DNA from: a virus | Virus record (IMG/VR): IMGVR_UViG_3300044609_000960 | Coordinates: 64,001 to 128,000 of that record | Length of the DNA: 64,000 nucleotides | Reading direction: 5' to 3' (one strand) | Shown here: in pieces, positions 1 through 64,000 of the stretch | Layout of the letters: every line of letters starts with the position of its first letter | Position numbering within the stretch: position 1 is the first letter of the stretch | Notes under the pieces: model-generated | Databases searched by the model: none | Told to the model about the DNA's origin: nothing | The model's input: only the letters and a program-made list of their open reading frames with translations | Made by a program: the position numbers and the translations under genes

Positions 1-2
1 CT

Positions 3-3000
3 ACTAAAGACCTAAAACCTATTTGGAAATTAGTATGGAGAAGTGATTCAACTTATCCTAACTCACCAAATGCTATATTAGTTAATGCTATAGACCTAAG
101 GTCCACTGTAGGTAAGGGGGTAGGAGACCATGGTCTTCTCACAGGTACAGATGACGATGATCATCTACAATATTTACATGTCTCTAACTCAAGAAGTGGA
201 ATCACAGCGAATATTTCAACTTCTGGCACATTACAAACTTCTAACACTACACAATCCTCCATTTCTACAGAAGGTGGGGCATATATTGCAGAAAAATTAG
301 GCATAGGAGTTCTTCTACCATCTGTAGAACTAGAGGTAGATGGAGATGCAAAAATTGACTCCTTAGGGCTTCTTGGTAATAATTCCTACAGAACTTATAT
401 CAACTCAGGTCAGTCTCTTACAAGTGATATCACTTATGACCTTCCATCTAACTACGGTGTTAATGGCCAGACTGTGGTCACTGATGGTAATGGCAATCTT
501 ACTTGGGGATCTAGTTATTTTGCTGGTAGCACTTCTATCGTAGTATCTGCTGCTGATGGAAATGATAACAATGACGGAAGTTTACTCCCAGTTAGAACTA
601 TTAAAAAAGCTTGTCAACTTGCAGCAAATAAAGCAAAACCGGTATGTATTTTTGTAAAAGCTGGTGATTATACTGAGCAAAATCCTATCATTGTTCCAGA
701 TGACGTTTCAATTGTGGGGGATAGTTTACGATCTGTTATTATCCGCCCAGCTATTCCAAAGGCAGATATCCTTAGACTTAGGAATGGTTCTTATCTAACA
801 GGTCTAACATTTAGAGACGCTCTAGATGAGGAAGGAGTACCCGACTTTACTTGGAGATACATCGTAGCATTTGATGATCCATTTGATACCTCTGTTTCTA
901 GAGCAGGATACACTGGTCTTCCATCTACCAAACCTACAATCACAAGATCACCTTATATCCAAAACTGTTCCATTATTTCATTCTTGGGTGGTAGTGGAGT
1001 TATTGTCGATGGATCAAAGGTAGTCACTCCAAACATCCCAGATAATCCAGAAGAGGCAGAAAGACCCACCATTGGAGCAGTTCCAGAACAAGGTAAGTCT
1101 ATCGTTGCTAACGCATTTACAATGCTTTCTTTCGGAGGAACGGGATGGCGCGTTGTTAATGATGGTTATACCCAGGTGGTATCTTGCTTCCAAATCTTCT
1201 GTAAGAATGGTACATATTGCCAAGGTGGTGGTTATGCCTCTATCACTAACTCTGCGACAAACCACGGACTTTATGCTCTAAGATCACAAGGATACAGAGC
1301 AGAGTCATTTAACTTCGATAGGGGATATATTTCTGCTCTTTCGATCGTAGATAATAAACAAACCATGCAAGTTCTCGGTACAGGCCGAGAAGTAATCAAT
1401 CACTATATTCTAAAATTCTATAATACTGGAACAAATACCGAGATAACTTCACAATTCAAACAGACACCTATTGAAAAAGTATTTGATCCTAATATTGACG
1501 TAGATTATGCTACTAATGTTATTACGTATAACAACCATGGTTATATCAATCGTCAACAAGTAATCTATAGCGCTAATGGTGGCGCAGAAATTACCGGATT
1601 ATTCGATGAAACTGTTTATTACGTAAATGTAATTGATCCGAATACTTTCAAACTTTTTGACGACGAAGAATTATCCTCAGAGGTTGACCTCGAAACAGGG
1701 ACGTATACTCAAACTCATAAATTAATTACAAACCTTGAAGAGTTTTTTGTAGATGGAGTCATTGAGTATCATAACTTCTACCAAGAACTTACCCTTAGCG
1801 CTGGATCCTATACCTTCAATAAAGGTGAGATTGTAATTGGTACGTCTTTAACTACTACGTCATCGGGTACTGTTTGGAGTTGGAATTCATCTACAAATAA
1901 ACTTATTGTCTCTGTTAATAAGGTCTTAGTTGCTGGGCAACAAGTCCGCCAACAATTCACAAATGGAATGACCTTACAGGACCACTCTGTGACTCCTGTT
2001 ACTGCCACTGTTAATACAAACTTCCGTAGAGAAGATCTCTATACCTCATTATTTAAGACTAATTCAACAAGCCCAGGTAATTCAATCCAGAACTTTGAGA
2101 ATCTAGAGGGTAAGGACATTCACCTCCATCGCCCCTCGATTGTTAACTCATCTGCTCATACTTGGGAATATGCCGGATCTGGAATGGATTATAATGCTCT
2201 GCCTCAAAACGGAGCAAAAAGCATCCCAGCCTATGAACAATTCCAAAACCTTCCCGGTAGAGTCTATTCCTCTGGTACGAATGAACTCGGGGACTTTAAG
2301 ATCGGGGACTCGATTGTCGCTGAGAATAGAACCGGTAATATCTTCTTCAAGCAGACAGTAACAGTTGGTGAACTTTCCTCACTGAAACTGACCATCTCCG
2401 ATATCACCATTGAAGAGATTTCCACCGATGTTGGTCTTGGTGATAATGAGGTGGGTGGAGCATCTAATTCCAGGTTATCCACTCAGTTTGCAATTAGGGG
2501 TTTCTTAGATCAAAAACTAGGTTCTTTCCAAGGAAAAACCGTATCAACTAACTCTATTCCTGGTTCGGTTGTACAACTTAACTCCTCTGGTAAGATCAAC
2601 CTCGACCTTATTCCAGCTGTTAGAACTTTTAATACCTATAAGTTCGAAGGGCAAGATTCTAGACTCGAGGCTTATCTCGACGTGCCCCCAGTAGAGGTGT
2701 TGGCTGGTGATTTTGTTACTGAGAGTGTTAGTGGCAGCGATACTACCTATGTGCTCCAGAGTGATGACATATCTCAATATATTGTTATTGATCCTGCTGA
2801 GACTATTAATCTCACTGGTATTACTCAGATCCACGGTGTTATTTCTAATGCTGATGGTATCATCGATACAAGTTTTGGCACTAATGGTCTAGTTAGTGGA
2901 ATTGTTAATAATACTTCGATTACAAATGGTGGAAGTTTATATACCCCGTCCACCGGAACAGTTACTTACAAGAATATAACTCTTACAAATATAACTGTAG

Positions 3001-6000
3001 CTGGAACACCGTCAGGAGCAAAAGCTACCATCATTGTAACTGATGGAGTAGTGACCTTGGTAGATATGACCAGAGGCGGATCTGGTTACGCCGTTGGAGA
3101 CATTCTATCAGCAAACTCAGCGGATATTGGAGGCACAGGAGCTAACTTTAGACTTACTGTAACAGGTGTCGAAAGAAGACTTTATATTGATCTTGCTGGA
3201 GAGAAAAGAAAGTTTGTAGCTAATTCTGTTGCTCCAGACTTCATCTCTGACGCGGACTCTCCTTCTAAAACTCTAACAAATACCTATTCTTCTGTTACAA
3301 ATTTTAGCGCAGAAGCAACACCCACAGGCGCTATAGATGTAGCAAATGATCAATTTGTTATTACAAATCATGGATTCACAAATGGGGACCTGATTTTCTA
3401 TAGTTCTGGAGTTAATATCCCTGTCGGAGGGTTATTAAGTCAGACTTCCTATTATATCAAAGTCATAAATACTAATACGATAGAACTATTTACGAGTTAT
3501 GACTTAAATCCTTCTAATAAGGTTCAAATTTCGTCCACCTCAACCGGAACGCATTCCTTTACGGTATATGGAGTAAGCACAGATAAAGATACCATTTATC
3601 TTACCTCTCACGGATATACTACAGGAGATGCCGTAAGAATCACAGGAACTGGTTTACCGGCTGGCCTATTTAGTGGTAATTATTACTTTATTGGAAGTAT
3701 TACTACAAATACTTTTACCCTTCATGAATCTAAATCCGCGGCCCTTGACTCTATCAATGGTGTAACAAACTCTGAGGTAAATTTCACATCCCAAGGTACC
3801 AGTACAACAACTTTTAAATCCCTTGATGTAAGAATTATTGGGGCTCTTAATACTTCCTGCAAGGAGTCGGATAATTGGTCGTTCCTTTCTGGTGCAAATA
3901 TCGATGCTAGCAATATTGTCTCTGGTACTATTGCAACTACACGACTCGCCACTTCAGGCACAGCCAATACCGACACTTTCTTAAGAGGAGATCAAACATG
4001 GTCTTATGCTGTTCAGTCTGTCTATATCGACCCTAATAACTCAAATGGTCTTCAGCTCTCCAATGGTGGCACTCATCTCATTACAGGCGGAATTACAGCG
4101 TATCACGGAAACGTAAAGCTAGAGATCGATAATGTAAATGGCACTGAAACTCGTACTGCAGGTTTTACTAATATTGGTGTCGCTGCGTTTAACACTGAGC
4201 AGTTCAATGTCTCTGTTGTTGGTGATGTTTCTGTCAAGAACGGCGTTATTGATGCTGGTACATTAGACGGCCAAGATAGCACTTACTATCTCGATCCATC
4301 AAACCTAATTAGCGCTATTCCAGTCGATAGAGGTGGCACAGGTCATAGTTCATATACTAATGGCCAACTTCTAATTGGTAACTCTAATAACACGCTCACC
4401 AAGGCCACTCTAACTCCCACAACCGATCAAACCACAATTACCAACGGTTCTGGCTCGGTTACTTTGGGTCTTGCAACTAACGTTACTACGTCGAGATTCA
4501 CCTCGACAGTTGCCTCGGGCACATCGCCTCTTACGGTTACATCCAATACTTTATGCGCTAACCTTAACTCCGATCTACTTGATGGACAAGAAGGAACCTA
4601 TTATCTAAACTACTCCAACTTCACCAATACTCCAGACCTTACTAAGACCTTGACGATGAACACGTCTGGTATAGGATTGAGTGGAAGTGCTACCTATTCT
4701 GCCAATACAGCAAGTAATATCACCTTCACGGTGACGTCTAACGCTACTGCGGTGAACACGGCAAGCACAATCGTTTCTAGAGATGCTAGTGGGAATTTTA
4801 GTGCTGGGACAATTACAGCTAATCTAACAGGAACTGCTTCGTTAGTAGGGATTACTGATGATACATCAACTAACACTACGCATTACATCCACTTCGGTGA
4901 TGCAACTTCCGGTGGAGATAATGTAAAGGTCTCTAGTACCAAGTTTGTATTTAACCCAAGTACTTCAAGAATTGGACTTGGTACTCCCTCGCCGGAAGCT
5001 AAACTAGATATAAGAGGCGACGGGAACGTATTGAATCTTGCACCAGATACTAGTGGAAGTTACACACTTATAAATTTCAATTCCAGAGTTAACTTTGGAA
5101 GCGATAAGGGATTTATTCTAACACAAGACGAAAGTTCAAACTGTGTTGGAACAGGCAATGAAGATCTACGTATGGTCATTGGTGTTCACAATGACTTTAG
5201 AAGCAACACAACTCACTCGGATGAACTATGGTTCCAAGGTGGCGGAAGATTAGTACAGAATGTGGGGTCATGGGATAGTGAACTTAATACTATTATAGGA
5301 ACACCGGGAGCAGGAACTGCAAATGGTGGTCCTCAATATGAATGGAGAATTAACAACTCTCCAGTTATTAACATTTTAAATAATGGAAATTTTGGTATTG
5401 GGATTCAAAATCCTGGACATAAATTATCTGTTAATGGTGATTTTAGAATTTCATCTACAGCCAATCTTGGAACAACTGCGGGTAACTCATTAACTCTAGG
5501 AGATATTACCTACTCCAATGGCAATCAAAGTTATTTTAGATTTAAAGCAACAAGACTAGCGGACGGAACTAATTGGACTACAGCTTCTAATAAAATAGTA
5601 TGCGTTACTGATGTTACAGAGCAAGGTTATATTGAATTCAATCCACCTAATGATAATTACGGCATTGGATTAGGTCAAGGATCTAATGAGTACCTAAGGA
5701 TAAAAAATGGTGGCAATGTTGGTATAGGAACTACAAATCCCGGCTATAAACTTGAGGTCAATGGGTCATTTGCTGCCACCACTAAGTCGTTCGTCATCGA
5801 TCACCCAACCAAACCCGATCATAAACTCCGTTATGGATCACTCGAAGGTCCTGAAAATGGCGTCTATATCCGTGGTAGGTCCAAAGAGTTTGTCATAGAA
5901 TTACCAGAATACTGGACAAAACTAGTCGATCCTGACTCAATCACTGTCAATCTCACCCCTATCGGCAAAACTCAAACGCTCTGGGTTAAAGATATAAGAG

Positions 6001-6119
6001 ATAATAAGATCTATCTCGGATCAAAATGTTCCGAGATCAATTACTTCTACATGGTGCTTGCGGAGCGGGCTGATGTAGATAAGCTTGAAGTTGAGATTCC
6101 TAATGGCAATAGCTTATAA
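3..6119 (+). CDS. Long tail fibre / large virion structural protein, 5'-partial
   Basis: The frame is open from base 3 (TKDLKPIWK...DHGLLTGTDDDDHLQYLH), so the true start lies upstream of the window. It has a beta-helix-like N region (SPYIQNCS, RPSIVNSSAHTWEYAG), three HGY/HGF-type repeats, two LDGQxxTYYL motifs, three GxGxxxP..KL.V.G junction motifs near the C-terminus and a terminal KSFVIDHP...LEGPENGVYIRG domain typical of phage fibres. Confidence 0.85.
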   Translation, partial: TKDLKPIWKLVWRSDSTYPNSPNAILVNAIDLRSTVGKGVGDHGLLTGTDDDDHLQYLHVSNSRSGITANISTSGTLQTSNTTQSSISTEGGAYIAEKLGIGVLLPSVELEVDGDAKIDSLGLLGNNSYRTYINSGQSLTSDITYDLPSNYGVNGQTVVTDGNGNLTWGSSYFAGSTSIVVSAADGNDNNDGSLLPVRTIKKACQLAANKAKPVCIFVKAGDYTEQNPIIVPDDVSIVGDSLRSVIIRPAIPKADILRLRNGSYLTGLTFRDALDEEGVPDFTWRYIVAFDDPFDTSVSRAGYTGLPSTKPTITRSPYIQNCSIISFLGGSGVIVDGSKVVTPNIPDNPEEAERPTIGAVPEQGKSIVANAFTMLSFGGTGWRVVNDGYTQVVSCFQIFCKNGTYCQGGGYASITNSATNHGLYALRSQGYRAESFNFDRGYISALSIVDNKQTMQVLGTGREVINHYILKFYNTGTNTEITSQFKQTPIEKVFDPNIDVDYATNVITYNNHGYINRQQVIYSANGGAEITGLFDETVYYVNVIDPNTFKLFDDEELSSEVDLETGTYTQTHKLITNLEEFFVDGVIEYHNFYQELTLSAGSYTFNKGEIVIGTSLTTTSSGTVWSWNSSTNKLIVSVNKVLVAGQQVRQQFTNGMTLQDHSVTPVTATVNTNFRREDLYTSLFKTNSTSPGNSIQNFENLEGKDIHLHRPSIVNSSAHTWEYAGSGMDYNALPQNGAKSIPAYEQFQNLPGRVYSSGTNELGDFKIGDSIVAENRTGNIFFKQTVTVGELSSLKLTISDITIEEISTDVGLGDNEVGGASNSRLSTQFAIRGFLDQKLGSFQGKTVSTNSIPGSVVQLNSSGKINLDLIPAVRTFNTYKFEGQDSRLEAYLDVPPVEVLAGDFVTESVSGSDTTYVLQSDDISQYIVIDPAETINLTGITQIHGVISNADGIIDTSFGTNGLVSGIVNNTSITNGGSLYTPSTGTVTYKNITLTNITVAGTPSGAKATIIVTDGVVTLVDMTRGGSGYAVGDILSANSADIGGTGANFRLTVTGVERRLYIDLAGEKRKFVANSVAPDFISDADSPSKTLTNTYSSVTNFSAEATPTGAIDVANDQFVITNHGFTNGDLIFYSSGVNIPVGGLLSQTSYYIKVINTNTIELFTSYDLNPSNKVQISSTSTGTHSFTVYGVSTDKDTIYLTSHGYTTGDAVRITGTGLPAGLFSGNYYFIGSITTNTFTLHESKSAALDSINGVTNSEVNFTSQGTSTTTFKSLDVRIIGALNTSCKESDNWSFLSGANIDASNIVSGTIATTRLATSGTANTDTFLRGDQTWSYAVQSVYIDPNNSNGLQLSNGGTHLITGGITAYHGNVKLEIDNVNGTETRTAGFTNIGVAAFNTEQFNVSVVGDVSVKNGVIDAGTLDGQDSTYYLDPSNLISAIPVDRGGTGHSSYTNGQLLIGNSNNTLTKATLTPTTDQTTITNGSGSVTLGLATNVTTSRFTSTVASGTSPLTVTSNTLCANLNSDLLDGQEGTYYLNYSNFTNTPDLTKTLTMNTSGIGLSGSATYSANTASNITFTVTSNATAVNTASTIVSRDASGNFSAGTITANLTGTASLVGITDDTSTNTTHYIHFGDATSGGDNVKVSSTKFVFNPSTSRIGLGTPSPEAKLDIRGDGNVLNLAPDTSGSYTLINFNSRVNFGSDKGFILTQDESSNCVGTGNEDLRMVIGVHNDFRSNTTHSDELWFQGGGRLVQNVGSWDSELNTIIGTPGAGTANGGPQYEWRINNSPVINILNNGNFGIGIQNPGHKLSVNGDFRISSTANLGTTAGNSLTLGDITYSNGNQSYFRFKATRLADGTNWTTASNKIVCVTDVTEQGYIEFNPPNDNYGIGLGQGSNEYLRIKNGGNVGIGTTNPGYKLEVNGSFAATTKSFVIDHPTKPDHKLRYGSLEGPENGVYIRGRSKEFVIELPEYWTKLVDPDSITVNLTPIGKTQTLWVKDIRDNKIYLGSKCSEINYFYMVLAERADVDKLEVEIPNGNSL

Positions 6120-6753
6120 TCCTCAGATAGTTACAAGTGGTTTAATACTCTGCCTGGATGCAGGGAACACAAAATCCTATCCTGGCACTGGGATCACTTG
6201 GATTGACTTGAGTGATAATAAATACATAGCCACAATGAGAAATCTTACATCGTCAAATTGGGTTTTAATCGACGGACAAAGGGCATTTGAAACAAATGAT
6301 ACACCTAATCAAGGATTTACTATATCCAATTTTGTTAGACCCGGTACTCAGAGGACATATAGTATTTGGTTAAAATCAAAATCATTTTCTATTGGATGGC
6401 AGACTTGGTTTGATGATGAAAATGAAAGAATTTTATTTGGAACTCAAACAAATACAGTTCATATTTATCCAGATGTTAATTTATCAGCAAATTTACAAAT
6501 TAATACTTGGTATAATTTAGCATATACTTTATCAGGGACAACTGCTATTGGATACGTAAATGGAATTTCTATAGGAAGTGGAACTTATACCACGGCATTA
6601 TCAGGTGGAACAGGAAATTTATGGATATTAGGCGACCCTGGAGGTGAGGTTACAAGTTGTTATTGTTCCTGCGCCTCGGTCTATAATAGGGCACTTACAG
6701 CATCTGAGATCCAGCAGAACTTCATCGCTCTCCGCGGCCGTTTCGGAATCTGA
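6103..6753 (+). CDS. Concanavalin A-like lectin (LamG) domain protein, probable fibre-tip adhesin
   Basis: ATG at 6103 gives MAIAYNPQIVTSGLILCLDAGNTKSYPGTG...WYNLAYT...YVNG...VYNRALTASEIQQNF, the classic cyanophage LamG termini. It overlaps the fibre stop by 17 nt. Confidence 0.85.
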   Translation: MAIAYNPQIVTSGLILCLDAGNTKSYPGTGITWIDLSDNKYIATMRNLTSSNWVLIDGQRAFETNDTPNQGFTISNFVRPGTQRTYSIWLKSKSFSIGWQTWFDDENERILFGTQTNTVHIYPDVNLSANLQINTWYNLAYTLSGTTAIGYVNGISIGSGTYTTALSGGTGNLWILGDPGGEVTSCYCSCASVYNRALTASEIQQNFIALRGRFGI

Positions 6754-6761
6754 GTTTAAAG
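6754..6761 (+). promoter_or_regulatory. Putative phage late promoter GTTTAAAG
   Basis: Exact motif directly after the TGA and 29 nt before ATG 6791; it recurs before many structural genes. Confidence 0.75.
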
Positions 6762-6790
6762 ACACTATATATAGCGTATAGTGTCACTCC

Positions 6791-9700
6791 ATGGCAGCAT
6801 CCGACAAGAATATTTTAATCTCACCTCAAAGGGGTTCGACTACTCAGGTCCCCTCTATTGTCTTCACTGGAGATGGTAATGATCCGATTACTCTTAGAGT
6901 ACTTGATGGGGTTCCTGGTGCCTTAAGCTTTGAGGGAGGTGCAGGGCAATTATTTAGTCTCACCGATAATCTTACCTCTGGATCCATCTTCTCTGTTAAT
7001 GATGTCTCAGGGCTTCCTAGTATTGATGTAAATGCTTCAGGTCTTATTCAAATCGCCCCATTGGGGGGAACTGTAGCAATAGGTAAAAGTACTGTTGTAG
7101 CCGGAAGAACCGTTGATATCAAAGGAAATACACATATCGATGGTACATTAACAAGTACTGATATTAGATTTTCTATTATCTATGATTCTAATGACTCAGC
7201 TTATTATGCTGATTTTAATGGAACAACTAGACTTAATAATCTCCATTCAAACATAGCTACATTTGGTTCTAGGGCTAATAGCTCAAATTTTGGTGGGAAT
7301 ACTGGCGGTCTGTCTGGTGTATCTCAGGTACTCGAAGTTAGGGCTAATGGAAGTATTCCATTAATGACCTGGCATTATGAGAACATAGCTACAAGGCACA
7401 TAGGTCTAGACTCTTCTGGATTCTTACAAGTCTATAATCCCAATGAAGCTGGGGGATCTGTGCTTCAGGCCAACTCGAGTCTAAGAGCTCCCATCTTCTA
7501 TGATTCTAATGACACTGGATATTACATCGATCCCAACTCGACCTCAAACTTTGTTAGACAATACTTAACTTATAATAGCGCCTCTGGACTAGCTAACGGC
7601 TCATTCAATGTCTCTTCTGCCACTATAGGTGGATTACATTTTACAAACGGAAGCGGTGTTAGTGGAAGTGGTAATCAAGCAGCTATAACATTTATGGGAA
7701 GTTCAGCTTCCCAGGCTCAAGCGGGAATCTACGTCCATAACAATAATTCCGAAGGAACTCACATGGCTCTCTGTACTACAGATAGCTATGCGACTGGACC
7801 ACAGATAGGACTTAGAATAATGAATAGTGGTTATTCACTATTCCCTAGATCCTATGTTGAGGCGACCGGGTCATTTAGAGCTCCGATATTCTATGATTCT
7901 AATAATACTGGTTACTATGTCGATCCAGCTTCGCAGACTAATCTCAACTATCTGAGATTAGCAAATAATAATTCAATTTATTTCTCAACAACATTAACTG
8001 CCGAATTCAACCACGACAGTGATTCCACTCCTGTCGCCTTTAACATGATCAAGAGCGGAAATAGTATTACTGATAGTAATAACTATGGAGTCCTTTCTCT
8101 TGTAAGAAGAAACCATAATAACTCTGCAACTTCCGCCGGTGCTGGCCTCTACTTTGTCCTCAAGGATGATGGTGGCACTGATAGAGAATACGCCGGGATC
8201 TACGGAAAGAAAACTGTTGCTGGGGCGTCCGGTGGCGAGTTAGTGTTCATGAACTATGGCAGAAATGAAGTTGCCTATTGTAATTCTGATTTCTTCTCGC
8301 ATACTTCGGATATAAGAACACCGATCTTCTACGACTCAAATGATACAGGGTTTTATTTAGATCCAGCTTCTAAATCCAGATTAAACACTCTGTCCCTATC
8401 TGACGATAGAACCCTCTCCTACCCTGGAATCCTAAACCTTGGCAGCATCTCATATAACTACAACTTCCTAAACGGATCTTGGTCTTCCTCTATCACGGCT
8501 GGGATCATGGCGCATTGCGCCGATCAATGGGAAATTGCTATCCATGACTCCGGTACTAGAGTAGTATCTCCGTTCCTATTTGATGGAGGAAGTAATCACC
8601 GATTACTCATGGGTCGCGACATTGGATGGGGAACAATGTATATCGAGGCGGCTAATTCATTTAGAGCGCCTATTTTCTACGACTCTAATGACACTGCGTA
8701 CTATCTAGATGCCGCTAGTTCTACCACGTCGCTCTCGATCGCTGGCGCAATAGAGCAGGGTCCTAATTTCGCCCATCCAAACATCGAATGGAGCGCCTCA
8801 GGAACCTCCACCGGAATGGTGATTTTCCGTCTTCCTGGTGGAACTGGGAACTATGGCATGGTGCATATGGTATTCGATTATTACGAATACAATAGCCCTA
8901 GGACTGCAACTATTATCGTTGGTGGACATAACTGGAACGGAGCTTGGTATAACGTTGCATGTAATGTTGCAGGATTTATTGATAAAATAGTACGAGTTGG
9001 AGTTAAGGACGGGCAATATTGCGTTGTATTTGGCGAAGCAGGAAGCTCTTGGAGTTATGGCACTATTAGACTAAGAAAGATTCACAATGGTTCTTTCTAT
9101 AATAATATTATGGATTTAGGGGGCGTTTATTCGGCTTCCCAAACAACAACCGAGTCTTTTTCTAATATTTCTGCGGATATAAGAGAATCAAGAACTTCTG
9201 GGGCATTTATTGCATCTACAATAACTGCTTCTACGTCTGCTTCGGCTCCAATTTATTACGATTCTAATAATACTGCTTATTACACTGATCCAAATGGTCA
9301 ATCTTCACTTTGGGGCGTCGCAATAAGAGGGGACTATGGGTCCACGAACACTGATAATCAAATTTTCTTTTGGGGCGCTGGAAATACAACTACTTCTGCG
9401 ATAGGATTTAAAGCAAATGGCGGATCCTTTGGAAATCCTACAGGAACCGGTGATGGATATAACACGTACTTTACCATGGATACCGATGGTAGGGGATGGG
9501 TGTTTAGAAGAGGAGTTGGTGGAACTGATTTCAATTCTGCCTACAATTCTGGATGGATTTTAAATAATGGCGTTTGGCAAGCAAATAGCAGCATGAGAGC
9601 GCCAATATTTTATGATTCGAATAATACCGGATATTATACAGACCCAGCTTCAACATCAATTTTAAATTCATTAACAATAAATGGTACATTAAATGCATAT

Positions 9701-12700
9701 TCAAACGCAATAGTTGTTAATAGAATTAATTTTAGAGATACTTCAGGTTCGGCCGATAGCGATCCATACTGCCTAAGATGGATGGATGAGAGCGCCAATG
9801 GTGGATTGAGTTGGTTAGAACTTCAGATGAATGATGATTCTAACGAAGAGTTCAGAATCTACGGAAATTCTTGCAGTGGGTATGGATGTGGAGAAATATC
9901 AGGAAATCTTTATCATAGATTTAGAGCGGATGGCTGGGCATGGCATTCTAACTATGTAGAGGGAGGTAGTAGTGTAAGAGGACCTATTTTTTATGATTCC
10001 AATGATACTGGGTATTATGTAGATCCAGCATCCACAACCCAACTTAATGTAGCTAGGTTTGCAAGTGGTGGATATACAAAAACCTATTCATTTACCCCAG
10101 CAGGTACAAAGGGATCAGGTAACTATGTTTGGGTTAGAGCCTCGATGGGTGGATTTAACGCAGGTGGGGATACTGTAAGATTCACAATAACCCGCTCTAT
10201 TAATGATAATGGTAATGATCCTTATGGTGGTTGCACGGCTGATTTCACTGCTCACTCCAGAGAATGGCATGGTGGCCAAGAAACTTGCACAGTATTCTAT
10301 ACACAACATGGTAGTGCTCCATACGGTCAATATATTACTAACGCGGGTCCAAGAGATCTAGCTGGAAACGGTTATTGGTTCTATATGAGGGTCCTTCAAG
10401 GCGTGACCTATAAAGTCTATGTTCACGCTGAGTCGGGGCCAATGGGTAATTTTGATCCGGCTTCTCAGACTGACCCAGGAAGCGTACCAGCTGTCTATAC
10501 TGGATTTAATATACTCGGAAGTGGTGGTAATTCTGCAGATTTTGTAGCCCAGAATAACTCTTTTGGACTTTCTAGTGTAAGAGCTCCAATATTCTATGAC
10601 TATAATGATACCGGATTTTATGATGATCCTGCTTCTACCTCTAATTTAAATCTCGTACAAACCAGGGATCTTAGAGCACTTGGTCAGATCAGAGCTACTG
10701 GTTGGTATAACTCAAATAGTGGATCTCATACTGGTCCCGCTATTGAAATTGGAGTGAGTTCTCCTGGTAGTAGCAATGGGTACATTCTCGCTTATAATAG
10801 AGATAATAGTTCATATATAAATATGAATTTCAATGCCACCGCATTTAATTTCGGTGGGCAGAGCGGCGGATTTCTTAACTGTGATACCAGTATAAGGTCA
10901 CCGATCTTTTACGACTCTAATGACACTGGATATTATCTCGATCCAAATGCAGACAGATCCACAAACATCAATGGATTCTCATCCAGAACTGTAGAATATA
11001 CAAAGGGAACGTATAAATACAACACTCCAAGACCAATTCATACTTCCGACACAAACTATTGGACCGGGACTATGGGTTGGGGTACCACCGATTTTAATAA
11101 TGTAATGACCTGGGGATCTGGGTTCTTTGATACCTGGAGTTCTCCGTCTAATAGTCCAGGCGATACTTCACATTGGGTAGGTGTTCAGGCTTACCATTAT
11201 GTAAATGCGGCAAATAGCGGATATGGTTGGCAACTTGCTGGTGGAGTTACTGATTCTCTATGGTGGAGACATTCTTGGCCAAATAATAGTTCTTGGTTCA
11301 AGGTTGCGATGTATAATAACAACGCAAATACATCTACATTCTATTCTACTCTTTATTATGATTCAAATGATTCAGGATACTATCTAGATCCTAATTCAAC
11401 TAGTGACTCAGCTCTTAGGATAAGAGGAGGAGCTCTGCATGGTCCTAACTCAAGTTGGGGAGCATATTTACTCGTTGGAGGGGACGGTAGACAAAATTAT
11501 ACTAATAATACTACCACGGCCTCAGTATGTACTACAAACGGAAATCTCCATATAGATGCTGCTAGTGGATTTAATACATATATCAACCATTATGATGGAA
11601 ACATAATCTATTTTGGTAATGGTTCAAATGGCAACTGGGGAGAATGGTCGGGTAGTAATTTCATAGCATATGGACCGGTTTACGGAACTATATACTATGA
11701 TCGTGATAATAGTAGTTATTACTTAAATCCCCATAATGCCTCTAGATTAAATCTTCTTACCTCAGATTCAACGATTTCTTATAACGGTTATGAAACAGGT
11801 TACTCTGGTTCTAATAGTAACTTACCTAGAACAAATCGACCTTATGCTTTTGGTTTCCAAGAGAGTGGAGCTTGGTCTGGTACCTATCCAGATCTTGTAC
11901 TTCAATATCATACCGGAGTAACACTTGCTGGTAATGCGAGTTATGACGGTATAACATTTAAGGCCGATTTTAGCGATGATACCGTAATCTTCAGAGTTAA
12001 TGGTGGATCAAACTACCTATATAAATATCGGTGGATGTACACTACCTCAGATGGTTTCTACTCCGATACTAATAACGCCCATTGGAACCCGAACGTATCT
12101 AGCAGTTATGGTTCATGGAGAATGATTGGAGGTAGAAATGGTTGGACTGGTATCTATTTTGAGAATGCTGGAAATCAAGTCAATCACCTCATGTTTGATA
12201 CCAGTAATAATGGTGGATTCTACTCACAAAGTTCTGCTAGATGGTGGTTATATTACAATTACGGGAATAATTGTTGGGGAGTTGGAACCTCTACCACTAA
12301 TTCTGCGTACAATATCTATTGTCCAACAGGGGTTTATTCTGCAGGACGTGTAGATGGATCGATCTTTTATGATAGTAATGATACTCAATATTACATCGAT
12401 GGAAATAGCGAATCTAGACTTTATAGGCTGAGAGTTGGTCCATATGCTGGATCTGTTCAGAGCGGAGGTCAGACTGGGCTCGAATTAGTTAACACCGGAG
12501 GTACTGGAGATGGTAATGTAGCAGCGATGTCTTTCCATTGCTCTGGATATTATGCAATGCACCTGCACCTCCGGCACGATGGTTACTTCGGGGCCGGCGG
12601 ATGGTCTGCTTCCACCTGGCGTTGGTACGTTAACATGACAAATGGCGATATGACCGCCGTGGGTAACGTTACAGCGTACTCAGACATTAGACTCAAAGAA

Positions 12701-13015
12701 GAGATTGAACCACTGCAAAACTCTCTAGAGAAGTTAATGCAGATAAATGGAGTATCTTTCAGATGGAAAGATCTGCCGGAAGTTGTTGGTCACCCAGGCA
12801 AGAAGGACTTCGGAATCATCGCGCAAGAAGTCGAAAAAGTATTCCCAGAGGTAGTACATGAGTCGGCTCACGAGTCACCAGATGGTGATTCATACAAGAC
12901 AGTTGCGTACGATAAGCTCGTCCCGGTACTTTTAGAGGCAATTAAGGAGCAACAAAAGCAAATCGATGATCTTAAAAAAGAGGTTGAAAGATTAAAATCT
13001 AAACTAGGAGAATAA
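6791..13015 (+). CDS. Long modular tail fibre with C-terminal intramolecular chaperone (peptidase S74)
   Basis: Gly/Ser/Asn/Trp-rich modules separated by 13 PIFYDSNDTGYY repeats; the C-terminus YSDIRLKEEI...GVSFRW...GIIAQEVEKVFPEVV...VAYDKLVPVLLEAIKEQQ is an S74 domain. Confidence 0.9.
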   Translation: MAASDKNILISPQRGSTTQVPSIVFTGDGNDPITLRVLDGVPGALSFEGGAGQLFSLTDNLTSGSIFSVNDVSGLPSIDVNASGLIQIAPLGGTVAIGKSTVVAGRTVDIKGNTHIDGTLTSTDIRFSIIYDSNDSAYYADFNGTTRLNNLHSNIATFGSRANSSNFGGNTGGLSGVSQVLEVRANGSIPLMTWHYENIATRHIGLDSSGFLQVYNPNEAGGSVLQANSSLRAPIFYDSNDTGYYIDPNSTSNFVRQYLTYNSASGLANGSFNVSSATIGGLHFTNGSGVSGSGNQAAITFMGSSASQAQAGIYVHNNNSEGTHMALCTTDSYATGPQIGLRIMNSGYSLFPRSYVEATGSFRAPIFYDSNNTGYYVDPASQTNLNYLRLANNNSIYFSTTLTAEFNHDSDSTPVAFNMIKSGNSITDSNNYGVLSLVRRNHNNSATSAGAGLYFVLKDDGGTDREYAGIYGKKTVAGASGGELVFMNYGRNEVAYCNSDFFSHTSDIRTPIFYDSNDTGFYLDPASKSRLNTLSLSDDRTLSYPGILNLGSISYNYNFLNGSWSSSITAGIMAHCADQWEIAIHDSGTRVVSPFLFDGGSNHRLLMGRDIGWGTMYIEAANSFRAPIFYDSNDTAYYLDAASSTTSLSIAGAIEQGPNFAHPNIEWSASGTSTGMVIFRLPGGTGNYGMVHMVFDYYEYNSPRTATIIVGGHNWNGAWYNVACNVAGFIDKIVRVGVKDGQYCVVFGEAGSSWSYGTIRLRKIHNGSFYNNIMDLGGVYSASQTTTESFSNISADIRESRTSGAFIASTITASTSASAPIYYDSNNTAYYTDPNGQSSLWGVAIRGDYGSTNTDNQIFFWGAGNTTTSAIGFKANGGSFGNPTGTGDGYNTYFTMDTDGRGWVFRRGVGGTDFNSAYNSGWILNNGVWQANSSMRAPIFYDSNNTGYYTDPASTSILNSLTINGTLNAYSNAIVVNRINFRDTSGSADSDPYCLRWMDESANGGLSWLELQMNDDSNEEFRIYGNSCSGYGCGEISGNLYHRFRADGWAWHSNYVEGGSSVRGPIFYDSNDTGYYVDPASTTQLNVARFASGGYTKTYSFTPAGTKGSGNYVWVRASMGGFNAGGDTVRFTITRSINDNGNDPYGGCTADFTAHSREWHGGQETCTVFYTQHGSAPYGQYITNAGPRDLAGNGYWFYMRVLQGVTYKVYVHAESGPMGNFDPASQTDPGSVPAVYTGFNILGSGGNSADFVAQNNSFGLSSVRAPIFYDYNDTGFYDDPASTSNLNLVQTRDLRALGQIRATGWYNSNSGSHTGPAIEIGVSSPGSSNGYILAYNRDNSSYINMNFNATAFNFGGQSGGFLNCDTSIRSPIFYDSNDTGYYLDPNADRSTNINGFSSRTVEYTKGTYKYNTPRPIHTSDTNYWTGTMGWGTTDFNNVMTWGSGFFDTWSSPSNSPGDTSHWVGVQAYHYVNAANSGYGWQLAGGVTDSLWWRHSWPNNSSWFKVAMYNNNANTSTFYSTLYYDSNDSGYYLDPNSTSDSALRIRGGALHGPNSSWGAYLLVGGDGRQNYTNNTTTASVCTTNGNLHIDAASGFNTYINHYDGNIIYFGNGSNGNWGEWSGSNFIAYGPVYGTIYYDRDNSSYYLNPHNASRLNLLTSDSTISYNGYETGYSGSNSNLPRTNRPYAFGFQESGAWSGTYPDLVLQYHTGVTLAGNASYDGITFKADFSDDTVIFRVNGGSNYLYKYRWMYTTSDGFYSDTNNAHWNPNVSSSYGSWRMIGGRNGWTGIYFENAGNQVNHLMFDTSNNGGFYSQSSARWWLYYNYGNNCWGVGTSTTNSAYNIYCPTGVYSAGRVDGSIFYDSNDTQYYIDGNSESRLYRLRVGPYAGSVQSGGQTGLELVNTGGTGDGNVAAMSFHCSGYYAMHLHLRHDGYFGAGGWSASTWRWYVNMTNGDMTAVGNVTAYSDIRLKEEIEPLQNSLEKLMQINGVSFRWKDLPEVVGHPGKKDFGIIAQEVEKVFPEVVHESAHESPDGDSYKTVAYDKLVPVLLEAIKEQQKQIDDLKKEVERLKSKLGE
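7166..12400 (+). repeat. 13 interspersed in-frame repeats, consensus SxRAPIFYDSNDTGYYxDPxS
   Basis: The Tyr codon of the YD core lies at 7181, 7499, 7892, 8330, 8678, 9257, 9611, 9992, 10595, 10910, 11357, 11696 and 12368 (spacing 315-672 nt). Confidence 0.95.
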
Positions 13016-13017
13016 TA

Positions 13018-13452
13018 ATGGCCCTTATTAAGGATTTTGAGATCCCAGACACTGGATTGGTTATCAAGGATGCCTATCATGTGATCACAAAAGTCGATAC
13101 TGAGAAACGTCTCAATGATATCGCGCCTCCGCCAGACTCTTCTACTTCTACAGGTTATACCCACCGTAATAATTCAGATGAGTCCCAATGGGTGTATTGG
13201 AAGGCCGGATATATTGGTCGGATATCGATAGAGATTTACACAACCAAGCAAGCACGCGAGGAGGGAAAAAAGCCCATCGGAGCGATCTGTATCAACCCTA
13301 CCGACGTTCAGGTTAACGGGTCCCTTACTACGGATATCAAGGATTTCGATTTGAGATTTTTTATAGATCCTACTAGTCAATCGAGCATAATTGACCAGGC
13401 CTACCAACATCTTCTCATGTTAGATTTTTATAAGGGCGCTATTCCTGATTAG
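13018..13452 (+). CDS. Hypothetical fibre-associated protein (chaperone/assembly?)
   Basis: 144 aa with an AGGAG SD, immediately after the S74 fibre; the MAL.K...DAYHVI...IIDQAYQHL pattern is common after phage fibres. Confidence 0.6.
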   Translation: MALIKDFEIPDTGLVIKDAYHVITKVDTEKRLNDIAPPPDSSTSTGYTHRNNSDESQWVYWKAGYIGRISIEIYTTKQAREEGKKPIGAICINPTDVQVNGSLTTDIKDFDLRFFIDPTSQSSIIDQAYQHLLMLDFYKGAIPD

Positions 13453-13455
13453 TTG

Positions 13456-13463
13456 GTTTAAAG
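13456..13463 (+). promoter_or_regulatory. Putative late promoter GTTTAAAG
   Basis: Exact motif in an intergenic gap, 27 nt before ATG 13491. Confidence 0.75.
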
Positions 13464-13490
13464 GTTTATATATTTTATACGGATTCACAT

Positions 13491-13874
13491 ATGTCTATTA
13501 CGTATTCTTGGAAAATTACTGGTATTAAAAAAGTTGATACCAAAGATGTTCAAGGTGTTATTTTTCAAACTTATTGGAAGAAAATAGGTGAGGATACCGA
13601 AGGTAATATCGGCGAGTTTGTCGGTGCTACTCCATTTGATCCTAAAACTGTCGATCCAGAAAACTTTATTTCATTTGAGAATCTTACCGAAGAACTCGTA
13701 CTTGGTTGGATTCAAAACATCGTTGTGGGTGATTATGAACGTCATGTAAATGAACGTATAGCAGAACAGATTGAAGCTAAAAAGGTTAATATTGAAGAAG
13801 TAAATGACGGTGCTTTACCATGGCAGCCTGGAGATACTCCTGTGACTCCAGCACCGACATCTGTTGCAGAATAA
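13491..13874 (+). CDS. Conserved phage fibre-associated small protein
   Basis: MSITYSWKIT...FISFENLTEELVLGWI...LPW pattern, typically found next to S74 fibres. Confidence 0.65.
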   Translation: MSITYSWKITGIKKVDTKDVQGVIFQTYWKKIGEDTEGNIGEFVGATPFDPKTVDPENFISFENLTEELVLGWIQNIVVGDYERHVNERIAEQIEAKKVNIEEVNDGALPWQPGDTPVTPAPTSVAE

Positions 13875-13888
13875 ATTGATTATTTAAT

Positions 13889-15856
13889 ATGCCTCTAGTT
13901 TCATCCGGTCAAATTAGCATCGGTGGATCCACTGTCGGCCAATCAATTAACCTAGAATTAGCAAAATCTGCTACTGCTACTTCTTCTCTTAATGACGCAG
14001 ATCTGCGATCACTTGCTGGAATTGGCAGTGGGACTATAAGCCTTAGTAGTTTTTATGGTAAGTCCCTTATATCCGCTGGCATTACCTGGGGACTCTCAAT
14101 TATTAGCGAAGATGATAGCGGAATAGCTTATTCATCTACTGGAGCGGTATATGCTGCATGTTTTTTAAATGGACAGATATATACAAGTACTGATAGAGTT
14201 AATTGGACAAAGAGAGTTAGTCCGGTCGATGTCCGTCCAATACCATCCACTAATATGCCAATTCCAAGATCCATTGCTTCAAATGGAGCTGGAAGGTTTG
14301 TCGTAGTTGGTTCAAGGGGTCTAATACTAACTAGTACTAATCAGGGAGTTACTTGGACTAATTACAGTCTTGCAACAACCAGCGCATTTTTTGAAGTAAA
14401 ATGGTTATCTGATCGATTTATTGCTGTAGGTTCTTCTGGTCTTGCTTACTATAGTACAGATGGTATTACTTGGATACAACTGGGCCTTGGAACTACCCTA
14501 CCATTATATGGTGTTGCCAGAAATGGATCTCTAACTGGGGTCATTGTAGGTGGTAGTGGGGCTATTTTATATAGCCAAAATGCTATTATTTGGACATCAA
14601 CAATCAGTGGAGCGAGTGGTGCTTTTGCTGGTGTAGCAAGAGGAACTAGTTTCTTCTTGGCTATTAATGGTACTGATAGACGTCTGTATAGAAGTACAGA
14701 TGGTATTACTTGGACGGCAAATGCTACGGCAGCTCTTAATCCAATTATAAGAATTGAATTTGCAGCGGGAGTTTTTGTTATTACTAGCAGCAATAACTTT
14801 ATCTATACTACAACTGATGGGATTACTTTAACTCTCAGAACAACCGGTAATAGTCATGTAAATGCCTCACAAATTACATGGGATGGTACCAGATTCATAA
14901 GAAGTGGCATAGGATTTCAATTATTAGAAAGTACCAATGGGACTACCTGGACTAATCCCCGTGGAACGGATAGTAGTAGGATCTGGCAGATACTTGGTAT
15001 TGCTAACAGTCCCACGGTTTGGATAAAAGTACATTATAGTGAGAGAGGACAAGGTGGACTTATACAATCCAGCCCAACTGGCACGGCCCAATGGACAACT
15101 AGAGTCGCCACTACCGCTGGTATAGGATTTTTTGGAGTGACTTATTCTGGGACTACATTTGTAGCTGTTGGGACAGGCGGAGTAGTTAGAAGAAGTACTG
15201 ATGGATTAACATGGACTTCTCCTAATAGTGGAACAACGTCACAATTAAACGCAGTAGCTGCAAGAACAACAAGTAGTATGCTCATGGTAGGACTTAGTGG
15301 TATTGCATTTACTAGCCAAGATTCTGGTTCTACTTGGACATCACAAAGTTCAGGCACTTCAAATACTCTTAGAAGCATAGCCTGGGGAGCTAATACTTAT
15401 GTCGTTGTTGGAGATTCAGGACAGATTAGAACTACCCCAGATGGTTTTACTTGGACATTTAGGAGTAGTGGAACAAGTGTAAGTAATAATTTTACTAGAG
15501 TTAAATTTGTTAATAATGTATTTATTGCGGTAGGAGATTCTGGACTAGTTCGTACTAGTACTGATGGCATAACGTGGGTTACTAGATCCGTTGGTACAAC
15601 TCAACGTATTGAAGACGTAGCTTATGGAAACGGGAGATATTTATTACTAACAAGTAAATCTGTTTCTTCAGATTTCACTGGTTATTTTCCAACAGTAATT
15701 ATATACAGCACCGATCTATCGACTTGGGGATCTACTGAAGCGGTCGGAGTAAGAGTTATAGAAAAAGTTTTACATTGGGATGGAAGTAAATTTATAACCG
15801 GAGGAGATTTTGGTTTAATGAGTCAATCACTACCACCAGCAAATGCCCAAATTTGA
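13889..15856 (+). CDS. Putative receptor-binding adhesin: fibre-tip anchor N-terminus plus BNR/Asp-box beta-propellers
   Basis: N-terminal MPLVSSGQIS...SINLEL...SLNDADLRSLAGIGSGTISLSSFYGKS, followed by many STDGITWT (SxDxGxTW) repeats. Confidence 0.75.
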   Translation: MPLVSSGQISIGGSTVGQSINLELAKSATATSSLNDADLRSLAGIGSGTISLSSFYGKSLISAGITWGLSIISEDDSGIAYSSTGAVYAACFLNGQIYTSTDRVNWTKRVSPVDVRPIPSTNMPIPRSIASNGAGRFVVVGSRGLILTSTNQGVTWTNYSLATTSAFFEVKWLSDRFIAVGSSGLAYYSTDGITWIQLGLGTTLPLYGVARNGSLTGVIVGGSGAILYSQNAIIWTSTISGASGAFAGVARGTSFFLAINGTDRRLYRSTDGITWTANATAALNPIIRIEFAAGVFVITSSNNFIYTTTDGITLTLRTTGNSHVNASQITWDGTRFIRSGIGFQLLESTNGTTWTNPRGTDSSRIWQILGIANSPTVWIKVHYSERGQGGLIQSSPTGTAQWTTRVATTAGIGFFGVTYSGTTFVAVGTGGVVRRSTDGLTWTSPNSGTTSQLNAVAARTTSSMLMVGLSGIAFTSQDSGSTWTSQSSGTSNTLRSIAWGANTYVVVGDSGQIRTTPDGFTWTFRSSGTSVSNNFTRVKFVNNVFIAVGDSGLVRTSTDGITWVTRSVGTTQRIEDVAYGNGRYLLLTSKSVSSDFTGYFPTVIIYSTDLSTWGSTEAVGVRVIEKVLHWDGSKFITGGDFGLMSQSLPPANAQI

Positions 15857-15892
15857 TAAAATAGGTTAAATAATATTGTATTAATAAAGAAA

Positions 15893-16165
15893 ATGATAGT
15901 ACATAACATCCACTCAATGAGCTGGGGAAACCTAGAAAAAACCGGTGTTGTTTTAGTGGCCGATACTAATGAAGGAAAGAATCTTACAATAGCAACCCCT
16001 TATTCAGAGGATTCTATTATCTGGGAATGGGTTAAAGAATTTCCTCAAGATCAAATTGCTGATTTTGAGTATAAAGAACCATCTCCAGAGGACACATTGG
16101 CGAAAATCCAACGGTTTTTAGACTCAAACCCAGACGTGGTAAACCTACTAAAAGTAACTCAATAA
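15893..16165 (+). CDS. Hypothetical protein (adhesin chaperone?)
   Basis: 90-aa ORF after the adhesin, preceded by the variant motif GGTTAAAT at 15864-15871. Confidence 0.6.
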   Translation: MIVHNIHSMSWGNLEKTGVVLVADTNEGKNLTIATPYSEDSIIWEWVKEFPQDQIADFEYKEPSPEDTLAKIQRFLDSNPDVVNLLKVTQ

Positions 16166-16195
16166 TAACATTTTTTGCCAAGAATCACATTTTCA

Positions 16196-16203
16196 GTTTA
16201 AAA
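16196..16203 (+). promoter_or_regulatory. Late promoter variant GTTTAAAA
   Basis: Intergenic, 30 nt before ATG 16234. Confidence 0.55.
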
Positions 16204-16233
16204 TAGATACGTACAAGCATACAGTAATTACGC

Positions 16234-16458
16234 ATGGATCCTAAAGAACTTAAGGAAAATTTTTCCACTCAACTAGAAAAACTGGACCGTGAAATCGGCC
16301 AACTTCGCCAGGCTCTAGCCCAACGTCAAGAACTTGCAGTTAAACTCCAAGGCGCTATTGAGGCTATGAATCTCCAACTCGGAGAAACTGTACAACAGGG
16401 TGCTGAGCCTGAAGCAGTGACAGAGGCCGTAGCCGAGGTTGCAACTCCTGAGTCTTGA
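16234..16458 (+). CDS. Small coiled-coil protein
   Basis: 74 aa with a heptad pattern, LEKLDREIGQLRQAL...LQGAIEAM. Confidence 0.7.
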   Translation: MDPKELKENFSTQLEKLDREIGQLRQALAQRQELAVKLQGAIEAMNLQLGETVQQGAEPEAVTEAVAEVATPES

Positions 16459-16472
16459 TTGACTAATTAATT

Positions 16473-16516
16473 AAAAAAAAATGGCGGGAAGGAAACTTTT
16501 TCCAACCCGCTTTTTT
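16473..16516. terminator. Bidirectional intrinsic terminator
   Basis: A9-TG-GCGGG-AA-GGAAA-CTT-TTTCC-AA-CCCGC-T6 between convergent genes. Confidence 0.8.
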
Positions 16517-16775
16517 ATTGCTTAAATACGATTTCAGGGCTGGAGTTCTTAGGATTCCGTCTTCCTTCTGCCAAGAATATTCGCTTAATCTTCATCCCAA
16601 GATCATAATACTCATCAAAAATATCCACTCTTCGCCCTTTGACGATATCAGTTATTTCCTTGCCCCCTTCCTCTTCTGAGTAGGTAATTCCATAGCAGTC
16701 ATTGGTGAGATATCTAGGATCTACTTGGGGGAAGTTAACATCTTCCCCAATGATCTTTATCTTACTTTTTGACAT
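16515..16775 (-). CDS. Hypothetical protein
   Basis: 86 aa, last gene of a three-gene minus-strand operon ending at the terminator. Confidence 0.7.
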   Translation of the reverse strand: MSKSKIKIIGEDVNFPQVDPRYLTNDCYGITYSEEEGGKEITDIVKGRRVDIFDEYYDLGMKIKRIFLAEGRRNPKNSSPEIVFKQ

Positions 16776-17116
16776 CTTTCGGATACCTCCACAACCCTAT
16801 TGATAAATCTCTCAACAAATTTAGGATCGGCAGGTACCAGATCATCTGGCCCATAGTCAGTAAATATACTCAAGTCGAAGATGGATGGAAGGTCAAAACG
16901 AGCGCTACTAGAATCAGGCCAACCACTAGAGATATATGAAAGAAACCCTTCTCTCATCGCCCGCGGTAAAAATCTTCCCCCGATAAGTTGCCAAATCCCT
17001 CCATCATAACAGAAAATATCTCCATTAGCAAGTACAACTACATCCCCAGGTTCCTTAGACTCTGGGAATTGAGCATTACCTCCACGGAGTCTGGTGATGA
17101 TCATTGCATTTCCCAT
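16757..17116 (-). CDS. Hypothetical protein
   Basis: 119 aa; TGATG coupling to the upstream small ORF. Confidence 0.65.
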   Translation of the reverse strand: MGNAMIITRLRGGNAQFPESKEPGDVVVLANGDIFCYDGGIWQLIGGRFLPRAMREGFLSYISSGWPDSSSARFDLPSIFDLSIFTDYGPDDLVPADPKFVERFINRVVEVSERCQKVR

Positions 17117-17292
17117 CAGTATTCGTCAGGTGACTGAGTAGATTCTATCATAGGTGCTTCGGCATCGGCACCAAAGACCTCATCAAGGGCCTTCTCAAGT
17201 TGGGCGATCATGACCTGCGTGAGGTACTTATTCCCAGAAGCCTTGGCATCACTATAAGCATCAATGAGCGTAGCTAATTCTTTCTTTCCCAT
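17116..17292 (-). CDS. Small hypothetical protein (58 aa), missing from the ORF track
   Basis: MGKKELATLIDAYSDAKASGNKYLTQVMIAQLEKALDEVFGADAEAPMIESTQSPDEY; it fills the gap and its TGA overlaps the next ATG. Confidence 0.7.
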   Translation of the reverse strand: MGKKELATLIDAYSDAKASGNKYLTQVMIAQLEKALDEVFGADAEAPMIESTQSPDEY

Positions 17293-17313
17293 GATTGCAA
17301 TTCACTCTGTCTT

Positions 17314-17321
17314 GTTTAAAG
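17314..17321 (+). promoter_or_regulatory. Putative late promoter GTTTAAAG in a divergent gap
   Basis: Exact motif 42 nt before ATG 17364. Confidence 0.7.
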
Positions 17322-17363
17322 TTACTTAGACCTATAAACTAAAACCTCGAGGTTTATTACCTG

Positions 17364-17672
17364 ATGGCTCTCAATATTAAAGATTTTGAGATTTCAAAAA
17401 CGTTTAACAACGTAGTTCTCACAACTGTAACAGGTTCTCCAGATACCGATGGAGTCCCTACTATCTCCATCCCTTCCCTACTCGAGGGATATACTCAACT
17501 CCGCGCCCAAGGCCGACTCCAAGATGGATTTGGCACAGCGATCCCTCTGGTTCTTTCACGTAACCTTATTGAGGTGGAAGCGGATCCTCTTTCTGCGAAC
17601 TCCGTAATCCGTAGGCGCGATATGCACGCTATTCGTGCTCAACAATACATTCATAATCTTATCTGGAGCTGA
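17364..17672 (+). CDS. Hypothetical (probably virion) protein
   Basis: 102 aa, first gene of a plus-strand structural operon. Confidence 0.7.
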   Translation: MALNIKDFEISKTFNNVVLTTVTGSPDTDGVPTISIPSLLEGYTQLRAQGRLQDGFGTAIPLVLSRNLIEVEADPLSANSVIRRRDMHAIRAQQYIHNLIWS

Positions 17673-17681
17673 TCTACCACC

Positions 17682-18086
17682 ATGGCAAACATTCTTCTCC
17701 CCGCAAATATCTCTAGTAATGCTCTCCGTTCTCCGACAAATATCGAGAATGCAGAAGCAAATCGTCTTATCACTGTTCCTGCTTCAACCAACCCACTCAC
17801 CGAGGCTGAACGTAATTTTGCACTTGTGACTTCATTAACAATTGCTAATAAGACTCTCGGCGCTGTTGAAGTAAATGCAAGAGTTGTTAATTCAACAACT
17901 TCAGCTTATATCCTTTATGCTGTTAGTATTCCAGCCGGAACTGCCTTTGAAGTAATCCAAGGCAATAAGTTTATCCTTAAAGAAGGAGATAGTCTCTATG
18001 TCTGGCACAACTCCACCTCGAGTAATGTTATTGATGTAATGGCTTCTTATACGATCCACGTCCCCAATAATCCATATACAGTCTGA
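17682..18086 (+). CDS. Small beta-sandwich virion protein
   Basis: VTSLTIAN...IPAGTAFEVIQGNKFILKEGDSL pattern, common in small phage structural proteins. Confidence 0.65.
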   Translation: MANILLPANISSNALRSPTNIENAEANRLITVPASTNPLTEAERNFALVTSLTIANKTLGAVEVNARVVNSTTSAYILYAVSIPAGTAFEVIQGNKFILKEGDSLYVWHNSTSSNVIDVMASYTIHVPNNPYTV

Positions 18087-18289
18087 TGCATAACGATCCT
18101 CTTAGTTCGGTGTATAAAATCGAGGGGATCTATGCTGATCCCTATGACGTAGTAAAAGCAATTAAGTCTACTCCGCAAGAACGCAAGCAAGAACTTATTG
18201 ATGCAATCAAATCTGGACATCTTGATGCCAATCCAAATGTCCTAAAAGAAATTAAAAAATTTGAGCATGAAAGAGATTTGTCTTCCTAG
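18086..18289 (+). CDS. Hypothetical protein
   Basis: 67 aa, TGATG coupling. Confidence 0.6.
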   Translation: MHNDPLSSVYKIEGIYADPYDVVKAIKSTPQERKQELIDAIKSGHLDANPNVLKEIKKFEHERDLSS

Positions 18290-18294
18290 AAAAA

Positions 18295-18302
18295 GTTTAA
18301 AG
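18295..18302 (+). promoter_or_regulatory. Putative late promoter GTTTAAAG
   Basis: Exact motif 22 nt before ATG 18325. Confidence 0.75.
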
Positions 18303-18324
18303 TAACTAAGACTAGCTCTTAGAC

Positions 18325-20658
18325 ATGAGATACATACCTGATACAGGAAAGCAATTTGTCCTTCAGGTCCCCGAGGATAAAAATTCTTACATTAATGTAA
18401 AAAATTATGATGCTAGGGGACTCTCCACGGTATTTACTGGGAGTATTTTTTCTGGACTTGAAGACCAACTATCGATTGGATCTATTTCCGATGGTGAAGG
18501 AAAGACCCTTCAGCAATATCTAGACGTCCTTTCCGTCGGAATTGAACTCCAAGCGCATATTTACAGAGGTGTAGGATCTGGAGGAGGTGATCTTCCCATC
18601 ATCTCTGTGTCAAATGTAAACCTACAAGGGGTAAATTTTTCTAGTTCGAATGTTACATCGAATCTTATTCAACCCCTTAAGTACTATATCTTTGGCTACG
18701 ATACCTCCACGGGTAAAATGCCAAATGCTGTGCAAATTGTAGGCGCAGAAGGTCAATATTCTAAGGTCCTTGATCCTAATAATTGGAATCAAGATCAATA
18801 TGTAGATATTAATTTTACAAAAACAGGTCAATACGTAGTTCCTATTATCTACAGAGTTTGGGGAACTAGAGTTGAATTCCTAGGGATGATAGGCAATGCC
18901 AAGATCGGCTTCCCTGGGGCATCAGTTCTCACCTTTAGAGATTATGGCCTCAAAGAAATCCCAAGTTGGAATAATGATCCTGACTATTGGACACCTGATT
19001 TTCTTGATAGTGTAATCTCCATTCTTGGAGGTGTTCCAACACAACTCAAGAAAATTGTTGGTAGAGAGCATCTTAAGATCATGCCACGCATCGAAGGTTC
19101 TCAACCAAACTATATTCAATGTAAGGCTGTTCCTGATGGTTCTTTGATTAATCCCGAGGATTATCAATTTGGCGATGAGGTAAAATTTGTTATTGATGAC
19201 ACTCAGCCTATCCGCAATGCTATTAACTTAGCTGCTCAAGGTAATATCAAAGAGATCTTTTTCCCTGCTGGAACTTATCACTTTAGAAATTCCTCTTTCA
19301 TCAATACTGCTTCCACAGATTATAGCAATATTTCATTTAGAGGAATTGGAGAAGGATCTATAATAAAAAGATTGAGATCTAGTATTTCTGGATCAATTAA
19401 CCCTGGCCTTATTAACTTTTCTGGACAAGGTAGTTCGGCAAGTGTAGAAGGAATTAGGTTTAGATCTTTGGTTTTTGATGGAAACCGTTCATCAACTGCG
19501 TCACTAATCGGACCTATAGCAGGATCTATCGACCCTTCGAGATATATTGCTGAGACCCTCATATTTTTAAAATACGCAAATAATATCTCAGTAACAGAAT
19601 GTAGATTTATTGACGCCGGAGGAGCTGGAGTTCATACGGAGTTTTGTTCTGCTATCCTGCTCACTAATAGCATATTTAGTCGTCTTGGTAGATCATATGA
19701 GCCAGAGGTTCGTCCTATCGAGGTATATGAGACATCAAATTCTATTGTCCAAGGAAATATTTTTGAGTTCTGTACTTCTGGCCCATATTTCTTTAGCGTA
19801 GACTTTTCCACAATTAATAACAACATCATCCGTTCTTGCGGAGACCAAGGAGTAGTTCTTGAAACTTCGTATCAATGGAACGCAGCCAATAACCTAGCTT
19901 ATTCAGACACAGACTCCTTAATCCGTTCTGTAGATCAATATAATAATGAATACTCTAAGGCTCCGATTGAGATCCGTAGAGGCACTGCTCTTGAACCAAT
20001 TTACTTCACCGTAACAAATGGTGGTGAAACTATTGGAATTAAGAAAGACACTATTATTGCCGATATCTACGGGTTAGACGCTCTAGGTAGAAAGAATGCT
20101 TCAAATAAAATTGGATCATTTAAAGTTATTCAGACTGCCGACCAACTCGAAGCTGGAATCTTTTCAGTTACTCTACCTGGATTACAATCTGCCACAATCG
20201 ATGGCAATACAGTTCCTTCTACATCAAGTTTCTCTCTTCTAGACCCGGGTAGTAATCAATTTGGGTATATGTATGAGATCTCAGGTACTGTACGTCTAGG
20301 ATCTTCTGGCAGAGGGTATGTCCCAGTAAATATCCGAAATGCAAATATCGGTGGTACAAACTACCTTGCAATTCAACTCAGAAATTCTTCTGAACTACTC
20401 TCATTCTTAATTTTTGATGCGGATAGTGCGGAGAATGACTACATCATCATTGAAGGATTCTCAAATACCGATCTTGATGGATGGGATCAAAATTCTGCTT
20501 ATAGAGTTGTTGGTGTAGACATCAATAGTAATTCTCTCCTCATCGATCCAATCCCCAGCTTATCGCCAGGGACCACCGGAGTAGATTTCCTTGGAGGTCA
20601 ACTCTATATCCAACGTTCTAATTACCAAATTGCCGACGGCAACATTATCGTAAACTGA
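18325..20658 (+). CDS. Right-handed beta-helix (pectate-lyase-like) structural protein
   Basis: DDTQPIRNAIN...IFFPAGTY...ISFRGIG...IRFRSLVFDGN followed by parallel beta-helix repeats. Confidence 0.8.
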   Translation: MRYIPDTGKQFVLQVPEDKNSYINVKNYDARGLSTVFTGSIFSGLEDQLSIGSISDGEGKTLQQYLDVLSVGIELQAHIYRGVGSGGGDLPIISVSNVNLQGVNFSSSNVTSNLIQPLKYYIFGYDTSTGKMPNAVQIVGAEGQYSKVLDPNNWNQDQYVDINFTKTGQYVVPIIYRVWGTRVEFLGMIGNAKIGFPGASVLTFRDYGLKEIPSWNNDPDYWTPDFLDSVISILGGVPTQLKKIVGREHLKIMPRIEGSQPNYIQCKAVPDGSLINPEDYQFGDEVKFVIDDTQPIRNAINLAAQGNIKEIFFPAGTYHFRNSSFINTASTDYSNISFRGIGEGSIIKRLRSSISGSINPGLINFSGQGSSASVEGIRFRSLVFDGNRSSTASLIGPIAGSIDPSRYIAETLIFLKYANNISVTECRFIDAGGAGVHTEFCSAILLTNSIFSRLGRSYEPEVRPIEVYETSNSIVQGNIFEFCTSGPYFFSVDFSTINNNIIRSCGDQGVVLETSYQWNAANNLAYSDTDSLIRSVDQYNNEYSKAPIEIRRGTALEPIYFTVTNGGETIGIKKDTIIADIYGLDALGRKNASNKIGSFKVIQTADQLEAGIFSVTLPGLQSATIDGNTVPSTSSFSLLDPGSNQFGYMYEISGTVRLGSSGRGYVPVNIRNANIGGTNYLAIQLRNSSELLSFLIFDADSAENDYIIIEGFSNTDLDGWDQNSAYRVVGVDINSNSLLIDPIPSLSPGTTGVDFLGGQLYIQRSNYQIADGNIIVN

Positions 20659-20678
20659 TTCACTAATTCCTCTTTACC

Positions 20679-23600
20679 ATGGCAAACAAAAAGACTATTA
20701 TCGGAAAAACAGCTCCGGTGCCTCTTGGCCAACAAAAAGCTGTTAACTCTCTCCCTGTTGTTTTTGCTGAGGACCAGCCACCGATCCCTGTAGAAGAGCA
20801 GAATAAAATTCAATCAGAAGTTGCCCTAAGCCTTCTTGGTATTCCTAGAGCTGAAGTTGCTCTTGGTATTTTTGCTGACGTAAACACTTATGATATCAAC
20901 CCATCAGAGTGGTCTCAATTCCCTATTGAAAATGAGATTGATGGAGATGGAAATACAGTAACAGGTTTAAATCACCTAGCAAAGGAAGCCGGTGCTGAGC
21001 TAGTCGCTGAGACCGGACGTACCACCGTCTTAACCTCTAAACGTTTCTTCCGTTACCAACCTGGTCGTGTGTCTTCTTCCACCATGGGTGTGAAGATGAA
21101 TAAGACCGCCTCGACATACGATTCATCAACCCCCAACCGGGATATTATGAAAGGAGCCCCCTCTATCAAAAAGTGGGGAATCTTTGATAAATTCGATGGA
21201 TACTACTTCGAGATTGTTAATGGTGGGGATAAAAATGACTTCCGTTGTGTAAGACGTACACAAGCCCTTGTATATACTCAACCAGCCGGTGTGGAAACTA
21301 CCGGTGATGGATGGAATAAAATTGCCACTGCTGCTACTGGAACAAGTAATATTAAAGCTGGTAACTGGGGTGTTGTTGGAGAAGATCCAGTAATTTTTAG
21401 AAATGGCCTGGCGTATGTTGCTGCCGCTGTCTATGACCCCAGCCTCTGCTATAGCCCGGATGATGTTCTTGCTGTTGAGAACGGCGCCGATCTTAACGAT
21501 TATGAATTTGAAGAGGGATACGCTGTAAGACTTGCTTATAGAAACGCTGCAAACAACTTTGTTGAGCATCTCGCAGGTCGCCAATTCCAATTCCCATTTG
21601 ACCAGAAGGACATTGATAAAGCTAGCGCTGACTATCTTAACTGGAAGCAGAATGATCTTTTCCTTAAGCCAGCTTCTGAATACATCCGTCTTGACGCCCA
21701 CTGCAAATGGCAGGATATTGTCACTAATTTAAGTCGTGGTGGTGGGGCCACATTTAGCCCAGAAATCGGCATCTCTGGTGATTCGATCCTTGCTAATACT
21801 ACCGATGCTAGATTCGGGTTTGATACTGATCCTTCTGAGACTAATAGCGGGGTAAAGATTTGGAATTTACTTGTTAGCACCCAAGGTGCCACTCAAGTTA
21901 CTCAAACTCAATTTAGAAATAGATTTGGTGTAGATTCTCATCGTTCTTCGGCTAAAGAATACGATCCTGCATCTGAAATTTCTGATGCTGGTAAGAAAAA
22001 TATCACTCTTAAGGAATGGTTCCATCTTTGTGTACCTAAGCAATATCGTCTGGTATATGAATGGAGACCAGTTAGAGCTATGTTCTCTGGCGACCATCTT
22101 AATGGACAAAATAATGCCGTCCGTTGGAGCGATGTATCAACAGCCAACGTAGATCCTACAGATATCTCTGTTAAGCGCCCTGGGGATCCAGTCATCCTTG
22201 ATGGAGCAGTGCTTACTGACCAATCTGTATATGATATTGACTTCACTAAGGTAACCATGTGGAAGATTGAATTCTCATGGTATGGTGCTGTTGGTGCTTT
22301 ATTCCTCTGTTATGTCCCAGTTGCTAACGGTGAGGCTAGATGGGTAAGAGTCCATCACATGAGGGCATCTAACCAACTTGATGTTGCATCACTTGGTAAT
22401 GCTACTCTGCCAATCACCTACATGACGCATGGAGGTAAGGCAAATAATTTACAAGAAGGTAACAGACTAGTTAAATACGGTGCTTCATATTACATCGATG
22501 GTGGAGATAAAGGTACTGTAAGACTTCTATCCAAGGCCTCTGATTATCCTAAGAGTTCAAAATATGGTGCATTAAATGCAACTGTTGCTACGGTACCGGT
22601 ATCCAACTCTTTTGAGATTACATTTAACCAGGCTCTTCGCGATCAACTGATTGGCTCATATCTAAAAACAGATACTACCACGAAGGTTATCTGGGTTGAG
22701 AACAGCGTTACCGCCGGTCGTGTAGTTCTCTACTTTAATAGAAATGTCTCTGGATTCTTGGCGTTAAATAATACCATAGAGTTAATTGTTCCACGTAGAC
22801 AGAGAGCTATGATGGCTTTAAGGGCTAAGGATAATGTCATTAACACATCTGGCGTCGGAGTAAGAAACCGTATCCAACTCTATCCAATAAAATATAGCCT
22901 TGGATTAACTGATTTCTCTGGAGAAGATAATATTGTATCTATTAACTTTATTAAAAATCCACTGTTAATTACAAATAACCTAAATAATACTGGATTAGCT
23001 GCTACGGTCGACACCCCCATTTATACTAATTCTTCCGAGGCAAGTAAAGGATTCGAACTTGGTTCAGGAACCGTACCCAAGAAGATTTTATCAGGTACAA
23101 ATATTTCTTCTGGAAACTATTCCACACTAATAGGAACCCTTAACGCCGATGGGAAGTACTTCTATGCCTATATGCGTTCTAAGCCCACCAATGACGTTGG
23201 AAGCGGATTCCCAACCACGCCGGGCACGGATGAAGGAGAGATGCTTGTAAGGTTCTTTAATAAAGGCGGAGTTATTTACATTCAAAACTATGAGGCCCAG
23301 GCCACTGACATCAGTGTATTTGGCAACCTCATGTTTGTGAAGATGTATACCTTTGATACTGAGGGTAATATTACGGCCTTAACAGGAACAATTGGCTCCT
23401 CGGCATCTAACGGAAATCATAATAAGTACGAGAATCAGAAGAAATGGGATGCTTCTGAAATAGGAACATGGGAGTCTATTGCTTCCCTTTCCGGCGCGAA
23501 GATTTCCCAAGACTTCCGTCTTGCCCCAGTTGCGAATACAGGTAACAATATCTTCTCAATCTACGCTAATAAGGGTGGGGCTCAGTACGATCTGACAGAT

Positions 23601-23753
23601 TACTTCTCATATAATAAGGAATATATCTCTTTCCCACTTACAAATGAAGTAGATATTTTAGGAGTCTATGCTTTCTGGGAATCAACTTCCTCCGCCACGC
23701 CACCAACGACTTCCGTTGATATCGTCAATTCATTAACTTGGGAGGAGCAGTGA
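20679..23753 (+). CDS. Large virion structural protein, RYQPG family, paralogue 1
   Basis: SKRFFRYQPGR, KIEFSWYGAVG and KYGASYYIDGG motifs; ends in WEEQ. Confidence 0.7.
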   Translation: MANKKTIIGKTAPVPLGQQKAVNSLPVVFAEDQPPIPVEEQNKIQSEVALSLLGIPRAEVALGIFADVNTYDINPSEWSQFPIENEIDGDGNTVTGLNHLAKEAGAELVAETGRTTVLTSKRFFRYQPGRVSSSTMGVKMNKTASTYDSSTPNRDIMKGAPSIKKWGIFDKFDGYYFEIVNGGDKNDFRCVRRTQALVYTQPAGVETTGDGWNKIATAATGTSNIKAGNWGVVGEDPVIFRNGLAYVAAAVYDPSLCYSPDDVLAVENGADLNDYEFEEGYAVRLAYRNAANNFVEHLAGRQFQFPFDQKDIDKASADYLNWKQNDLFLKPASEYIRLDAHCKWQDIVTNLSRGGGATFSPEIGISGDSILANTTDARFGFDTDPSETNSGVKIWNLLVSTQGATQVTQTQFRNRFGVDSHRSSAKEYDPASEISDAGKKNITLKEWFHLCVPKQYRLVYEWRPVRAMFSGDHLNGQNNAVRWSDVSTANVDPTDISVKRPGDPVILDGAVLTDQSVYDIDFTKVTMWKIEFSWYGAVGALFLCYVPVANGEARWVRVHHMRASNQLDVASLGNATLPITYMTHGGKANNLQEGNRLVKYGASYYIDGGDKGTVRLLSKASDYPKSSKYGALNATVATVPVSNSFEITFNQALRDQLIGSYLKTDTTTKVIWVENSVTAGRVVLYFNRNVSGFLALNNTIELIVPRRQRAMMALRAKDNVINTSGVGVRNRIQLYPIKYSLGLTDFSGEDNIVSINFIKNPLLITNNLNNTGLAATVDTPIYTNSSEASKGFELGSGTVPKKILSGTNISSGNYSTLIGTLNADGKYFYAYMRSKPTNDVGSGFPTTPGTDEGEMLVRFFNKGGVIYIQNYEAQATDISVFGNLMFVKMYTFDTEGNITALTGTIGSSASNGNHNKYENQKKWDASEIGTWESIASLSGAKISQDFRLAPVANTGNNIFSIYANKGGAQYDLTDYFSYNKEYISFPLTNEVDILGVYAFWESTSSATPPTTSVDIVNSLTWEEQ

Positions 23754-23754
23754 T

Positions 23755-26700
23755 ATGCCAGAGTATACTTCCGGTTCTTCAATAAGGGCGGAAAGAACTC
23801 CGCCAAGAAAGTCTGTCTCAAAAAAACAAATGGTGGATTTTAGGGGATTTCCCCTATCCACCGAGGAAGGAAACCCTTTAACTACTAGTAAAGAATCGTA
23901 TCCTAAAGCCGAGTATGGAGCAGATAATGCTCCCTCGGTTGTACTTAATAGTGATTCTTATCTAAAAGACGGGATTAGTTCAGCAAACCAATTTAGCAAG
24001 AGGAATCCAGCTGCTCTTCCCATGATCGAGCAGTTTGCAGATACTTCAGAAGTTAGTCGTTCTCTATTAGGAATTAATCGTGAGACTACTCAACAGGGAC
24101 TTTTTGGGAACGTAAGTACCTATGGCCTTGATGAGAAAGACTGGAGGGTAGATGGAACTCCGAATAGAGATCCATATTTCTGGTACTCTAGACCCTCTTC
24201 CTCTGGACCTTATTTTGAAACAAAATTTGAAGAGGACACAAAAAATTCTGCATTAGCTATCTCTGTATATCCGTCACCTTTTACCCCACCAGGCAAACCA
24301 TCTCTCCAAGACCAACTAATAAACCCAGGTGGTGCGGAGAGATATAGAGGATGGGGACAATATCTCAACTCTATCATTGCTCAATATCTTATTGAGTATA
24401 TGGTAAAGAATTTTACAGAAGATCAACTTGCTGAGTTTAATCTTTTATACCTTCTCAATAAATACCCTCCTAATATCCTACCCGATGGTTCTTATGAGTT
24501 CAATCAACTCTATTGGGATAAAATTTGGTTAGATATTCAACAAACAAGATTTGGTGCTGTATCAGACTATCCACTGATTCCATCCGGCCGTGCAATAAAT
24601 TTTGTTCCAACTTCTACAGAATCATTACTTCTCACACCGTTTAAAAGCGCTGATTTATGGGGTGAAGATGGAGATGATCGAGTTATCATCCCTCAGGCAG
24701 ATGCAGCTGTTCCGAACACCTTAAGTTGCTCATGGGATAGTTTCTTATTTAGTACGACAAGAGTATATTACCCAGAAGGTAGTTCAGAAGATAAAGGCCA
24801 TTATCGGATCAAAACCAATCCTACCCCAGAACTTTGGAGTAAGTATTTTGGTCTAAATTGGGAATATTTACGTCAAGATCTTAAGGACTGGAGCTTTACA
24901 ATTCATAACTCGTCCTCCACTGTAACTCAGGTAGAGAAAGATCTTAAACTTCCGCATTTTATTCTTGATTCTCCTATCGAAGCAAATCCAAATAATATCT
25001 TCAGTTCTACGTGGCCGAATCAACAGTTCGGAGAGGCAATCAACCTACCTACTACAGAAAATAAGATAGGCGGTTCAGCTGGTGTAAGTTCAGAGATTAC
25101 AATCAAATCTATTAGGGCCTTTAGATACCAACCTGGACGGATTAGTGGATTTACCTACGGTTCCAAAGCATCTGAAATCGGTGCTGGTCCTGGTACCACT
25201 ATCGAGTGGGGAATAGAAAATGATACTGATGGTTACTTCTTTAGACTCCGTGATGGCGCTGATTTCACAATCGTTCGCCGATCAATCATCCCTCTTGAAG
25301 AAACTGATTTCCTAGCCGATTCTGGATACGCTGAAAATACCCGTGAGATTTTTTATAATGGTCGTAGACAATATGAGACCATTATAGAACAAAAAAATAT
25401 GAATGGTGATCCTCTCAATGGCGAGGGGGAAAGTGGATATATTCTCAATCCAGATACTGTCACCATGTATAAGATTGAGTTTGGTTGGTATGGTGCTATT
25501 GGCGCTAAGTTTTATGCATATATTCCAGAAGAAAATGGAGAATGTCGTTGGGTATCATTACACACTCTAGTCATTGAAAACCAACTTGGACAACCATGTT
25601 TAGGCGATCCTTTCTTCTATTTTAGATATAGACTAACAGTATCTGACTCATCAACGATTAGATTGGATCAGTACCTTTATAAGTTTGGCGCATCATACTA
25701 TATTGATGGTTATGACAAAGGTACTCTATATTCATCATACGCAAAGTCTAAAAAACGTGATTTAGTTGATCCCAAGTTTTCTGTCTCTAAGACATATCTC
25801 AACGCGATTGATTGGACAGTACTCATGGGAGTAAAACCAAAGCAGTATCTATATAATAGATATGGTAGCGAAATATACAATAAAAAAGAAATTTTCCCTA
25901 AGAGCTTTTCTATCTTCTCTCAAGAAGATTGTGAGATAAAAATCATTCGTCAAGAAGCTTGTCCAGAATTTGCTTATACTCACCAAGAAGGATATACGTG
26001 GGCCTTATTACCAGAAAACCGTAGAATGAGGGCAAAATTTAGTGTTAATAATTTTAATATTAATGAGTCGTCCTTAGGTATTACATTACAAGACGCAACT
26101 TCTCATACAGCGACATTAGCCTATGCTGGATCGCTGGAAGGAGATTGGAGATCACCTACTAATTCGCAAAATTATTCGGTCATAGGATCAGAGTCAATTA
26201 GAGTAGTGGGTGATGATTTATTCCAACTTGTAATGACGCAGAAAAACCTCGCTGGGGTTAATAGCGTATTTAAATTAAAAAGAGTAGAAAATGGTGGATA
26301 TTTATCTTCTAGAAATAGTGATCTTGAATCGGACAATGTCTATTTACCATTTACCTATGCTCAAGTAGGCGAATATACTTCTGGATATGAAGTAGAATTT
26401 GACTATTATCGCCGGGATCAAATTCTTTTATCATCAGTAAATATTATCTCTGATGAGTTTTTTATTTTCTGGACCGGAGGTAGTCGTGAAGGAATAGACT
26501 CCACTCATGCTTCAACGGTTAGATTTGGATTTTCTTGGCCCGATGTATCAAACTCATCAAGTCTTATCCATGTAAACAGAGATGTTAATTCTTGGGGTGT
26601 AGAGCTTCCAAGTGATGATCTAGATGGCCTAGGAGATGACCATGTTAAATACGACAATGAGAAATTCTATGAAGGTCTCCCTGTTGATCTTATAAAGGAC

Positions 26701-27834
26701 TATCCAAGTAACACTCTATATGTAGAGACTAATACTGACCTACATATTAATACATACAATCTTGAAATTGAAGAATATGATATTCTTAGCGAATTTTGGG
26801 ATTTAGGAGATGATAGATTAGCAGTACCTGGAGTGGAAGGTGGAGAATGCAATGGACTTGGTTGTAAAGCAGGTCGGGAAATAAGAGATGCTGAGATTGT
26901 AAAATATAATGAAGAACTAGGAGATGGAAACTTTGCCGATATCTTCTACCTACAAAGTACCTCTCCATGGCCTTCCTTGGGCCAAGCATATTCAATAACT
27001 ATTGACCAAGGAAATAATAGTATTACAAGACAAGTAAATAACCCAATTACAAAAGTTGTCGGAGAAGCTATAGTTTATTTATTACCTTTGGGAACTTCTT
27101 TACCATCTCCTCTAGTAGAAGGAGACGCCGAAGCCTCCTATAATATTATTTATATAGCTACCATAGACAAGCAATCCAAGGTACGTTCTATTCTCGCATC
27201 AAAAATTGCACCTGGTAATATCCCATATATCAGGGTATTTATGCAAGCTAGACAAGGAGCGACTATGGGAGGAATGTGGATAGGACAAAAAACTCCAAAT
27301 GGTATTGTTCTTGATCCATTTACCCCACATCGCTCTACTGTTAATATCAAGGATGGCGGATCGGAATCTCATGGGGAAAGTTTCCCTGCTCCAAATACTA
27401 AGACTGATGGGGCTATTAAATTAATTAATACCTACACTCAGTTTGATGAGTTTGGTAAATCAACGGCACCTACTATTGATATTACAACTACGTCTTTAGA
27501 TACATATAAATCGATCCATACTAACCCTCGCAAATGTGGAAGTTTCTTATCCGCTGGTGGTACGAACGCTGCTGGTATTCTGACTCCGACTGATTATCCG
27601 ATTAGATGGTTAACATCTAAGTCCTCAGGATTACCTCTTGGAACTTTTTATGTTTCAAAAAACCAATCAGTTGAAATTTCATTAGAGGATATTTTTAATG
27701 TAGATGCTGAATCTGTTGTTAATTCAGACGATGCCAATTTGGCAACTATATTCATAGCACGTAGTTTGAATAACCACAATCCAGAAGGATCTGCAAAAGA
27801 AATCTACATGACACTTAACTACGACGAGCAATAG
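23755..27834 (+). CDS. Large virion structural protein, RYQPG family, paralogue 2
   Basis: SIRAFRYQPGR, KIEFGWYGAIG and KFGASYYIDGY motifs; ends in YDEQ. Confidence 0.7.
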   Translation: MPEYTSGSSIRAERTPPRKSVSKKQMVDFRGFPLSTEEGNPLTTSKESYPKAEYGADNAPSVVLNSDSYLKDGISSANQFSKRNPAALPMIEQFADTSEVSRSLLGINRETTQQGLFGNVSTYGLDEKDWRVDGTPNRDPYFWYSRPSSSGPYFETKFEEDTKNSALAISVYPSPFTPPGKPSLQDQLINPGGAERYRGWGQYLNSIIAQYLIEYMVKNFTEDQLAEFNLLYLLNKYPPNILPDGSYEFNQLYWDKIWLDIQQTRFGAVSDYPLIPSGRAINFVPTSTESLLLTPFKSADLWGEDGDDRVIIPQADAAVPNTLSCSWDSFLFSTTRVYYPEGSSEDKGHYRIKTNPTPELWSKYFGLNWEYLRQDLKDWSFTIHNSSSTVTQVEKDLKLPHFILDSPIEANPNNIFSSTWPNQQFGEAINLPTTENKIGGSAGVSSEITIKSIRAFRYQPGRISGFTYGSKASEIGAGPGTTIEWGIENDTDGYFFRLRDGADFTIVRRSIIPLEETDFLADSGYAENTREIFYNGRRQYETIIEQKNMNGDPLNGEGESGYILNPDTVTMYKIEFGWYGAIGAKFYAYIPEENGECRWVSLHTLVIENQLGQPCLGDPFFYFRYRLTVSDSSTIRLDQYLYKFGASYYIDGYDKGTLYSSYAKSKKRDLVDPKFSVSKTYLNAIDWTVLMGVKPKQYLYNRYGSEIYNKKEIFPKSFSIFSQEDCEIKIIRQEACPEFAYTHQEGYTWALLPENRRMRAKFSVNNFNINESSLGITLQDATSHTATLAYAGSLEGDWRSPTNSQNYSVIGSESIRVVGDDLFQLVMTQKNLAGVNSVFKLKRVENGGYLSSRNSDLESDNVYLPFTYAQVGEYTSGYEVEFDYYRRDQILLSSVNIISDEFFIFWTGGSREGIDSTHASTVRFGFSWPDVSNSSSLIHVNRDVNSWGVELPSDDLDGLGDDHVKYDNEKFYEGLPVDLIKDYPSNTLYVETNTDLHINTYNLEIEEYDILSEFWDLGDDRLAVPGVEGGECNGLGCKAGREIRDAEIVKYNEELGDGNFADIFYLQSTSPWPSLGQAYSITIDQGNNSITRQVNNPITKVVGEAIVYLLPLGTSLPSPLVEGDAEASYNIIYIATIDKQSKVRSILASKIAPGNIPYIRVFMQARQGATMGGMWIGQKTPNGIVLDPFTPHRSTVNIKDGGSESHGESFPAPNTKTDGAIKLINTYTQFDEFGKSTAPTIDITTTSLDTYKSIHTNPRKCGSFLSAGGTNAAGILTPTDYPIRWLTSKSSGLPLGTFYVSKNQSVEISLEDIFNVDAESVVNSDDANLATIFIARSLNNHNPEGSAKEIYMTLNYDEQ

Positions 27835-27844
27835 AGAACCACTC

Positions 27845-30800
27845 ATGGCAGAATTTTTAGGATTCGGACAATTAACCCGTCCAGATATTGGTTTAATTGC
27901 GGACGGGGTTCAGAACCTCGCTGAAATTTATACATCGGACCAGCCAACCGCTCTAAGGAATATTCGTCTTGCGCCGGAAGTTTTAGATATTATCTACAAC
28001 CTCTCCAAGACTATCTCTAGAGAAGATCTTAGAGCAGTAAGTGGACTTTCTTCACTATTGCTATCTACACTTGACTTACAAGATGAAACATTCGAAAGAA
28101 TTAATGATATCTTGTATGTTCAAGAGAGATACGTAAGTTCATCAAAGCAAATTGGTATTGATGCTAATCCCTCCTTACGAGGAGATCTAGTCAAAGTACC
28201 AAATATAATTGTTTATAATGGTTCTATTCAATGCCAAGGTGTCCAATATCGCACTAAAGTCTTAGGAGAAACAAGTCTTTACTCAGGTGGAGAAAATAGA
28301 CTAACCTCTGTTTCTACATCAAGAGCCAGTCTATTTAACTCTGAGAAATTTGGTGAGAATGAAGCAAATACTGGTTACTTTAAATCCGCATCCTATCCTT
28401 CTCTGATAAGAGTACGTCGTAGATCTCATCTTAATAGAATAGTAGTTAATAAATCTACATTTATCCCACGTGCTCCAGTAAAAGAAAACCCCTCCCATGA
28501 GATTTTATGTCATGTGGATAATGGAGATACTGGAACATCACAGCCATTAAAACTTCTTGCTACAAAGAACTCACCATTGAGGATCCCATGTCGTATGGCA
28601 TCGGGAAAAATTACGTTTACTTTTACTGAGACTGGAGTGTTTTTCTTTGGATATCAGGTTCAACCACTTCAATCAAGAACCCTTGGTGAAAAACCACAAT
28701 TCCTCCCATTACCTCCAAAATCACAACTTATCGCTTCAAACTCCTTCACCCTGGATATAGATATCACCACTACTGGATACCAGAATTCCTATGATCTGTA
28801 TCTATATCTATATATAAACCCTGAAAAAATTCGTTCCATAGATATTAGTGGGATAAACGTTTCAGAGTTTGTGGATGGTAAGGATATCGGATTAGTAGGA
28901 TTCAACAATCTTACTTCATTGAGGCTTTCTGGCACCTCTATTAAAATCCTGCCTATTTGGCTAAAAACTCTAAATACAAAACTTCAGGTATTAGATCTCG
29001 CCTCAGATGGCGATACGTATAGAACTGGTATTTTAAAATATTTTGATTATAGAAACGCTACAGAATCCCCCACGTCCTCCACACCGCTCTATACTGTTAC
29101 AAGTTATTTAAGTATTCCTAAAAAAGGAGCGATTATAAACGAAGAAGGGAATGGTTGGAATGATACCATATTTGAGAAATATATAAAGTCTCAAGTACCC
29201 ACATTAACAAATAGAAACGATCCTAGTGTAGTAGCAAGAACGGCTAATACAGATTTTAGAGAATTTGGCGCAATGAGAGTCCTAAACCTAGGAGATAGGT
29301 TTTTGGGAGTTAATCCACGTTTAGACGATGTATTCCCCGGCCTAACTGAACTCCTATGGAGAGGATACGTAGGTAGAGGAATTTGGCCTATCTCAGGTAC
29401 ACCACCTAAGATCAATAATAATGGCAATGTATTCAGTAGCTATAATATCCATACTAGCGGGGTAAGTGGAAATATAACAGATATTGGCACATCAATCACT
29501 ATTGGCGATAATACCATCAATGGACCAACTCATATTTCAAAATATAAAATAGATGCTATAGATGTGGCTGGGGAATATGACTATGGTCGACAAAACATCT
29601 CTGGTAGTATCGCCACTTCTAATTTTAGCGAGTGGGCAACATGGTTTACTCAAACAAAGTCAATCAATATTTCATGGAGTTATGTATCCATAGGTCTCCA
29701 GCCTACTGGATATGTATGGCAGAATCTCCAAGGACTTGGTACAGAATACTCGGGTGGTATCGTATTTACTCCAGCAGTAGGTACAGTTGCTGATCCAATT
29801 AAGGCACCAAATATCACCGGTCTTTCTGTATATGGAACATCTTCCACAGGACCAATTCCTTCATTAGGAACAGATCCAACTCAGCATACTGCAGCAATTA
29901 CCTATGTTCAGTTTGGTGGTACTGAGACAATAAGCACTGTTAGCGAGAACGGATACCCATATATCCTGCCAAGTAACTTTGCTCCTGATCGCCCATCTTC
30001 TCCCCATAGATTAACTACATTTGCTATAAATGACACGTCAAGGGTGGGAAGATTTAGGGCCAATGACTTTAAATACCTTTATGAGTTGAATAGACTTGAC
30101 CTGAGAAGATCCCCCGGGTTATGGGGTAAATTCCCTATCTTCCCTACAAGAAAGAATCCAGAAACACAAACAAAAAATATCTCTATTGATATTGCCGAAG
30201 GATGCCGATTCTCAGATCTTAGTACATTAGATATTACACCATCGAATAGATATATCGCCAGAGACCTAATCTCTTTAGATGCTTGGAATCAAAATATCGC
30301 AAGAGGCGGATGTAAATTACCCTCCCTAGAGGGCATAGGTGGTGTTGATGCTACACGTGTTGAGTATATTCATCTCGGTAACTCCCTTACCTCTACCTAT
30401 CCATCCAGCTGGACTGGTACAAATAAATCCCCCGGCTCCTATATATTCGATACAGATATCTACTCTTCCGTTTCTGGAATAACTCCTGGTCGTCAAATTA
30501 ATTCTGATGACGTTATTTATTTTATGACCGGTGCCACTGATTTTGATCGTAAGGTACTTGTTAATGATTCTATCCACTCTTCTACCACAGGAGCAGAACT
30601 TGCTAGGGTGGTTAGTGTTGAATCTAATACTATTTATCTGGATAGAGATATTCCTGGTAGTTCTTCTGGAACTTATTTCTTTAAACGTAATACCCAATCA
30701 ATCAATACATGGTTCCAGAATGGATTCACAAATCTTCTTCGCCTAAGACTTAATGGATGCCGATTAAGTGGTTCTATTAATATCAGATCTGGATTTGATA

Positions 30801-31465
30801 AAATTGTAGATGATAATTATTTAGCCTTAGATCTATCTAATAATTGCATTACAGGTTATACTGCAGGATTCAATAGAATCTTCTCAGGTGGTAATAGAAA
30901 GATAACCATCGATCTTTCATATAATAATTTTGCCACTGGTGTAGTTAGAAATATGCTCAATGAACTTCTAAATATAGAGGCCCAGAGAGTCTTTACTAAT
31001 GTAGAAATCAGACTTAATAACACTAAGTTATCAGCATCTGACACTTACATCAACTACTCCCAAGAAGAACTATTTCCTACAACGATTCAAAGCGCATCTA
31101 ACCAAACAATCTCTCTAACAAGAACAGAAAGAGTTAAGATCTATTCTGAAGTTACTACAACTGATGCTAGTGGTACAACAACCACTACCAAAGTTGTAAC
31201 CGGATCTAAAGATATAACAGTACCAGGGGCATTTATTTCCTCACTAAATGGTTATTATAAGACACAGACAAATGGCCGTCAACAGATCGTAGAAAATAGT
31301 TTAGGAGTTAGATTAAAAGGAAATAGAAACTGGAGAATTCTACTAGGATTTACCTATCAATCCCCAGATACATCGCCTACAGTAACAGGGACTACATATT
31401 CCAATCCAACAACCCGTGAGGCATCTCTGGCCGAATTAGGTTACACCCTAGCCGATCTCGCCTGA
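27845..31465 (+). CDS. Leucine-rich-repeat-containing structural protein
   Basis: LTSLRLSGTSIKILP, LQVLDLAS, LNRLDLRRSPGLWGKFP, LLRLRLNGCRLSGSI, LALDLSNNCITG. Confidence 0.7.
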   Translation: MAEFLGFGQLTRPDIGLIADGVQNLAEIYTSDQPTALRNIRLAPEVLDIIYNLSKTISREDLRAVSGLSSLLLSTLDLQDETFERINDILYVQERYVSSSKQIGIDANPSLRGDLVKVPNIIVYNGSIQCQGVQYRTKVLGETSLYSGGENRLTSVSTSRASLFNSEKFGENEANTGYFKSASYPSLIRVRRRSHLNRIVVNKSTFIPRAPVKENPSHEILCHVDNGDTGTSQPLKLLATKNSPLRIPCRMASGKITFTFTETGVFFFGYQVQPLQSRTLGEKPQFLPLPPKSQLIASNSFTLDIDITTTGYQNSYDLYLYLYINPEKIRSIDISGINVSEFVDGKDIGLVGFNNLTSLRLSGTSIKILPIWLKTLNTKLQVLDLASDGDTYRTGILKYFDYRNATESPTSSTPLYTVTSYLSIPKKGAIINEEGNGWNDTIFEKYIKSQVPTLTNRNDPSVVARTANTDFREFGAMRVLNLGDRFLGVNPRLDDVFPGLTELLWRGYVGRGIWPISGTPPKINNNGNVFSSYNIHTSGVSGNITDIGTSITIGDNTINGPTHISKYKIDAIDVAGEYDYGRQNISGSIATSNFSEWATWFTQTKSINISWSYVSIGLQPTGYVWQNLQGLGTEYSGGIVFTPAVGTVADPIKAPNITGLSVYGTSSTGPIPSLGTDPTQHTAAITYVQFGGTETISTVSENGYPYILPSNFAPDRPSSPHRLTTFAINDTSRVGRFRANDFKYLYELNRLDLRRSPGLWGKFPIFPTRKNPETQTKNISIDIAEGCRFSDLSTLDITPSNRYIARDLISLDAWNQNIARGGCKLPSLEGIGGVDATRVEYIHLGNSLTSTYPSSWTGTNKSPGSYIFDTDIYSSVSGITPGRQINSDDVIYFMTGATDFDRKVLVNDSIHSSTTGAELARVVSVESNTIYLDRDIPGSSSGTYFFKRNTQSINTWFQNGFTNLLRLRLNGCRLSGSINIRSGFDKIVDDNYLALDLSNNCITGYTAGFNRIFSGGNRKITIDLSYNNFATGVVRNMLNELLNIEAQRVFTNVEIRLNNTKLSASDTYINYSQEELFPTTIQSASNQTISLTRTERVKIYSEVTTTDASGTTTTTKVVTGSKDITVPGAFISSLNGYYKTQTNGRQQIVENSLGVRLKGNRNWRILLGFTYQSPDTSPTVTGTTYSNPTTREASLAELGYTLADLA

Positions 31466-31471
31466 TTAAAG
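31464..31471 (+). promoter_or_regulatory. Late promoter variant GATTAAAG
   Basis: Overlaps the upstream TGA; 23 nt before ATG 31495. Confidence 0.55.
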
Positions 31472-31494
31472 TTATTTAGAAATATAAGTATACC

Positions 31495-33258
31495 ATGGCC
31501 GGACTTTATAGTAAGAAAAATCTTGGTGAGGTACAATTAAACCTCAAGGACGCTTTACAAAAACTTTACGCTCCAGGTATCCAAGAGGATATTAGATTAT
31601 TTGCATTTTCTAATTCGCTATATTCTGAAATCCGGTCTGGTATTACAAAGATAGATGCGAGCACTGGGGAAGAAATTGACGTACCTAATGAGATCTTTGG
31701 TCTAATCAACGAACCATTTACAGATGATAATGGTAATGTTATTAATAGAACAAAGTTTATCACAAACAGACTAACTTTCTCTAGTAATAACAGAGTATTT
31801 TTTGAAACTATTTCCAATGCAGGATTCACTTTTGATAGAAGAACCTCTTTTACCGAAGGTGCTCCTATAATAGTATCAAGAAATGGTTCGATTGTAAACT
31901 TAGAAGTTATTGGATCTGGATCGCAATATGAGGTTATCTCATCTGCTGGACAAATAGTACCAGGTCCTGTAACTATTCAGGTTAATGTACGTGGTAAAGA
32001 ATCCGGTGCAGAAAACGCAGTTGTTGAAGTAACTATTGATGCTAATGGATCTATTTCTAAAACCTCACCACCATCTGTTATTTCTGGTGGCTCTGGTTAT
32101 TTTGAAGAGGAGGACCTTGAGTTAATAACTCAATGTAGAACTAATAGATTCGGTCAAGAAGAAACCCCTAGTTTACATAAATGTAAAAACTATCCGACTT
32201 CTGGTAATAGATTATTCCATAGACAATTTAAATATACCGTACCTTCAGCTGGTCAACAAATTGATTATAGCACCTCCTCGTTAGGATATCTTGCTACATT
32301 ACGTCAAACAAAATACTTCTATCTTACAAAAGATGCCAGTGAAGAGGGATTTTTCCTATTCGACGAAAGATCTTTGAAATGGGTTTATCTTGGTGATTTT
32401 TATGATCAGCAATACGCTATAGAATTAAGGACATCCCCTCTTCTTACTATGAGGAGATATGATACTATTTCTTCATTAAATTTACTAAATTTAGATTCTT
32501 TAGACTCTAGTTCATTCTTCTTCTCCTATAGAGAAGGGTTTGGTGTAGCTGATAATTTAGGATCTCAGATTAGGGCCTCTTCCCAAAACGTAGAAAGTAT
32601 TAGAGACTCATTTAAGTATCTTTTACAAAATAACAAACGGCAACGACTAGTAACAGACGAAAAAAATACCCTAGGAACTCAATTTAATATCTTCGAAGGT
32701 AAAAACTTTGATAGCACTTTTAGGATGATTATGCGTGATCCTGATGGTGTAGTGGATAGGAGCGACGTAGAGTTTTTTGAATTAAATTCTCTCGAAGGTC
32801 CAGATGAGGTGGAGTTAACTGCAGGGGGTGTTACATATCATATCCCTGGACTTTATCTTAATGTGGGTGGAGTGTATAAAAGAGCTTTTAGTACAGATGA
32901 TAAACCTTTCTTAAGCTCTAGAGGAAAAGTATATATCAGTCCTTTGATTGATAAAATCAATGGGTCTACTAATTACGCGACTGGAAGTTTTGTACCTAGA
33001 AATCCATCTGGTGATAATAAGTACTCTATTTCTACTGCCTATTTACGCTCTGGTGGAGAGGTGCTTGTTGGATTTGATACAACTATAGGAACATTGGTGC
33101 AAAACTTATCCTCCTCAAATAAAAATGGAGGATTTGTGTTCCATAGAGCTTTATCCACACCCACAATTAATTCTGGTAGTGGGATACAGGGATGGCCATT
33201 ATTTGACTATGAAAACCAAGGAGTAATATACTCCCCGGTTATTTTAGGCTATACCTGA
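31495..33258 (+). CDS. Hypothetical virion structural protein
   Basis: 587 aa with GSGSQY/GGSGY motifs typical of cyanophage fibre and baseplate proteins. Confidence 0.65.
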   Translation: MAGLYSKKNLGEVQLNLKDALQKLYAPGIQEDIRLFAFSNSLYSEIRSGITKIDASTGEEIDVPNEIFGLINEPFTDDNGNVINRTKFITNRLTFSSNNRVFFETISNAGFTFDRRTSFTEGAPIIVSRNGSIVNLEVIGSGSQYEVISSAGQIVPGPVTIQVNVRGKESGAENAVVEVTIDANGSISKTSPPSVISGGSGYFEEEDLELITQCRTNRFGQEETPSLHKCKNYPTSGNRLFHRQFKYTVPSAGQQIDYSTSSLGYLATLRQTKYFYLTKDASEEGFFLFDERSLKWVYLGDFYDQQYAIELRTSPLLTMRRYDTISSLNLLNLDSLDSSSFFFSYREGFGVADNLGSQIRASSQNVESIRDSFKYLLQNNKRQRLVTDEKNTLGTQFNIFEGKNFDSTFRMIMRDPDGVVDRSDVEFFELNSLEGPDEVELTAGGVTYHIPGLYLNVGGVYKRAFSTDDKPFLSSRGKVYISPLIDKINGSTNYATGSFVPRNPSGDNKYSISTAYLRSGGEVLVGFDTTIGTLVQNLSSSNKNGGFVFHRALSTPTINSGSGIQGWPLFDYENQGVIYSPVILGYT

Positions 33259-36200
33259 TAGTAGAGGAGAGGCAGAGTTGAGAGGATTCTGCCTTGCGTT
33301 AACGAATAAATAATAAGTATCCTTTACCTTTTCTTGATTACCAATATGGACATATACATCCTCATCAAATGAGGTTCCATCTTGTTTGAAGATAGGAAGT
33401 TCAACTTTAATTCTATGGGTGTAGTCAGACTCCGCTAGAGTTTTAGATGAAACAGTGATAATACCTGTTGGATTATCTGTTATGGAATAAGAAAATTCGA
33501 TCTTTTCTGAAACATTGAGTCTTTTACCACCGAGATCGGACAGAGTATGATCTCCCCAGAAAACATCGTAATTACCAACCGGCGTTGATGCGTTGTATAA
33601 AGTCGAGTCACTTACTGCTATATCTTGTAATAGTACATCAGATATCACATAAGGAGGATAGCAGATTCCATTGGTATAGTTTGTAGGTTGGTCGTATCCA
33701 AAAGGAGTGACTCTTTCCGCAGGGACTTTAGGAATCTCACTCTGAGAAGATACAAAGTTGCCGGATTGGTATGTTACCTTTAATGTATCAGAGAAACTAA
33801 TCGACTCTCCAGTATCTACTTTGGCGAATTGGAATGCTATATCTGCCTCTAAAAAGAACTTAACAAACTTTGTGTCTAATGAAGTCCGTGCTGGTTCAAA
33901 TGGTGTTCCAAAAGCTAATAACCAAATCTCATTAGTTCCTAGCACCCCATCATCAGCCAAGAATGTTTCTGTTGATGTGTTGTATTTAACTCTTTCTACG
34001 CTTAGAACTAAAGGAGCAACAAATCCTTGGACATTTGTAGTGAATGCCAAATCATCCGCATTAGCAATTGCATTGACAATAATAGGTTTATTCCAGTCGC
34101 TCTCACTTGCAAAGGCAGGTAACCCGTATGTAGTTGGGTTATCTGAAACAGTGACTATTGTCAAATCCGCGTGAAGATAAAAACGTGGGGACCCCTGCGT
34201 TCCTTTCCAATACATCCTTGCAATACGCTCTGTTACATTCCCAGCAGCAATTGTCTGATGATTTGGACTACCACCAAGATCATTTGCTCCAAGAGCATCA
34301 ACAGAATTAAACAGGGCATTATTAACCGGAATACCAGTAAATTTAACTATGCCTCCCTCACCTAACAAATTAGGCATTAGTCTCATGCCTATATAGTTCG
34401 ACGATGAGGCACTGGTGGGATATTTTGCCTCACCTAAGATAAGGTTTGGTCTGGAGGTATATGTTGCAGGATTTAGACCATTTCCGTAGAGTCCTATTCC
34501 ATCAGCATTAGATTTAAGAACGCTCTTAAAGCTATTATTAACAAATCCATCGATAGGATCATTAGTCTTAGAGATAGGTTGATCATAGAGATATCTATTT
34601 CCTTCACTAACCTTCCACCATTGCGGGCGTGCATCAAACTCGTATTTATAGATACTCGGTTCGAAATTTATATTAATGAGATCGTCATAGCCATTATAAT
34701 CATCCTTAGGAGATACAATGGTAGAGCTCCAAAGAGTATATCGTGAGTAATTATCTCTGTTGGGAACTATTTGAAGTACGTAGTTACCTGGTCCATTTAC
34801 TGGAGCCAAGGGATTACCACTTCCGTCAATAAGATAGATTACATTGGATACTAGACTTAGCCTAACATCTTGAGGAGTATTTAAAGGGACTGTAATTGTA
34901 ACTGTTTCTTGTATAGGATTACCATTATTATCCTCTCCAATAACCCTTGTAATTTGCTGATCAAATGCAACTAACTGATATCTGACTGAAGAAGTGCTAT
35001 CTAAAAGAATAGCCTCTATGTCAATAGTTGCTTCTGAGTCTGGAGTAACAATAGTATTAGGAGATACTTCTGAGATTGTAACATCAAGTTCTCCAGAGTA
35101 GAATTTATCAGTGATATTAGGAGTTGTTTCTGATACCCCATACTTAATGAAAATATTAGGTTCTGTAGGAACTTCTAATTCACTATCAGCTTTATCTGCC
35201 CCGCCATTCCACATTCTAATGGAGATGGGAACGTATCTATACCCTGTTGAACCAGATGTATTTGTTTGATATATAAATCTACTTGGAAGATTATCCAAGT
35301 TAAAACTCACACCTGAGATATATCTATCTCCCTCTTGAATGAATTTTGCGTTCTTATTTTCATCGGAAGAGTTAAATACTTCAGTCCATACTGGTACTGA
35401 ATTTGTGCCTCCATTAATAATATCGATTTTTAAAGAAGTATTTGTTTCAACTTCAAAAATATATTTCTTATCTACGCTATCATTATCAAGACGTAAAAAT
35501 CCGTCCCATCTAACTCCCCAGTTATCTTGATTATCTCTTAGCACTCTTGGAGGTCTTGAGAACCTCATGTTAGAGTCTTTGACTATGTTATTTCCGTCAT
35601 ATACGTATCTATCGACAACTGGTATCCGAGTTTCTATATAGGATCCTGAGTTAAAATATTCCTTTTCAGAATAAAGTTTAAAACCACCCTGCCTAAATTC
35701 TAATAAAGATAGAGATGTTACTGGGTTTATGTCATCCGCGCTATAAGAAACATTATTTCCAGAATCGTTAGGAGACTCTAGGAACCAAAGTGGTGGGTTT
35801 AGGACAGAATATGCTCTTGAGAAAGTATATACAGTATTAACAAATTGAGAACCAATAATTGCTTTAAGTTCTTTTAATTTATTAAGAGAATTTTCGTCAT
35901 TAGCTAAATATGCTCTAGTATATACAACCTCACTATTTACAATACTCGATCCAGTTACCTCACTCTTGATTGTTATATCTGTGCCAACTAAAGAGATTTC
36001 TCGCCCTGTTGACGGATTTACGTAAGATTTTAATGTCCATACAAGAGTATTAGGAGTATTAATTTGCTCATCAAAAGAATCTTGTTGTTGAGGTAAGATA
36101 CTAAGTTGATTTAAAGTAACAACCCCGGTATTCTCATTAAAAGAAGTGAACTTAAAAGTACCAAATTCTTGATCAGTGCCTGGTGTTGCACGATAGAATA

Positions 36201-36654
36201 GCGCGGTAGGTCCTGCATGAAGTCCATCTAAGGTCCCTTTGCCAGTAAAGGAATTAATTTGATCTATTCTATCCTCTACCCTAATTCTAGGATTAGTTGA
36301 TACAGTAGCACCTGCAATTCCACCGGCGATACTAATCCCAGAGAGGGGTGTTAGGAAGGAGGATGTAATTTCATTGCTTACAAAGTCTCTAGTTATTTCA
36401 AAATCTTCTGGCTTATATGTGCCATAAATAGAGATCTCATTCGCATCATCGACTCTTGTAACATACTCTAAGACATTTGTAAGGGCCTCACCAGGATCAT
36501 CCAGGTCTCCTAAGGCATTATTCCTCAGAAGACCCACATAATTAATATCATTAAGTTTCCTACCGGCCCTACGAAGTAGGAAAGATTGTAGAGCCGAGTA
36601 GTTATTAGCAATATCTAAATTCTGGGAGACCTTTTTGTCTATTCTGGTTGCCAT
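33244..36654 (-). CDS. PA14-domain structural protein
   Basis: DNWGVRWDGFL...YIFEVETNTSLKIDI...YVPISIRMWNGG matches PA14. Confidence 0.7.
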   Translation of the reverse strand: MATRIDKKVSQNLDIANNYSALQSFLLRRAGRKLNDINYVGLLRNNALGDLDDPGEALTNVLEYVTRVDDANEISIYGTYKPEDFEITRDFVSNEITSSFLTPLSGISIAGGIAGATVSTNPRIRVEDRIDQINSFTGKGTLDGLHAGPTALFYRATPGTDQEFGTFKFTSFNENTGVVTLNQLSILPQQQDSFDEQINTPNTLVWTLKSYVNPSTGREISLVGTDITIKSEVTGSSIVNSEVVYTRAYLANDENSLNKLKELKAIIGSQFVNTVYTFSRAYSVLNPPLWFLESPNDSGNNVSYSADDINPVTSLSLLEFRQGGFKLYSEKEYFNSGSYIETRIPVVDRYVYDGNNIVKDSNMRFSRPPRVLRDNQDNWGVRWDGFLRLDNDSVDKKYIFEVETNTSLKIDIINGGTNSVPVWTEVFNSSDENKNAKFIQEGDRYISGVSFNLDNLPSRFIYQTNTSGSTGYRYVPISIRMWNGGADKADSELEVPTEPNIFIKYGVSETTPNITDKFYSGELDVTISEVSPNTIVTPDSEATIDIEAILLDSTSSVRYQLVAFDQQITRVIGEDNNGNPIQETVTITVPLNTPQDVRLSLVSNVIYLIDGSGNPLAPVNGPGNYVLQIVPNRDNYSRYTLWSSTIVSPKDDYNGYDDLININFEPSIYKYEFDARPQWWKVSEGNRYLYDQPISKTNDPIDGFVNNSFKSVLKSNADGIGLYGNGLNPATYTSRPNLILGEAKYPTSASSSNYIGMRLMPNLLGEGGIVKFTGIPVNNALFNSVDALGANDLGGSPNHQTIAAGNVTERIARMYWKGTQGSPRFYLHADLTIVTVSDNPTTYGLPAFASESDWNKPIIVNAIANADDLAFTTNVQGFVAPLVLSVERVKYNTSTETFLADDGVLGTNEIWLLAFGTPFEPARTSLDTKFVKFFLEADIAFQFAKVDTGESISFSDTLKVTYQSGNFVSSQSEIPKVPAERVTPFGYDQPTNYTNGICYPPYVISDVLLQDIAVSDSTLYNASTPVGNYDVFWGDHTLSDLGGKRLNVSEKIEFSYSITDNPTGIITVSSKTLAESDYTHRIKVELPIFKQDGTSFDEDVYVHIGNQEKVKDTYYLFVNARQNPLNSASPLLSGIA

Positions 36655-36685
36655 AATGGGGCACTATGCAGTATCTATAAAGATA

Positions 36686-36693
36686 CTTTAAAC
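36686..36693 (-). promoter_or_regulatory. Putative late promoter GTTTAAAG
   Basis: Exact motif on the minus strand, 31 nt before ATG 36654. Confidence 0.75.
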
Positions 36694-36696
36694 CCC

Positions 36697-37425
36697 TCAA
36701 GTCGGGGAATATAGATCAGAGTACGCGCGGATGACAGACTTGACGAAGTCAGAACGAACAATCTCATTATAGCCAAAGTTAACATGGCCAACAGATTGAT
36801 TAGAACCAAGTCTGCGGAGGGCGTCTGAAAGTCCATCATGGCCGTAGCGGTTAGCAAGGTCACGTTGAACTACGTCACCAAGCAAAGCGATAGACGAATT
36901 ATCACCAAGTCGGGTAAGGATTGTCATTACGGAATGGGTAGTGGCATTTTGCATCTCGTCCGCAATGATCATGCAACGATGTAGAGACCGTCCACGAAGG
37001 TGCTCAATAGGTAAAAACTCAATAATCTTTTTCTCAATAAGATAGTCGGCTTTACCTTTTTGCATAAATACCGCCAAGGAGTCGCGAATCGGCATGATAT
37101 GAGGCGCGATCTTCTCTTCAAGATTACCTGGAAGGAAGCCGAGACCTTGCTCACCTGGAGTGGATACAATGGGTTTTACGTAATAAATCTTCTCGATCTC
37201 ACGTTTTTGAAGTTTTTCGCATGCAGCATGGATTGAAAGTAGTGTCTTTGCTGTGCCTGGTGGTCCGGTGAGGATGGTGAGAGTTTTTGTCTTAAGGTAT
37301 CTCATTGCATCAACCTGCGAAGGATTCATAGGCAATAAAGGCTTATGATCTTCAAATTTAGGATTAGAGGCCTGGATCATTTCACCTTCGGTGATTCTTT
37401 GACGTCGAGAGGATTTTCTTGCCAT
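36697..37425 (-). CDS. phoH: PhoH-family ATPase
   Basis: GPPGTAKT Walker A, LGFLPGNLEEK, LRGRSL, IADEMQN, LTRLG, GDVVQRD. The likely start is MARKSSRR at 37425; the ORF-track start 37482 lies inside a hairpin. Confidence 0.95.
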   Translation of the reverse strand: MARKSSRRQRITEGEMIQASNPKFEDHKPLLPMNPSQVDAMRYLKTKTLTILTGPPGTAKTLLSIHAACEKLQKREIEKIYYVKPIVSTPGEQGLGFLPGNLEEKIAPHIMPIRDSLAVFMQKGKADYLIEKKIIEFLPIEHLRGRSLHRCMIIADEMQNATTHSVMTILTRLGDNSSIALLGDVVQRDLANRYGHDGLSDALRRLGSNQSVGHVNFGYNEIVRSDFVKSVIRAYSDLYSPT

Positions 37426-37539
37426 GAGGAGATTGTAAATCTTCTGATACGAAAAAAGACCCAAGGAGATAAATATCTCCATTGAGTCTCATGATCTGTA
37501 TGTCTTAGGGGACATAGAATGTCTTCGTATCCTGACAAT
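37426..37539 (-). ncRNA. Structured phoH 5' leader / attenuator candidate
   Basis: GAUACGAA/UUCGUAUC closing stem, alternative GACAU/AUGUC hairpins, and a 14-bp terminator-like stem followed by U6. Confidence 0.5.
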
Positions 37540-37547
37540 CTTTAAAC
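37540..37547 (-). promoter_or_regulatory. Putative late promoter GTTTAAAG
   Basis: Exact motif just after the stop of the upstream gene, in front of the phoH leader. Confidence 0.7.
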
Positions 37548-37550
37548 TTA

Positions 37551-37898
37551 TCAGACAACTCTTACTTTAAGAACGCTACCAGTTCTATAAAGTCCGCCAA
37601 TAGGAACCGGTATAGTTGCTGCTGCGGCCGCTGTGTCATCTGCAAATTCTCTTAGACCTGTAAAATTAATACGGTTAAAGGCGACAGGAATGGTTGATCT
37701 ATCACCGAATCTTCTTACTACCCCCGTGCTATCTGCATAATAAACTTCATCAAGTACCTCGTTGAGGAACAACTCTCCTCTGTAGAGGCTTGAGGAGTCA
37801 TTGTCATGTTCATCTTGAAGATACGCCTCATCATGAGTAGCATCTGAAGTAAATCTAACTCCCCAACGATGATAAGGAGGTTGTGGCGTTGCAGGCAT
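37551..37898 (-). CDS. Small virion protein
   Basis: GELFLNE...YYADSTG and FADDTAAAAA...GGLYRTGSVLKVR motifs, seen in phage fibre and decoration proteins. Confidence 0.65.
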   Translation of the reverse strand: MPATPQPPYHRWGVRFTSDATHDEAYLQDEHDNDSSSLYRGELFLNEVLDEVYYADSTGVVRRFGDRSTIPVAFNRINFTGLREFADDTAAAAATIPVPIGGLYRTGSVLKVRVV

Positions 37899-37928
37899 AT
37901 TCCTACTCGGGTTTCTAGTTATATTAAC

Positions 37929-37936
37929 CTTTAAAC
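37929..37936 (-). promoter_or_regulatory. Putative late promoter GTTTAAAG
   Basis: Exact motif 30 nt before ATG 37898. Confidence 0.75.
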
Positions 37937-38004
37937 TCCAGAGTTTTTTGCTCTAGTCAAAAGTAACAGTAACTTTTTAACTGTTACTGTCAACGCACGT
38001 ATAT

Positions 38005-38019
38005 TTCTATGATAGAATA
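38005..38019 (+). promoter_or_regulatory. Extended -10 (TGnTAGAAT) early/middle promoter
   Basis: TTCTATGATAGAATA, 14/15 identical to TTCTGTGATAGAATA at 61889. Confidence 0.65.
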
Positions 38020-38042
38020 CTAAGGAATATATCGAGAAACCA

Positions 38043-38612
38043 ATGCCCTCTTATCCTAAAACAATCGTGGTCCTTGGAGCAGATCGAGTCGGAAAATCCA
38101 CTACTGTAGAAAACACATATAAAGATCTTGTAGAAAAGGATATCTGTGTCCGTTCTCTCCATTTCTCTGGTCCTCAGCCACACCATCATAGCCCCATTCA
38201 ACAATACCTTGATCCCTTCCAAGCAGCATTGGAAGAAAAAGCCCAGGTTGTTCTCTGTGATCGTGGATTTTCCGAAGTTTGTTTTTATGAGAAATTCCGA
38301 CGTCACATCGATATCTCTGAAGAATGGGCCAATAGCGCAGAATCATTCTTCGCCTCTTATAGCTCACTGATCAAAGTATTTTTGATTGAAAGGGACTGGG
38401 AATGGAGCCTCCCATTGCACATCATCGAGATCAATGAGTTATATCCTGGTTGCTCTGATTACTTTATGAATATGCAACTTCAAGCCCGAGAAAAAGAGCA
38501 TGAGGAATACTATGAATATATGAAAGACTATCTCACATACCGTTCTCTTCTTTCTGACATCACTATTCTCTCCCCGCCTGACAAGTCTTTCTCTTTGGCC
38601 GACGTAGTTTAA
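38043..38612 (+). CDS. P-loop nucleotide monophosphate kinase (thymidylate-kinase-like)
   Basis: IVVLGADRVGKST Walker A and the VVLCDRG...SE..Y motif. Confidence 0.75.
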   Translation: MPSYPKTIVVLGADRVGKSTTVENTYKDLVEKDICVRSLHFSGPQPHHHSPIQQYLDPFQAALEEKAQVVLCDRGFSEVCFYEKFRRHIDISEEWANSAESFFASYSSLIKVFLIERDWEWSLPLHIIEINELYPGCSDYFMNMQLQAREKEHEEYYEYMKDYLTYRSLLSDITILSPPDKSFSLADVV

Positions 38613-38614
38613 AG
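38607..38614 (+). promoter_or_regulatory. Putative late promoter GTTTAAAG containing the upstream TAA stop
   Basis: Exact motif 32 nt before ATG 38647. Confidence 0.7.
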
Positions 38615-38646
38615 ATTATTGAATAGATATAGGAACTATTACCCCT

Positions 38647-39369
38647 ATGGCAACCGTATTTAACACCGGTCTTCACCGTAAGATCGGCATGGAGTTTGAA
38701 TATAAAATCTCCTTTCAAGAGTTTCTAACCGAAGCTATCGGTTCGAGTCTCGTATCTTCGTATAGCGCAGGATCAAATACTCCTACTGCTCGTACTACTG
38801 CTAAAAATGCCTTCGTGGCTTGTGGCCCTAGCATGGGTTTTGAGGCCAAGAAGTTTGCCTATGCGACCCTAGAACTTGTTGTAGGCGCTCTTGCAGCCAA
38901 TGCAAACGTCCCTGCTGCTGATAAAACTGCACTCAACGACCAATTAGTTAACATCACTCGTTATGTTGGTATTACAGGCGATGGTGATTTCCATTTCATG
39001 GTAGCCACCTTCAACCTCGCTGAGACCATCTCTTCGATCATTGCTGAAGTAGTCCCTGCTCCTCAGGCCCCTGTGGGAACAATTGTGACTCTTGAGCTTC
39101 TTGATGGAGGAAGTGGATACACTGATACTCTGGACGGAACGGCAGATGGCGAGATTACCGTAGCATTCAATTCTACTGAATCCACCAACCCCGCTGGTTA
39201 TACTGCCGGTGCGGGAACAGTGTCTATTGCTACTGGTGAAGTAATCACAATCGATGCTATTACTAATGGCGGAGCCGGATTCAAAGTTGATCAGATTGTT
39301 TCAATCACATCTGCCGGAGCGGATAATGGCGATACGCTTGCAATGGCTATTGTAACCTCTGTATCTTGA
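38647..39369 (+). CDS. Virion structural protein
   Basis: 240 aa, Ala/Gly/Thr-rich with DGGSGY and NGGAGF motifs. Confidence 0.65.
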   Translation: MATVFNTGLHRKIGMEFEYKISFQEFLTEAIGSSLVSSYSAGSNTPTARTTAKNAFVACGPSMGFEAKKFAYATLELVVGALAANANVPAADKTALNDQLVNITRYVGITGDGDFHFMVATFNLAETISSIIAEVVPAPQAPVGTIVTLELLDGGSGYTDTLDGTADGEITVAFNSTESTNPAGYTAGAGTVSIATGEVITIDAITNGGAGFKVDQIVSITSAGADNGDTLAMAIVTSVS

Positions 39370-39382
39370 TCCCAGGTAAGAT

Positions 39383-42300
39383 GTGTCTAGTCTCTATCGT
39401 TGCCGAACTAGAGTAGCATATAAGCCTTTCAAATCAGAGAGGCTTATTGTCTTTGAGGAAAGACAAATTCAAGATCTAAGTGTTAAACTTAAATGGAATA
39501 ACACATTTTCCTCAATGAACTCCCAAGGTGGTGAGTCGGCTAGCGCATATACCTCTGGAATTAGTCAGTCAACTTGCCAGGTCACCCTTTCAGATCCTTA
39601 TCTGACCGGGGCGGCTTGGCCTGCGTTATTTGATGCAGCATCGATGTACTCGGCATCAAATACCGCTCAAACAAACAATATTTTGCTTCGTCCCTGTGAA
39701 GAAGGCCAAGATCCAATAAGAGACAAGTGCTTTCCTTACGCGTCCATCGATGACAGAGAACTAATTAACTCCGATGGGACATCAAGGCCATTGACGGACA
39801 CTCTGGCCCATCTTGTCATATCTTTCTGGTATGAGGTGGGAGGAACGTCTTTTGGTACAGATTATTACTTCAGAGTGAATAGGATATCAGTGTCTCATGG
39901 CGCAAATTTTCCCTCGGTTACTCTTGCGGGTGTAGAACCAAAAGCTCTAGTCTTCAACCAAAATCTTATCAATGTTAAGTTTGATGAGGGGATGACAGTT
40001 GAAGAGGCGTTAAAAAAGATCGCCGAAGAGAGCGGATATAAAGCAAGTTTCTGTGTCCCTCCTACCGAATCCCAATCTAAGCCATACATCCTCCCACGCT
40101 CAATTATATACAAAGGCGTAACTCCAGACGAGGCAATGAAAAAGCTCATTGGAGCTACGGGTGGATCGATGCTATCTCTCCCTGTCAAGGAATATGGTAA
40201 TAGGGTGAGCGTTTGCTCTCGTGGTGAAATTACTCAGAGTTGCACGGTATTTTATCTCGGTAAAGGGCTCTATGAAAGCTATGAGATTAATGGTGAGCCT
40301 CCTACCACTTTTGCACAAAGAAATTCACAGACAGGAGCAACAATTAATGAGGCCGATCCATATGTCTCTGCAAGTTTCTCCGCTGATAAATACTCCCTCA
40401 AAGAGGTCATAAAACAAAAAAGAATCAAGGCCCTCCAGAATGTAAACAAAGTCACCTTCCAAGGACTTTTCGAACCCTGCGAAAAGAGATGCCAAGGTCC
40501 ATTATCGACTGGGTACGGATGGAAGGGTGTAGGACCTACAGTAGAAAATAAAAAATATACCCAAACAAATCTATATGGCATAGCGCCTAGTGGCACGAAG
40601 TCAATCTCCTATCTCCCAGGCAAGGTGCAAAGTGCCTCTGGGGATGAGGGGAAGGTTGTCATAAAGACAGAGTTCTGGTTACAAATTTGCAAAGAGGATG
40701 CCTCGGAAAAATGCTTTGGGCGTTACATCTTCCAAGAATCCACCAATCTTTCTGAGGTAAAGGTTAAGAATGGCGATGAGGTGAAGGTGTCTCAGCAAAT
40801 TGGCTCATCTACCTCCGATAAAAAAGAGTTGGTAAGATTTTATATCCTTGGCCATGGGACAGATTTTGTAACAATTGACCCACAACTTGTTTGGAATTGG
40901 GCTTCTCCGGCAGAGACCGCTGCTGACTTCCAAGATAAAAACGCTCCTTCATCCCCTAATCAACAATCTAATCCACCATCGACTGCTAATGGGGATAATT
41001 TAATCGGTCGAGTTGGTAGCACTGGTAGATCAACGGGTCCGCACCTCCATGCAGAATGGGAAGATAAAAGACCCATTACAGCTGCTCAAGTATTTAAATA
41101 TGTTAGATTCGGCGGAGGCAATCCTCAAGTAAGTTCTACGTATCGTTCTGCAAGTAGACCGAACCATAATGGGGTTGATATAGAAGCAGATTTAGGTACT
41201 CCGTTATATATCCAAGGAGGCGCGGGTGGTCTTAATAAGCAAGAAGGATATAGTGGTGGATTTGGAAATAATGTTTTAATTTCTACGCCAGAAGGCAATA
41301 TGCTTTTAGCCCATTTACAAGATAAAAGTATTCCTTCCAACCTCCCCGGTCTTACAAGTTCCGACTCTGCCGGTAATGTAAGTCCAACCATCTCCACAGC
41401 AGCATCAAATAAAGCCCTCACTGTAGAAACATCATTTAAAGGCGTACCTAGGGCCCTGCGGATCACTCCTGGTAGAACCATCTTGTCTTTTATCACAGAC
41501 TATGATAAATGGGTGGAGAATGGTGGGCCTAGGGGCGAAGACCCTTCAACCGATCCAGGCGTATGGTTACCAAGTCGATTTAGGAATTGGTTTGTTAATG
41601 AGGTTGAATTTGTCTGGAGACAAGGGGATCTTAGGGTGAATGTTGAGGCATCTAGTCCTTGGGGTAATAGTATAATTTCCGCACCTACCTTCCCAGAGTA
41701 TCTCCAAGGGCAGCAAAGCGCAGGAGAATTTGAAATAACCAAAGACTACTATGGATATATCCGCTCAATAGGGGACTTATGTTTTCCGATTAAGAAATCT
41801 GATACCGGAGAATTGACTAACTCATGCAAAGAGTTATGCAAAGAAGCCCAAGAGTTCTATAAGCAATTTGGTAGTGGTGAAGGAACAACCACTGATCCTG
41901 GCTCAGGTGCCGGGGCTGGTTCTCAGACAGGATTCCCTGTGGGTAAATGTCAATATACTGGTACTTCTTACGACCAAAGTAAAGTAAATAAGATTATTAA
42001 CGCAGCATATGCTGGTGGTATTAGGACCAATATTGGTCTTGCTGGAGTGGTTGCAAATGCAATCTGGGAATCTCGCCTAGATCCTAAAGCCCGCGGAGAT
42101 AACGGAGATGCCTGGGGTATTTTCCAATGGAACTCTAGAAGACCTGGGCTTATTGCTTATGCTAATAGTGTGGGTGGAAGTCCAGATAACTTTGATGTAC
42201 AAATGGGATATTTTGTAAAAGAACTTAAGGGATCAGAGTCTGCTACAATCCCAGCAGTGAACGGAGCCTCTACTCTTGCCGAAGCTACCAGACAATTTGA

Positions 42301-42391
42301 ACGAGTCTTTGAAAGAGCTGGAGTCCCACGTATCGAAGAACGTATTAAAATAGCCGAACAAATCTTCCCTAGTTTTAACTGTTCGAGATGA
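39383..42391 (+). CDS. Baseplate hub (gpD/gp27-like) with inserted M23 peptidase domains and a C-terminal phage tail lysozyme
   Basis: Hub-like N-terminus; GSTGRSTGPHLH and HNGVD M23 motifs; C-terminal AGVVANAIWES...GIFQW...QMGYFVKEL...FERVFERAG of the Phage_lysozyme2 type. Confidence 0.8.
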   Translation: MSSLYRCRTRVAYKPFKSERLIVFEERQIQDLSVKLKWNNTFSSMNSQGGESASAYTSGISQSTCQVTLSDPYLTGAAWPALFDAASMYSASNTAQTNNILLRPCEEGQDPIRDKCFPYASIDDRELINSDGTSRPLTDTLAHLVISFWYEVGGTSFGTDYYFRVNRISVSHGANFPSVTLAGVEPKALVFNQNLINVKFDEGMTVEEALKKIAEESGYKASFCVPPTESQSKPYILPRSIIYKGVTPDEAMKKLIGATGGSMLSLPVKEYGNRVSVCSRGEITQSCTVFYLGKGLYESYEINGEPPTTFAQRNSQTGATINEADPYVSASFSADKYSLKEVIKQKRIKALQNVNKVTFQGLFEPCEKRCQGPLSTGYGWKGVGPTVENKKYTQTNLYGIAPSGTKSISYLPGKVQSASGDEGKVVIKTEFWLQICKEDASEKCFGRYIFQESTNLSEVKVKNGDEVKVSQQIGSSTSDKKELVRFYILGHGTDFVTIDPQLVWNWASPAETAADFQDKNAPSSPNQQSNPPSTANGDNLIGRVGSTGRSTGPHLHAEWEDKRPITAAQVFKYVRFGGGNPQVSSTYRSASRPNHNGVDIEADLGTPLYIQGGAGGLNKQEGYSGGFGNNVLISTPEGNMLLAHLQDKSIPSNLPGLTSSDSAGNVSPTISTAASNKALTVETSFKGVPRALRITPGRTILSFITDYDKWVENGGPRGEDPSTDPGVWLPSRFRNWFVNEVEFVWRQGDLRVNVEASSPWGNSIISAPTFPEYLQGQQSAGEFEITKDYYGYIRSIGDLCFPIKKSDTGELTNSCKELCKEAQEFYKQFGSGEGTTTDPGSGAGAGSQTGFPVGKCQYTGTSYDQSKVNKIINAAYAGGIRTNIGLAGVVANAIWESRLDPKARGDNGDAWGIFQWNSRRPGLIAYANSVGGSPDNFDVQMGYFVKELKGSESATIPAVNGASTLAEATRQFERVFERAGVPRIEERIKIAEQIFPSFNCSR

Positions 42392-43068
42392 TACCAAAGG
42401 TAATTGCAAGTGGGATAATGGCCGCGGTATTAAACTCGGCTAAAAAGGAACTTCTTGAGACCGCAAAATCTCAAATCATAAAATCTCAAAAGGAAGCATT
42501 ACGTAAAGACCTACTTGCTAAAGTCACTGCCCAATACACCAAGGAAGCAGAACATAACTTCACCCAATATATCCAGGCCCTCGAATCTGCTAATGTTGAG
42601 ATTAGTTTTGAAGGGAAGCCAGGACAGGCTTTTATTAATAAGGCACAGTCAGCAGTAAATGAACTTGAGAGTTATTTAGATAATCAAAATCCAGACGGGG
42701 CTGTGATACAATTCTTAAAAAAACGATATGGGGAAGAGGGAATTAATATTATCACCGGGAGACTTTACGCGGGGCATTATGTCGGCAAGAAGTCACAAGG
42801 GGTTTATGAAGTTGCGAATAAGATGGGATATGCTGCCCCAGTAGATAAAAGAAAACCTTGGTTGTCTAGCGAGAAGACAACTCAAGGTCTGGAGGATATG
42901 TTGGCAAATGCTGCTAAGGAGATTTTTGAATTAACTTTTGAAGACTTGGATCTATCTTCGGATATTGCTCTGTTAAAATTTTCTGGACAGGGATTCAAAC
43001 CACCTCAAAAAATATCAAATAAACCACCAAAAGGTAAATCTAGTCCTAAGAAGAAAAAGAAAAAATAA
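42388..43068 (+). CDS. Possible neck/tail-completion protein (HK97-gp10-like)
   Basis: ITGRLYAG...YEVANKMGYAAPV...PWL pattern and a Lys-rich C-terminal tail. Confidence 0.45.
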   Translation: MIPKVIASGIMAAVLNSAKKELLETAKSQIIKSQKEALRKDLLAKVTAQYTKEAEHNFTQYIQALESANVEISFEGKPGQAFINKAQSAVNELESYLDNQNPDGAVIQFLKKRYGEEGINIITGRLYAGHYVGKKSQGVYEVANKMGYAAPVDKRKPWLSSEKTTQGLEDMLANAAKEIFELTFEDLDLSSDIALLKFSGQGFKPPQKISNKPPKGKSSPKKKKKK

Positions 43069-43069
43069 C

Positions 43070-43768
43070 CTAACCATAATACTTAGCACCTTTGGCTAAA
43101 TTAGCCTTAGCACTTAAGGCTTGAAGTTGAGCATTCATTGCGTGATAATCAAACCAACTCTCAGCAAGGGTTGTGTCTTTAAAGTAACATTTAGTTCCTC
43201 TACAATGTACATCAATCCGTTCCAAATCTATCTTTTCTTCCCTACACCATTCTTCGACTAAGTTTTTAAATGGATAGGTGTGGTCGATATGGAACTCACC
43301 TGAGTTAATGAATTCACCACTCATCGCGCATTTTAATGGTTTTCTTTTGAGTTGGCGATTTACACTGAGTCTAAATGTTTTAATTTGAGGCTCGATGATT
43401 TGTCTCATCGCTATAAGTGCCTCTTTTTTATTTTGCTTATATTCGGGGATAGCTATTGCCCTAGGGAAAAGTTCATCAGTGACTTTACCTTTCCCCAGCC
43501 AAATTTCCCTCTTAGACCTAGAGGTAATCATCACAATTCCTCTGACGGCCTTACCTTGAAACTTCTTATTGCGTATCTTGTACTTTACCTCGCCACGATC
43601 TTTAATCGCCTTCCATTTAGGAATCAGATCAATAACCTCATCAAGGAAATCCTTATCTGTTCCTTTTACAAAGTAGTTAGATTCTGTTCCATAGACAACT
43701 TCTGTCCACTTTTTTTCGAACCCTCCCTTCGTGTATTCGTTTCCTTGGATGGATATGACGCGTCGCAT
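43070..43768 (-). CDS. DUF3223/HNH-like nuclease-fold protein
   Basis: AMRQIIEPQI...CAMSG...FHIDHTYPFKNLV...WFDYH...LQALSAKANL. Confidence 0.55.
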   Translation of the reverse strand: MRRVISIQGNEYTKGGFEKKWTEVVYGTESNYFVKGTDKDFLDEVIDLIPKWKAIKDRGEVKYKIRNKKFQGKAVRGIVMITSRSKREIWLGKGKVTDELFPRAIAIPEYKQNKKEALIAMRQIIEPQIKTFRLSVNRQLKRKPLKCAMSGEFINSGEFHIDHTYPFKNLVEEWCREEKIDLERIDVHCRGTKCYFKDTTLAESWFDYHAMNAQLQALSAKANLAKGAKYYG

Positions 43769-44451
43769 AGTATAAATTCGATAAGTTGTTCTGAATATTT
43801 CTTGATATCATCAGCATTTTTAAGATGAGGATTCTTTCTAACCAAGGTAGATACAGAACGTTTTTTAACTAAATAGTCAGTAAGAAAAGTTTCATCAACT
43901 GGGTCTAGATCAGTGATTTTATGGAGAAGGTCACGATGGCTCATCATAAAGTCCCCCATTGTCATCTCTGATTCATACTCTGGTTCAATGATGTTCGAGT
44001 ATTCAGTAACCTGGGAAAAACTCATTGCAAATGCTTGACGTACTGCACGGATTTTTTTAACAGATACCTGGATTTTTTCGGCGATCTGCTCATCGGTAAT
44101 GTCTGGATCAGTAGTTGTATATTTCCTAATCTTTAAATAAAGATCGGAATATGATCTGGGGATCTTTACCAATCTAGAATTATCTCTGAGATAATTTAGC
44201 ATATGAAACTGTAAACATCTATTCACCCAGGTAGAAAAATTTGCACCTTTACTCTGATCCCAAGAGTCATAGATTTTTACAATATACTCAAGGGCGGCGT
44301 CTCTAAGTTCTTCATAAGGAAGCCCTGTAAAACTTGAGATTTTTTTCGCTACCTGCGAGGCCTTCCACATTTGGGAGATGATTTGCTCATCTCGTTCTGA
44401 TTTTTGCCTACGTGATTTACGACGTGATTGCTTATCTTGTTCTACAGTCAT
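43666..44451 (-). CDS. Phage-encoded sigma-70 family factor, SigF/SigB-like (group 3)
   Basis: Region 2 YEELRDAA...WDQSKGANFSTWV...LNYLRDNSRLVKIPR and region 3 ITDEQIAEKIQVSVKKI; region 4 looks degenerate. Confidence 0.88.
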   Translation of the reverse strand: MTVEQDKQSRRKSRRQKSERDEQIISQMWKASQVAKKISSFTGLPYEELRDAALEYIVKIYDSWDQSKGANFSTWVNRCLQFHMLNYLRDNSRLVKIPRSYSDLYLKIRKYTTTDPDITDEQIAEKIQVSVKKIRAVRQAFAMSFSQVTEYSNIIEPEYESEMTMGDFMMSHRDLLHKITDLDPVDETFLTDYLVKKRSVSTLVRKNPHLKNADDIKKYSEQLIEFILCDASYPSKETNTRREGSKKSGQKLSMEQNLTTL

Positions 44452-44762
44452 GCTTTTTCGATGGCTCCTATGATAAAATCTTTGAGTTGAGACTGAGCTA
44501 AAATACCGTCTATGTTTAATCCTAAGAGTTGAGCATCACGATCAAAAACAGCAAAGTTCGGAGTACCATCGCATTCAATCTGGTCACAAAATGCCCAGTT
44601 ATCTGATGTTACGTCCCATTCCCCAAATCCCACCGAATAATGTGGGTACTCTTCAGCGATTACGTTAGCCGTTTCTGCCCATACAGGTTTCATAGCATTG
44701 CATGCCGCGCAACCTGGCTGGTGAAAAAATACAACTCTATATTTAAATTGTTGATCTGTCAT
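44448..44762 (-). CDS. Thioredoxin-fold protein
   Basis: VVFFHQPGCAACNAMKPVW (CxxC) and the cis-Pro motif GTPNF. The likely start is MTDQQ at 44762, which avoids overlap with the terminase. Confidence 0.85.
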   Translation of the reverse strand: MTDQQFKYRVVFFHQPGCAACNAMKPVWAETANVIAEEYPHYSVGFGEWDVTSDNWAFCDQIECDGTPNFAVFDRDAQLLGLNIDGILAQSQLKDFIIGAIEKA

Positions 44763-44796
44763 AATGATAAGTATTCCTGCAGGTAATACGTTATGT

Positions 44797-44805
44797 ATTA
44801 TACCA
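44797..44805 (-). promoter_or_regulatory. Extended -10 promoter TGGTATAAT for the trx-sigma operon
   Basis: Perfect TGnTATAAT directly after the terminase stop, 34 nt before ATG 44762. Confidence 0.65.
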
Positions 44806-46422
44806 TTAAAGATATTTTGTAGCGGATCCTTTGCTACTTCCCATGGTAGTATTGACTTTACCCACTTCACTAGAAAGTCTTCTAGATCCACCTCGGTAGA
44901 ATGGGTCATGGACTAGGCGCGGTAATTCCTTTCTGTCCCCTCCATGGACGGTTCTACCACCCATAATCTCATCTCGATAAACGGTCACTCCATACACGAA
45001 AGCGTCTACAAAGTCGTCGTTTTTGATAAATGGGAAAGAGGTTAATTCCGCTGTTCTTTCCGCCAATGAGGGTAGGTTCTCGTAAAGAGAGACGATCCCA
45101 TCCTCTACAAGCGGGGCAATTGCGTTTGCCCTAAGTACCTTGTCTTTATTAGGTACTAATTCTTTAATCGAGATATTAATGGTTCTCTTTAGAGTTTGAA
45201 TCAAAGGGACTCCTTGGGCTCTACCCTCAATATATACACATCTTAGTTTCCAAGTTTTAACAAGTTGGGGGAAGATCTTCTCAAGATCTGGGAACTCCAT
45301 TCGATCGAGGATATAATGAATGAGATGAAGTTTACTTTCACGTTTGTCATATCCCCAGATACAAATTGCAGTATAATCATTCATCCTATCGGCCTTATAG
45401 GCCGTGTCGATAGTGGCATAGATGTAGGAATATTTACTCTTATTCTTTGAATGATACCCAAACCAATGTTCTTTAAAGATTGCACCCTGCTCACCGGCTG
45501 GTCTGCCTTGGTATAAGGAATTAAAGTCTCTATCGCCGATTGATTTCTTGATCGCCTCAAGGTTCTCCACAGGAAAAAACTGAGGCCAATGAGACTCACC
45601 CAATCTTCTCCCGAGAACATCGTTCTCTTCATCTGTACATAGAGCAGGTACATTAAGCTCCTTCCAGCCTTCGGGGTCAGCCTTAAGCAATCTACCAATC
45701 ACATCATCTACATGAAAGCGAGTTCCCATGGAAATGATTCCATGGTTAGGAAGACCACGGGTTAAGAACTGAGCCTGGGTCCAAGCAAATGTACTCTCCA
45801 TGACCGTGGGTGAGTTACCATCAGCGAGAAGGTCATCTAGAATCCCAACTCCAGGGAGTTCACTGTCATCAATTACGCCAAAACCAAATCCGGTAACGTT
45901 ACCCCCAGCCGATGCCATCTTAATCAGACCACCATTGTTGTTTCGGATGGCACTTAAATTAGATTTATCTCTATCTACCTCGCATTCAGGAAAGAGCCAT
46001 GCAAAACTCTCATGGGAGATATACTCAATCACTGCTCTAGAGTTTTCGTTGGTGAGTTGGAGCGCATAAGAGCTCATGATAAATTGGGCAGTGGGGCTCC
46101 GACCCATTTGCCATGATGGAAAAACCTTGGAGATAAGCAAAGACTTCCCTGTTCTCGGAGGTAGGGAGATAGCACTTTGCTTATAATCTTTGTCTCCGTC
46201 TCCAATCTTTTGTAGAAAGTTACCGATTACCTCATGGACATGGAATGGTTGAAACTTTCCAGCAATAGGAACTTCTGATGTTATAAATCGAGCATATGTT
46301 AAGAAGTCTGTTCGACATTTAAGTCGAAGGAGTTCTTGTTTGTCTGAAGGTGAAAGGGAAGAAATATTCCCTTCCATCTCTTTAACAATCTGCCTTTCCT
46401 TCGCGGCTTCTACCTTGTTCAT
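44806..46422 (-). CDS. terL: Terminase large subunit
   Basis: LPPRTGKS Walker A, GILDDL Walker B, GTRFH, RNase H-like acidic motifs IDTAYK and DDFVDA. Confidence 0.95.
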   Translation of the reverse strand: MNKVEAAKERQIVKEMEGNISSLSPSDKQELLRLKCRTDFLTYARFITSEVPIAGKFQPFHVHEVIGNFLQKIGDGDKDYKQSAISLPPRTGKSLLISKVFPSWQMGRSPTAQFIMSSYALQLTNENSRAVIEYISHESFAWLFPECEVDRDKSNLSAIRNNNGGLIKMASAGGNVTGFGFGVIDDSELPGVGILDDLLADGNSPTVMESTFAWTQAQFLTRGLPNHGIISMGTRFHVDDVIGRLLKADPEGWKELNVPALCTDEENDVLGRRLGESHWPQFFPVENLEAIKKSIGDRDFNSLYQGRPAGEQGAIFKEHWFGYHSKNKSKYSYIYATIDTAYKADRMNDYTAICIWGYDKRESKLHLIHYILDRMEFPDLEKIFPQLVKTWKLRCVYIEGRAQGVPLIQTLKRTINISIKELVPNKDKVLRANAIAPLVEDGIVSLYENLPSLAERTAELTSFPFIKNDDFVDAFVYGVTVYRDEIMGGRTVHGGDRKELPRLVHDPFYRGGSRRLSSEVGKVNTTMGSSKGSATKYL

Positions 46423-49297
46423 AATTTATCTGGTCTAAGAGAGATGAGATTTGTTGTTGGTCAGGTGGCAGATCAAAATACTTTGTGGGCAATGAATTAC
46501 CTAATAGAGATGAAGGTTCTGGTGGCTCTGGTGAATTTATCTTAGACTCTAAAGAGTCTTTAAGCACTTTATCTTTGTTATTGGTTGTCTTACATCCATC
46601 GAAATTAATTGGAACATCAGGATTGAAGAGTCCAAGGACAATATCCGCTGCCTCAAGGAGGCCTTCTCCAGGGGAGAGTTGCTTCCATTCCTTATGAGCA
46701 GGTTTGAGGGCTTTATTAATTGTTAATGTTGCTTCAGTTCGAGATTTTTTACTTAACTTGGGAATTTGTTTGATATTTTTGTTTGTAAGTACAAGGGCTG
46801 GTGTCTTTGCAACTCCAATTCTTGGACCATCTTTAGTTCCGTCTAAACGTTTAACATACTGATAAAGGTCCATAATCGCCCTAGCGTGCTCTGTCATATC
46901 TTTTAGGGCTAGAGGAAAATAAGAGAAGTTAGATGAGAAAAATTTTCTCATTGTACGATATTGAGCATCAATTAACTTTCTCTCAATAGACTCCACCTTA
47001 GAGATATTATTATCTGCTTGCTTAAGAGCCTTTTCAATAGCCTCTAACGAATAAATAAGTTCTGAGAAAAGCTCTGGGAAGTCAGCATTCTTTGCACCCT
47101 CCATTCTATCAGCAAGGTCTTTCAACCTACTAACAGCCTTAAGGATTTTTGTTAGATCAAAAGGATTCTTAACGCATAATTCCTCACCAATCTGAGTAGG
47201 AAGAAAGTCAGTGATTGGGTTATTATTATTATCTACTGGATTCCCACTAGGTGAATAGGAACTATGCCCACTCTTAAGTACATTGCCACAGGGGTCAAGG
47301 AGTCTATTCCCATCAGAATCTACCCCATGTTCTGTCTTTCTACATTTAGGGTCACATGGGCAATCCAATCCGCCCCCACCGAATAGTCCCCCAAGGCCGG
47401 GTATCCCGCCAAGGATAGATGAGACCGGGTTAATACCAGTAAGAGCAGAAAATGCGCTTAGGCCTAAACCTGCAGGTCCTAAGAATGAGGTGAATTGCCC
47501 ACCTAACCCAACTAACTGGAGCGCTGAGGTAGCCAATTGTGGTACACCCTGTAACCCGCCAAGACTAGGAATGCCTGGTAGGTTAGCAAAATTAGCGGCC
47601 ATCTGAGCAATTTCACCAAAATCCCCACCAGAAAGTTTCCCTAGAATATCCCCAGAAACCAAGTCAGTAAGACCACCGATCCCTCCTGCTGTAGAGATAA
47701 TCTGATTAATAGAATCTGGTAGGGATTGATCCAATGCCCCAACGGCACTACCGATAATATTATTGATGGAGAGAGGTTGACCATTTAGAATATCTTTACC
47801 AATGTCCCATACAGGGGATACGAATTGTGCTACCTCTGGAGGGAGCTGGGAGAGACCAAGCATCGCAGCACTATCAATAGCACCCAATGCTCCACCAGCC
47901 ATATATGCTGAATATACTCCGGCCACCTGAGAAGGTAGGCCATTGAATGCCTGATTGAGAGAGTTCTTGCCTATGATTTGCAGAGCAGAGTCAAGAGTAT
48001 TATTTCGTATACCCCTAGCCAGCACATCCCCTGCTCCTCCAGCAGTGCGAAGAATCGCTACCAACTCATCATCAATAACACCACCCCTATTTATGGCATT
48101 GGTTATCTGTGAAGTTAATGCAGCAATGGATTGATTAGAATTGTTTGCAATCGCAATCTTTGCAAGGTTGCTAAGCATATCCGCCCCGTTAAATTGCCCT
48201 GGAAGAGCATTTGCTGCGATCATTGCTTCCTTCAGGGCCGGATCTGAAGCAATAGGTGCCACTGCATTTCCGGCAGCCTTTAAGATTTCTTTACCTGCTT
48301 TACCAACAAAATCTTGGGAGGAAGGTGATGCATTTTGAGCTAGGGCCTCCATGGGTTTTTTAGAAGCCAAGAAGTCCTTTCTGGACATTGGCTTTTCACC
48401 CGGATAGAATTGTACTGGTCTCCGAGTACCGGGATGGACCCATTTCATCTGGCCTTGGTAGCGGAGACAAATCGCCAGCTCAGAGTTATCACCGGGGTCT
48501 ATGATTGCCTCCATCCCATGATTCTTCTCAGTGCAAGAAGGGAGTGTAGTTCGGAATACTAACGGAGGTGAAGATACTGGGCTCCATGAGAAATCACCAT
48601 TCTCATCCCTACGGCACATTAGCATCGTCGAGCGAAACTTCCGATCCTCCGCAAACTCTCTTATCTCCCCCTCAAGTGCCTGAGAGCATTTAGGCATTCC
48701 AGACTTCTTAGAAAGATTGGTATTTATCTGCGATTCCACCACTCCAGGATCAAATCCCTTCTCAACTAGTTTGCCATGGGTAAGGGATTTCCATGCATAG
48801 ACCGGATCCCCACCTTCTTGGGTATTATTTCTTCTGAGGCAAATAATAACATCTTGATTTACCTCATTCTCAAGGAGATACATCCGTCCAGCATTATCTT
48901 CATTGCATCTCATACCGGGATCGGAGGCAATACTTCCTGCCTCCATTTGCTCACCAAGTACTGTGAGTTGGATAGGCGTACCTACACCACTCCCTCTAGG
49001 ATCTTTATTAAATATCTGACTTACAAATGCGTCGTTAGTATTACCTCCGGCTTTGGAAAGGAGGCAAGGAGCACCGATATATTGCGAACTTAGTTGGCCC
49101 TTATGACTACCTTGTACATACACCCAGTCACTTGTAATCCCCGAGTAAAGTACCTTAACCCTCCCAAGTCTTTTAGGATCTGACACAGAGACAATAGTCC
49201 CAATCTCATTAAATGGATCTCCAAAGGGTCCGCCTATAGCCTCCGAGGTGCGGAGGCTAAGTTCTTTCATTGTCTGTAGGTCGTCAAAAAATCCCAT
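46382..49297 (-). CDS. Baseplate spike/puncturing protein (gpV/gp5 OB-fold N-terminus) with long Gly-rich extension
   Basis: GTIVSVSDPKRLGRVKV...SDWV OB-fold signature, three Cys-paired repeats and a Gly/Ala/Leu-rich middle. Confidence 0.75.
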   Translation of the reverse strand: MGFFDDLQTMKELSLRTSEAIGGPFGDPFNEIGTIVSVSDPKRLGRVKVLYSGITSDWVYVQGSHKGQLSSQYIGAPCLLSKAGGNTNDAFVSQIFNKDPRGSGVGTPIQLTVLGEQMEAGSIASDPGMRCNEDNAGRMYLLENEVNQDVIICLRRNNTQEGGDPVYAWKSLTHGKLVEKGFDPGVVESQINTNLSKKSGMPKCSQALEGEIREFAEDRKFRSTMLMCRRDENGDFSWSPVSSPPLVFRTTLPSCTEKNHGMEAIIDPGDNSELAICLRYQGQMKWVHPGTRRPVQFYPGEKPMSRKDFLASKKPMEALAQNASPSSQDFVGKAGKEILKAAGNAVAPIASDPALKEAMIAANALPGQFNGADMLSNLAKIAIANNSNQSIAALTSQITNAINRGGVIDDELVAILRTAGGAGDVLARGIRNNTLDSALQIIGKNSLNQAFNGLPSQVAGVYSAYMAGGALGAIDSAAMLGLSQLPPEVAQFVSPVWDIGKDILNGQPLSINNIIGSAVGALDQSLPDSINQIISTAGGIGGLTDLVSGDILGKLSGGDFGEIAQMAANFANLPGIPSLGGLQGVPQLATSALQLVGLGGQFTSFLGPAGLGLSAFSALTGINPVSSILGGIPGLGGLFGGGGLDCPCDPKCRKTEHGVDSDGNRLLDPCGNVLKSGHSSYSPSGNPVDNNNNPITDFLPTQIGEELCVKNPFDLTKILKAVSRLKDLADRMEGAKNADFPELFSELIYSLEAIEKALKQADNNISKVESIERKLIDAQYRTMRKFFSSNFSYFPLALKDMTEHARAIMDLYQYVKRLDGTKDGPRIGVAKTPALVLTNKNIKQIPKLSKKSRTEATLTINKALKPAHKEWKQLSPGEGLLEAADIVLGLFNPDVPINFDGCKTTNNKDKVLKDSLESKINSPEPPEPSSLLGNSLPTKYFDLPPDQQQISSLLDQINYEQGRSREGKADC

Positions 49298-49300
49298 GTA

Positions 49301-51445
49301 TTAGTCCTCTTCTACAATCTCTGGCTCAAAAAAACCGTCTCCAACTGCCCATAGATCTGCAGAAAGATATGCATATTGAATATGTTTATTTAGGTTATCT
49401 GGTAACCAATTCTTAGAGATATAATTCACTCTATCCCAAGACTTACCGTCTCTATTATAGTAGTATGGAACTCTAAAAAATACATTCTTACTATCTTCAA
49501 CTGAAGTAACTCTAGATACTCCAGCCACTATTTGATTTGAATAGTTGTTAATAGCAAGATCAGATTCTCCACCTACCTGTAGAATTTCTGACTTATATGG
49601 CCATAAGGGAGGAGCATCAATTTCAACATTTCTAAGACCATTCTTTGGCCTTCTAACTAATACCTCTGAGGTAGTTCCATCCTCTTTTGTTAAAATTGAT
49701 GTATTTTTTATTTCAACCTCTTCCTCTGTATGGGCTTTAAGATCGAATATTGAAGATAAGAAAGCAAATGATAACACACTTCCTTTCGATTCCATAAGAC
49801 CATTCCATTTACCATCATAAATTTTTATGGAATTTGTTGGAGATAGTGATAGTATCTTAGAAGTACTATTATATGCTTTTTCTTTGTATAAATATTCGGA
49901 TGCTAATACATTTGAATTATAAGTAAGAGAACTCACCTCATCAAATTTAATTTTATTACTATTATCTTGGGAGGGATATGTCGTCCATAATTGACTCGAT
50001 ATAAAGGGGAATTTATTAAGCGCTTCGCCTTTGGGAGTTTTTATCTCACCAACACCTGGGAGGGTAAATGTTTTTTCACGATCATACCATCCGAAAGCAT
50101 TTTCGATCATCGCTACTTTGATCTTTCTTTCCCATCTACCATCCCATAGATCCCCAAATAGACCTACATGTTGCGCGAGCCAATCAAGAACCAGCGGAGA
50201 ACATGTCTCAAGATCGAGATAGTTCTGATAGAAAGATGCAATTTGGTCTTTCTTTGAGGAAAGAAACTCATCCACCCCACTTGTTAACCATTGAGCTGGG
50301 GATTCATTTTCAGAGAATAATGGATCAGAGCGATATGCCTCGGAAATACCTGGCAATCTAGAGTATACTGGACGCGCTATATCATTCTTAGAGTACTCAA
50401 GTACTCCTCTCTTTAGAGAACTTTTTGTTACCTGGATTATATTATTAAAAAGTTCTTTTACTCGGTTATATACGGTAATAATGAACTTAAAATTATCATG
50501 GACTCTTACTTCTTTATAGAGATATTCTTCCTCAATAATTAAAGCGCATTGCTCATACCACTCAGTAGGTAATGTGGAGAATACCTGTAACATCTCACCT
50601 TTAACTTCTTCTCTAACCCCATCTTCATAAAGAACTAAAGAAATGTACCCGTCCGACTTCTGTGGATAAAGGAGAGTCATGAACGACGAAATAAATCTAT
50701 CTCTTCTGTTTTCAAGACCTATTACATTTGTCTTAGGAGGATTATTTATCGCATCTAATCTCTCATCAATCACTCTTATTGCCTGATCTATAAAATCTTC
50801 TGAAAAATAATATTTTGGAGGGAGGTAAATTTTTGAATACTTAGAAGCCGGAGCATCGATATCTAATGTTAATGGACCGGATTCAGTGAAGGTTATTGCT
50901 TTACCTCTAAGTACAGAATGAAGTGATACTTCTTTTTCTACGTTTAAATAATATATCAAAGGAGCATTAGAATTATATGTATTACTTGACTGATATTTCC
51001 ACTTCTTATTTCTTACATAACTTAGTTTTCCAATAATACATTTACCAGGATTACAAAGAGTATCTTCTCCTTCACCGTCTTTACATATCAATCCTATTCT
51101 GGAGCAACTCTCCATTCCACCATGTTCTGTGCCACCAAGCGGATGCCCATGGGCGTAGATAGGAAATCCACCAAGAGTTGGATCTTCTGAAATTACCTCG
51201 GTATTGGAATACGTATGTCCAATGTTTTTATATACAAATCCATCAAGAGTTAAATTGCCACTTTGAACCGAAATTACTCTATCTCTAGGAGAGTTAATAT
51301 CTTTTGATTCAAAAACAATATTCCCTAACTTATGAGCAAATATTTTTTGCTTTTTTGTTCTATCAAACTCTAAGATAATATGAGCTGAAGAAAGGGAGGG
51401 ATTATTTTTTCTTGATTGTATACTATCCCAAACTGATAGATTCAT
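49301..51445 (-). CDS. Baseplate wedge protein (P2 gpI-like)
   Basis: YLDLETCSPLVLDWLAQHVGL...W motif; adjacent to the gpJ-like gene. Confidence 0.75.
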   Translation of the reverse strand: MNLSVWDSIQSRKNNPSLSSAHIILEFDRTKKQKIFAHKLGNIVFESKDINSPRDRVISVQSGNLTLDGFVYKNIGHTYSNTEVISEDPTLGGFPIYAHGHPLGGTEHGGMESCSRIGLICKDGEGEDTLCNPGKCIIGKLSYVRNKKWKYQSSNTYNSNAPLIYYLNVEKEVSLHSVLRGKAITFTESGPLTLDIDAPASKYSKIYLPPKYYFSEDFIDQAIRVIDERLDAINNPPKTNVIGLENRRDRFISSFMTLLYPQKSDGYISLVLYEDGVREEVKGEMLQVFSTLPTEWYEQCALIIEEEYLYKEVRVHDNFKFIITVYNRVKELFNNIIQVTKSSLKRGVLEYSKNDIARPVYSRLPGISEAYRSDPLFSENESPAQWLTSGVDEFLSSKKDQIASFYQNYLDLETCSPLVLDWLAQHVGLFGDLWDGRWERKIKVAMIENAFGWYDREKTFTLPGVGEIKTPKGEALNKFPFISSQLWTTYPSQDNSNKIKFDEVSSLTYNSNVLASEYLYKEKAYNSTSKILSLSPTNSIKIYDGKWNGLMESKGSVLSFAFLSSIFDLKAHTEEEVEIKNTSILTKEDGTTSEVLVRRPKNGLRNVEIDAPPLWPYKSEILQVGGESDLAINNYSNQIVAGVSRVTSVEDSKNVFFRVPYYYNRDGKSWDRVNYISKNWLPDNLNKHIQYAYLSADLWAVGDGFFEPEIVEED

Positions 51446-52731
51446 GGTGTATATAGATTGGTATAGGTATATGTGAGTGGGCTAAAATCGTTGATAGATG
51501 TAAATGTTATTTGGAGGTTATACAACTTATATGAGATGATTCCAGAAGTGGGAACATATACCTCATTATCTGAATTTATTACATCTATATATGAGTAGAT
51601 ACATTTACCCAATGATTCTGATTCTTCACCAATAAACCCAGCACAAAATCCTTCGACATTGGCTGAATCTTTTAACATTAACTTTGTATCAAGTGTATTT
51701 ATTGTCTTGACAAATGAGAATCCATAAAGTCTTCTCAAAAGATCTTGGTAGGATAGATTAGATCCTAGAGGGAGGTTTATTGGATTGATGTATTCTTGTA
51801 ATGAAACAAGAATCTCATTAGATCTAGATTCTATGTTTCCAGAAATTTCAGCTGGATCATAATAGACCTCAATTACCATATCAATAGGAATTATCTCTGG
51901 TGGTAATATGGAGATATTAGTGCCTAAAGTAACTCTATTTCTTACAGACTCGATAATATACTGGAGTGTTGTATCTGACAGTTGTTTTCCATTATCATCA
52001 CCAGCGCATATGACTATATTCCCAGACAGAGCAGAAGAGAGTTGATACCTTTCTTCGTATGTAAGAACTTTTATCAAGGATGCTTCTGGCGCTAGTACAG
52101 ATACCTCATTCTGAAAGTCTAAAGCAGTAGTTAGATTTCTCCTGCTCAGAACTTCAAAGGCTCTTTTCTTCATCGAGTTAACAGACTCTAAGTCTTTGCC
52201 TCCAGTCGCAGCAGAGTTATTTCTTAGAAAATCTAACCCTACAAAACTTCTTTCAATTTTATTGATTTCTCCTGCTCCGACATTATATACCGACCCCCAT
52301 TTCTCTGAGCGACAAATAGCAGTGATGGAATCTTCCGACTCAAGAATCCTTACTTCCTCAAGGAGGGTAAAACTAAGACCATTATTTGCATATACTCTAG
52401 TCCCAGATGGTATAATTACAACTCTATTATACCCAGGTACTTTATAAAAACTCACATCAACTAACGCCCTTGCTCCTATCCTTCTTTGAATGCCTAATTG
52501 TCTTAACCATTGTAGACTAAATGCCTCGGGGAGATTGTTAAGATAATAAAGAAGTTCTGATTGGGCGAATGCTTGACCTTCACTAATTGCCGCTAGTGGT
52601 GAAGCCGGAGTAAAATCATTTAACTCACCTCCAGACTCAAGATTTATTCTGGTCTGAATTGCGCGTACTAATGCCGAAGTATTTCTACTATCGAGTTGGA
52701 GTGGTAGTATCGGACCGTAGATATTAGCCAT
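51442..52731 (-). CDS. Baseplate J-like protein
   Basis: DFTPASPL, LRQLGIQRR..ARA, IPSGTRV, GSVYNVGAGEI, ATGGKDLES, TTALDF motifs. Confidence 0.9.
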   Translation of the reverse strand: MANIYGPILPLQLDSRNTSALVRAIQTRINLESGGELNDFTPASPLAAISEGQAFAQSELLYYLNNLPEAFSLQWLRQLGIQRRIGARALVDVSFYKVPGYNRVVIIPSGTRVYANNGLSFTLLEEVRILESEDSITAICRSEKWGSVYNVGAGEINKIERSFVGLDFLRNNSAATGGKDLESVNSMKKRAFEVLSRRNLTTALDFQNEVSVLAPEASLIKVLTYEERYQLSSALSGNIVICAGDDNGKQLSDTTLQYIIESVRNRVTLGTNISILPPEIIPIDMVIEVYYDPAEISGNIESRSNEILVSLQEYINPINLPLGSNLSYQDLLRRLYGFSFVKTINTLDTKLMLKDSANVEGFCAGFIGEESESLGKCIYSYIDVINSDNEVYVPTSGIISYKLYNLQITFTSINDFSPLTYTYTNLYTP

Positions 52732-53786
52732 TAGAATGTATTAGAGAATTTACGAGAAGACATTGGCAATCCGTCTTCTTTATCAGAATTTAAAATTTTT
52801 GGAAGATTGGACGTATCGAAATAGTCCCCATTAGACATAGTAGCTGGGTCAAATGTTAAGAGATTATTAATTCTAGGTCCGATGAGACTTATTTCATAAA
52901 TATCCCTATCACTTTGAGAAAGACCAGCGATATTGGCCAAGTCCCCTAGAACTGAAGTAGCATTCCAAATATCCGATCCAGAAAGAACAGAATTGATTTC
53001 TAGCGAAATATCTCTAAGAGACTCGGCTCCTGCGGGGTTGAATACTGACTCAAGGGACGTATTCGATGGATAACCAACATATCCATCAATCACTGAGTTT
53101 TTAAATGTGACAGGGGTAGTAGAGGATGAAGTTTCGAATCCTGGATAAGCGATTTCAGAGAAATATTTCTGAGGAGAAAGGTATCCGGTTGCAAAAGATA
53201 CACCCCTATAATCCTTATCTAGATCAATACTTTGAGACAAAGATACGGTAGTATCTGGGGGTGGGGTGCTTATTTTATTCTTGGGATTATTACCTGCGAT
53301 TTTTGCAATGAATGAAATATCTGGCCCTAATACCGGATCTGAATTAATTGACGATATTACACCATCGGCCAAAGAGGACGTATTTTCAAATCCTACAAAC
53401 AATTTATTAAAAGTTTTAAGAATGAAATCTTTTAAACCTTCTCCATATCGCGTACTAGAATCTATCTCTAGAGATAATTGTTTTGGTAATTTTTTAAAAA
53501 TTTTTGTAATCCAATCTGCACCGAAAGTGCTATCAATATAATCCGCGAAAAAGTTATCTTGTTGATATCTAGATAATAAATAGTCTTTAATAGACTCAAA
53601 AAAGTAATCTTTCGATTCTAAAAAACTTTCAAAGATATCAGATGGTCTTTGGGAATCAAAAATCTTTGTTGGTGAGTTACTTATTATCTGATTTTGAACC
53701 TCTCTGAATAGATCGGTGCTACCATATGCTACTGAGGCGAGCCCACTCAGCGTACTAAAATTATCAGTAATATACCCTGTTTTCAA
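52731..53786 (-). CDS. Possible gpX/gp53-like (LysM-like N-terminus) baseplate protein
   Basis: TLSGLASVAYGSTDLFREV at the N-terminus; head of the baseplate operon; TTG start. Confidence 0.5.
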   Translation of the reverse strand: MKTGYITDNFSTLSGLASVAYGSTDLFREVQNQIISNSPTKIFDSQRPSDIFESFLESKDYFFESIKDYLLSRYQQDNFFADYIDSTFGADWITKIFKKLPKQLSLEIDSSTRYGEGLKDFILKTFNKLFVGFENTSSLADGVISSINSDPVLGPDISFIAKIAGNNPKNKISTPPPDTTVSLSQSIDLDKDYRGVSFATGYLSPQKYFSEIAYPGFETSSSTTPVTFKNSVIDGYVGYPSNTSLESVFNPAGAESLRDISLEINSVLSGSDIWNATSVLGDLANIAGLSQSDRDIYEISLIGPRINNLLTFDPATMSNGDYFDTSNLPKILNSDKEDGLPMSSRKFSNTF

Positions 53787-53811
53787 GGCGAATTTCCTTT
53801 GCTCTATTATA

Positions 53812-53838
53812 ATTTAAACCTTAGTAATTAGATTAAAG
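53812..53838. promoter_or_regulatory. Back-to-back late promoter variants: GTTTAAAT (minus, 53812-53819) and GATTAAAG (plus, 53831-53838)
   Basis: Each lies about 25 nt upstream of the start codon of one of two divergent structural operons. Confidence 0.6.
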
Positions 53839-53864
53839 ATTATCAGACAAACCTCGTATTGTTG

Positions 53865-54416
53865 ATGGCTGAGGCAACATTCCAACAACTAACAACTTTG
53901 CTCCCTGGCGAAGAACCATTCATTGGTGATCTCGATGAGGGAGAACTTTGTATCAATGTTGCTGATGGAAGGATTTGGGCAGGGGATTCAATTTCTACCC
54001 CCATAGAACTCGGAGGAGCGGTTAAAAACCATCCAATGGGCCCACTAATTACTTCGAATTATCTGGAGGTAGATGTAACATCTCCAGATAATTTACCAAT
54101 CTCGAATACGAATCCGTTGGACATCCCCCCTGGGTACTATAGAGAACAAAGAATTCTTTTAAGATTTCCAGAAACCGAACTTGAGAACTTTACAACTTAT
54201 TTCGACTACCCAGTGAACTGGGGCAGTGAGATAATTTGGAAAGCTTATTCCACAGGTTTTACCTGGGGAGGTGGTGATGAGATTTTAAATCCAACGGCGG
54301 ATAATCCTATTGATTTTTATAAAGCCCAAGGAAGAATCATCTTGGTAGAATTAAACTCTTTTGGTCCAAGTTCATATTGGATGGGAAGAGTTCTCTGGGT
54401 TAACTCTAATTCTTAA
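53865..54416 (+). CDS. Small tail/fibre-associated protein
   Basis: LDEGELCINVADGRIWAGD motif typical of fibre N-terminal domains; ATG at 53865. Confidence 0.65.
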   Translation: MAEATFQQLTTLLPGEEPFIGDLDEGELCINVADGRIWAGDSISTPIELGGAVKNHPMGPLITSNYLEVDVTSPDNLPISNTNPLDIPPGYYREQRILLRFPETELENFTTYFDYPVNWGSEIIWKAYSTGFTWGGGDEILNPTADNPIDFYKAQGRIILVELNSFGPSSYWMGRVLWVNSNS

Positions 54417-54431
54417 TTTACGCCCTCGATC

Positions 54432-57400
54432 ATGTTAGATAAGATCCAGTTCCAGAACGGAACGATTGTAACCAAAGAATATCTCAATGAGGTGCAGAAA
54501 GGCACGAGTTTTTCTGCGACAACAGGACGTGCCAATTTTTACGCCGAGCCTACAAACTCTGAGCATGCTGGTTGGTCAGTTGGTCAAAGAGACTCTGTCA
54601 AAGACTGGGAACTAGCTGATCCCAGAGAAGATAATGAAACAGCGGTAGGTAGGCTTGCTCATGACGGTATTGTATTAAATTCCTATAATCCTACTACTGG
54701 GGCCAAGGTATGGGGTCCTCCTGCTCTTATTGAAACTGCACCTAATAGCGGAGTATATGGAGTCTGGGTAGAGGCAGGTAGTATCGTTCTTTCTGATGGA
54801 CAACCTATCTCTTGGGGAGTTCAGTTTGTTCAGTTATTAAGTGGCGTAGAAGTAAACTATCTATATATCTCAGAAGAAGGCGTAAGAAATAATATTGAAA
54901 ATAACGAGGCTATAGAGATCTCGATTGATCCAGGCCTACCATCTGTCTCCGAGCCACATATCCCTCTTGCTAAATTAACCCTATCCGCTGATGGAACTTC
55001 TTTAGCAACCAATGAGGACGGCGAAGTTGCTGGAGTTGGTTATGTAGATCTTCGTCCTTCACTATATATTGGTAATCTTAATACCTATCCCCGTACCCTA
55101 CGTAACACAGAAACCAAAGAAGATTCTTATGTTGCAAAGGCATGGGAAAGAGTTATTGCTGATACCTCGAATGGTTCATTAATTGTTTCTCTGCCTTCCA
55201 ATCCCACAGATTCCGATCGTATTGCTATTGTTGATATTTCTGGGACATTCGATAGATTCCCTGTTGTCATCCGCCCAGGTGGAGACACAAAAATTAACAA
55301 CTCAGTGGATGATTGGATTGTTAATATCCGTGATGCCCACCTAGAACTTTTCTATCACGGAGCTACTTCTGAATGGAAATTTGAGGAGACCCCCGGCGGA
55401 GATTGTAATCCCGTTCTTGGAACTTTCTTGAGTTGTGGTGGTAAGGAATTCATCGGCCAACGCCTAGCAACAGAATGTCCTGATGGTGATATCGTCCCCG
55501 TTACCTTCCCCAATACCCCAGATGGAGTATATAGATACGAGGCATCCACTCAGAAATGTTATAAAGAATACTATCCTAAAGTTGCTGTATACGCCAATGG
55601 AGAGGGTGGTCTTATTTCAATTAATAATGCACCTCGTTGCTCTAAGGATTCTTCTTCGGAAATCTCTGCTGCTTCAGTTAAGAATATCATCTATGTTGAT
55701 CCGGCAGTTGGTGATGACTCATTGACCAATAGTGGCTTTGACTCTGATCGTCCTTTCAGAACTATTGAAAGAGCACTTATCGAGGCGGTAAGAGAAAGTC
55801 GTAGGGCTGGGCAATATAACGATCGTTACGATAGAGTGATGATTGAGTTGGCTCCTGGTGACTATTATGTAGACAACTCACCAGGTGTGAGCAGTGTGCC
55901 TTCTCTCTCAGCCAATAATGGTTTGATTCAGAGAGTATTTACTGGATTTACAGTTCTTCAGGTTATCGAAGCTGATAGATCGATTAGAATTGATATCGAT
56001 GCGCTCGATCCTACTCTCACCCAACCGCCTAAGTCTTTAAATCTCGGAAGAATTCTATATTCCCAGAGTGGTGGTGTAGGTAATGTAGTTAAAGTAGAAA
56101 AGCAGACCCTTAGTTCGTCACTTTGGACAATTACTCTAGAGTATGTAAGAGGAACATTCGCGTTCAACGATGAACTATACTACGATAATCTATCAGTAGT
56201 TAACCCATCAACCGGTGGTCTAGTAGTCCCTAGAGGTATTTCGGTTGATGGTGTGGATCTTCGTAAGGTCCGTGTAAGACCAATGTATGTACCTGAGTTG
56301 ACTCCTACGGAGATTGAACCTCAGACAAAGAGAACCGCAATCTTCAAGGTGACTGGTGGTACATACATTTCACTTCTAACCTTTACTGATAACCCTCAGT
56401 ACGCAAGAACCCATAACACAGTCACCTCAGTAACATTTGCTTCAGAAGCAGAGATTTTTGGTTCTGGAGATGAAGTCTCCTATTACTCCAAACTTAATTC
56501 TCTATTCAATTCATTTGATGGTTGGGGCAATGAAGGTCTTGAGCCAATCCGTGCAGAGACCACTATCGTTGCTCCTATCGCACCTTCTAAGAGCCTGCGC
56601 CAAAATGACCTAGAGGAGAATCAAACTGGTCTCCCTGGAGCCGACTCCAGAGACCTAACTTCTGTCTCTTATCCTGGACCTACTCGTCTTATCCGTAAAG
56701 ATTCTTCAGGTAGTCAATTATTTGGTCTTCCTGACATCAACTCGACCAGATCATCCTCGCCATATGTCTTCAATTGCTCGGTAAGATCGATCTTCGGCCT
56801 TAATGGTATGTGGGCAAATGGAGCTTTAGTTTCTGGCTTCAAGTCGATGGTGACTGCCAACTTTACTCAGGTATCACTCCAGACCGATCCTAATTGCTTC
56901 AATGATCAAGGATACTATCTCGATCCCCCAACAAATAAGGAAACAGGTCAAGGTAAGCAATATCGCGTAAGCCCTAACGATCGCTTTAAGTATCGTCATT
57001 GGGGATTTAGAGGAAGTAACGACTCAACAATTCAAATTGTGTCTTGCTTTGTTATTGGTAACTCTGATCACTTTATCTCTGATAGTGGAGCTGATTTATC
57101 AATCACTAACTCCTGTTCTGACTTTGGTGATATCTCACTAAGAGGTATTGGGTATAAAGCTAATCCATTTAGCCAAGACGAAGGTATCCCAGGACCCGGT
57201 TATCTTGGTACAAGACTTTCTCAGGTCATTCCTCCTCTTCCTTTAAAGTACGCCTGTAAGAAAGATCTTCAAGGTAATGTAATTGATAATGGTAATTGTT
57301 TTACTAATCGCCAACCAACTCTAGTTGATACTGAAATCAATACGAGTTTGGTAATTAATTATGAAAAGACTGAAACTTATATTCTAGCAAATGCTGTTGG

Positions 57401-59417
57401 ATTTAATGCTCCTAGTATCTTAAGAGTATATTTTGATAATGCTGATAATGCCAATCCATTTACTCTGGAGAATCCTCCATCAGCAGATATAGCTGCCTTT
57501 GGACAATTCTCTTATACTAAAAAGAATCTTGAAGGACAATATATTCATGCTGGTGGCACAAGTTATATAAATAGAAGAAGAGTATATATCAACGGATTTG
57601 ATGAAGACGGTAATTCTGTCGTCTACTCCGGTGAAATTCAAATCTCTACTACTGCAACGCCTGGATTTGAAAAATTAGATGATAGATCTAAGGTTTTCGC
57701 TTGGGACGCAACTGCTTCTTCTTGGTATATTTCTCTCAAAACAAATGATATCGTAGAAGAGACTGTAGATGAAGATGGAGATGGATATCTCCTCAAGAAA
57801 CTTGATTATGCATTCCGATTTAAACTAGCTCCAGGTACAGCACCTAACCAAGCTATACGGGACATCGACTTTATCTTCGATCGTTCTGCGATCAAAATCA
57901 TTCGTGGTATCGACTCAAGAAAGAACGATGATCGAGTTTATAGAGTAATTCTTACCGGATTTGATAAGAGTCTCGGTATCCGTCGTCCTCAACCATACTA
58001 CGTACTTGAGAAGCAGGCATCCTCGGCCGGATTCCCTCTTAATGGTTCACCGGATCTTATCGAAGATCCTCTCATCATTACTCAGATTCGTACCTATAAT
58101 GAGGTATTTAGACCCGGCATAACTTCTCCATTAGACCAAGATAAATTTGTTACTTATCTTACTACCGGCAGTGTAGCTCGTCAGGTATTTAGTGGAGATG
58201 TATTCCCTTCTGTCGATCTTGATGAACCTGAATTGACTGAAGATCCAGCAGATTCTATTACAAAGATTGCTCTTCAGCAACTCAAGGAAAGACCCGGAGT
58301 AGACTTTGAAAGAGAGATAACTCCATCAACGGAAAGATTTAATATCAAACTCCGTGCAAATAGCACCGATGTAGGTATCCTTATTAACCTCCGTCGTCCT
58401 TCTGTAATTAGAGCCTCTAATCATACTTGGGAATGGACAGGTTATCTTAACTATGATACTGCCTTCCCAACATTCCAAGGTGATCCTCTAGAAGCTGAAT
58501 TTGCTTTAGGTAAAATTATCGTTGAAGAAAGTGGTGGTAGAGTTTATGCCACTGGGATGAATGAAGAGGGTAGTTACTATATCGGCACTACAGTATTCGA
58601 TCTTCGTTCTGGTGAGCAATTCGCTATCCCGCTTAAGGCTGATACTGAGCCCGGTAATGTAACCAACCAGGTACTTAATAATGTAATTGTTAAGAATACT
58701 CTCCTCATGGCAGATGATAGTAAGATTATCTTCCAAGATGGTACTCAGATTATCCTTAATAAGAATACTGAAATTGTATCTAATGTAGGTCCTATTACCG
58801 CCGGTGATGGTTCTAAGTCCTATGGTACTACGGATTTCGCTGGTCTTGTTCAGTTAGCTAAACGTGAGGATATCGAGGGTGCTAGAAACCTTATCGGACT
58901 TAAAGGGGTTTCAGACAAGGTAGTTGTATCGGCCCTTCAACTTGCTCAAGAATTTGAGACTAGACTCTCTGGATTTATTAGTGCAGGTACTGGCGTAACT
59001 GTCCAAGTTACACCTAATAATGCTGGTACAGAAGACGAGGCGGATGACTTTAATACTTATGCAGTGTCTATTGGCCAAGACGTTGCCACTACTGCTAATG
59101 TTACATTCAATAGTGTCACTGCTGCTGCTGATATTTGTGCTTTCTCTGATATTAGATTAAAGCAGAATGTTCTCTCGATTGATAACTCATTAGCTAAGAT
59201 CGAAGGTCTTCGCGGTGTCTCCTTTGAGTTAAAGAATGATCCCGGTGTCCCTCATCTCGGACTTATTGCCCAAGAGGTTAAGGATGTTGTACCAGAGGTG
59301 GTGCATCATGACGATGCCACTGATATGTATAAAGTATCATATCAATCATTAATTCCTGTGCTAATCGAGGCAATTAAAGAACTATCAGATCGCGTTAAGA
59401 AACTCGAGGAGAAGTGA
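54432..59417 (+). CDS. Long tail fibre with C-terminal peptidase S74 chaperone, paralogous to the first fibre
   Basis: IYVDPAVGDD..PFRTIERAL, SPYVFNCSVRS, RRPSVIRASNHTWEW, GRVYATGMNEEG; FSDIRLKQNV...GLIAQEV...SYQSLIPVLIEAIKEL. Confidence 0.88.
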   Translation: MLDKIQFQNGTIVTKEYLNEVQKGTSFSATTGRANFYAEPTNSEHAGWSVGQRDSVKDWELADPREDNETAVGRLAHDGIVLNSYNPTTGAKVWGPPALIETAPNSGVYGVWVEAGSIVLSDGQPISWGVQFVQLLSGVEVNYLYISEEGVRNNIENNEAIEISIDPGLPSVSEPHIPLAKLTLSADGTSLATNEDGEVAGVGYVDLRPSLYIGNLNTYPRTLRNTETKEDSYVAKAWERVIADTSNGSLIVSLPSNPTDSDRIAIVDISGTFDRFPVVIRPGGDTKINNSVDDWIVNIRDAHLELFYHGATSEWKFEETPGGDCNPVLGTFLSCGGKEFIGQRLATECPDGDIVPVTFPNTPDGVYRYEASTQKCYKEYYPKVAVYANGEGGLISINNAPRCSKDSSSEISAASVKNIIYVDPAVGDDSLTNSGFDSDRPFRTIERALIEAVRESRRAGQYNDRYDRVMIELAPGDYYVDNSPGVSSVPSLSANNGLIQRVFTGFTVLQVIEADRSIRIDIDALDPTLTQPPKSLNLGRILYSQSGGVGNVVKVEKQTLSSSLWTITLEYVRGTFAFNDELYYDNLSVVNPSTGGLVVPRGISVDGVDLRKVRVRPMYVPELTPTEIEPQTKRTAIFKVTGGTYISLLTFTDNPQYARTHNTVTSVTFASEAEIFGSGDEVSYYSKLNSLFNSFDGWGNEGLEPIRAETTIVAPIAPSKSLRQNDLEENQTGLPGADSRDLTSVSYPGPTRLIRKDSSGSQLFGLPDINSTRSSSPYVFNCSVRSIFGLNGMWANGALVSGFKSMVTANFTQVSLQTDPNCFNDQGYYLDPPTNKETGQGKQYRVSPNDRFKYRHWGFRGSNDSTIQIVSCFVIGNSDHFISDSGADLSITNSCSDFGDISLRGIGYKANPFSQDEGIPGPGYLGTRLSQVIPPLPLKYACKKDLQGNVIDNGNCFTNRQPTLVDTEINTSLVINYEKTETYILANAVGFNAPSILRVYFDNADNANPFTLENPPSADIAAFGQFSYTKKNLEGQYIHAGGTSYINRRRVYINGFDEDGNSVVYSGEIQISTTATPGFEKLDDRSKVFAWDATASSWYISLKTNDIVEETVDEDGDGYLLKKLDYAFRFKLAPGTAPNQAIRDIDFIFDRSAIKIIRGIDSRKNDDRVYRVILTGFDKSLGIRRPQPYYVLEKQASSAGFPLNGSPDLIEDPLIITQIRTYNEVFRPGITSPLDQDKFVTYLTTGSVARQVFSGDVFPSVDLDEPELTEDPADSITKIALQQLKERPGVDFEREITPSTERFNIKLRANSTDVGILINLRRPSVIRASNHTWEWTGYLNYDTAFPTFQGDPLEAEFALGKIIVEESGGRVYATGMNEEGSYYIGTTVFDLRSGEQFAIPLKADTEPGNVTNQVLNNVIVKNTLLMADDSKIIFQDGTQIILNKNTEIVSNVGPITAGDGSKSYGTTDFAGLVQLAKREDIEGARNLIGLKGVSDKVVVSALQLAQEFETRLSGFISAGTGVTVQVTPNNAGTEDEADDFNTYAVSIGQDVATTANVTFNSVTAAADICAFSDIRLKQNVLSIDNSLAKIEGLRGVSFELKNDPGVPHLGLIAQEVKDVVPEVVHHDDATDMYKVSYQSLIPVLIEAIKELSDRVKKLEEK

Positions 59418-59420
59418 TAG

Positions 59421-61538
59421 ATGTCTGCAAAGTTTACAACTTCTGGTAACATCAAAGTTGATGCTGGTATCCAGTACGTAAAATTACGGATGGATATTAG
59501 TTGGAATGATAGCGCAGCTACTTATGGCATTGCTTTAAAAAGTCTCTCATTTTCAGCAGATAATAGGACCATAGAATGGTCCAGAGATGATAGTAATGAG
59601 TCTGGGAGCGCAGACCGTACATTTAATATTTCCGGGCAACAAAGCGGTGCAACAGAAGTAAGTATTAATTATCAGTCTCAAGGTACATCTTTAAATGTAG
59701 TAAAGCAAAGTGATAAAAAAATAATATTTTTAGATGGTGATGGTAGTGATGCAAATGCTACCATAACTCTATCAATATTAGAAAATGTTCCTTTCTCTGC
59801 CACTCCTCCTCCAGTAGTTCCTCCAGGTGGTGGTTTTACTCCCGCTCCCCCGTTAGATTGCCCCCCAGGCCCTTGGTCAGATCCCAATATTCCTCCACCT
59901 TGTGGGGCTCCTCCTAGTGGTATTTCCTCGTCTGATGGATTGCAAATATCCATAACTGGACAAAATCAGATCACTCTTAATCTAAAAAATTACGTAAATA
60001 AACTTGTGAGTTTAAAAATAACTCATCAGGTAGATGCGGCCTGGACACAAAGTTTTAGTTTTAATATTCCTAATTGCTCGGATATTAGTCCTGATACAGG
60101 CGGGGCACCATACTCTAAAGGGGCGTATTCTAATTCAAATATCACGGGTACTAATGTATTCTACGTATATAATATAGATGGAGGAAATAATAACTACGTA
60201 TTTAATCATAGTTCTATTGCTGGTCCGGCCCCTACCCGCCAACTCTACTCAAAACAATGCACTACAACTTGTGATGAAGAAGGGAATTGTGTTGAGACTT
60301 GTGTCTGTGTACCATCTGGTATAGAGACTTTTGGTCCTTGGCCATATTGCAATACTGGCGTGGCCATATCAAAAAATGGTGGGGATAAAGTACAATGGCA
60401 ATATGAAGATGGTGGTGGTGGAAGTTATGATGATCAATATGTCACCGTAGAAGTTATTGGAGTAAGAAATGCCATTTCGTCGGTTGGAGCTATTTGTACC
60501 TCAGCTTTAAAGGCAAATGTATGGATTCCAGATTCTACTCAAGCGGGAATAGTAGGAAACTGTATCGGAAATTATAAAAACCATTCACAAAAAATCAGAT
60601 TTAGAATCCCATCTTTAAAAGTTTCTAAGACTACTTTTTCAGATCCGGTGTGTAGTTCAAGTTTTAGAGGTGTTGCTGGAGCCGTTCCACCGAGCCAACA
60701 ACTTGGTAGTTTAAGTTCAGAGTACTCAGTCTTACATCTTTTCAATGATGATTTTTATACAACAACATCATTGATATCTGGCAATGGAATTATCGTAACA
60801 CCTCAGAATCTTGATGATGACTACCATAGTCCGTTTAATGAGGCAAATCCACAATCTAATACCAATCTTGGGACCTTAGATAGGAGATATTACACTGTCC
60901 AATTTACTGATGGAACTCAGGTAACTCCGGGCGCACAAAATATAGGGGTTACTGTGGGGCAGAATGTAACTGCTGGTGGATTGAATACTAATATCACTCT
61001 ATTTAAAAAAGAACAAGTAAATACAAATACTATGAGAGTGTGGTTCTACACTTCTTATAGTGAAAATGTTCAATTTACTAATGATATAATTCATGTATTT
61101 GATGATGATCAAAATACAACAAATACCGCACTATCAAAACTAGTAAATCCCGGTAGTATTATTATTACCCCACAAAGTTTAACTGATCCCGGTAATGGTA
61201 CTGCAGGATTTGAAACTTTGAACCAAACAAATAAAAAACATTATTTAATTACATTCTCTGATGACACCATAGTACAAACTGGTGGTACTAATATAGAAAT
61301 AGATGTTAATAGAAATCTAACGGCTAGCGGATTAACAGTGCCTGGTTTTGTGTCTAAAAAAGAGAGAGTTGACGACAAGAACCTAAGGGTATGGTTTACT
61401 TGGTACTATGCAGATAGACCAGTTGGATTAGAAAATGATAACGGATTTGCCAGAGACTGGAGTGTAAGAAGAATTAAACCTGAAAACTCTTCTGGTAATG
61501 TATTTGTTCGTAACTGGTATTTAAGTAAAATTAACTAA
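59421..61538 (+). CDS. Putative fibre-tip protein with Pro-rich linker, Cys-rich segment and tandem duplicated C-terminal domain
   Basis: PPPVVPPGGG...CPPGP linker; two copies of IIxTPQxL...YxxxFxDxT...NxTAxGL...KKExV..xRVWF. Confidence 0.65.
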   Translation: MSAKFTTSGNIKVDAGIQYVKLRMDISWNDSAATYGIALKSLSFSADNRTIEWSRDDSNESGSADRTFNISGQQSGATEVSINYQSQGTSLNVVKQSDKKIIFLDGDGSDANATITLSILENVPFSATPPPVVPPGGGFTPAPPLDCPPGPWSDPNIPPPCGAPPSGISSSDGLQISITGQNQITLNLKNYVNKLVSLKITHQVDAAWTQSFSFNIPNCSDISPDTGGAPYSKGAYSNSNITGTNVFYVYNIDGGNNNYVFNHSSIAGPAPTRQLYSKQCTTTCDEEGNCVETCVCVPSGIETFGPWPYCNTGVAISKNGGDKVQWQYEDGGGGSYDDQYVTVEVIGVRNAISSVGAICTSALKANVWIPDSTQAGIVGNCIGNYKNHSQKIRFRIPSLKVSKTTFSDPVCSSSFRGVAGAVPPSQQLGSLSSEYSVLHLFNDDFYTTTSLISGNGIIVTPQNLDDDYHSPFNEANPQSNTNLGTLDRRYYTVQFTDGTQVTPGAQNIGVTVGQNVTAGGLNTNITLFKKEQVNTNTMRVWFYTSYSENVQFTNDIIHVFDDDQNTTNTALSKLVNPGSIIITPQSLTDPGNGTAGFETLNQTNKKHYLITFSDDTIVQTGGTNIEIDVNRNLTASGLTVPGFVSKKERVDDKNLRVWFTWYYADRPVGLENDNGFARDWSVRRIKPENSSGNVFVRNWYLSKIN

Positions 61539-61855
61539 TGATAACCTCGATATCATCTTCTTCTGGGCGTAAAGCCCGACCACCAAAATGGTGGGGGAAG
61601 TTAGTAGATACTATTCCCCGCCTAGAGTTGCCATGGCTCAGACCCCAAACCTGGACACCGGAATTGGCTCAGAAGTGGATGAGAAGTATCCCATCAAAGT
61701 GCCCATTTGAACGTCAATGGTGGGTGGGGGATAGACTGATTCTCTTCATCCCAGCACTCTGCTCTCTCAATCCCCTCTCCACCCAACTCTACTCTCTACG
61801 CCTTGAAGCCCAGACGTACCTGGCCAGACTTGAGGTCGATGAAAAATCAGTTTAA
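61538..61855 (+). CDS. Mo-dependent nitrogenase C-terminal domain protein (Mo-nitro_C-like, cyanobacterial)
   Basis: IPSKCPFERQ...LFIPALCSLNPLSTQLYSLRLEAQTYLA matches the family pattern IPxxCPFER...IPPLCKLNPLYxQLxxLRxxAxxYLA. Confidence 0.85.
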   Translation: MITSISSSSGRKARPPKWWGKLVDTIPRLELPWLRPQTWTPELAQKWMRSIPSKCPFERQWWVGDRLILFIPALCSLNPLSTQLYSLRLEAQTYLARLEVDEKSV

Positions 61856-61857
61856 AG
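61850..61857 (+). promoter_or_regulatory. GTTTAAAG motif containing the upstream TAA stop
   Basis: Exact motif, but about 105 nt from the next ATG. Confidence 0.45.
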
Positions 61858-61888
61858 AAATGTATCCAGATTTGGACCTGAAATCCAA

Positions 61889-61903
61889 TTCTGTGATAGA
61901 ATA
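61889..61903 (+). promoter_or_regulatory. Extended -10 (TGnTAGAAT) early/middle promoter
   Basis: TTCTGTGATAGAATA, near-identical to 38005-38019. Confidence 0.65.
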
Positions 61904-61961
61904 TCCAAGTGAGCAAAGAGAGATCTTTCCTCCAAGAGACCCTTACTAAGAGAATTTTAAA

Positions 61962-62894
61962 ATGTCCGCAACTTTTCAAATCACGACCATTGACCTGAGC
62001 ACAAACGCTCCTCAACTCGCTCCTCTCAGTGGCCGCGAATACACTTCTGAATATACTCAGCTCCCTAACGCCAACCTTCCTAAGGTGATGCGTAAGGAAC
62101 TCGATACTGTCTTCCAGTTCCTCACCGGCGAAGAACTCCCTCTCGATGAGAACACTTTCCTTATCAAAGCCCGTGATGGTGTGTACTTCCGTCTCTTCGG
62201 TCCCGTACTCAAAGTCGGTGCTGATGGCGTAGAAGGCACTGAAACTGGTAAACTCTACATCCAATGGGGTCCTCGTTTCTTGCCCGTTGGTATTACCAAA
62301 GGTGGATTTGTAACCGAAGATGGTCGTGAAATCGAAGCCGAATTTGGTTCTTTCAACTTCTCCGGTCGTGGTGAAGATCCTTGCCTCTTTGTTTCGGTAG
62401 ATACCAATGATGGCCAAACAGTCCTCCCTGTGGCAGTCCGCTTCAGCGACTGGGAAAATCCCACCGATCCTAAGGCCCTCAACGCTCTTCTGAAGAAGAA
62501 GCCTGAGGATGTTGTTGCTCTCCTCCAACCTGTGACTGCAAAGGGTGCTGCTTCTGGCCCTCGCATTGAAGCCGATGAAGAAATCGATTTCCGTGAGTTG
62601 GATGTAAACACCCCTTATCAGGTTGTTGGGTACTATCCCTGTAAGACTTCGTATGGCTTGACCTATCGCATCTTGATCGATAACCTCCCTGAAGAGGGCA
62701 AGGTTTCTGGCGCATGGGCCCATAGCTCCATTCGTCCTCTCTTGGCTACCAAGCCCGAGATCAACCGTGATAAGCCTGCTACTCTTACCCTGCGTAGCAA
62801 AGAAGAACTCGATTCTGGCAAGATTCGTATCCGCTCCACTCTCCTCCTTGCTCAGCAAGAGAGTTCCGAAGAAGCATTGAATTTAGATTTTTAG
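61962..62894 (+). CDS. Putative single-stranded DNA-binding / replication protein
   Basis: 310 aa, beta-rich, acidic tail ending EEALNLDF; its codon usage (C-ending, CGT) suggests high expression. Confidence 0.4.
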   Translation: MSATFQITTIDLSTNAPQLAPLSGREYTSEYTQLPNANLPKVMRKELDTVFQFLTGEELPLDENTFLIKARDGVYFRLFGPVLKVGADGVEGTETGKLYIQWGPRFLPVGITKGGFVTEDGREIEAEFGSFNFSGRGEDPCLFVSVDTNDGQTVLPVAVRFSDWENPTDPKALNALLKKKPEDVVALLQPVTAKGAASGPRIEADEEIDFRELDVNTPYQVVGYYPCKTSYGLTYRILIDNLPEEGKVSGAWAHSSIRPLLATKPEINRDKPATLTLRSKEELDSGKIRIRSTLLLAQQESSEEALNLDF

Positions 62895-62906
62895 ATTCTT
62901 TAAGTC

Positions 62907-62935
62907 TTGACTTCTAAGTTTAAAGGTCCTATAAT
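62907..62935 (+). promoter_or_regulatory. Sigma70-type promoter TTGACT-N17-TATAAT with a nested GTTTAAAG (62918-62925)
   Basis: Near-consensus -35/-10 with a 17-nt spacer directly upstream of the endonuclease gene. Confidence 0.75.
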
Positions 62936-62947
62936 GGGCCTTTTTTT
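62922..62947 (+). terminator. Intrinsic terminator-like hairpin after the SSB-like gene
   Basis: AAAGGTCC-TATAAT-GGGCCTTT followed by a T-run (GGGCC then T7). Confidence 0.6.
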
Positions 62948-63676
62948 ATGTCTAAAAATCACTACGTATATTACTCTTATGAAGAGTGGGGTCGTGGATA
63001 TATAGGAGTCCGTAGTACTAAATTAGATCCATGGAAAGATCCATATATGGGAAGCTTTAAAGATAGATCATTTAAACCGACTCGTAAAGAAATTATTGCA
63101 ATTTTTAGATCTAGGAAAGAAGCATTAGAAGCTGAAATTATTTTACATGATTTTTATAAAGTACATTTAAATTCTCATTTTGCAAATAAAGCAAAACAAA
63201 CATCAACGGGATTTAGTCAAGAAGGAATTAAAGGCAGAAAATGGTGGAATAATGGAAAACAAAGAAAACTTTGCGAACAATGTCCTGGACCAGAATATGA
63301 ACGTGGAAATCTTTTACCTGGTCAAAAGGGAAGTTTTTATGGAAAGACCTTATCTATAAAGGCACGTCAAAAATTAAGTGAATATGCAAAAAATCGTATA
63401 GGGAAAAAATCACCAATGTATGGTAAAACGCATTCAAAAGATGCAAGAAGAAAAATAAGCGAATTCAGAAAGACTTGTATAGGTGAAAAAAATCATATGT
63501 TTGGTAAAAGAGGAGAAAATAGTCCTATCTTTGGCATTACAAGGAATGAAGAAACTCGGAAGAAAATAAGTGAATATGCTAAAAAATGCCGATGGTGGAC
63601 TGATGGAGTCTCTCTTAAAAGATGCCCAGATCAACCCGGTCCAGAATGGAAACCAGGGCGGATTAAAAAGATATAA
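62948..63676 (+). mobile_element. Free-standing GIY-YIG (Seg-like) homing endonuclease with NUMOD3 repeats
   Basis: HYVYYSYEEWGRGYIGVR...YMGS...EALEAE...FAN; three GKTHSxxARxKISE-like repeats; two WWxxG...CPxxPGPE-like repeats; AT-rich. Confidence 0.88.
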
Positions 63677-63684
63677 GTTTAAAG
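63677..63684 (+). promoter_or_regulatory. Putative late promoter GTTTAAAG
   Basis: Exact motif right after the TAA, 22 nt before ATG 63707. Confidence 0.75.
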
Positions 63685-63706
63685 ACATATTACTGTTAGA
63701 ATTATT

Positions 63707-64000
63707 ATGGAGAACGATTTAAGAGTCCCTGAGGGTTGGGGTGTTGCAGAATACGCCGAACCTGGTAAGGACACTGGTAAACAATCTAAGAACCTAGAGT
63801 TAATTGCACCTGGTCCTCAGAGTGGTGAAGATGATTATCATTCTCAATATGTAGACCCAGAAGGTAAGTTTGGTGCTGCGAAGACAGAACGTGGGTCCTC
63901 AGAGCATTGTTCATATGGCGGAGAAGAATCCTCCCAAGAAGAACCAAAAGGCTCCCAGCCCTATGATGTTGGTCAACTCCACCTCGAAGATAAAGAAGTA
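63707..64000 (+). CDS. Hypothetical acidic protein, 3'-partial
   Basis: MENDLRVPEGWGVAEYAEPGK... is open to the window end; not in the ORF track. Confidence 0.7.
   Translation, partial: MENDLRVPEGWGVAEYAEPGKDTGKQSKNLELIAPGPQSGEDDYHSQYVDPEGKFGAAKTERGSSEHCSYGGEESSQEEPKGSQPYDVGQLHLEDKEV

Follow-up and report, generated by a model that had tools for sequence, protein, structure and literature searches.

The use of a phage-encoded σ factor with a late promoter of its own is a textbook idea. T4-type late promoters, which are also found in T4-like cyanomyoviruses, consist of the sequence TATAAATA and are read by gp55 together with gp33 and the gp45 clamp. In the Bacillus phage SPO1, the σ factors gp28 and gp33/gp34 direct transcription from middle and late promoters that contain both −35 and −10 elements. 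Among bacterial promoters, those of the extended −10 type (TGnTATAAT) work without a −35 element, and those of the σ28/FliA type carry a −35 element that begins with TAAA and is followed, after ~15 bp, by the −10 element GCCGATAA. Region 2 of σ70-family factors normally needs an A at −11 and a T at −7, and region 4 of most σ factors reads the −35 element. S-TIM5-like phages form an ocean-wide, distinct and little-studied lineage of cyanobacterial viruses. Phages 7-11 and phiEco32 each encode a σ that recognizes one motif close to −10, and this σ is in turn expressed from promoters of the host type as well as of the phage type (PMC4331800).

The window analysed here, a stretch of 64,000 nt, comes from the 159-kb genome of a relative of the marine cyanobacterial virus S-TIM5. 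(Identity of the phage as a T4-like cyanomyovirus was considered and rejected; the lineage is unrelated to T4.) We consider it probable that the 8-bp sequence GTTTAAAG is the single-element core of a late promoter of the S-TIM5-like lineage, used by the host core polymerase in conjunction with a full-length σ factor of the phage. In our literature search, gene regulation of S-TIM5-like phages was described nowhere; a 2022 paper on TIM5-like phages mentions neither promoter, motif nor transcription, and a full-text search for GTTTAAAG together with cyanophage returned nothing relevant. No publication of GTTTAAAG was found within a scope that did not extend to the original S-TIM5 description (2012), so that an earlier report is possible.

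The window contains 12 exact copies of GTTTAAAG versus ~3.1 expected (3.08 ± 1.54 in shuffles, with a maximum of 7). Eleven of these had been listed in the initial annotation, every one with the correct coordinate and strand. The twelfth, which had been overlooked (30679–30686, minus strand), lies antisense within the gene at 27845–31465 and is probably a chance occurrence with no function, such copies being about as numerous as chance allows. By the curated gene list, intergenic DNA makes up 1032 nt (1.6%) of the window, and 9 of the 12 copies lie wholly within it (binomial P = 1.5e-14). Two further copies, at 38607 and 61850, hold the TAA stop codon of the upstream gene within the motif (GTT-TAA-AG). 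The proposed location at gene boundaries, in the orientation of the downstream gene, thus holds for the 11 copies in or touching intergenic DNA, 11 of 11 of which face the gene that follows. The end of the motif is separated from the start codon by 22–57 nt in ten of the window copies and by 104 nt in the copy at 61850, where a TGATAGAAT element (61894–61902) lies in between.

On the plus strand, the copy at 6754–6761 adjoins the TGA stop codon of 6085–6753 and lies 29 nt before the ATG at 6791 of a gene that specifies a 2074-aa fibre-like protein, the S-TIM5 orthologue of which is likewise headed by the motif. The copies at 13456–13463 and 18295–18302 are separated by 27 and 22 nt from the start codons at 13491 and 18325 (ATG in both cases), the second of them heading a block of large virion genes (18325–31465). 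Further along the same strand, the copy at 38607–38614 includes the TAA stop codon of 38043–38612 and is 32 nt from the ATG (38647) that follows; the copy at 61850–61857 includes the TAA stop codon of 61538–61855 and faces the ATG at 61962; the copy at 62918–62925 precedes a homing-endonuclease-like gene, whose ATG at 62948 is 22 nt away; and the copy at 63677–63684 adjoins a TAA stop codon and is followed, after 22 nt, by the ATG at 63707. (A hairpin that resembles a terminator has the final bases of the copy at 62918 as its 5′ arm.) Minus-strand copies are found upstream of a gene for a 1136-aa virion protein (36686–36693, with 31 nt to the start at 36654), upstream of the PhoH gene (37540–37547, with 57 nt to the start at 37482) and upstream of the gene that starts at 37898 (37929–37936, at a distance of 30 nt). 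The remaining plus-strand copy (17314–17321, with 42 nt to the ATG at 17364) forms the rightward half of a divergent intergenic region, in which its leftward partner is GTTTATAG (17332–17339, minus strand, 39 nt before the start at 17292), a variant absent from the initial annotation.

Five variants had been proposed previously, and four of them belong to variant classes that are enriched upstream of genes. In particular, GTTTAAAA at 16196–16203 (plus strand) lies 30 nt before the ATG at 16234, and the same variant is found 28 nt upstream of the S-TIM5 orthologue of this gene. The variant GATTAAAG at 31464–31471 (plus strand) overlaps the stop codon of the preceding gene and leaves 23 nt to the ATG at 31495. 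A second GATTAAAG, at 53831–53838 (plus strand, 20 nt before the start at 53859), is positioned back to back with GTTTAAAT at 53812–53819 (minus strand, 25 nt before the start at 53786), the two being 11 bp apart; behind the 53812 site is a long minus-strand unit that contains baseplate genes, the terminase gene, a thioredoxin-like gene and the σ gene. Since the fifth, GGTTAAAT at 15864, has two mismatches and follows immediately after TGATAAAAT (15854–15862), the junction more likely makes use of a different promoter class, that of the extended −10 type.

Genome-wide, GTTTAAAG is present in 34 copies, compared with 7 copies of the reversed word, and 24 of the 34 lie in the sense orientation no more than 70 nt upstream of a start codon. 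The outcome that the initial annotation named as refuting its reading thus did not occur, for the motif is not equally frequent within genes or in the antisense orientation, where 8 copies in coding sequence and 1 antisense-only copy, respectively, were counted. An unbiased count of 8-mers identified GTTTAAAG as the commonest upstream 8-mer, ~20-fold enriched, both in this genome and in that of S-TIM5. Across orthologues of the two phages, whose proteins as compared here are 27–86% identical, the motif is present upstream of both genes in 22 cases, of neither in 54 and of one only in 17, and its presence or absence is shared well beyond chance (odds ratio 17, P = 3e-8). Upstream alignments of 22 related loci revealed an invariant motif amid drifting flanks; at the 37929 site, for example, the motif is unchanged in 14 of 14 sequences (the window, S-TIM5 and 12 related loci) and the flanks diverge. 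In a relative with a GC content of 54%, there are 24 copies of GTTTAAAG versus 3 of a control word. Divergent gene pairs contain back-to-back copies of the motif, 5–17 bp apart, within gaps of 65–84 bp; transcripts must start inside these gaps, in which no conserved sequence was found besides the motif copies.

The motif had been described as standing before nearly every structural transcription unit, and this is borne out in S-TIM5, where units headed by the motif contain 40 of the 45 genes annotated for virion structural or packaging proteins (odds ratio 11.7, P = 5e-9), as well as in the present genome, where such units contain 33 of the 35 orthologues of these genes. The association is not confined to such genes, however: the motif occurs genome-wide and also heads some non-structural genes, among them those for PhoH and a homing-endonuclease-like protein and, in S-TIM5, one for a glycosyltransferase. 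Because some motif-headed genes are not virion genes, the class referred to here as late may be one of middle and late genes. A second promoter class, TGnTAnAAT, corresponds to the host-type extended −10 element. Replication and nucleotide-metabolism genes have TGATAGAAT upstream instead of GTTTAAAG, as does the gene at 38043, the sole gene of its cluster without the late motif (TGATAGAAT at 38010–38018, plus strand, 24 nt before the ATG). The TGnTAnAAT class is also represented upstream of the σ gene, where the element TGGTATAAT (44797–44805, minus strand) precedes both the thioredoxin-like gene and the σ gene; it is found ~340–390 nt upstream of the σ gene in every relative, in exact form in most and as TGATATAAT or TGGTACAAT in three. 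Between 31000 and 46000, classical −35/−10 promoters and intrinsic terminators were both at the level of shuffled sequence.

In its fuller form, the element consists of a purine, GTTTAAAG, an A or T, and, last, AT-rich sequence in which TATA is often found. Neither a −35 element nor any other upstream partner was found: consistent with the initial annotation, positional information is absent from −50 to −2 across 48 sites. (The candidate partner CTTTAAAC was rejected, its enrichment being that of the partner copy of divergent pairs.) The distance from the motif to the start codon (median 25.5–27 nt, minimum 18, mode 22) is close to that from TGnTAnAAT to the start codon (median 26–27 nt, minimum 15–20), and we infer that the motif occupies a position equivalent to that of a −10 element. 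No register of GTTTAAAG has both an A at −11 and a T at −7. The pyrimidine–purine step that was thought to mark the start site a few nucleotides downstream is apparent as a trend and nothing stronger, purines accounting for 67–81% of the bases at +7 to +9. In GC-rich relatives, the AT-rich stretch reaches as far as roughly +10 to +13, an extent that is also compatible with a more downstream start site. Hairpins just past the motif were rejected as a general feature (mean z versus shuffles of −0.2 here and −0.3 in S-TIM5). Contig ends in public assemblies, taken as a proxy for transcript ends, were uninformative, the one record whose name gives a type being a metagenome.

The candidate reader of the motif is a 261-aa protein of the σ70 family that is encoded at 43666–44451 on the minus strand. 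Its regions 2 and 3 are connected by a linker to a domain of four helices at the C terminus, which resembles region 4; a σ of the gp55 type was rejected on the grounds that the protein is a full-length member of the σ70 family, with regions 2 to 4. Regions 2–3 match those of SigA in 8gzg (E = 4e-7), comparison with NCBIfam returned the SigF subfamily (E = 4e-12) with further matches to FliA and RpoD, and fold matches against the σ chains of holoenzyme structures cover ~240 of the 261 residues. (The protein contains a region-4-like domain, yet no −35 element was found at the motif sites.) Region 2 is invariant across the clade, and the motif is enriched in all of the longer σ-carrying relatives examined, namely S-TIM5 and three records of 89–139 kb. 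Among sequenced phages, close matches to the σ are limited to isolates of the S-TIM5 group, the next matches being ~27–30% identical, and the matches listed include 120 metagenomic homologues, all at least 63% identical. Closely related σ factors are thus limited, among the matches listed, to the S-TIM5-like lineage. No intermediate relatives in which σ and motif might covary were found among the sequenced phages or the metagenomic matches listed, and it is from co-occurrence within one clade that we infer the phage σ to be the reader of the motif. The gene that follows the σ gene (43070–43768) was considered as a second σ gene and rejected, its faint match (E = 0.05) having no support from the sequences of solved structures.

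Comparison with T4 late promoters reveals a likeness in that each consists of one AT-rich element of 8 bp, lacks a −35 element and is located shortly before virion genes, and in that a phage σ acts on the host core polymerase, a role that the σ described above would play here. TTTAAAG matches TATAAAT at 5 of 7 positions with a one-base offset. Nevertheless, the view that the motif is distinct from the T4 late promoter is upheld, with TATAAATA being upstream and in the sense orientation in 1 of 15 occurrences here and 1 of 16 in S-TIM5. Moreover, gp55 is small, highly diverged and without regions 3 and 4, whereas family and fold matches indicate that the σ of this phage is full-length. More is held in common with phiEco32 and 7-11: a phage σ70-family factor, a single motif in what would here be the −10 region, no −35 element, late promoters before structural genes, host-type promoters before early genes, and a σ gene that can be reached from both promoter types. 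However, their motif is composed of a TGATGT core and a TATA element (TAATGTATA-like), unlike the consensus GTTTAAAG; their hosts are enterobacteria rather than cyanobacteria; and the best family matches of the σ considered here are SigF/FliA-like group 3 factors and SigA. Extended −10 promoters, which serve as the other promoter class of this phage, lie at the same distance from start codons as GTTTAAAG, but no alignment of GTTTAAAG to TGnTATAAT retains the A at −11 together with the T at −7, and the gene set differs. The proposed temporal cascade, in which a phage σ replaces the host σ, is like that of SPO1, the promoters of which are bipartite, whereas the motif here has no −35 partner. A σ28/FliA-type promoter was rejected since what follows the motif is AT-rich sequence that lacks a conserved CGA block, and the motif was rejected as a σ28 −35 element since it is mostly 18–30 nt from start codons, which is too close.

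According to the model that we propose, host RNA polymerase with the host primary σ would first transcribe the genes behind TGnTAnAAT, that is, an early set to which the genes for replication and nucleotide metabolism would belong and also, by way of the conserved TGGTATAAT element, the thioredoxin-like and phage σ genes. The phage σ would next bind host core polymerase and direct it to GTTTAAAG without contacting a −35 element. Transcription would start at a purine ~7–9 nt past the last G of the motif, so that virion genes would be preceded by leaders of ~13–25 nt. Because the σ gene also belongs to a unit headed by a variant of the motif, late transcription would in turn reinforce the supply of σ. 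That a full-length σ (regions 2–4) reads a single element of 8–10 bp that lacks the −11 A, the −7 T and a −35 element is a suggestion that we make tentatively and that may well prove wrong.

The missing −11 A and −7 T can also be accommodated if the motif is an upstream duplex element, akin to an extended −10 or spacer element, which the σ reads, and the AT-rich or TATA stretch is the −10 element that is melted, in which case transcription would start ~13–15 nt past the motif. This is an unlikely arrangement, though one with several observations to its credit: TATA follows the motif at 25 sites versus 11.8 expected, starting about +4 to +7; the AT-richness persists even at 54% GC, with an A or T at +1 in 17 of 17 sites; and an ATATA-like block is retained a few bases past the motif at orthologous sites. 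However, the TATA is loosely placed (+1 to +13, without a sharp peak), the purine peak lies at +7 to +9 rather than +13 to +15, distances to the start codon match those of a true −10 element, and with the commonest gap of 22 nt the leaders would be merely ~7–9 nt long. We regard as decidedly improbable a role for the motif as a site bound by an activator or σ-appropriation factor of the phage that works with the host primary σ, after the model of T4 MotA/AsiA, with the phage σ serving other genes. The TTTAAA core is palindromic, like many protein-binding sites, the σ–motif link is one of co-occurrence only, and many proteins of the genome are of unknown function. Nonetheless, a host-type TAnnnT after the motif is neither enriched (27 sites versus 23.3 expected) nor positioned with a peak; the excess of sense copies over the antisense-only copy argues for directional reading through the G...G ends; a gap of 18–22 nt to the start codon is too small to hold a −10 element at its customary distance from an activator box upstream; and no other lineage-wide motif was found for the phage σ, given that the only other enriched class is the host-type extended −10 element. 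It is very improbable that the motif is an RNA-level signal, either an endoribonuclease site between polycistronic genes or a translation operator or enhancer, for despite its strand specificity, its presence in tight co-directional gaps, where it often touches the upstream stop codon, and its fairly narrow distance from the start codon, the divergent gaps with back-to-back copies leave no space for separate upstream promoters, the distances range from 18 to 104 nt and thus reflect no fixed ribosome-site geometry, shared RNA structure was not found (mean fold z of −0.2 to −0.3, and no Rfam families in the window), and canonical σ70 promoters are not enriched between 31000 and 46000, which would leave the motif-headed units without other start signals.

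A late promoter read by a σ of the phage itself would add a new, well-supported example to a known principle. If the single-element reading is true, it would represent a new mode of promoter recognition, and the pairing of one σ with one 8-bp site would lend itself to the study of −35-less, non-canonical −10 recognition on a cyanobacterial polymerase. GTTTAAAG would, if our reading is true, also serve as a tag by which the late regulon of uncultured relatives can be recognized in their sequences over a GC range of 38–55%. Together, the late word and the host-type class would allow the temporal classes of S-TIM5-like genomes to be assigned from sequence alone, and the promoter words would predict transcription units in metagenomic contigs and flag proteins of unknown function as likely virion or late proteins.

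The source virus genome is 159,262 bp long with a GC content of 40.7%, and the window covers its bases 64001-128000. Its nucleotide matches among sequenced phages are restricted to S-TIM5, S-TIM54, S-TIM61 and S-TIM66 (short stretches at ~76% identity). Protein comparison with S-TIM5 gives 93 reciprocal best pairs, and orthologues are 27–86% identical. Because the nucleotide matches are confined to this group and so many proteins pair reciprocally, we assign the phage, on sequence grounds, to the S-TIM5-like (Aurunvirus-like) myoviruses rather than to the T4-like cyanomyoviruses. Using the phage's sigma-70-family protein as bait, we fetched 22 related loci from IMG/VR; one relative, IMGVR_UViG_3300035703_000021, is 138,862 bp long. 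The GC content of the clade, 51–55% in some members versus 38–42% in others, is wide for one lineage; in the GC-rich members the sigma proteins are still 78–80% identical and the word GTTTAAAG is unchanged.

This word, the candidate late promoter motif, occurs 34 times in the whole genome, versus 7 times for a reversed control word, and 36 times, in the same layout, in S-TIM5. It is not equally frequent inside genes or in antisense, the distribution that the initial annotation had named as refuting its reading: 24 genome copies precede a start codon in sense by no more than 70 nt, one lies upstream in antisense only, and 8 lie within coding sequence. When all 8-mers in the 70 nt upstream of genes were counted without bias, GTTTAAAG came first in the source genome and, as an independent result, in S-TIM5, preceding 24 genes in each and enriched ~20-fold. 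Orthologues tend to share it (both members of 22 pairs, neither of 54, one only of 17; odds ratio 17, P = 3e-8), and in upstream alignments of five different genes, drawn from the 22 related loci, the 8-mer stays constant while its 5′ flank varies freely. Relatives at 51–55% GC retain this AT-rich word, with 24 copies versus 3 of the control in a 139-kb record of 54% GC, and 29 versus 2 and 22 versus 5 in two others. A dispersed repeat element was ruled out because the flanks are not conserved from site to site.

Within the window there are 12 copies, compared with 3.08 ± 1.54 in shuffled sequences (maximum 7). The 11 exact copies reported initially are all correct and all oriented with the downstream gene; the twelfth, at 30679 (−), is antisense within a gene, at the level expected by chance. 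Nine copies fall entirely within the 1.6% of the window that is intergenic (P = 1.5e-14), and two further copies contain the TAA stop of the preceding gene. The motif doubles as punctuation (GTT-TAA-AG) at 38607-38614 and 61850-61857, and the motifs at 6754 and 63677 begin directly after a stop codon; intergenic gaps in this region, at ~35–40 nt, are hardly more than motif plus leader. The distance to the start codon, first put at mostly 22–42 nt, is 22–57 nt for ten copies and 104 nt for the copy at 61850, where a TGATAGAAT element (61894-61902) intervenes. Four of the five variants proposed earlier belong to classes enriched upstream of genes (GaTTAAAG, GTTTAAgG, GTTTAAAa/t, GTgTAAAG, GTcTAAAG and GTTTAtAG), across which G1, T4 and A5 are invariant. 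The fifth, GGTTAAAT at 15864, does not; since it has two mismatches and lies immediately 3′ of TGATAAAAT (15854-15862), this junction is probably served by the other promoter class.

The distance from motif end to start codon (median 25.5–27, minimum 18, mode 22) is indistinguishable from that of TGnTAnAAT (median 26–27), the standard extended −10 element, which ends at −7. From this equality we infer that GTTTAAAG occupies the place of a −10 element; for a −35 element the start codon is too near. Immediately 5′ of the motif, 81% of sites have a purine (A in 28/48) and almost none has C; immediately 3′ of it, 77% of sites here have A or T, as do 17/17 sites in GC-rich relatives. The 8–12 bases following +1 are AT-rich, TATA occurs after 25 motifs versus 11.8 expected from composition (~2x), mostly starting at +4 to +7 though not sharply positioned, and purines peak at +7 to +9 (67–81%). 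The motif could instead be an upstream duplex element, with the AT-rich stretch as the region actually melted; in no register does GTTTAAAG retain A at −11 together with T at −7, which speaks against our model, and we nevertheless regard this alternative as unlikely given the −10-like spacing.

As the initial annotation had stated, there is no −35 element: we found no positional information from −50 to −2 relative to the motif, and the only words enriched upstream are reverse-complement motifs from back-to-back pairs. Classical −35/−10 promoters in the structural region are at chance level (37 found versus 40 expected), which leaves the motif-headed units with no other recognisable start signal. 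That the motif is an activator site working with the host sigma appears more doubtful still. Divergent gene pairs carry two copies back to back, 5–17 bp apart in gaps of 65–84 bp, at 53812/53831 and 17332/17314 (which includes a variant) in the window, at genome positions 54888/54901 outside it, and at three loci in S-TIM5. Both transcripts have to start within these gaps, whose only conserved sequence is the motif; this argues for a promoter and leaves an RNA-level processing or translation signal improbable.

Each gene was assigned to the nearest promoter-like element upstream within its same-strand run, and virion structural and packaging labels were taken from the S-TIM5 record. Motif-headed units in S-TIM5 hold 40 of 45 such genes versus 59 of 145 others (odds ratio 11.7, P = 5e-9), and those in the window genome hold 33 of 35 orthologues of S-TIM5 virion genes, in agreement with the claim that the motif precedes nearly all structural units. 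This concentration suggests that GTTTAAAG is the promoter of late genes; counting against the model, motif-headed genes include some non-virion genes. The phage makes no use of TATAAATA, the late word of T4. TGATAGAAT-type elements precede DNA polymerase, both ribonucleotide reductase subunits and a thymidylate-synthase-region gene, as well as many small genes of the 15–37 kb block. This second class, (c)taTGATAGAAT, is an extended −10 without a clear −35, 20–60 nt before the polymerase, reductase and other non-virion genes; examples lie at 38010-38018, 61894-61902 and 15854-15862 (+), at 17142-17150 (−) and at genome positions 21330, 128232, 129968 and 135913, and the S-TIM5 equivalent is TGATATAAT. 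Upstream of psbA, a conserved motif copy (100–190 nt; genome 8321, window −55679; S-TIM5 8047) is followed by a classical-looking −35/−10 pair (TTGATT...TATAAT), so psbA may be reachable from both promoter types. PhoH (36697-37482), between two motif copies, behaves as a variable cassette: an ENA scaffold encoding an identical 115-aa protein has a ~630 nt gap with no PhoH called between that gene and a large virion gene, and another assembly has a shorter PhoH. IMG/VR places the source record in the class with inverted terminal repeats; near its left end there are motif copies in both orientations (genome 195 (−) and 705 (+)).

The candidate reader of the motif, encoded at 43666-44451 (−), is a sigma-70-family protein of 261 aa. 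It matches PHROG 351 (E = 1e-17) and Pfam Sigma70_r2 (23.7 bits, slightly below the 24-bit threshold), residues 23–181 match the NCBIfam SigF, FliA and RpoD models, and it aligns with regions 2–3 of cyanobacterial SigA in solved holoenzymes (E = 4e-7). In an AlphaFold model, whose confidence is modest (mean pLDDT 60), the helices of regions 2 and 3 are seen together with a disordered linker and, at the C terminus, a bundle of four helices, and Foldseek aligns ~240/261 residues to full sigma chains (probability 1.0); by these predictions the protein is not of the minimal gp55 type. Its region-4-like domain has no visible target, which also counts against the model. Across an alignment of 12 clade members (the window and 11 related loci), region 2 does not vary. 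Public metagenomes hold 203 homologues, with identities of 63% or more for each of the 120 listed; among sequenced phages beyond the S-TIM5 group the nearest sigmas are only ~27–30% identical. The gene lies deep within the long minus-strand unit headed by variant 53812. An extended −10 element, TGGTATAAT (44797-44805 (−)), stands directly after the terminase stop, before a thioredoxin-like gene and the sigma gene, and recurs ~340–390 nt upstream of sigma in 12/12 related loci and S-TIM5 (exact in most, one-base variants in 3) as its 5′ flank diverges; a small hairpin is conserved in the leader that follows.

The system resembles a single-element late promoter for a phage sigma, like T4 late promoters and, closer in logic, those of phiEco32 and 7-11, phages whose sigma is initially expressed from a host-type promoter and subsequently from a promoter of its own (PMC4331800). 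The same layout is seen here, with the sigma gene behind the host-type TGGTATAAT and in a unit headed by a motif variant. The present system is a member of neither group because its consensus differs and its sigma is of another type. A full-text search for the word, which did not extend to the original S-TIM5 description, found no report of the motif, and a 2022 paper on TIM5-like genomes does not discuss promoters; the motif may have been published earlier.

Judging timing, start site and sigma–motif pairing from position, association and co-occurrence, we propose that host holoenzyme would first read the extended −10 promoters and that the phage sigma would then accumulate. With host core polymerase, it would start transcription of virion gene units 7–9 nt past GTTTAAAG and feed back onto its own operon. 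Small hairpins just 3′ of the motif catch the eye but are not significant overall. At 62918-62947 (+), the final motif bases supply the 5′ arm of a terminator-like hairpin, AAAGGUCC-UAUAAU-GGGCCUUU (−13.1 kcal/mol, z = −3.3), followed by a U run and ending at the AUG of a homing-endonuclease-like gene. If transcription starts 7–9 nt after this motif, the 5′ arm is excluded, and only motif-driven transcripts would then escape the hairpin, a behaviour known from certain endonuclease and late genes of T4.

Follow-up and report, generated by a model that had tools for sequence, protein, structure and literature searches.

Does a short motif that recurs along a phage tail-fibre gene act as a protein connector, as a DNA cassette for recombination, or as both? 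The question is raised by a gene in the window, the 64,000-nucleotide stretch analysed here (positions 64,001 to 128,000 of IMG/VR record IMGVR_UViG_3300044609_000960), in which an in-frame motif separates modules of very different sequence. An earlier note on this DNA had proposed that each such joint is both a structural element of the fibre trimer and a short homology cassette through which modules are inserted, deleted or swapped between phages.

Architecture of the jointed fibre

The gene is an ATG-initiated open reading frame that encodes a 2,074-aa protein. This is the long tail fibre of an S-TIM5-like cyanophage from fresh water (a lake), whose genome of 159,262 bp is CheckV-complete. 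The fibre, which is presumably trimeric, consists of an N-terminal anchor module (M0), 12 internal bead modules, 13 joints and a C-terminal S74 chaperone (Table 1). M0 probably fixes the fibre to the virion. The internal beads are globular, mostly beta-rich and 80-200 aa long. The Peptidase_S74 domain lies at the extreme C-terminus and starts, 111 residues from the end, with SDIRLK (aa 1964-1969), an S-x4-K signature whose Ser...Lys pair we take to be catalytic, as in K1F endosialidase. Once the fibre has folded, this predicted chaperone is probably released by self-cleavage. Matches in a PDB search with the whole protein were limited to the S74 part. A sub-threshold Pfam match to Antirestrict (aa 513-532) coincides with a joint and was taken as spurious, being the joint sequence itself.

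Table 1. Features of the fibre gene and of the two genes that follow it, in window coordinates
Feature	Position	Strand	Basis or remark
Tail-fibre gene	6791..13015	+	ORF; PHROG tail-fibre matches on C-terminal third; Pfam PF13884
M0, N-terminal module, aa 1-122	6791..7156	+	at residue 1 in 24/24 M0-bearing homologues; presumed attachment end
Joint 1, degenerate: TDIRFSIIYDSNDSAYYADFNGTT	7157..7228	+	motif match
Joint 2: SSLRAPIFYDSNDTGYYIDPNSTS	7475..7546	+	motif match
Joint 3	7868..7939	+	motif match
Joint 4	8306..8377	+	motif match
Joint 5	8654..8725	+	motif match
M5, all-beta sandwich bead, phage-RBP-like fold, aa 646-814	8726..9232	+	AF2 core pLDDT 85-96; 57/120 homologues
Joint 6, degenerate	9233..9304	+	motif match
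Joint 7	9587..9658	+	motif match
Joint 8	9968..10039	+	motif match
Joint 9	10571..10642	+	motif match
Joint 10	10886..10957	+	motif match
M10, small alpha/beta bead, Trp/Gly-rich, aa 1390-1514	10958..11332	+	AF2 core pLDDT 71-85; 70/120 homologues
Joint 11, degenerate	11333..11404	+	motif match
Joint 12, most degenerate	11672..11743	+	motif match
Joint 13, degenerate	12344..12415	+	motif match
Peptidase_S74 intramolecular chaperone, aa 1964-2023	12680..12859	+	PF13884, 65.8 bits vs gathering cut-off 22
144-aa ORF, occasional companion gene	13018..13452	+	starts 3 nt past fibre stop
127-aa DUF7936 protein, conserved downstream partner	13491..13874	+	PF25590

A regular expression recovered the 13 in-frame copies of the roughly 20-aa motif that the note had counted (xSxRAPIFYDSNDTGYYxDPxSTS, at aa 129, 235, 366, 512, 628, 821, 939, 1066, 1267, 1372, 1521, 1634 and 1858), spaced by 105-224 aa, that is, by the 315-672 nt given there. 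No further copy was found in any frame of the window or of the whole genome, and the 13 copies in the fibre are therefore not due to chance. The full connector comprises about 25 residues, with the consensus G...A.GS.RAPIFYDSN[DN]TGYY.DP[AN]STS.LN, and bounds every bead. At the DNA level the copies had been described as alike yet synonymously diverged, which is what we observe: identity between copies over 72 nt is 41-73%, and the synonymous sites vary. Exact runs shared between copies are typically 6-11 nt long and reach 20 nt in the longest case (7505 vs 10916). The outermost copies had also been described as the most degenerate. This is true of copies 1, 11, 12 and 13, but copy 6 is equally degenerate. 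The motif is not in Pfam, NCBIfam or the PDB. A joint profile searched against the PDB gave only chance matches (an antibody CDR, a WW domain), no solved structure there containing the motif, and a literature search with the motif string likewise gave only chance matches.

The intervening modules are mutually unrelated with one exception, as two kinds of comparison agree. Module-against-module BLASTP of M0-M13 detected no similarity (best E 0.19), and profile-profile comparison with hhalign related only M12(126-200) to M13(1-82), at 98.5% probability, all other pairs remaining below 12%. In contrast, the claim that the modules differ in base composition did not hold. The standard deviation of module GC is 0.025 and that of GC3 is 0.063, whereas 16 other long ORFs from this genome, cut into 390-nt pieces, give 0.016-0.046 and 0.020-0.073, respectively. 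As the modules are within the range of these control ORFs, we rejected the idea that heterogeneous base composition marks them as foreign.

Two beads were modelled with AF2 as single units; in a two-module alignment the joints common to both had led MAFFT to stack fragments of M10 on M11. M5 was predicted to form a 12-strand beta sandwich of about 150 aa. The best structural matches of its core, all with middling Z-scores, were the C-terminal sandwiches of phage tailspikes and fibres (Z 6.1-8.1), followed by CBMs (Z 4-5). The model of M10 has an alpha/beta core of about 85 aa with weak matches to phage RBP domains. Foldseek searches with the two models returned no match at E<=0.001. In these monomer models M5 and M10 are unlike both in size and in how their secondary-structure elements follow one another, and the joints fall outside both folded cores, where they are modelled with low confidence (pLDDT from below 50 to 68).

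Modules and breakpoints in related fibres

Fibres with this joint form a large family of 3,771 clusters at 50% identity, in which relatives carry between 2 and 23 joints per protein; the 13 joints of the window fibre separate dissimilar modules. Our comparison set comprised 120 homologues and 164 viral loci. A DUF7936 homologue lies directly downstream of the fibre gene in 113 of these loci (median gap 55 nt). The 144-aa ORF has a homologue in 15 loci, in 14 of which it begins 3-7 nt past the fibre stop. One member of the family is a 3,161-aa hypothetical protein (WJZ47903.1) of Synechococcus phage DSL-LC03 (Kyanoviridae, OR003938.1). Like the window fibre, it has at least five joint copies, an S74-type C-terminus, a DUF7936 homologue directly downstream and an origin in a freshwater lake. 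However, DSL-LC03 is a T4-like cyanomyovirus, whereas the window phage is S-TIM5-like, and its unannotated fibre is only about 30% identical to that of the window over parts of its length, with different modules and with joints concentrated C-terminally.

Searching each module separately showed that beads are shuffled between related phages at the joints. The same modules, up to 94% identical, recur across the comparison set in other orders and combinations, with the breaks at the motif, as the note had anticipated. The best relatives of the window's 14 modules are spread over nine different proteins (64-94% identity). One homologue (P0002) has the order M0, M2, M3, M1..M11, M10, M12, M13, and another (P0030) has M0, M5, M11, M4, M3, M13; the window order M10-M11-M12-M13 is replaced by M11..M10..M13 in most loci. 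Altogether, 952 modules fall into 271 families and form 520 distinct adjacent pairs among 674, and 42 of the 47 recurrent family pairs occur in both orders. Thus the homologous fibres are not collinear, nor are their modules diverged copies of one domain, the two outcomes that would have contradicted the proposal.

The similarity between fibres breaks at the motif in proteins and in DNA. In protein comparisons a joint lies within 25 aa of 80% of the starts and 75% of the ends of HSPs (expected 32%), and 36% of 485 DNA breakpoints are no more than 45 nt from a joint centre (expected 10%), although the p-value of the binomial test is overstated, because BLAST alignments that run on into the conserved joint can shift the apparent breakpoints and individual breakpoints are not independent of one another. 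In protein pairs of high identity, the breaks lie 9-17 aa before joint centres and 14-28 aa after them. One explicit case is an in-frame indel of three modules, about 1.46 kb, between loci L010 and L068, in which the crossover lies inside 36 nt of the motif.

The joint does not accompany every module. Of the 52 modules in the M5 family, about one third are flanked on at least one side by something other than the motif, and at least three other types of flank occur. Hence, M5-family modules move among fibres with other linkers, and the joint is not required for module mobility.

For the window's own gene, no recent event (>95% DNA identity) came to light. Its 90% cluster contains no module-number variants: the members are either fragments or full-length copies that are all equally long. 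Contigs of four lake metagenomes (Logan contigs, the uncovered parts being uninformative) also yielded no such variants, and those contig pieces that belong to the window's own gene match it without a difference. We conclude that the exchanges are old. Seven motif-to-motif junctions in the lake contigs were considered as deletion variants. Given their sides of only 21-36 nt and foreign depths, we read them as joint copies of other phages.

Constraint on the joint and alternative explanations

The joint is conserved at the protein level. Within the gene, synonymous codon identity among joint copies is 0.488 vs 0.456 expected from codon usage, and per-column codon homozygosity, calculated for 415 joint copies from 72 genes, equals the background.

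The explanation that we consider probable is that beads sit on a common in-frame connector and are exchanged as wholes between fibre genes, with crossovers in or beside the connector. The connector would be kept for a structural reason, forming a short hairpin or collar within the trimeric fibre, and might bind metal through its D-x-N-x-T-G..D residues; by analogy with DxDxDG/EF-hand-like loops, Ca2+ would be a candidate ion for D-S-N-D-T-G. Because all beads have the same in-frame boundary, whole beads would repeatedly have been inserted, deleted, duplicated, reordered and exchanged between the fibre genes of different phages, and only junctions at bead boundaries would survive, owing to selection for foldable products. 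The patchy DNA similarity of the connector (60-75%) would be a by-product of the peptide constraint and not itself under selection, although it may aid short-homology recombination.

Selection might also be the whole explanation. Recombination would then be illegitimate and random, with non-joint junctions purged for their broken folds and the motif playing no mechanistic part. The lack of DNA-level constraint on the joints and the other flank types of the M5 family are compatible with such a scheme, and so is the prediction from the models that beads are autonomous folds with joints outside their cores. However, the L010/L068 junction is in exact motif register with a 36-nt zone that matches both parents, the expected result of a short-homology crossover and an improbable product of random end joining, and DNA breakpoints are most enriched no further than about 45 nt from the joint centre instead of across the whole inter-bead region. 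We consider this explanation unlikely.

Less likely still is that the joint is held as a selected DNA homology cassette and that the gene is a purpose-built diversification system, a strong form of the note's proposal. The clustering of DNA breakpoints in the joint and the in-register L010/L068 crossover would fit it, as would co-occurring lake phage contigs, which match the window only across joints (at least 88% over about 20-40 nt). Against it, the synonymous sites of the joints are as scrambled as codon usage predicts, the exact runs do not exceed 20 nt and modules also travel between fibres with other linkers. Furthermore, the whole genome has no match to RecA. The note's remark that neither a reverse transcriptase nor an invertase is visible was borne out beyond the window: the complete genome has no RVT_1 match at E<=0.01 and no match to the PF00239 serine recombinases (resolvase/invertase), tyrosine recombinases being outside this search. 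It is very improbable that a single ancestral domain was duplicated in tandem and diverged strongly to give the modules, in essentially collinear fibres with only the joints still recognisable: the M12/M13 relationship and the beta-rich folds of both M5 and M10 would suit it, but the other module pairs are unrelated by hhalign, M5 and M10 differ in their layout, and members of a single family, up to 94% identical, are found in different places beside different neighbours.

A further reading is conceivable, though unlikely. The joint might suffice by itself as a universal connector for nearly any beta-domain, in the form of a short trimerising hairpin or collar that possibly binds Ca2+, and the 271 or more bead families might be a plug-and-play library. 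Beads of the shaft, and not only the tip, would then each recognise their own glycans on the cell surface. The fibre would be a multivalent, multi-receptor adhesin, and its combination of beads would determine the host range.

The joint is of practical use as well. Little is understood of what sets the host range of cyanophages in water, and most of their giant fibre genes carry the label 'hypothetical'. At least 3,771 protein clusters can be recognised by this single joint peptide, which splits their genes cleanly into beads, which offers a route to annotation, allows bead families to be catalogued and exchange between S-TIM5-like and T4-like lineages to be tracked, and supplies candidate natural splice points for the engineering of chimeric fibres. 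The family further provides a clean test case of mosaic-fibre joints preserved for protein and not for DNA homology.

Comparison with known systems

Diversity-generating retroelements (BPP-1 Mtd) and invertible segments (Mu Gin, P1 Cin) have a similar outcome, namely that host-recognition proteins vary. Unlike them, this genome has no match to a reverse transcriptase or a serine resolvase/invertase and, outside the fibre gene, no motif copy or silent cassette; its variation is evolutionary and between genomes, whereas theirs is programmed within a genome. The C-terminal chaperone with its S-x4-K signature is shared with K1F endosialidase, the T5 L-shaped fibre pb1 and the phi29 neck appendage (PF13884). 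What these S74-terminated fibres and spikes have in common with the window fibre is only the last ~110 residues, and not the shaft with its repeated joints.

Mosaic fibres of the P2/P1/Mu/lambda type and the shuffling of RBP fragments have been described (Haggard-Ljungquist 1992; Smug et al. 2023 Nat Commun; RBPseg atlas, PMC12143355), and 'mobile pseudo-domains' occur across fibre classes. Such fibres, too, are patchworks of horizontally spread domains with a conserved N-terminal anchor and variable distal parts. However, they have no uniform connector repeated at every domain boundary.

A close parallel is adhesin exchange in T-even gp37/gp38, and recombination at conserved joints is already known as a principle of fibre variation (Tetart 1998). 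There, short conserved peptide motifs bound variable segments, and recombination at the motifs swaps the segments that determine specificity between phages, with neither reverse transcriptase nor invertase. The family of the window fibre likewise exchanges modules between phages with breakpoints at conserved motifs. There are also differences. The conserved T-even joints are GxHxH His boxes or glycine-rich motifs, whereas the motif of the window fibre is another one; G.H.H is absent from this protein, and H.H occurs once. Its 13 joints (up to 23 in relatives) bound autonomous domains of 80-200 aa from at least 271 families, whereas the T-even motifs bound short hypervariable loops; folding involves a C-terminal S74 chaperone as opposed to gp38/gp57; and the hosts are aquatic (cyanophage) and not enterobacterial. 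Hence, the window fibre works like the T-even gp37/gp38 system without being a member of it, and it is a large, previously undescribed example of a known phage route to varying host-recognition fibres.

Joints and modules of the fibre

A loose pattern search ([IL][FYI]YDSNDTGYY.DP) of the 2,074-residue fibre reproduced the 13 in-frame joints that the earlier note had counted, spread over residues 129–1858 and spaced 105–224 aa (315–672 nt) apart. All six reading frames, both of the window and of the complete 159,262-bp genome, lack further copies; this genome is an IMG/VR virus record with a CheckV completeness of 100%. The gapless alignment of the copies reads xxxSxRxPIFYDSNDTGYYxDPxSxSxLN. 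The outermost copies (1 and 11–13), which had been described as the most degenerate, are indeed so, but copy 6 is equally among them.

The joints delimit 14 modules, or beads (M0–M13), of 81–200 aa, which had been taken to be mutually unrelated and different in base composition. The first claim holds for all pairs by BLASTP (no similarity, best E 0.19) and for nearly all by hhalign with family profiles built from homologues, where only the C-terminal part of M12 and the N-terminal part of M13 are related (98.5%) and the remaining pairs stay below 12%. The second was not borne out, as the standard deviations of module GC (0.025) and GC3 (0.063) lie inside the spread of equal-sized pieces from the genome's 16 other long ORFs.

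The sole Pfam domain of the fibre is the C-terminal chaperone Peptidase_S74 (S74; aa 1964–2023, 65.8 bits). PHROGs tail-fibre families match just the last ~500 residues, matches in a PDB sequence search are confined to the S74 part, and NCBIfam gave no match to the fibre. A sub-threshold Pfam match to Antirestrict (E 0.0023) coincides with joint 4 and is probably spurious; the same family is also precomputed for one homologue, P0085.

Coordinates of the fibre gene and its neighbours, and of tandem jointed fibres in other viral loci
Locus	Feature	Position (nt)	Strand	Remark
Window	1,881-aa fibre	474–6119	+	Upstream neighbour of the 2,074-aa fibre
Window	LDGxxxxYYL joint VIDAGTLDGQDSTYYLDPSNL	4263–4330	+	In the 1,881-aa fibre
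Window	LDGxxxxYYL joint NSDLLDGQEGTYYLNYSNF	4578–4640	+	In the 1,881-aa fibre
Window	222-aa Laminin_G_3 (concanavalin-like lectin) protein	6085–6753	+	Between the two giant fibre genes
Window	2,074-aa fibre	6791–13015	+	ATG start
Window	Antirestrict (PF03230) match	8327–8386		aa 513–532 of the fibre
Window	144-aa ORF	13018–13452	+	Starts 3 nt past the fibre stop
Window	127-aa DUF7936 (PF25590) protein	13491–13874	+	Downstream of the fibre
Window	BNR-repeat protein			Downstream of the fibre
L016	Tandem jointed fibres	7100–18370		
L020	Tandem jointed fibres	1943–11092		
L023	Tandem jointed fibres	6782–16768		
L056	Tandem jointed fibres	2–11212		

Module exchange across the fibre family

At least 1,382 relatives, 1,140–3,630 aa long, came from a word-indexed search. 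Their best local alignments span 7–67% of the query and reach 78% identity; such partial cover is the signature of a mosaic. A 30-residue joint profile, scored against 1.84 billion cluster representatives, detected 3,771 proteins at E ≤ 0.001 and 1,122 at E ≤ 1e-30, with a maximum of 23 copies in a single protein. In IMG/VR at least 599 stretches match, and their ORFs carry 2–15 joints and in most cases the S74 end. The consensus drawn from 1,347 copies reads G...A.GS.RAPIFYDSN[DN]TGYY.DP[AN]STS.LN, and the bead spacing peaks at 100–130 aa. In some phages two or three motif-jointed, S74-terminated fibre genes follow one another. The sole cultured phage that matches beyond the S74 part is Synechococcus phage DSL-LC03, a T4-like member of the Kyanoviridae from a lake, with a 3,161-aa "hypothetical protein" containing at least five joints and the S74 end, so the architecture spans myovirus lineages.

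When each module was searched singly against 120 listed homologues, it was found again in other proteins and in other orders, for example M0 M2 M3 M1 .. M11 M10 M12 M13 (P0002), M8 .. M7 .. M12 M13 (P0003), M5 M4 M11 M12 M13 (P0006) and M0 M5 M11 M4 M3 M13 (P0030). M0 always begins at residue 1 and M13 always stands at the end of the homologues that have them. The best relatives of the 14 modules are spread over nine different proteins (64–94% identity), and most IMG/VR loci have the order M11..M10..M13, whereas the window has M10-M11-M12-M13. Split at the joints, 191 non-identical proteins yielded 952 modules, which group into 271 families (143 singletons). Each of the eight largest families has 9–18 distinct right-hand and 13–25 distinct left-hand neighbour families, 520 of 674 adjacent pairs are distinct, and of 47 family pairs present together in at least five proteins, 42 are found in both orders; tandem duplicates of one family inside one protein also occur. 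Hence the fibres are not collinear, nor are the modules diverged copies of one domain.

The earlier note had placed the breakpoints at the motif, and this is where they are seen. When the query is aligned with its homologues, 80% of the HSP starts and 75% of the ends are no more than 25 aa from a joint centre (32% at random), the starts just upstream and the ends just downstream of the joint. In homologue pairs of at least 85% identity the internal breaks fall 9–17 aa upstream or 14–28 aa downstream of the centre, and P0020 and P0055 share exactly one joint-bead-joint unit (92.8% over 195 aa). At the DNA level, HSPs of at least 85% identity have 485 non-redundant internal ends in the fibre ORFs of 164 loci. 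Of these ends, 36% are 45 nt or less from a joint centre (10% expected), although relatedness among the loci and the extension of BLAST alignments into the conserved joint inflate the significance of this enrichment. Furthermore, segments 6308–6634 and 6599–6951 of locus L010 abut, whereas their counterparts in L068 (6062–6388 and 7814–8166) are ~1.46 kb apart, L068 having three extra beads in frame; the left-to-right parent switch lies inside a 36-nt joint zone that matches both. The fibre is thus a real and well-supported mosaic of beads and joints, and the proposed exchange of modules is supported.

The fibre gene itself recurs nearly unchanged in lake-water and freshwater metagenomes dated 2016–2024 (0.79–1.00 of its sampled words in sequencing runs X1–X14), and contig pieces from four lake runs (X13–X16) match the gene without differences, which suggests a phage genotype that is persistent and widespread. 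Its 90% cluster comprises two complete sequences of 2,074 aa plus fragments and contains no variant of another length. Among the matches listed for the four lake runs, the junctions and many of the loose ends lie at motif positions, with 21–36-nt anchors and differing depths, which we take to be joints belonging to other phages present alongside. No module-number variants of the fibre were seen in the contigs of the four lake runs, which could miss rare ones.

The joint as peptide and connector

The joint had also been proposed to act as a short DNA homology cassette, and the fibre as a multi-receptor adhesin; neither of these roles is supported. The 13 DNA copies are 41–73% identical over 72 nt, with exact runs typically of 6–11 nt and at most 20 nt. 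The same codon is used in 48.8% of same-amino-acid comparisons among them, compared to 45.6% predicted from the codon usage of the ORF, and in 415 joints of 72 genes codon homozygosity per column is at the background level of those genes. These codon tests gave no sign of selection for nucleotide identity or of gene conversion, so the joint is conserved as a peptide. RVT_1, Resolvase and RecA had no Pfam hits in the whole genome, which extends to the genome the earlier remark that neither reverse transcriptase nor invertase is visible, and a silent cassette with a second copy of the motif is likewise absent from it.

In about one third of 52 contexts, beads of the M5 family are flanked by something other than the motif. 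Loci L119, L125, L129, L135, L138, L141, L153, L159, L162, L164 and L020 show alternative linkers: GAITQAGNQVLHAGNYTSY.. as the right-hand flank, ..RGWIFREVE.LGNVAAISNQGNMTL as the left-hand flank and, in L020, LDADLLDGIDSSSF. Beads thus have a mobility that reaches beyond the motif, and they pass from one connector system to another. The LDGxxxxYYL joints of the upstream fibre have a YYLDP half in common with the motif described here, and hence the two connector types may be related.

The AF2 model of joint5-M5-joint6 (48-sequence alignment) has a 12-strand all-beta core (model residues ~31–180, pLDDT 85–96) flanked by joints without secondary structure (pLDDT 45–68). That of joint10-M10-joint11 (21 sequences) has a smaller alpha/beta core (pLDDT 71–85), and its joints (pLDDT <50) show a faint two-residue hairpin (F-Y / T-G around D-S-N-D). 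With two differing cores and the joints outside them, the beads are autonomous units of different kinds, and the joint sits between them. In an all-against-representatives structural search, M5 was nearest to C-terminal beta-sandwich domains of phage tailspikes and fibres (Klebsiella KP1 baseplate protein, Acinetobacter Fri1, P1 and AM24 tailspikes, Klebsiella Kp9 fibre gp42) with Z of 6.1–8.1, middling values that indicate fold and not function; CBMs and adhesin domains came next (Z 4–5), and T4 gp9 was also among the Foldseek matches. M10 matched phage RBP domains weakly. The joint would become ordered only in the trimer. A tight hairpin or collar is suggested by its invariant Y-D, N, T-G-Y-Y and D-P residues, which may form a DxNxTG-type metal site.

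Gene neighbourhood and known precedents

The genes around the fibre are structural. The Laminin_G_3 gene overlaps the 3' end of the upstream fibre ORF by 35 nt, and its product may be a small lectin-type fibre accessory. The 144-aa ORF has no Pfam or PHROG match; its homologues occur in only 15 loci, in 14 of which they begin 3–7 nt past the fibre stop. A DUF7936 homologue lies directly downstream of the fibre on the same strand in 113 of 164 IMG/VR loci (median gap 55 nt) and is also present in DSL-LC03 (31% identity). This protein is a conserved partner of the jointed fibre family and may act in fibre assembly or as a distal partner. Other structural genes of the window are ~76% identical in DNA to those of cyanophages S-TIM5, S-TIM54, S-TIM61 and S-TIM66. 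From this and the gene's presence in lake and freshwater metagenomes, the 2,074-aa protein is identified as the long fibre of an S-TIM5-like cyanophage of fresh water.

The underlying principle of fibre exchange is already established in several forms. [quoted passage not shown] New here is the motif itself, with no counterpart in Pfam, NCBIfam, the solved structures of the PDB or, as a string, the searched literature. Also new are the consistent occurrence of this one joint at all bead boundaries, the extent of the family and of its repertoire of beads, and the conserved DUF7936 partner.
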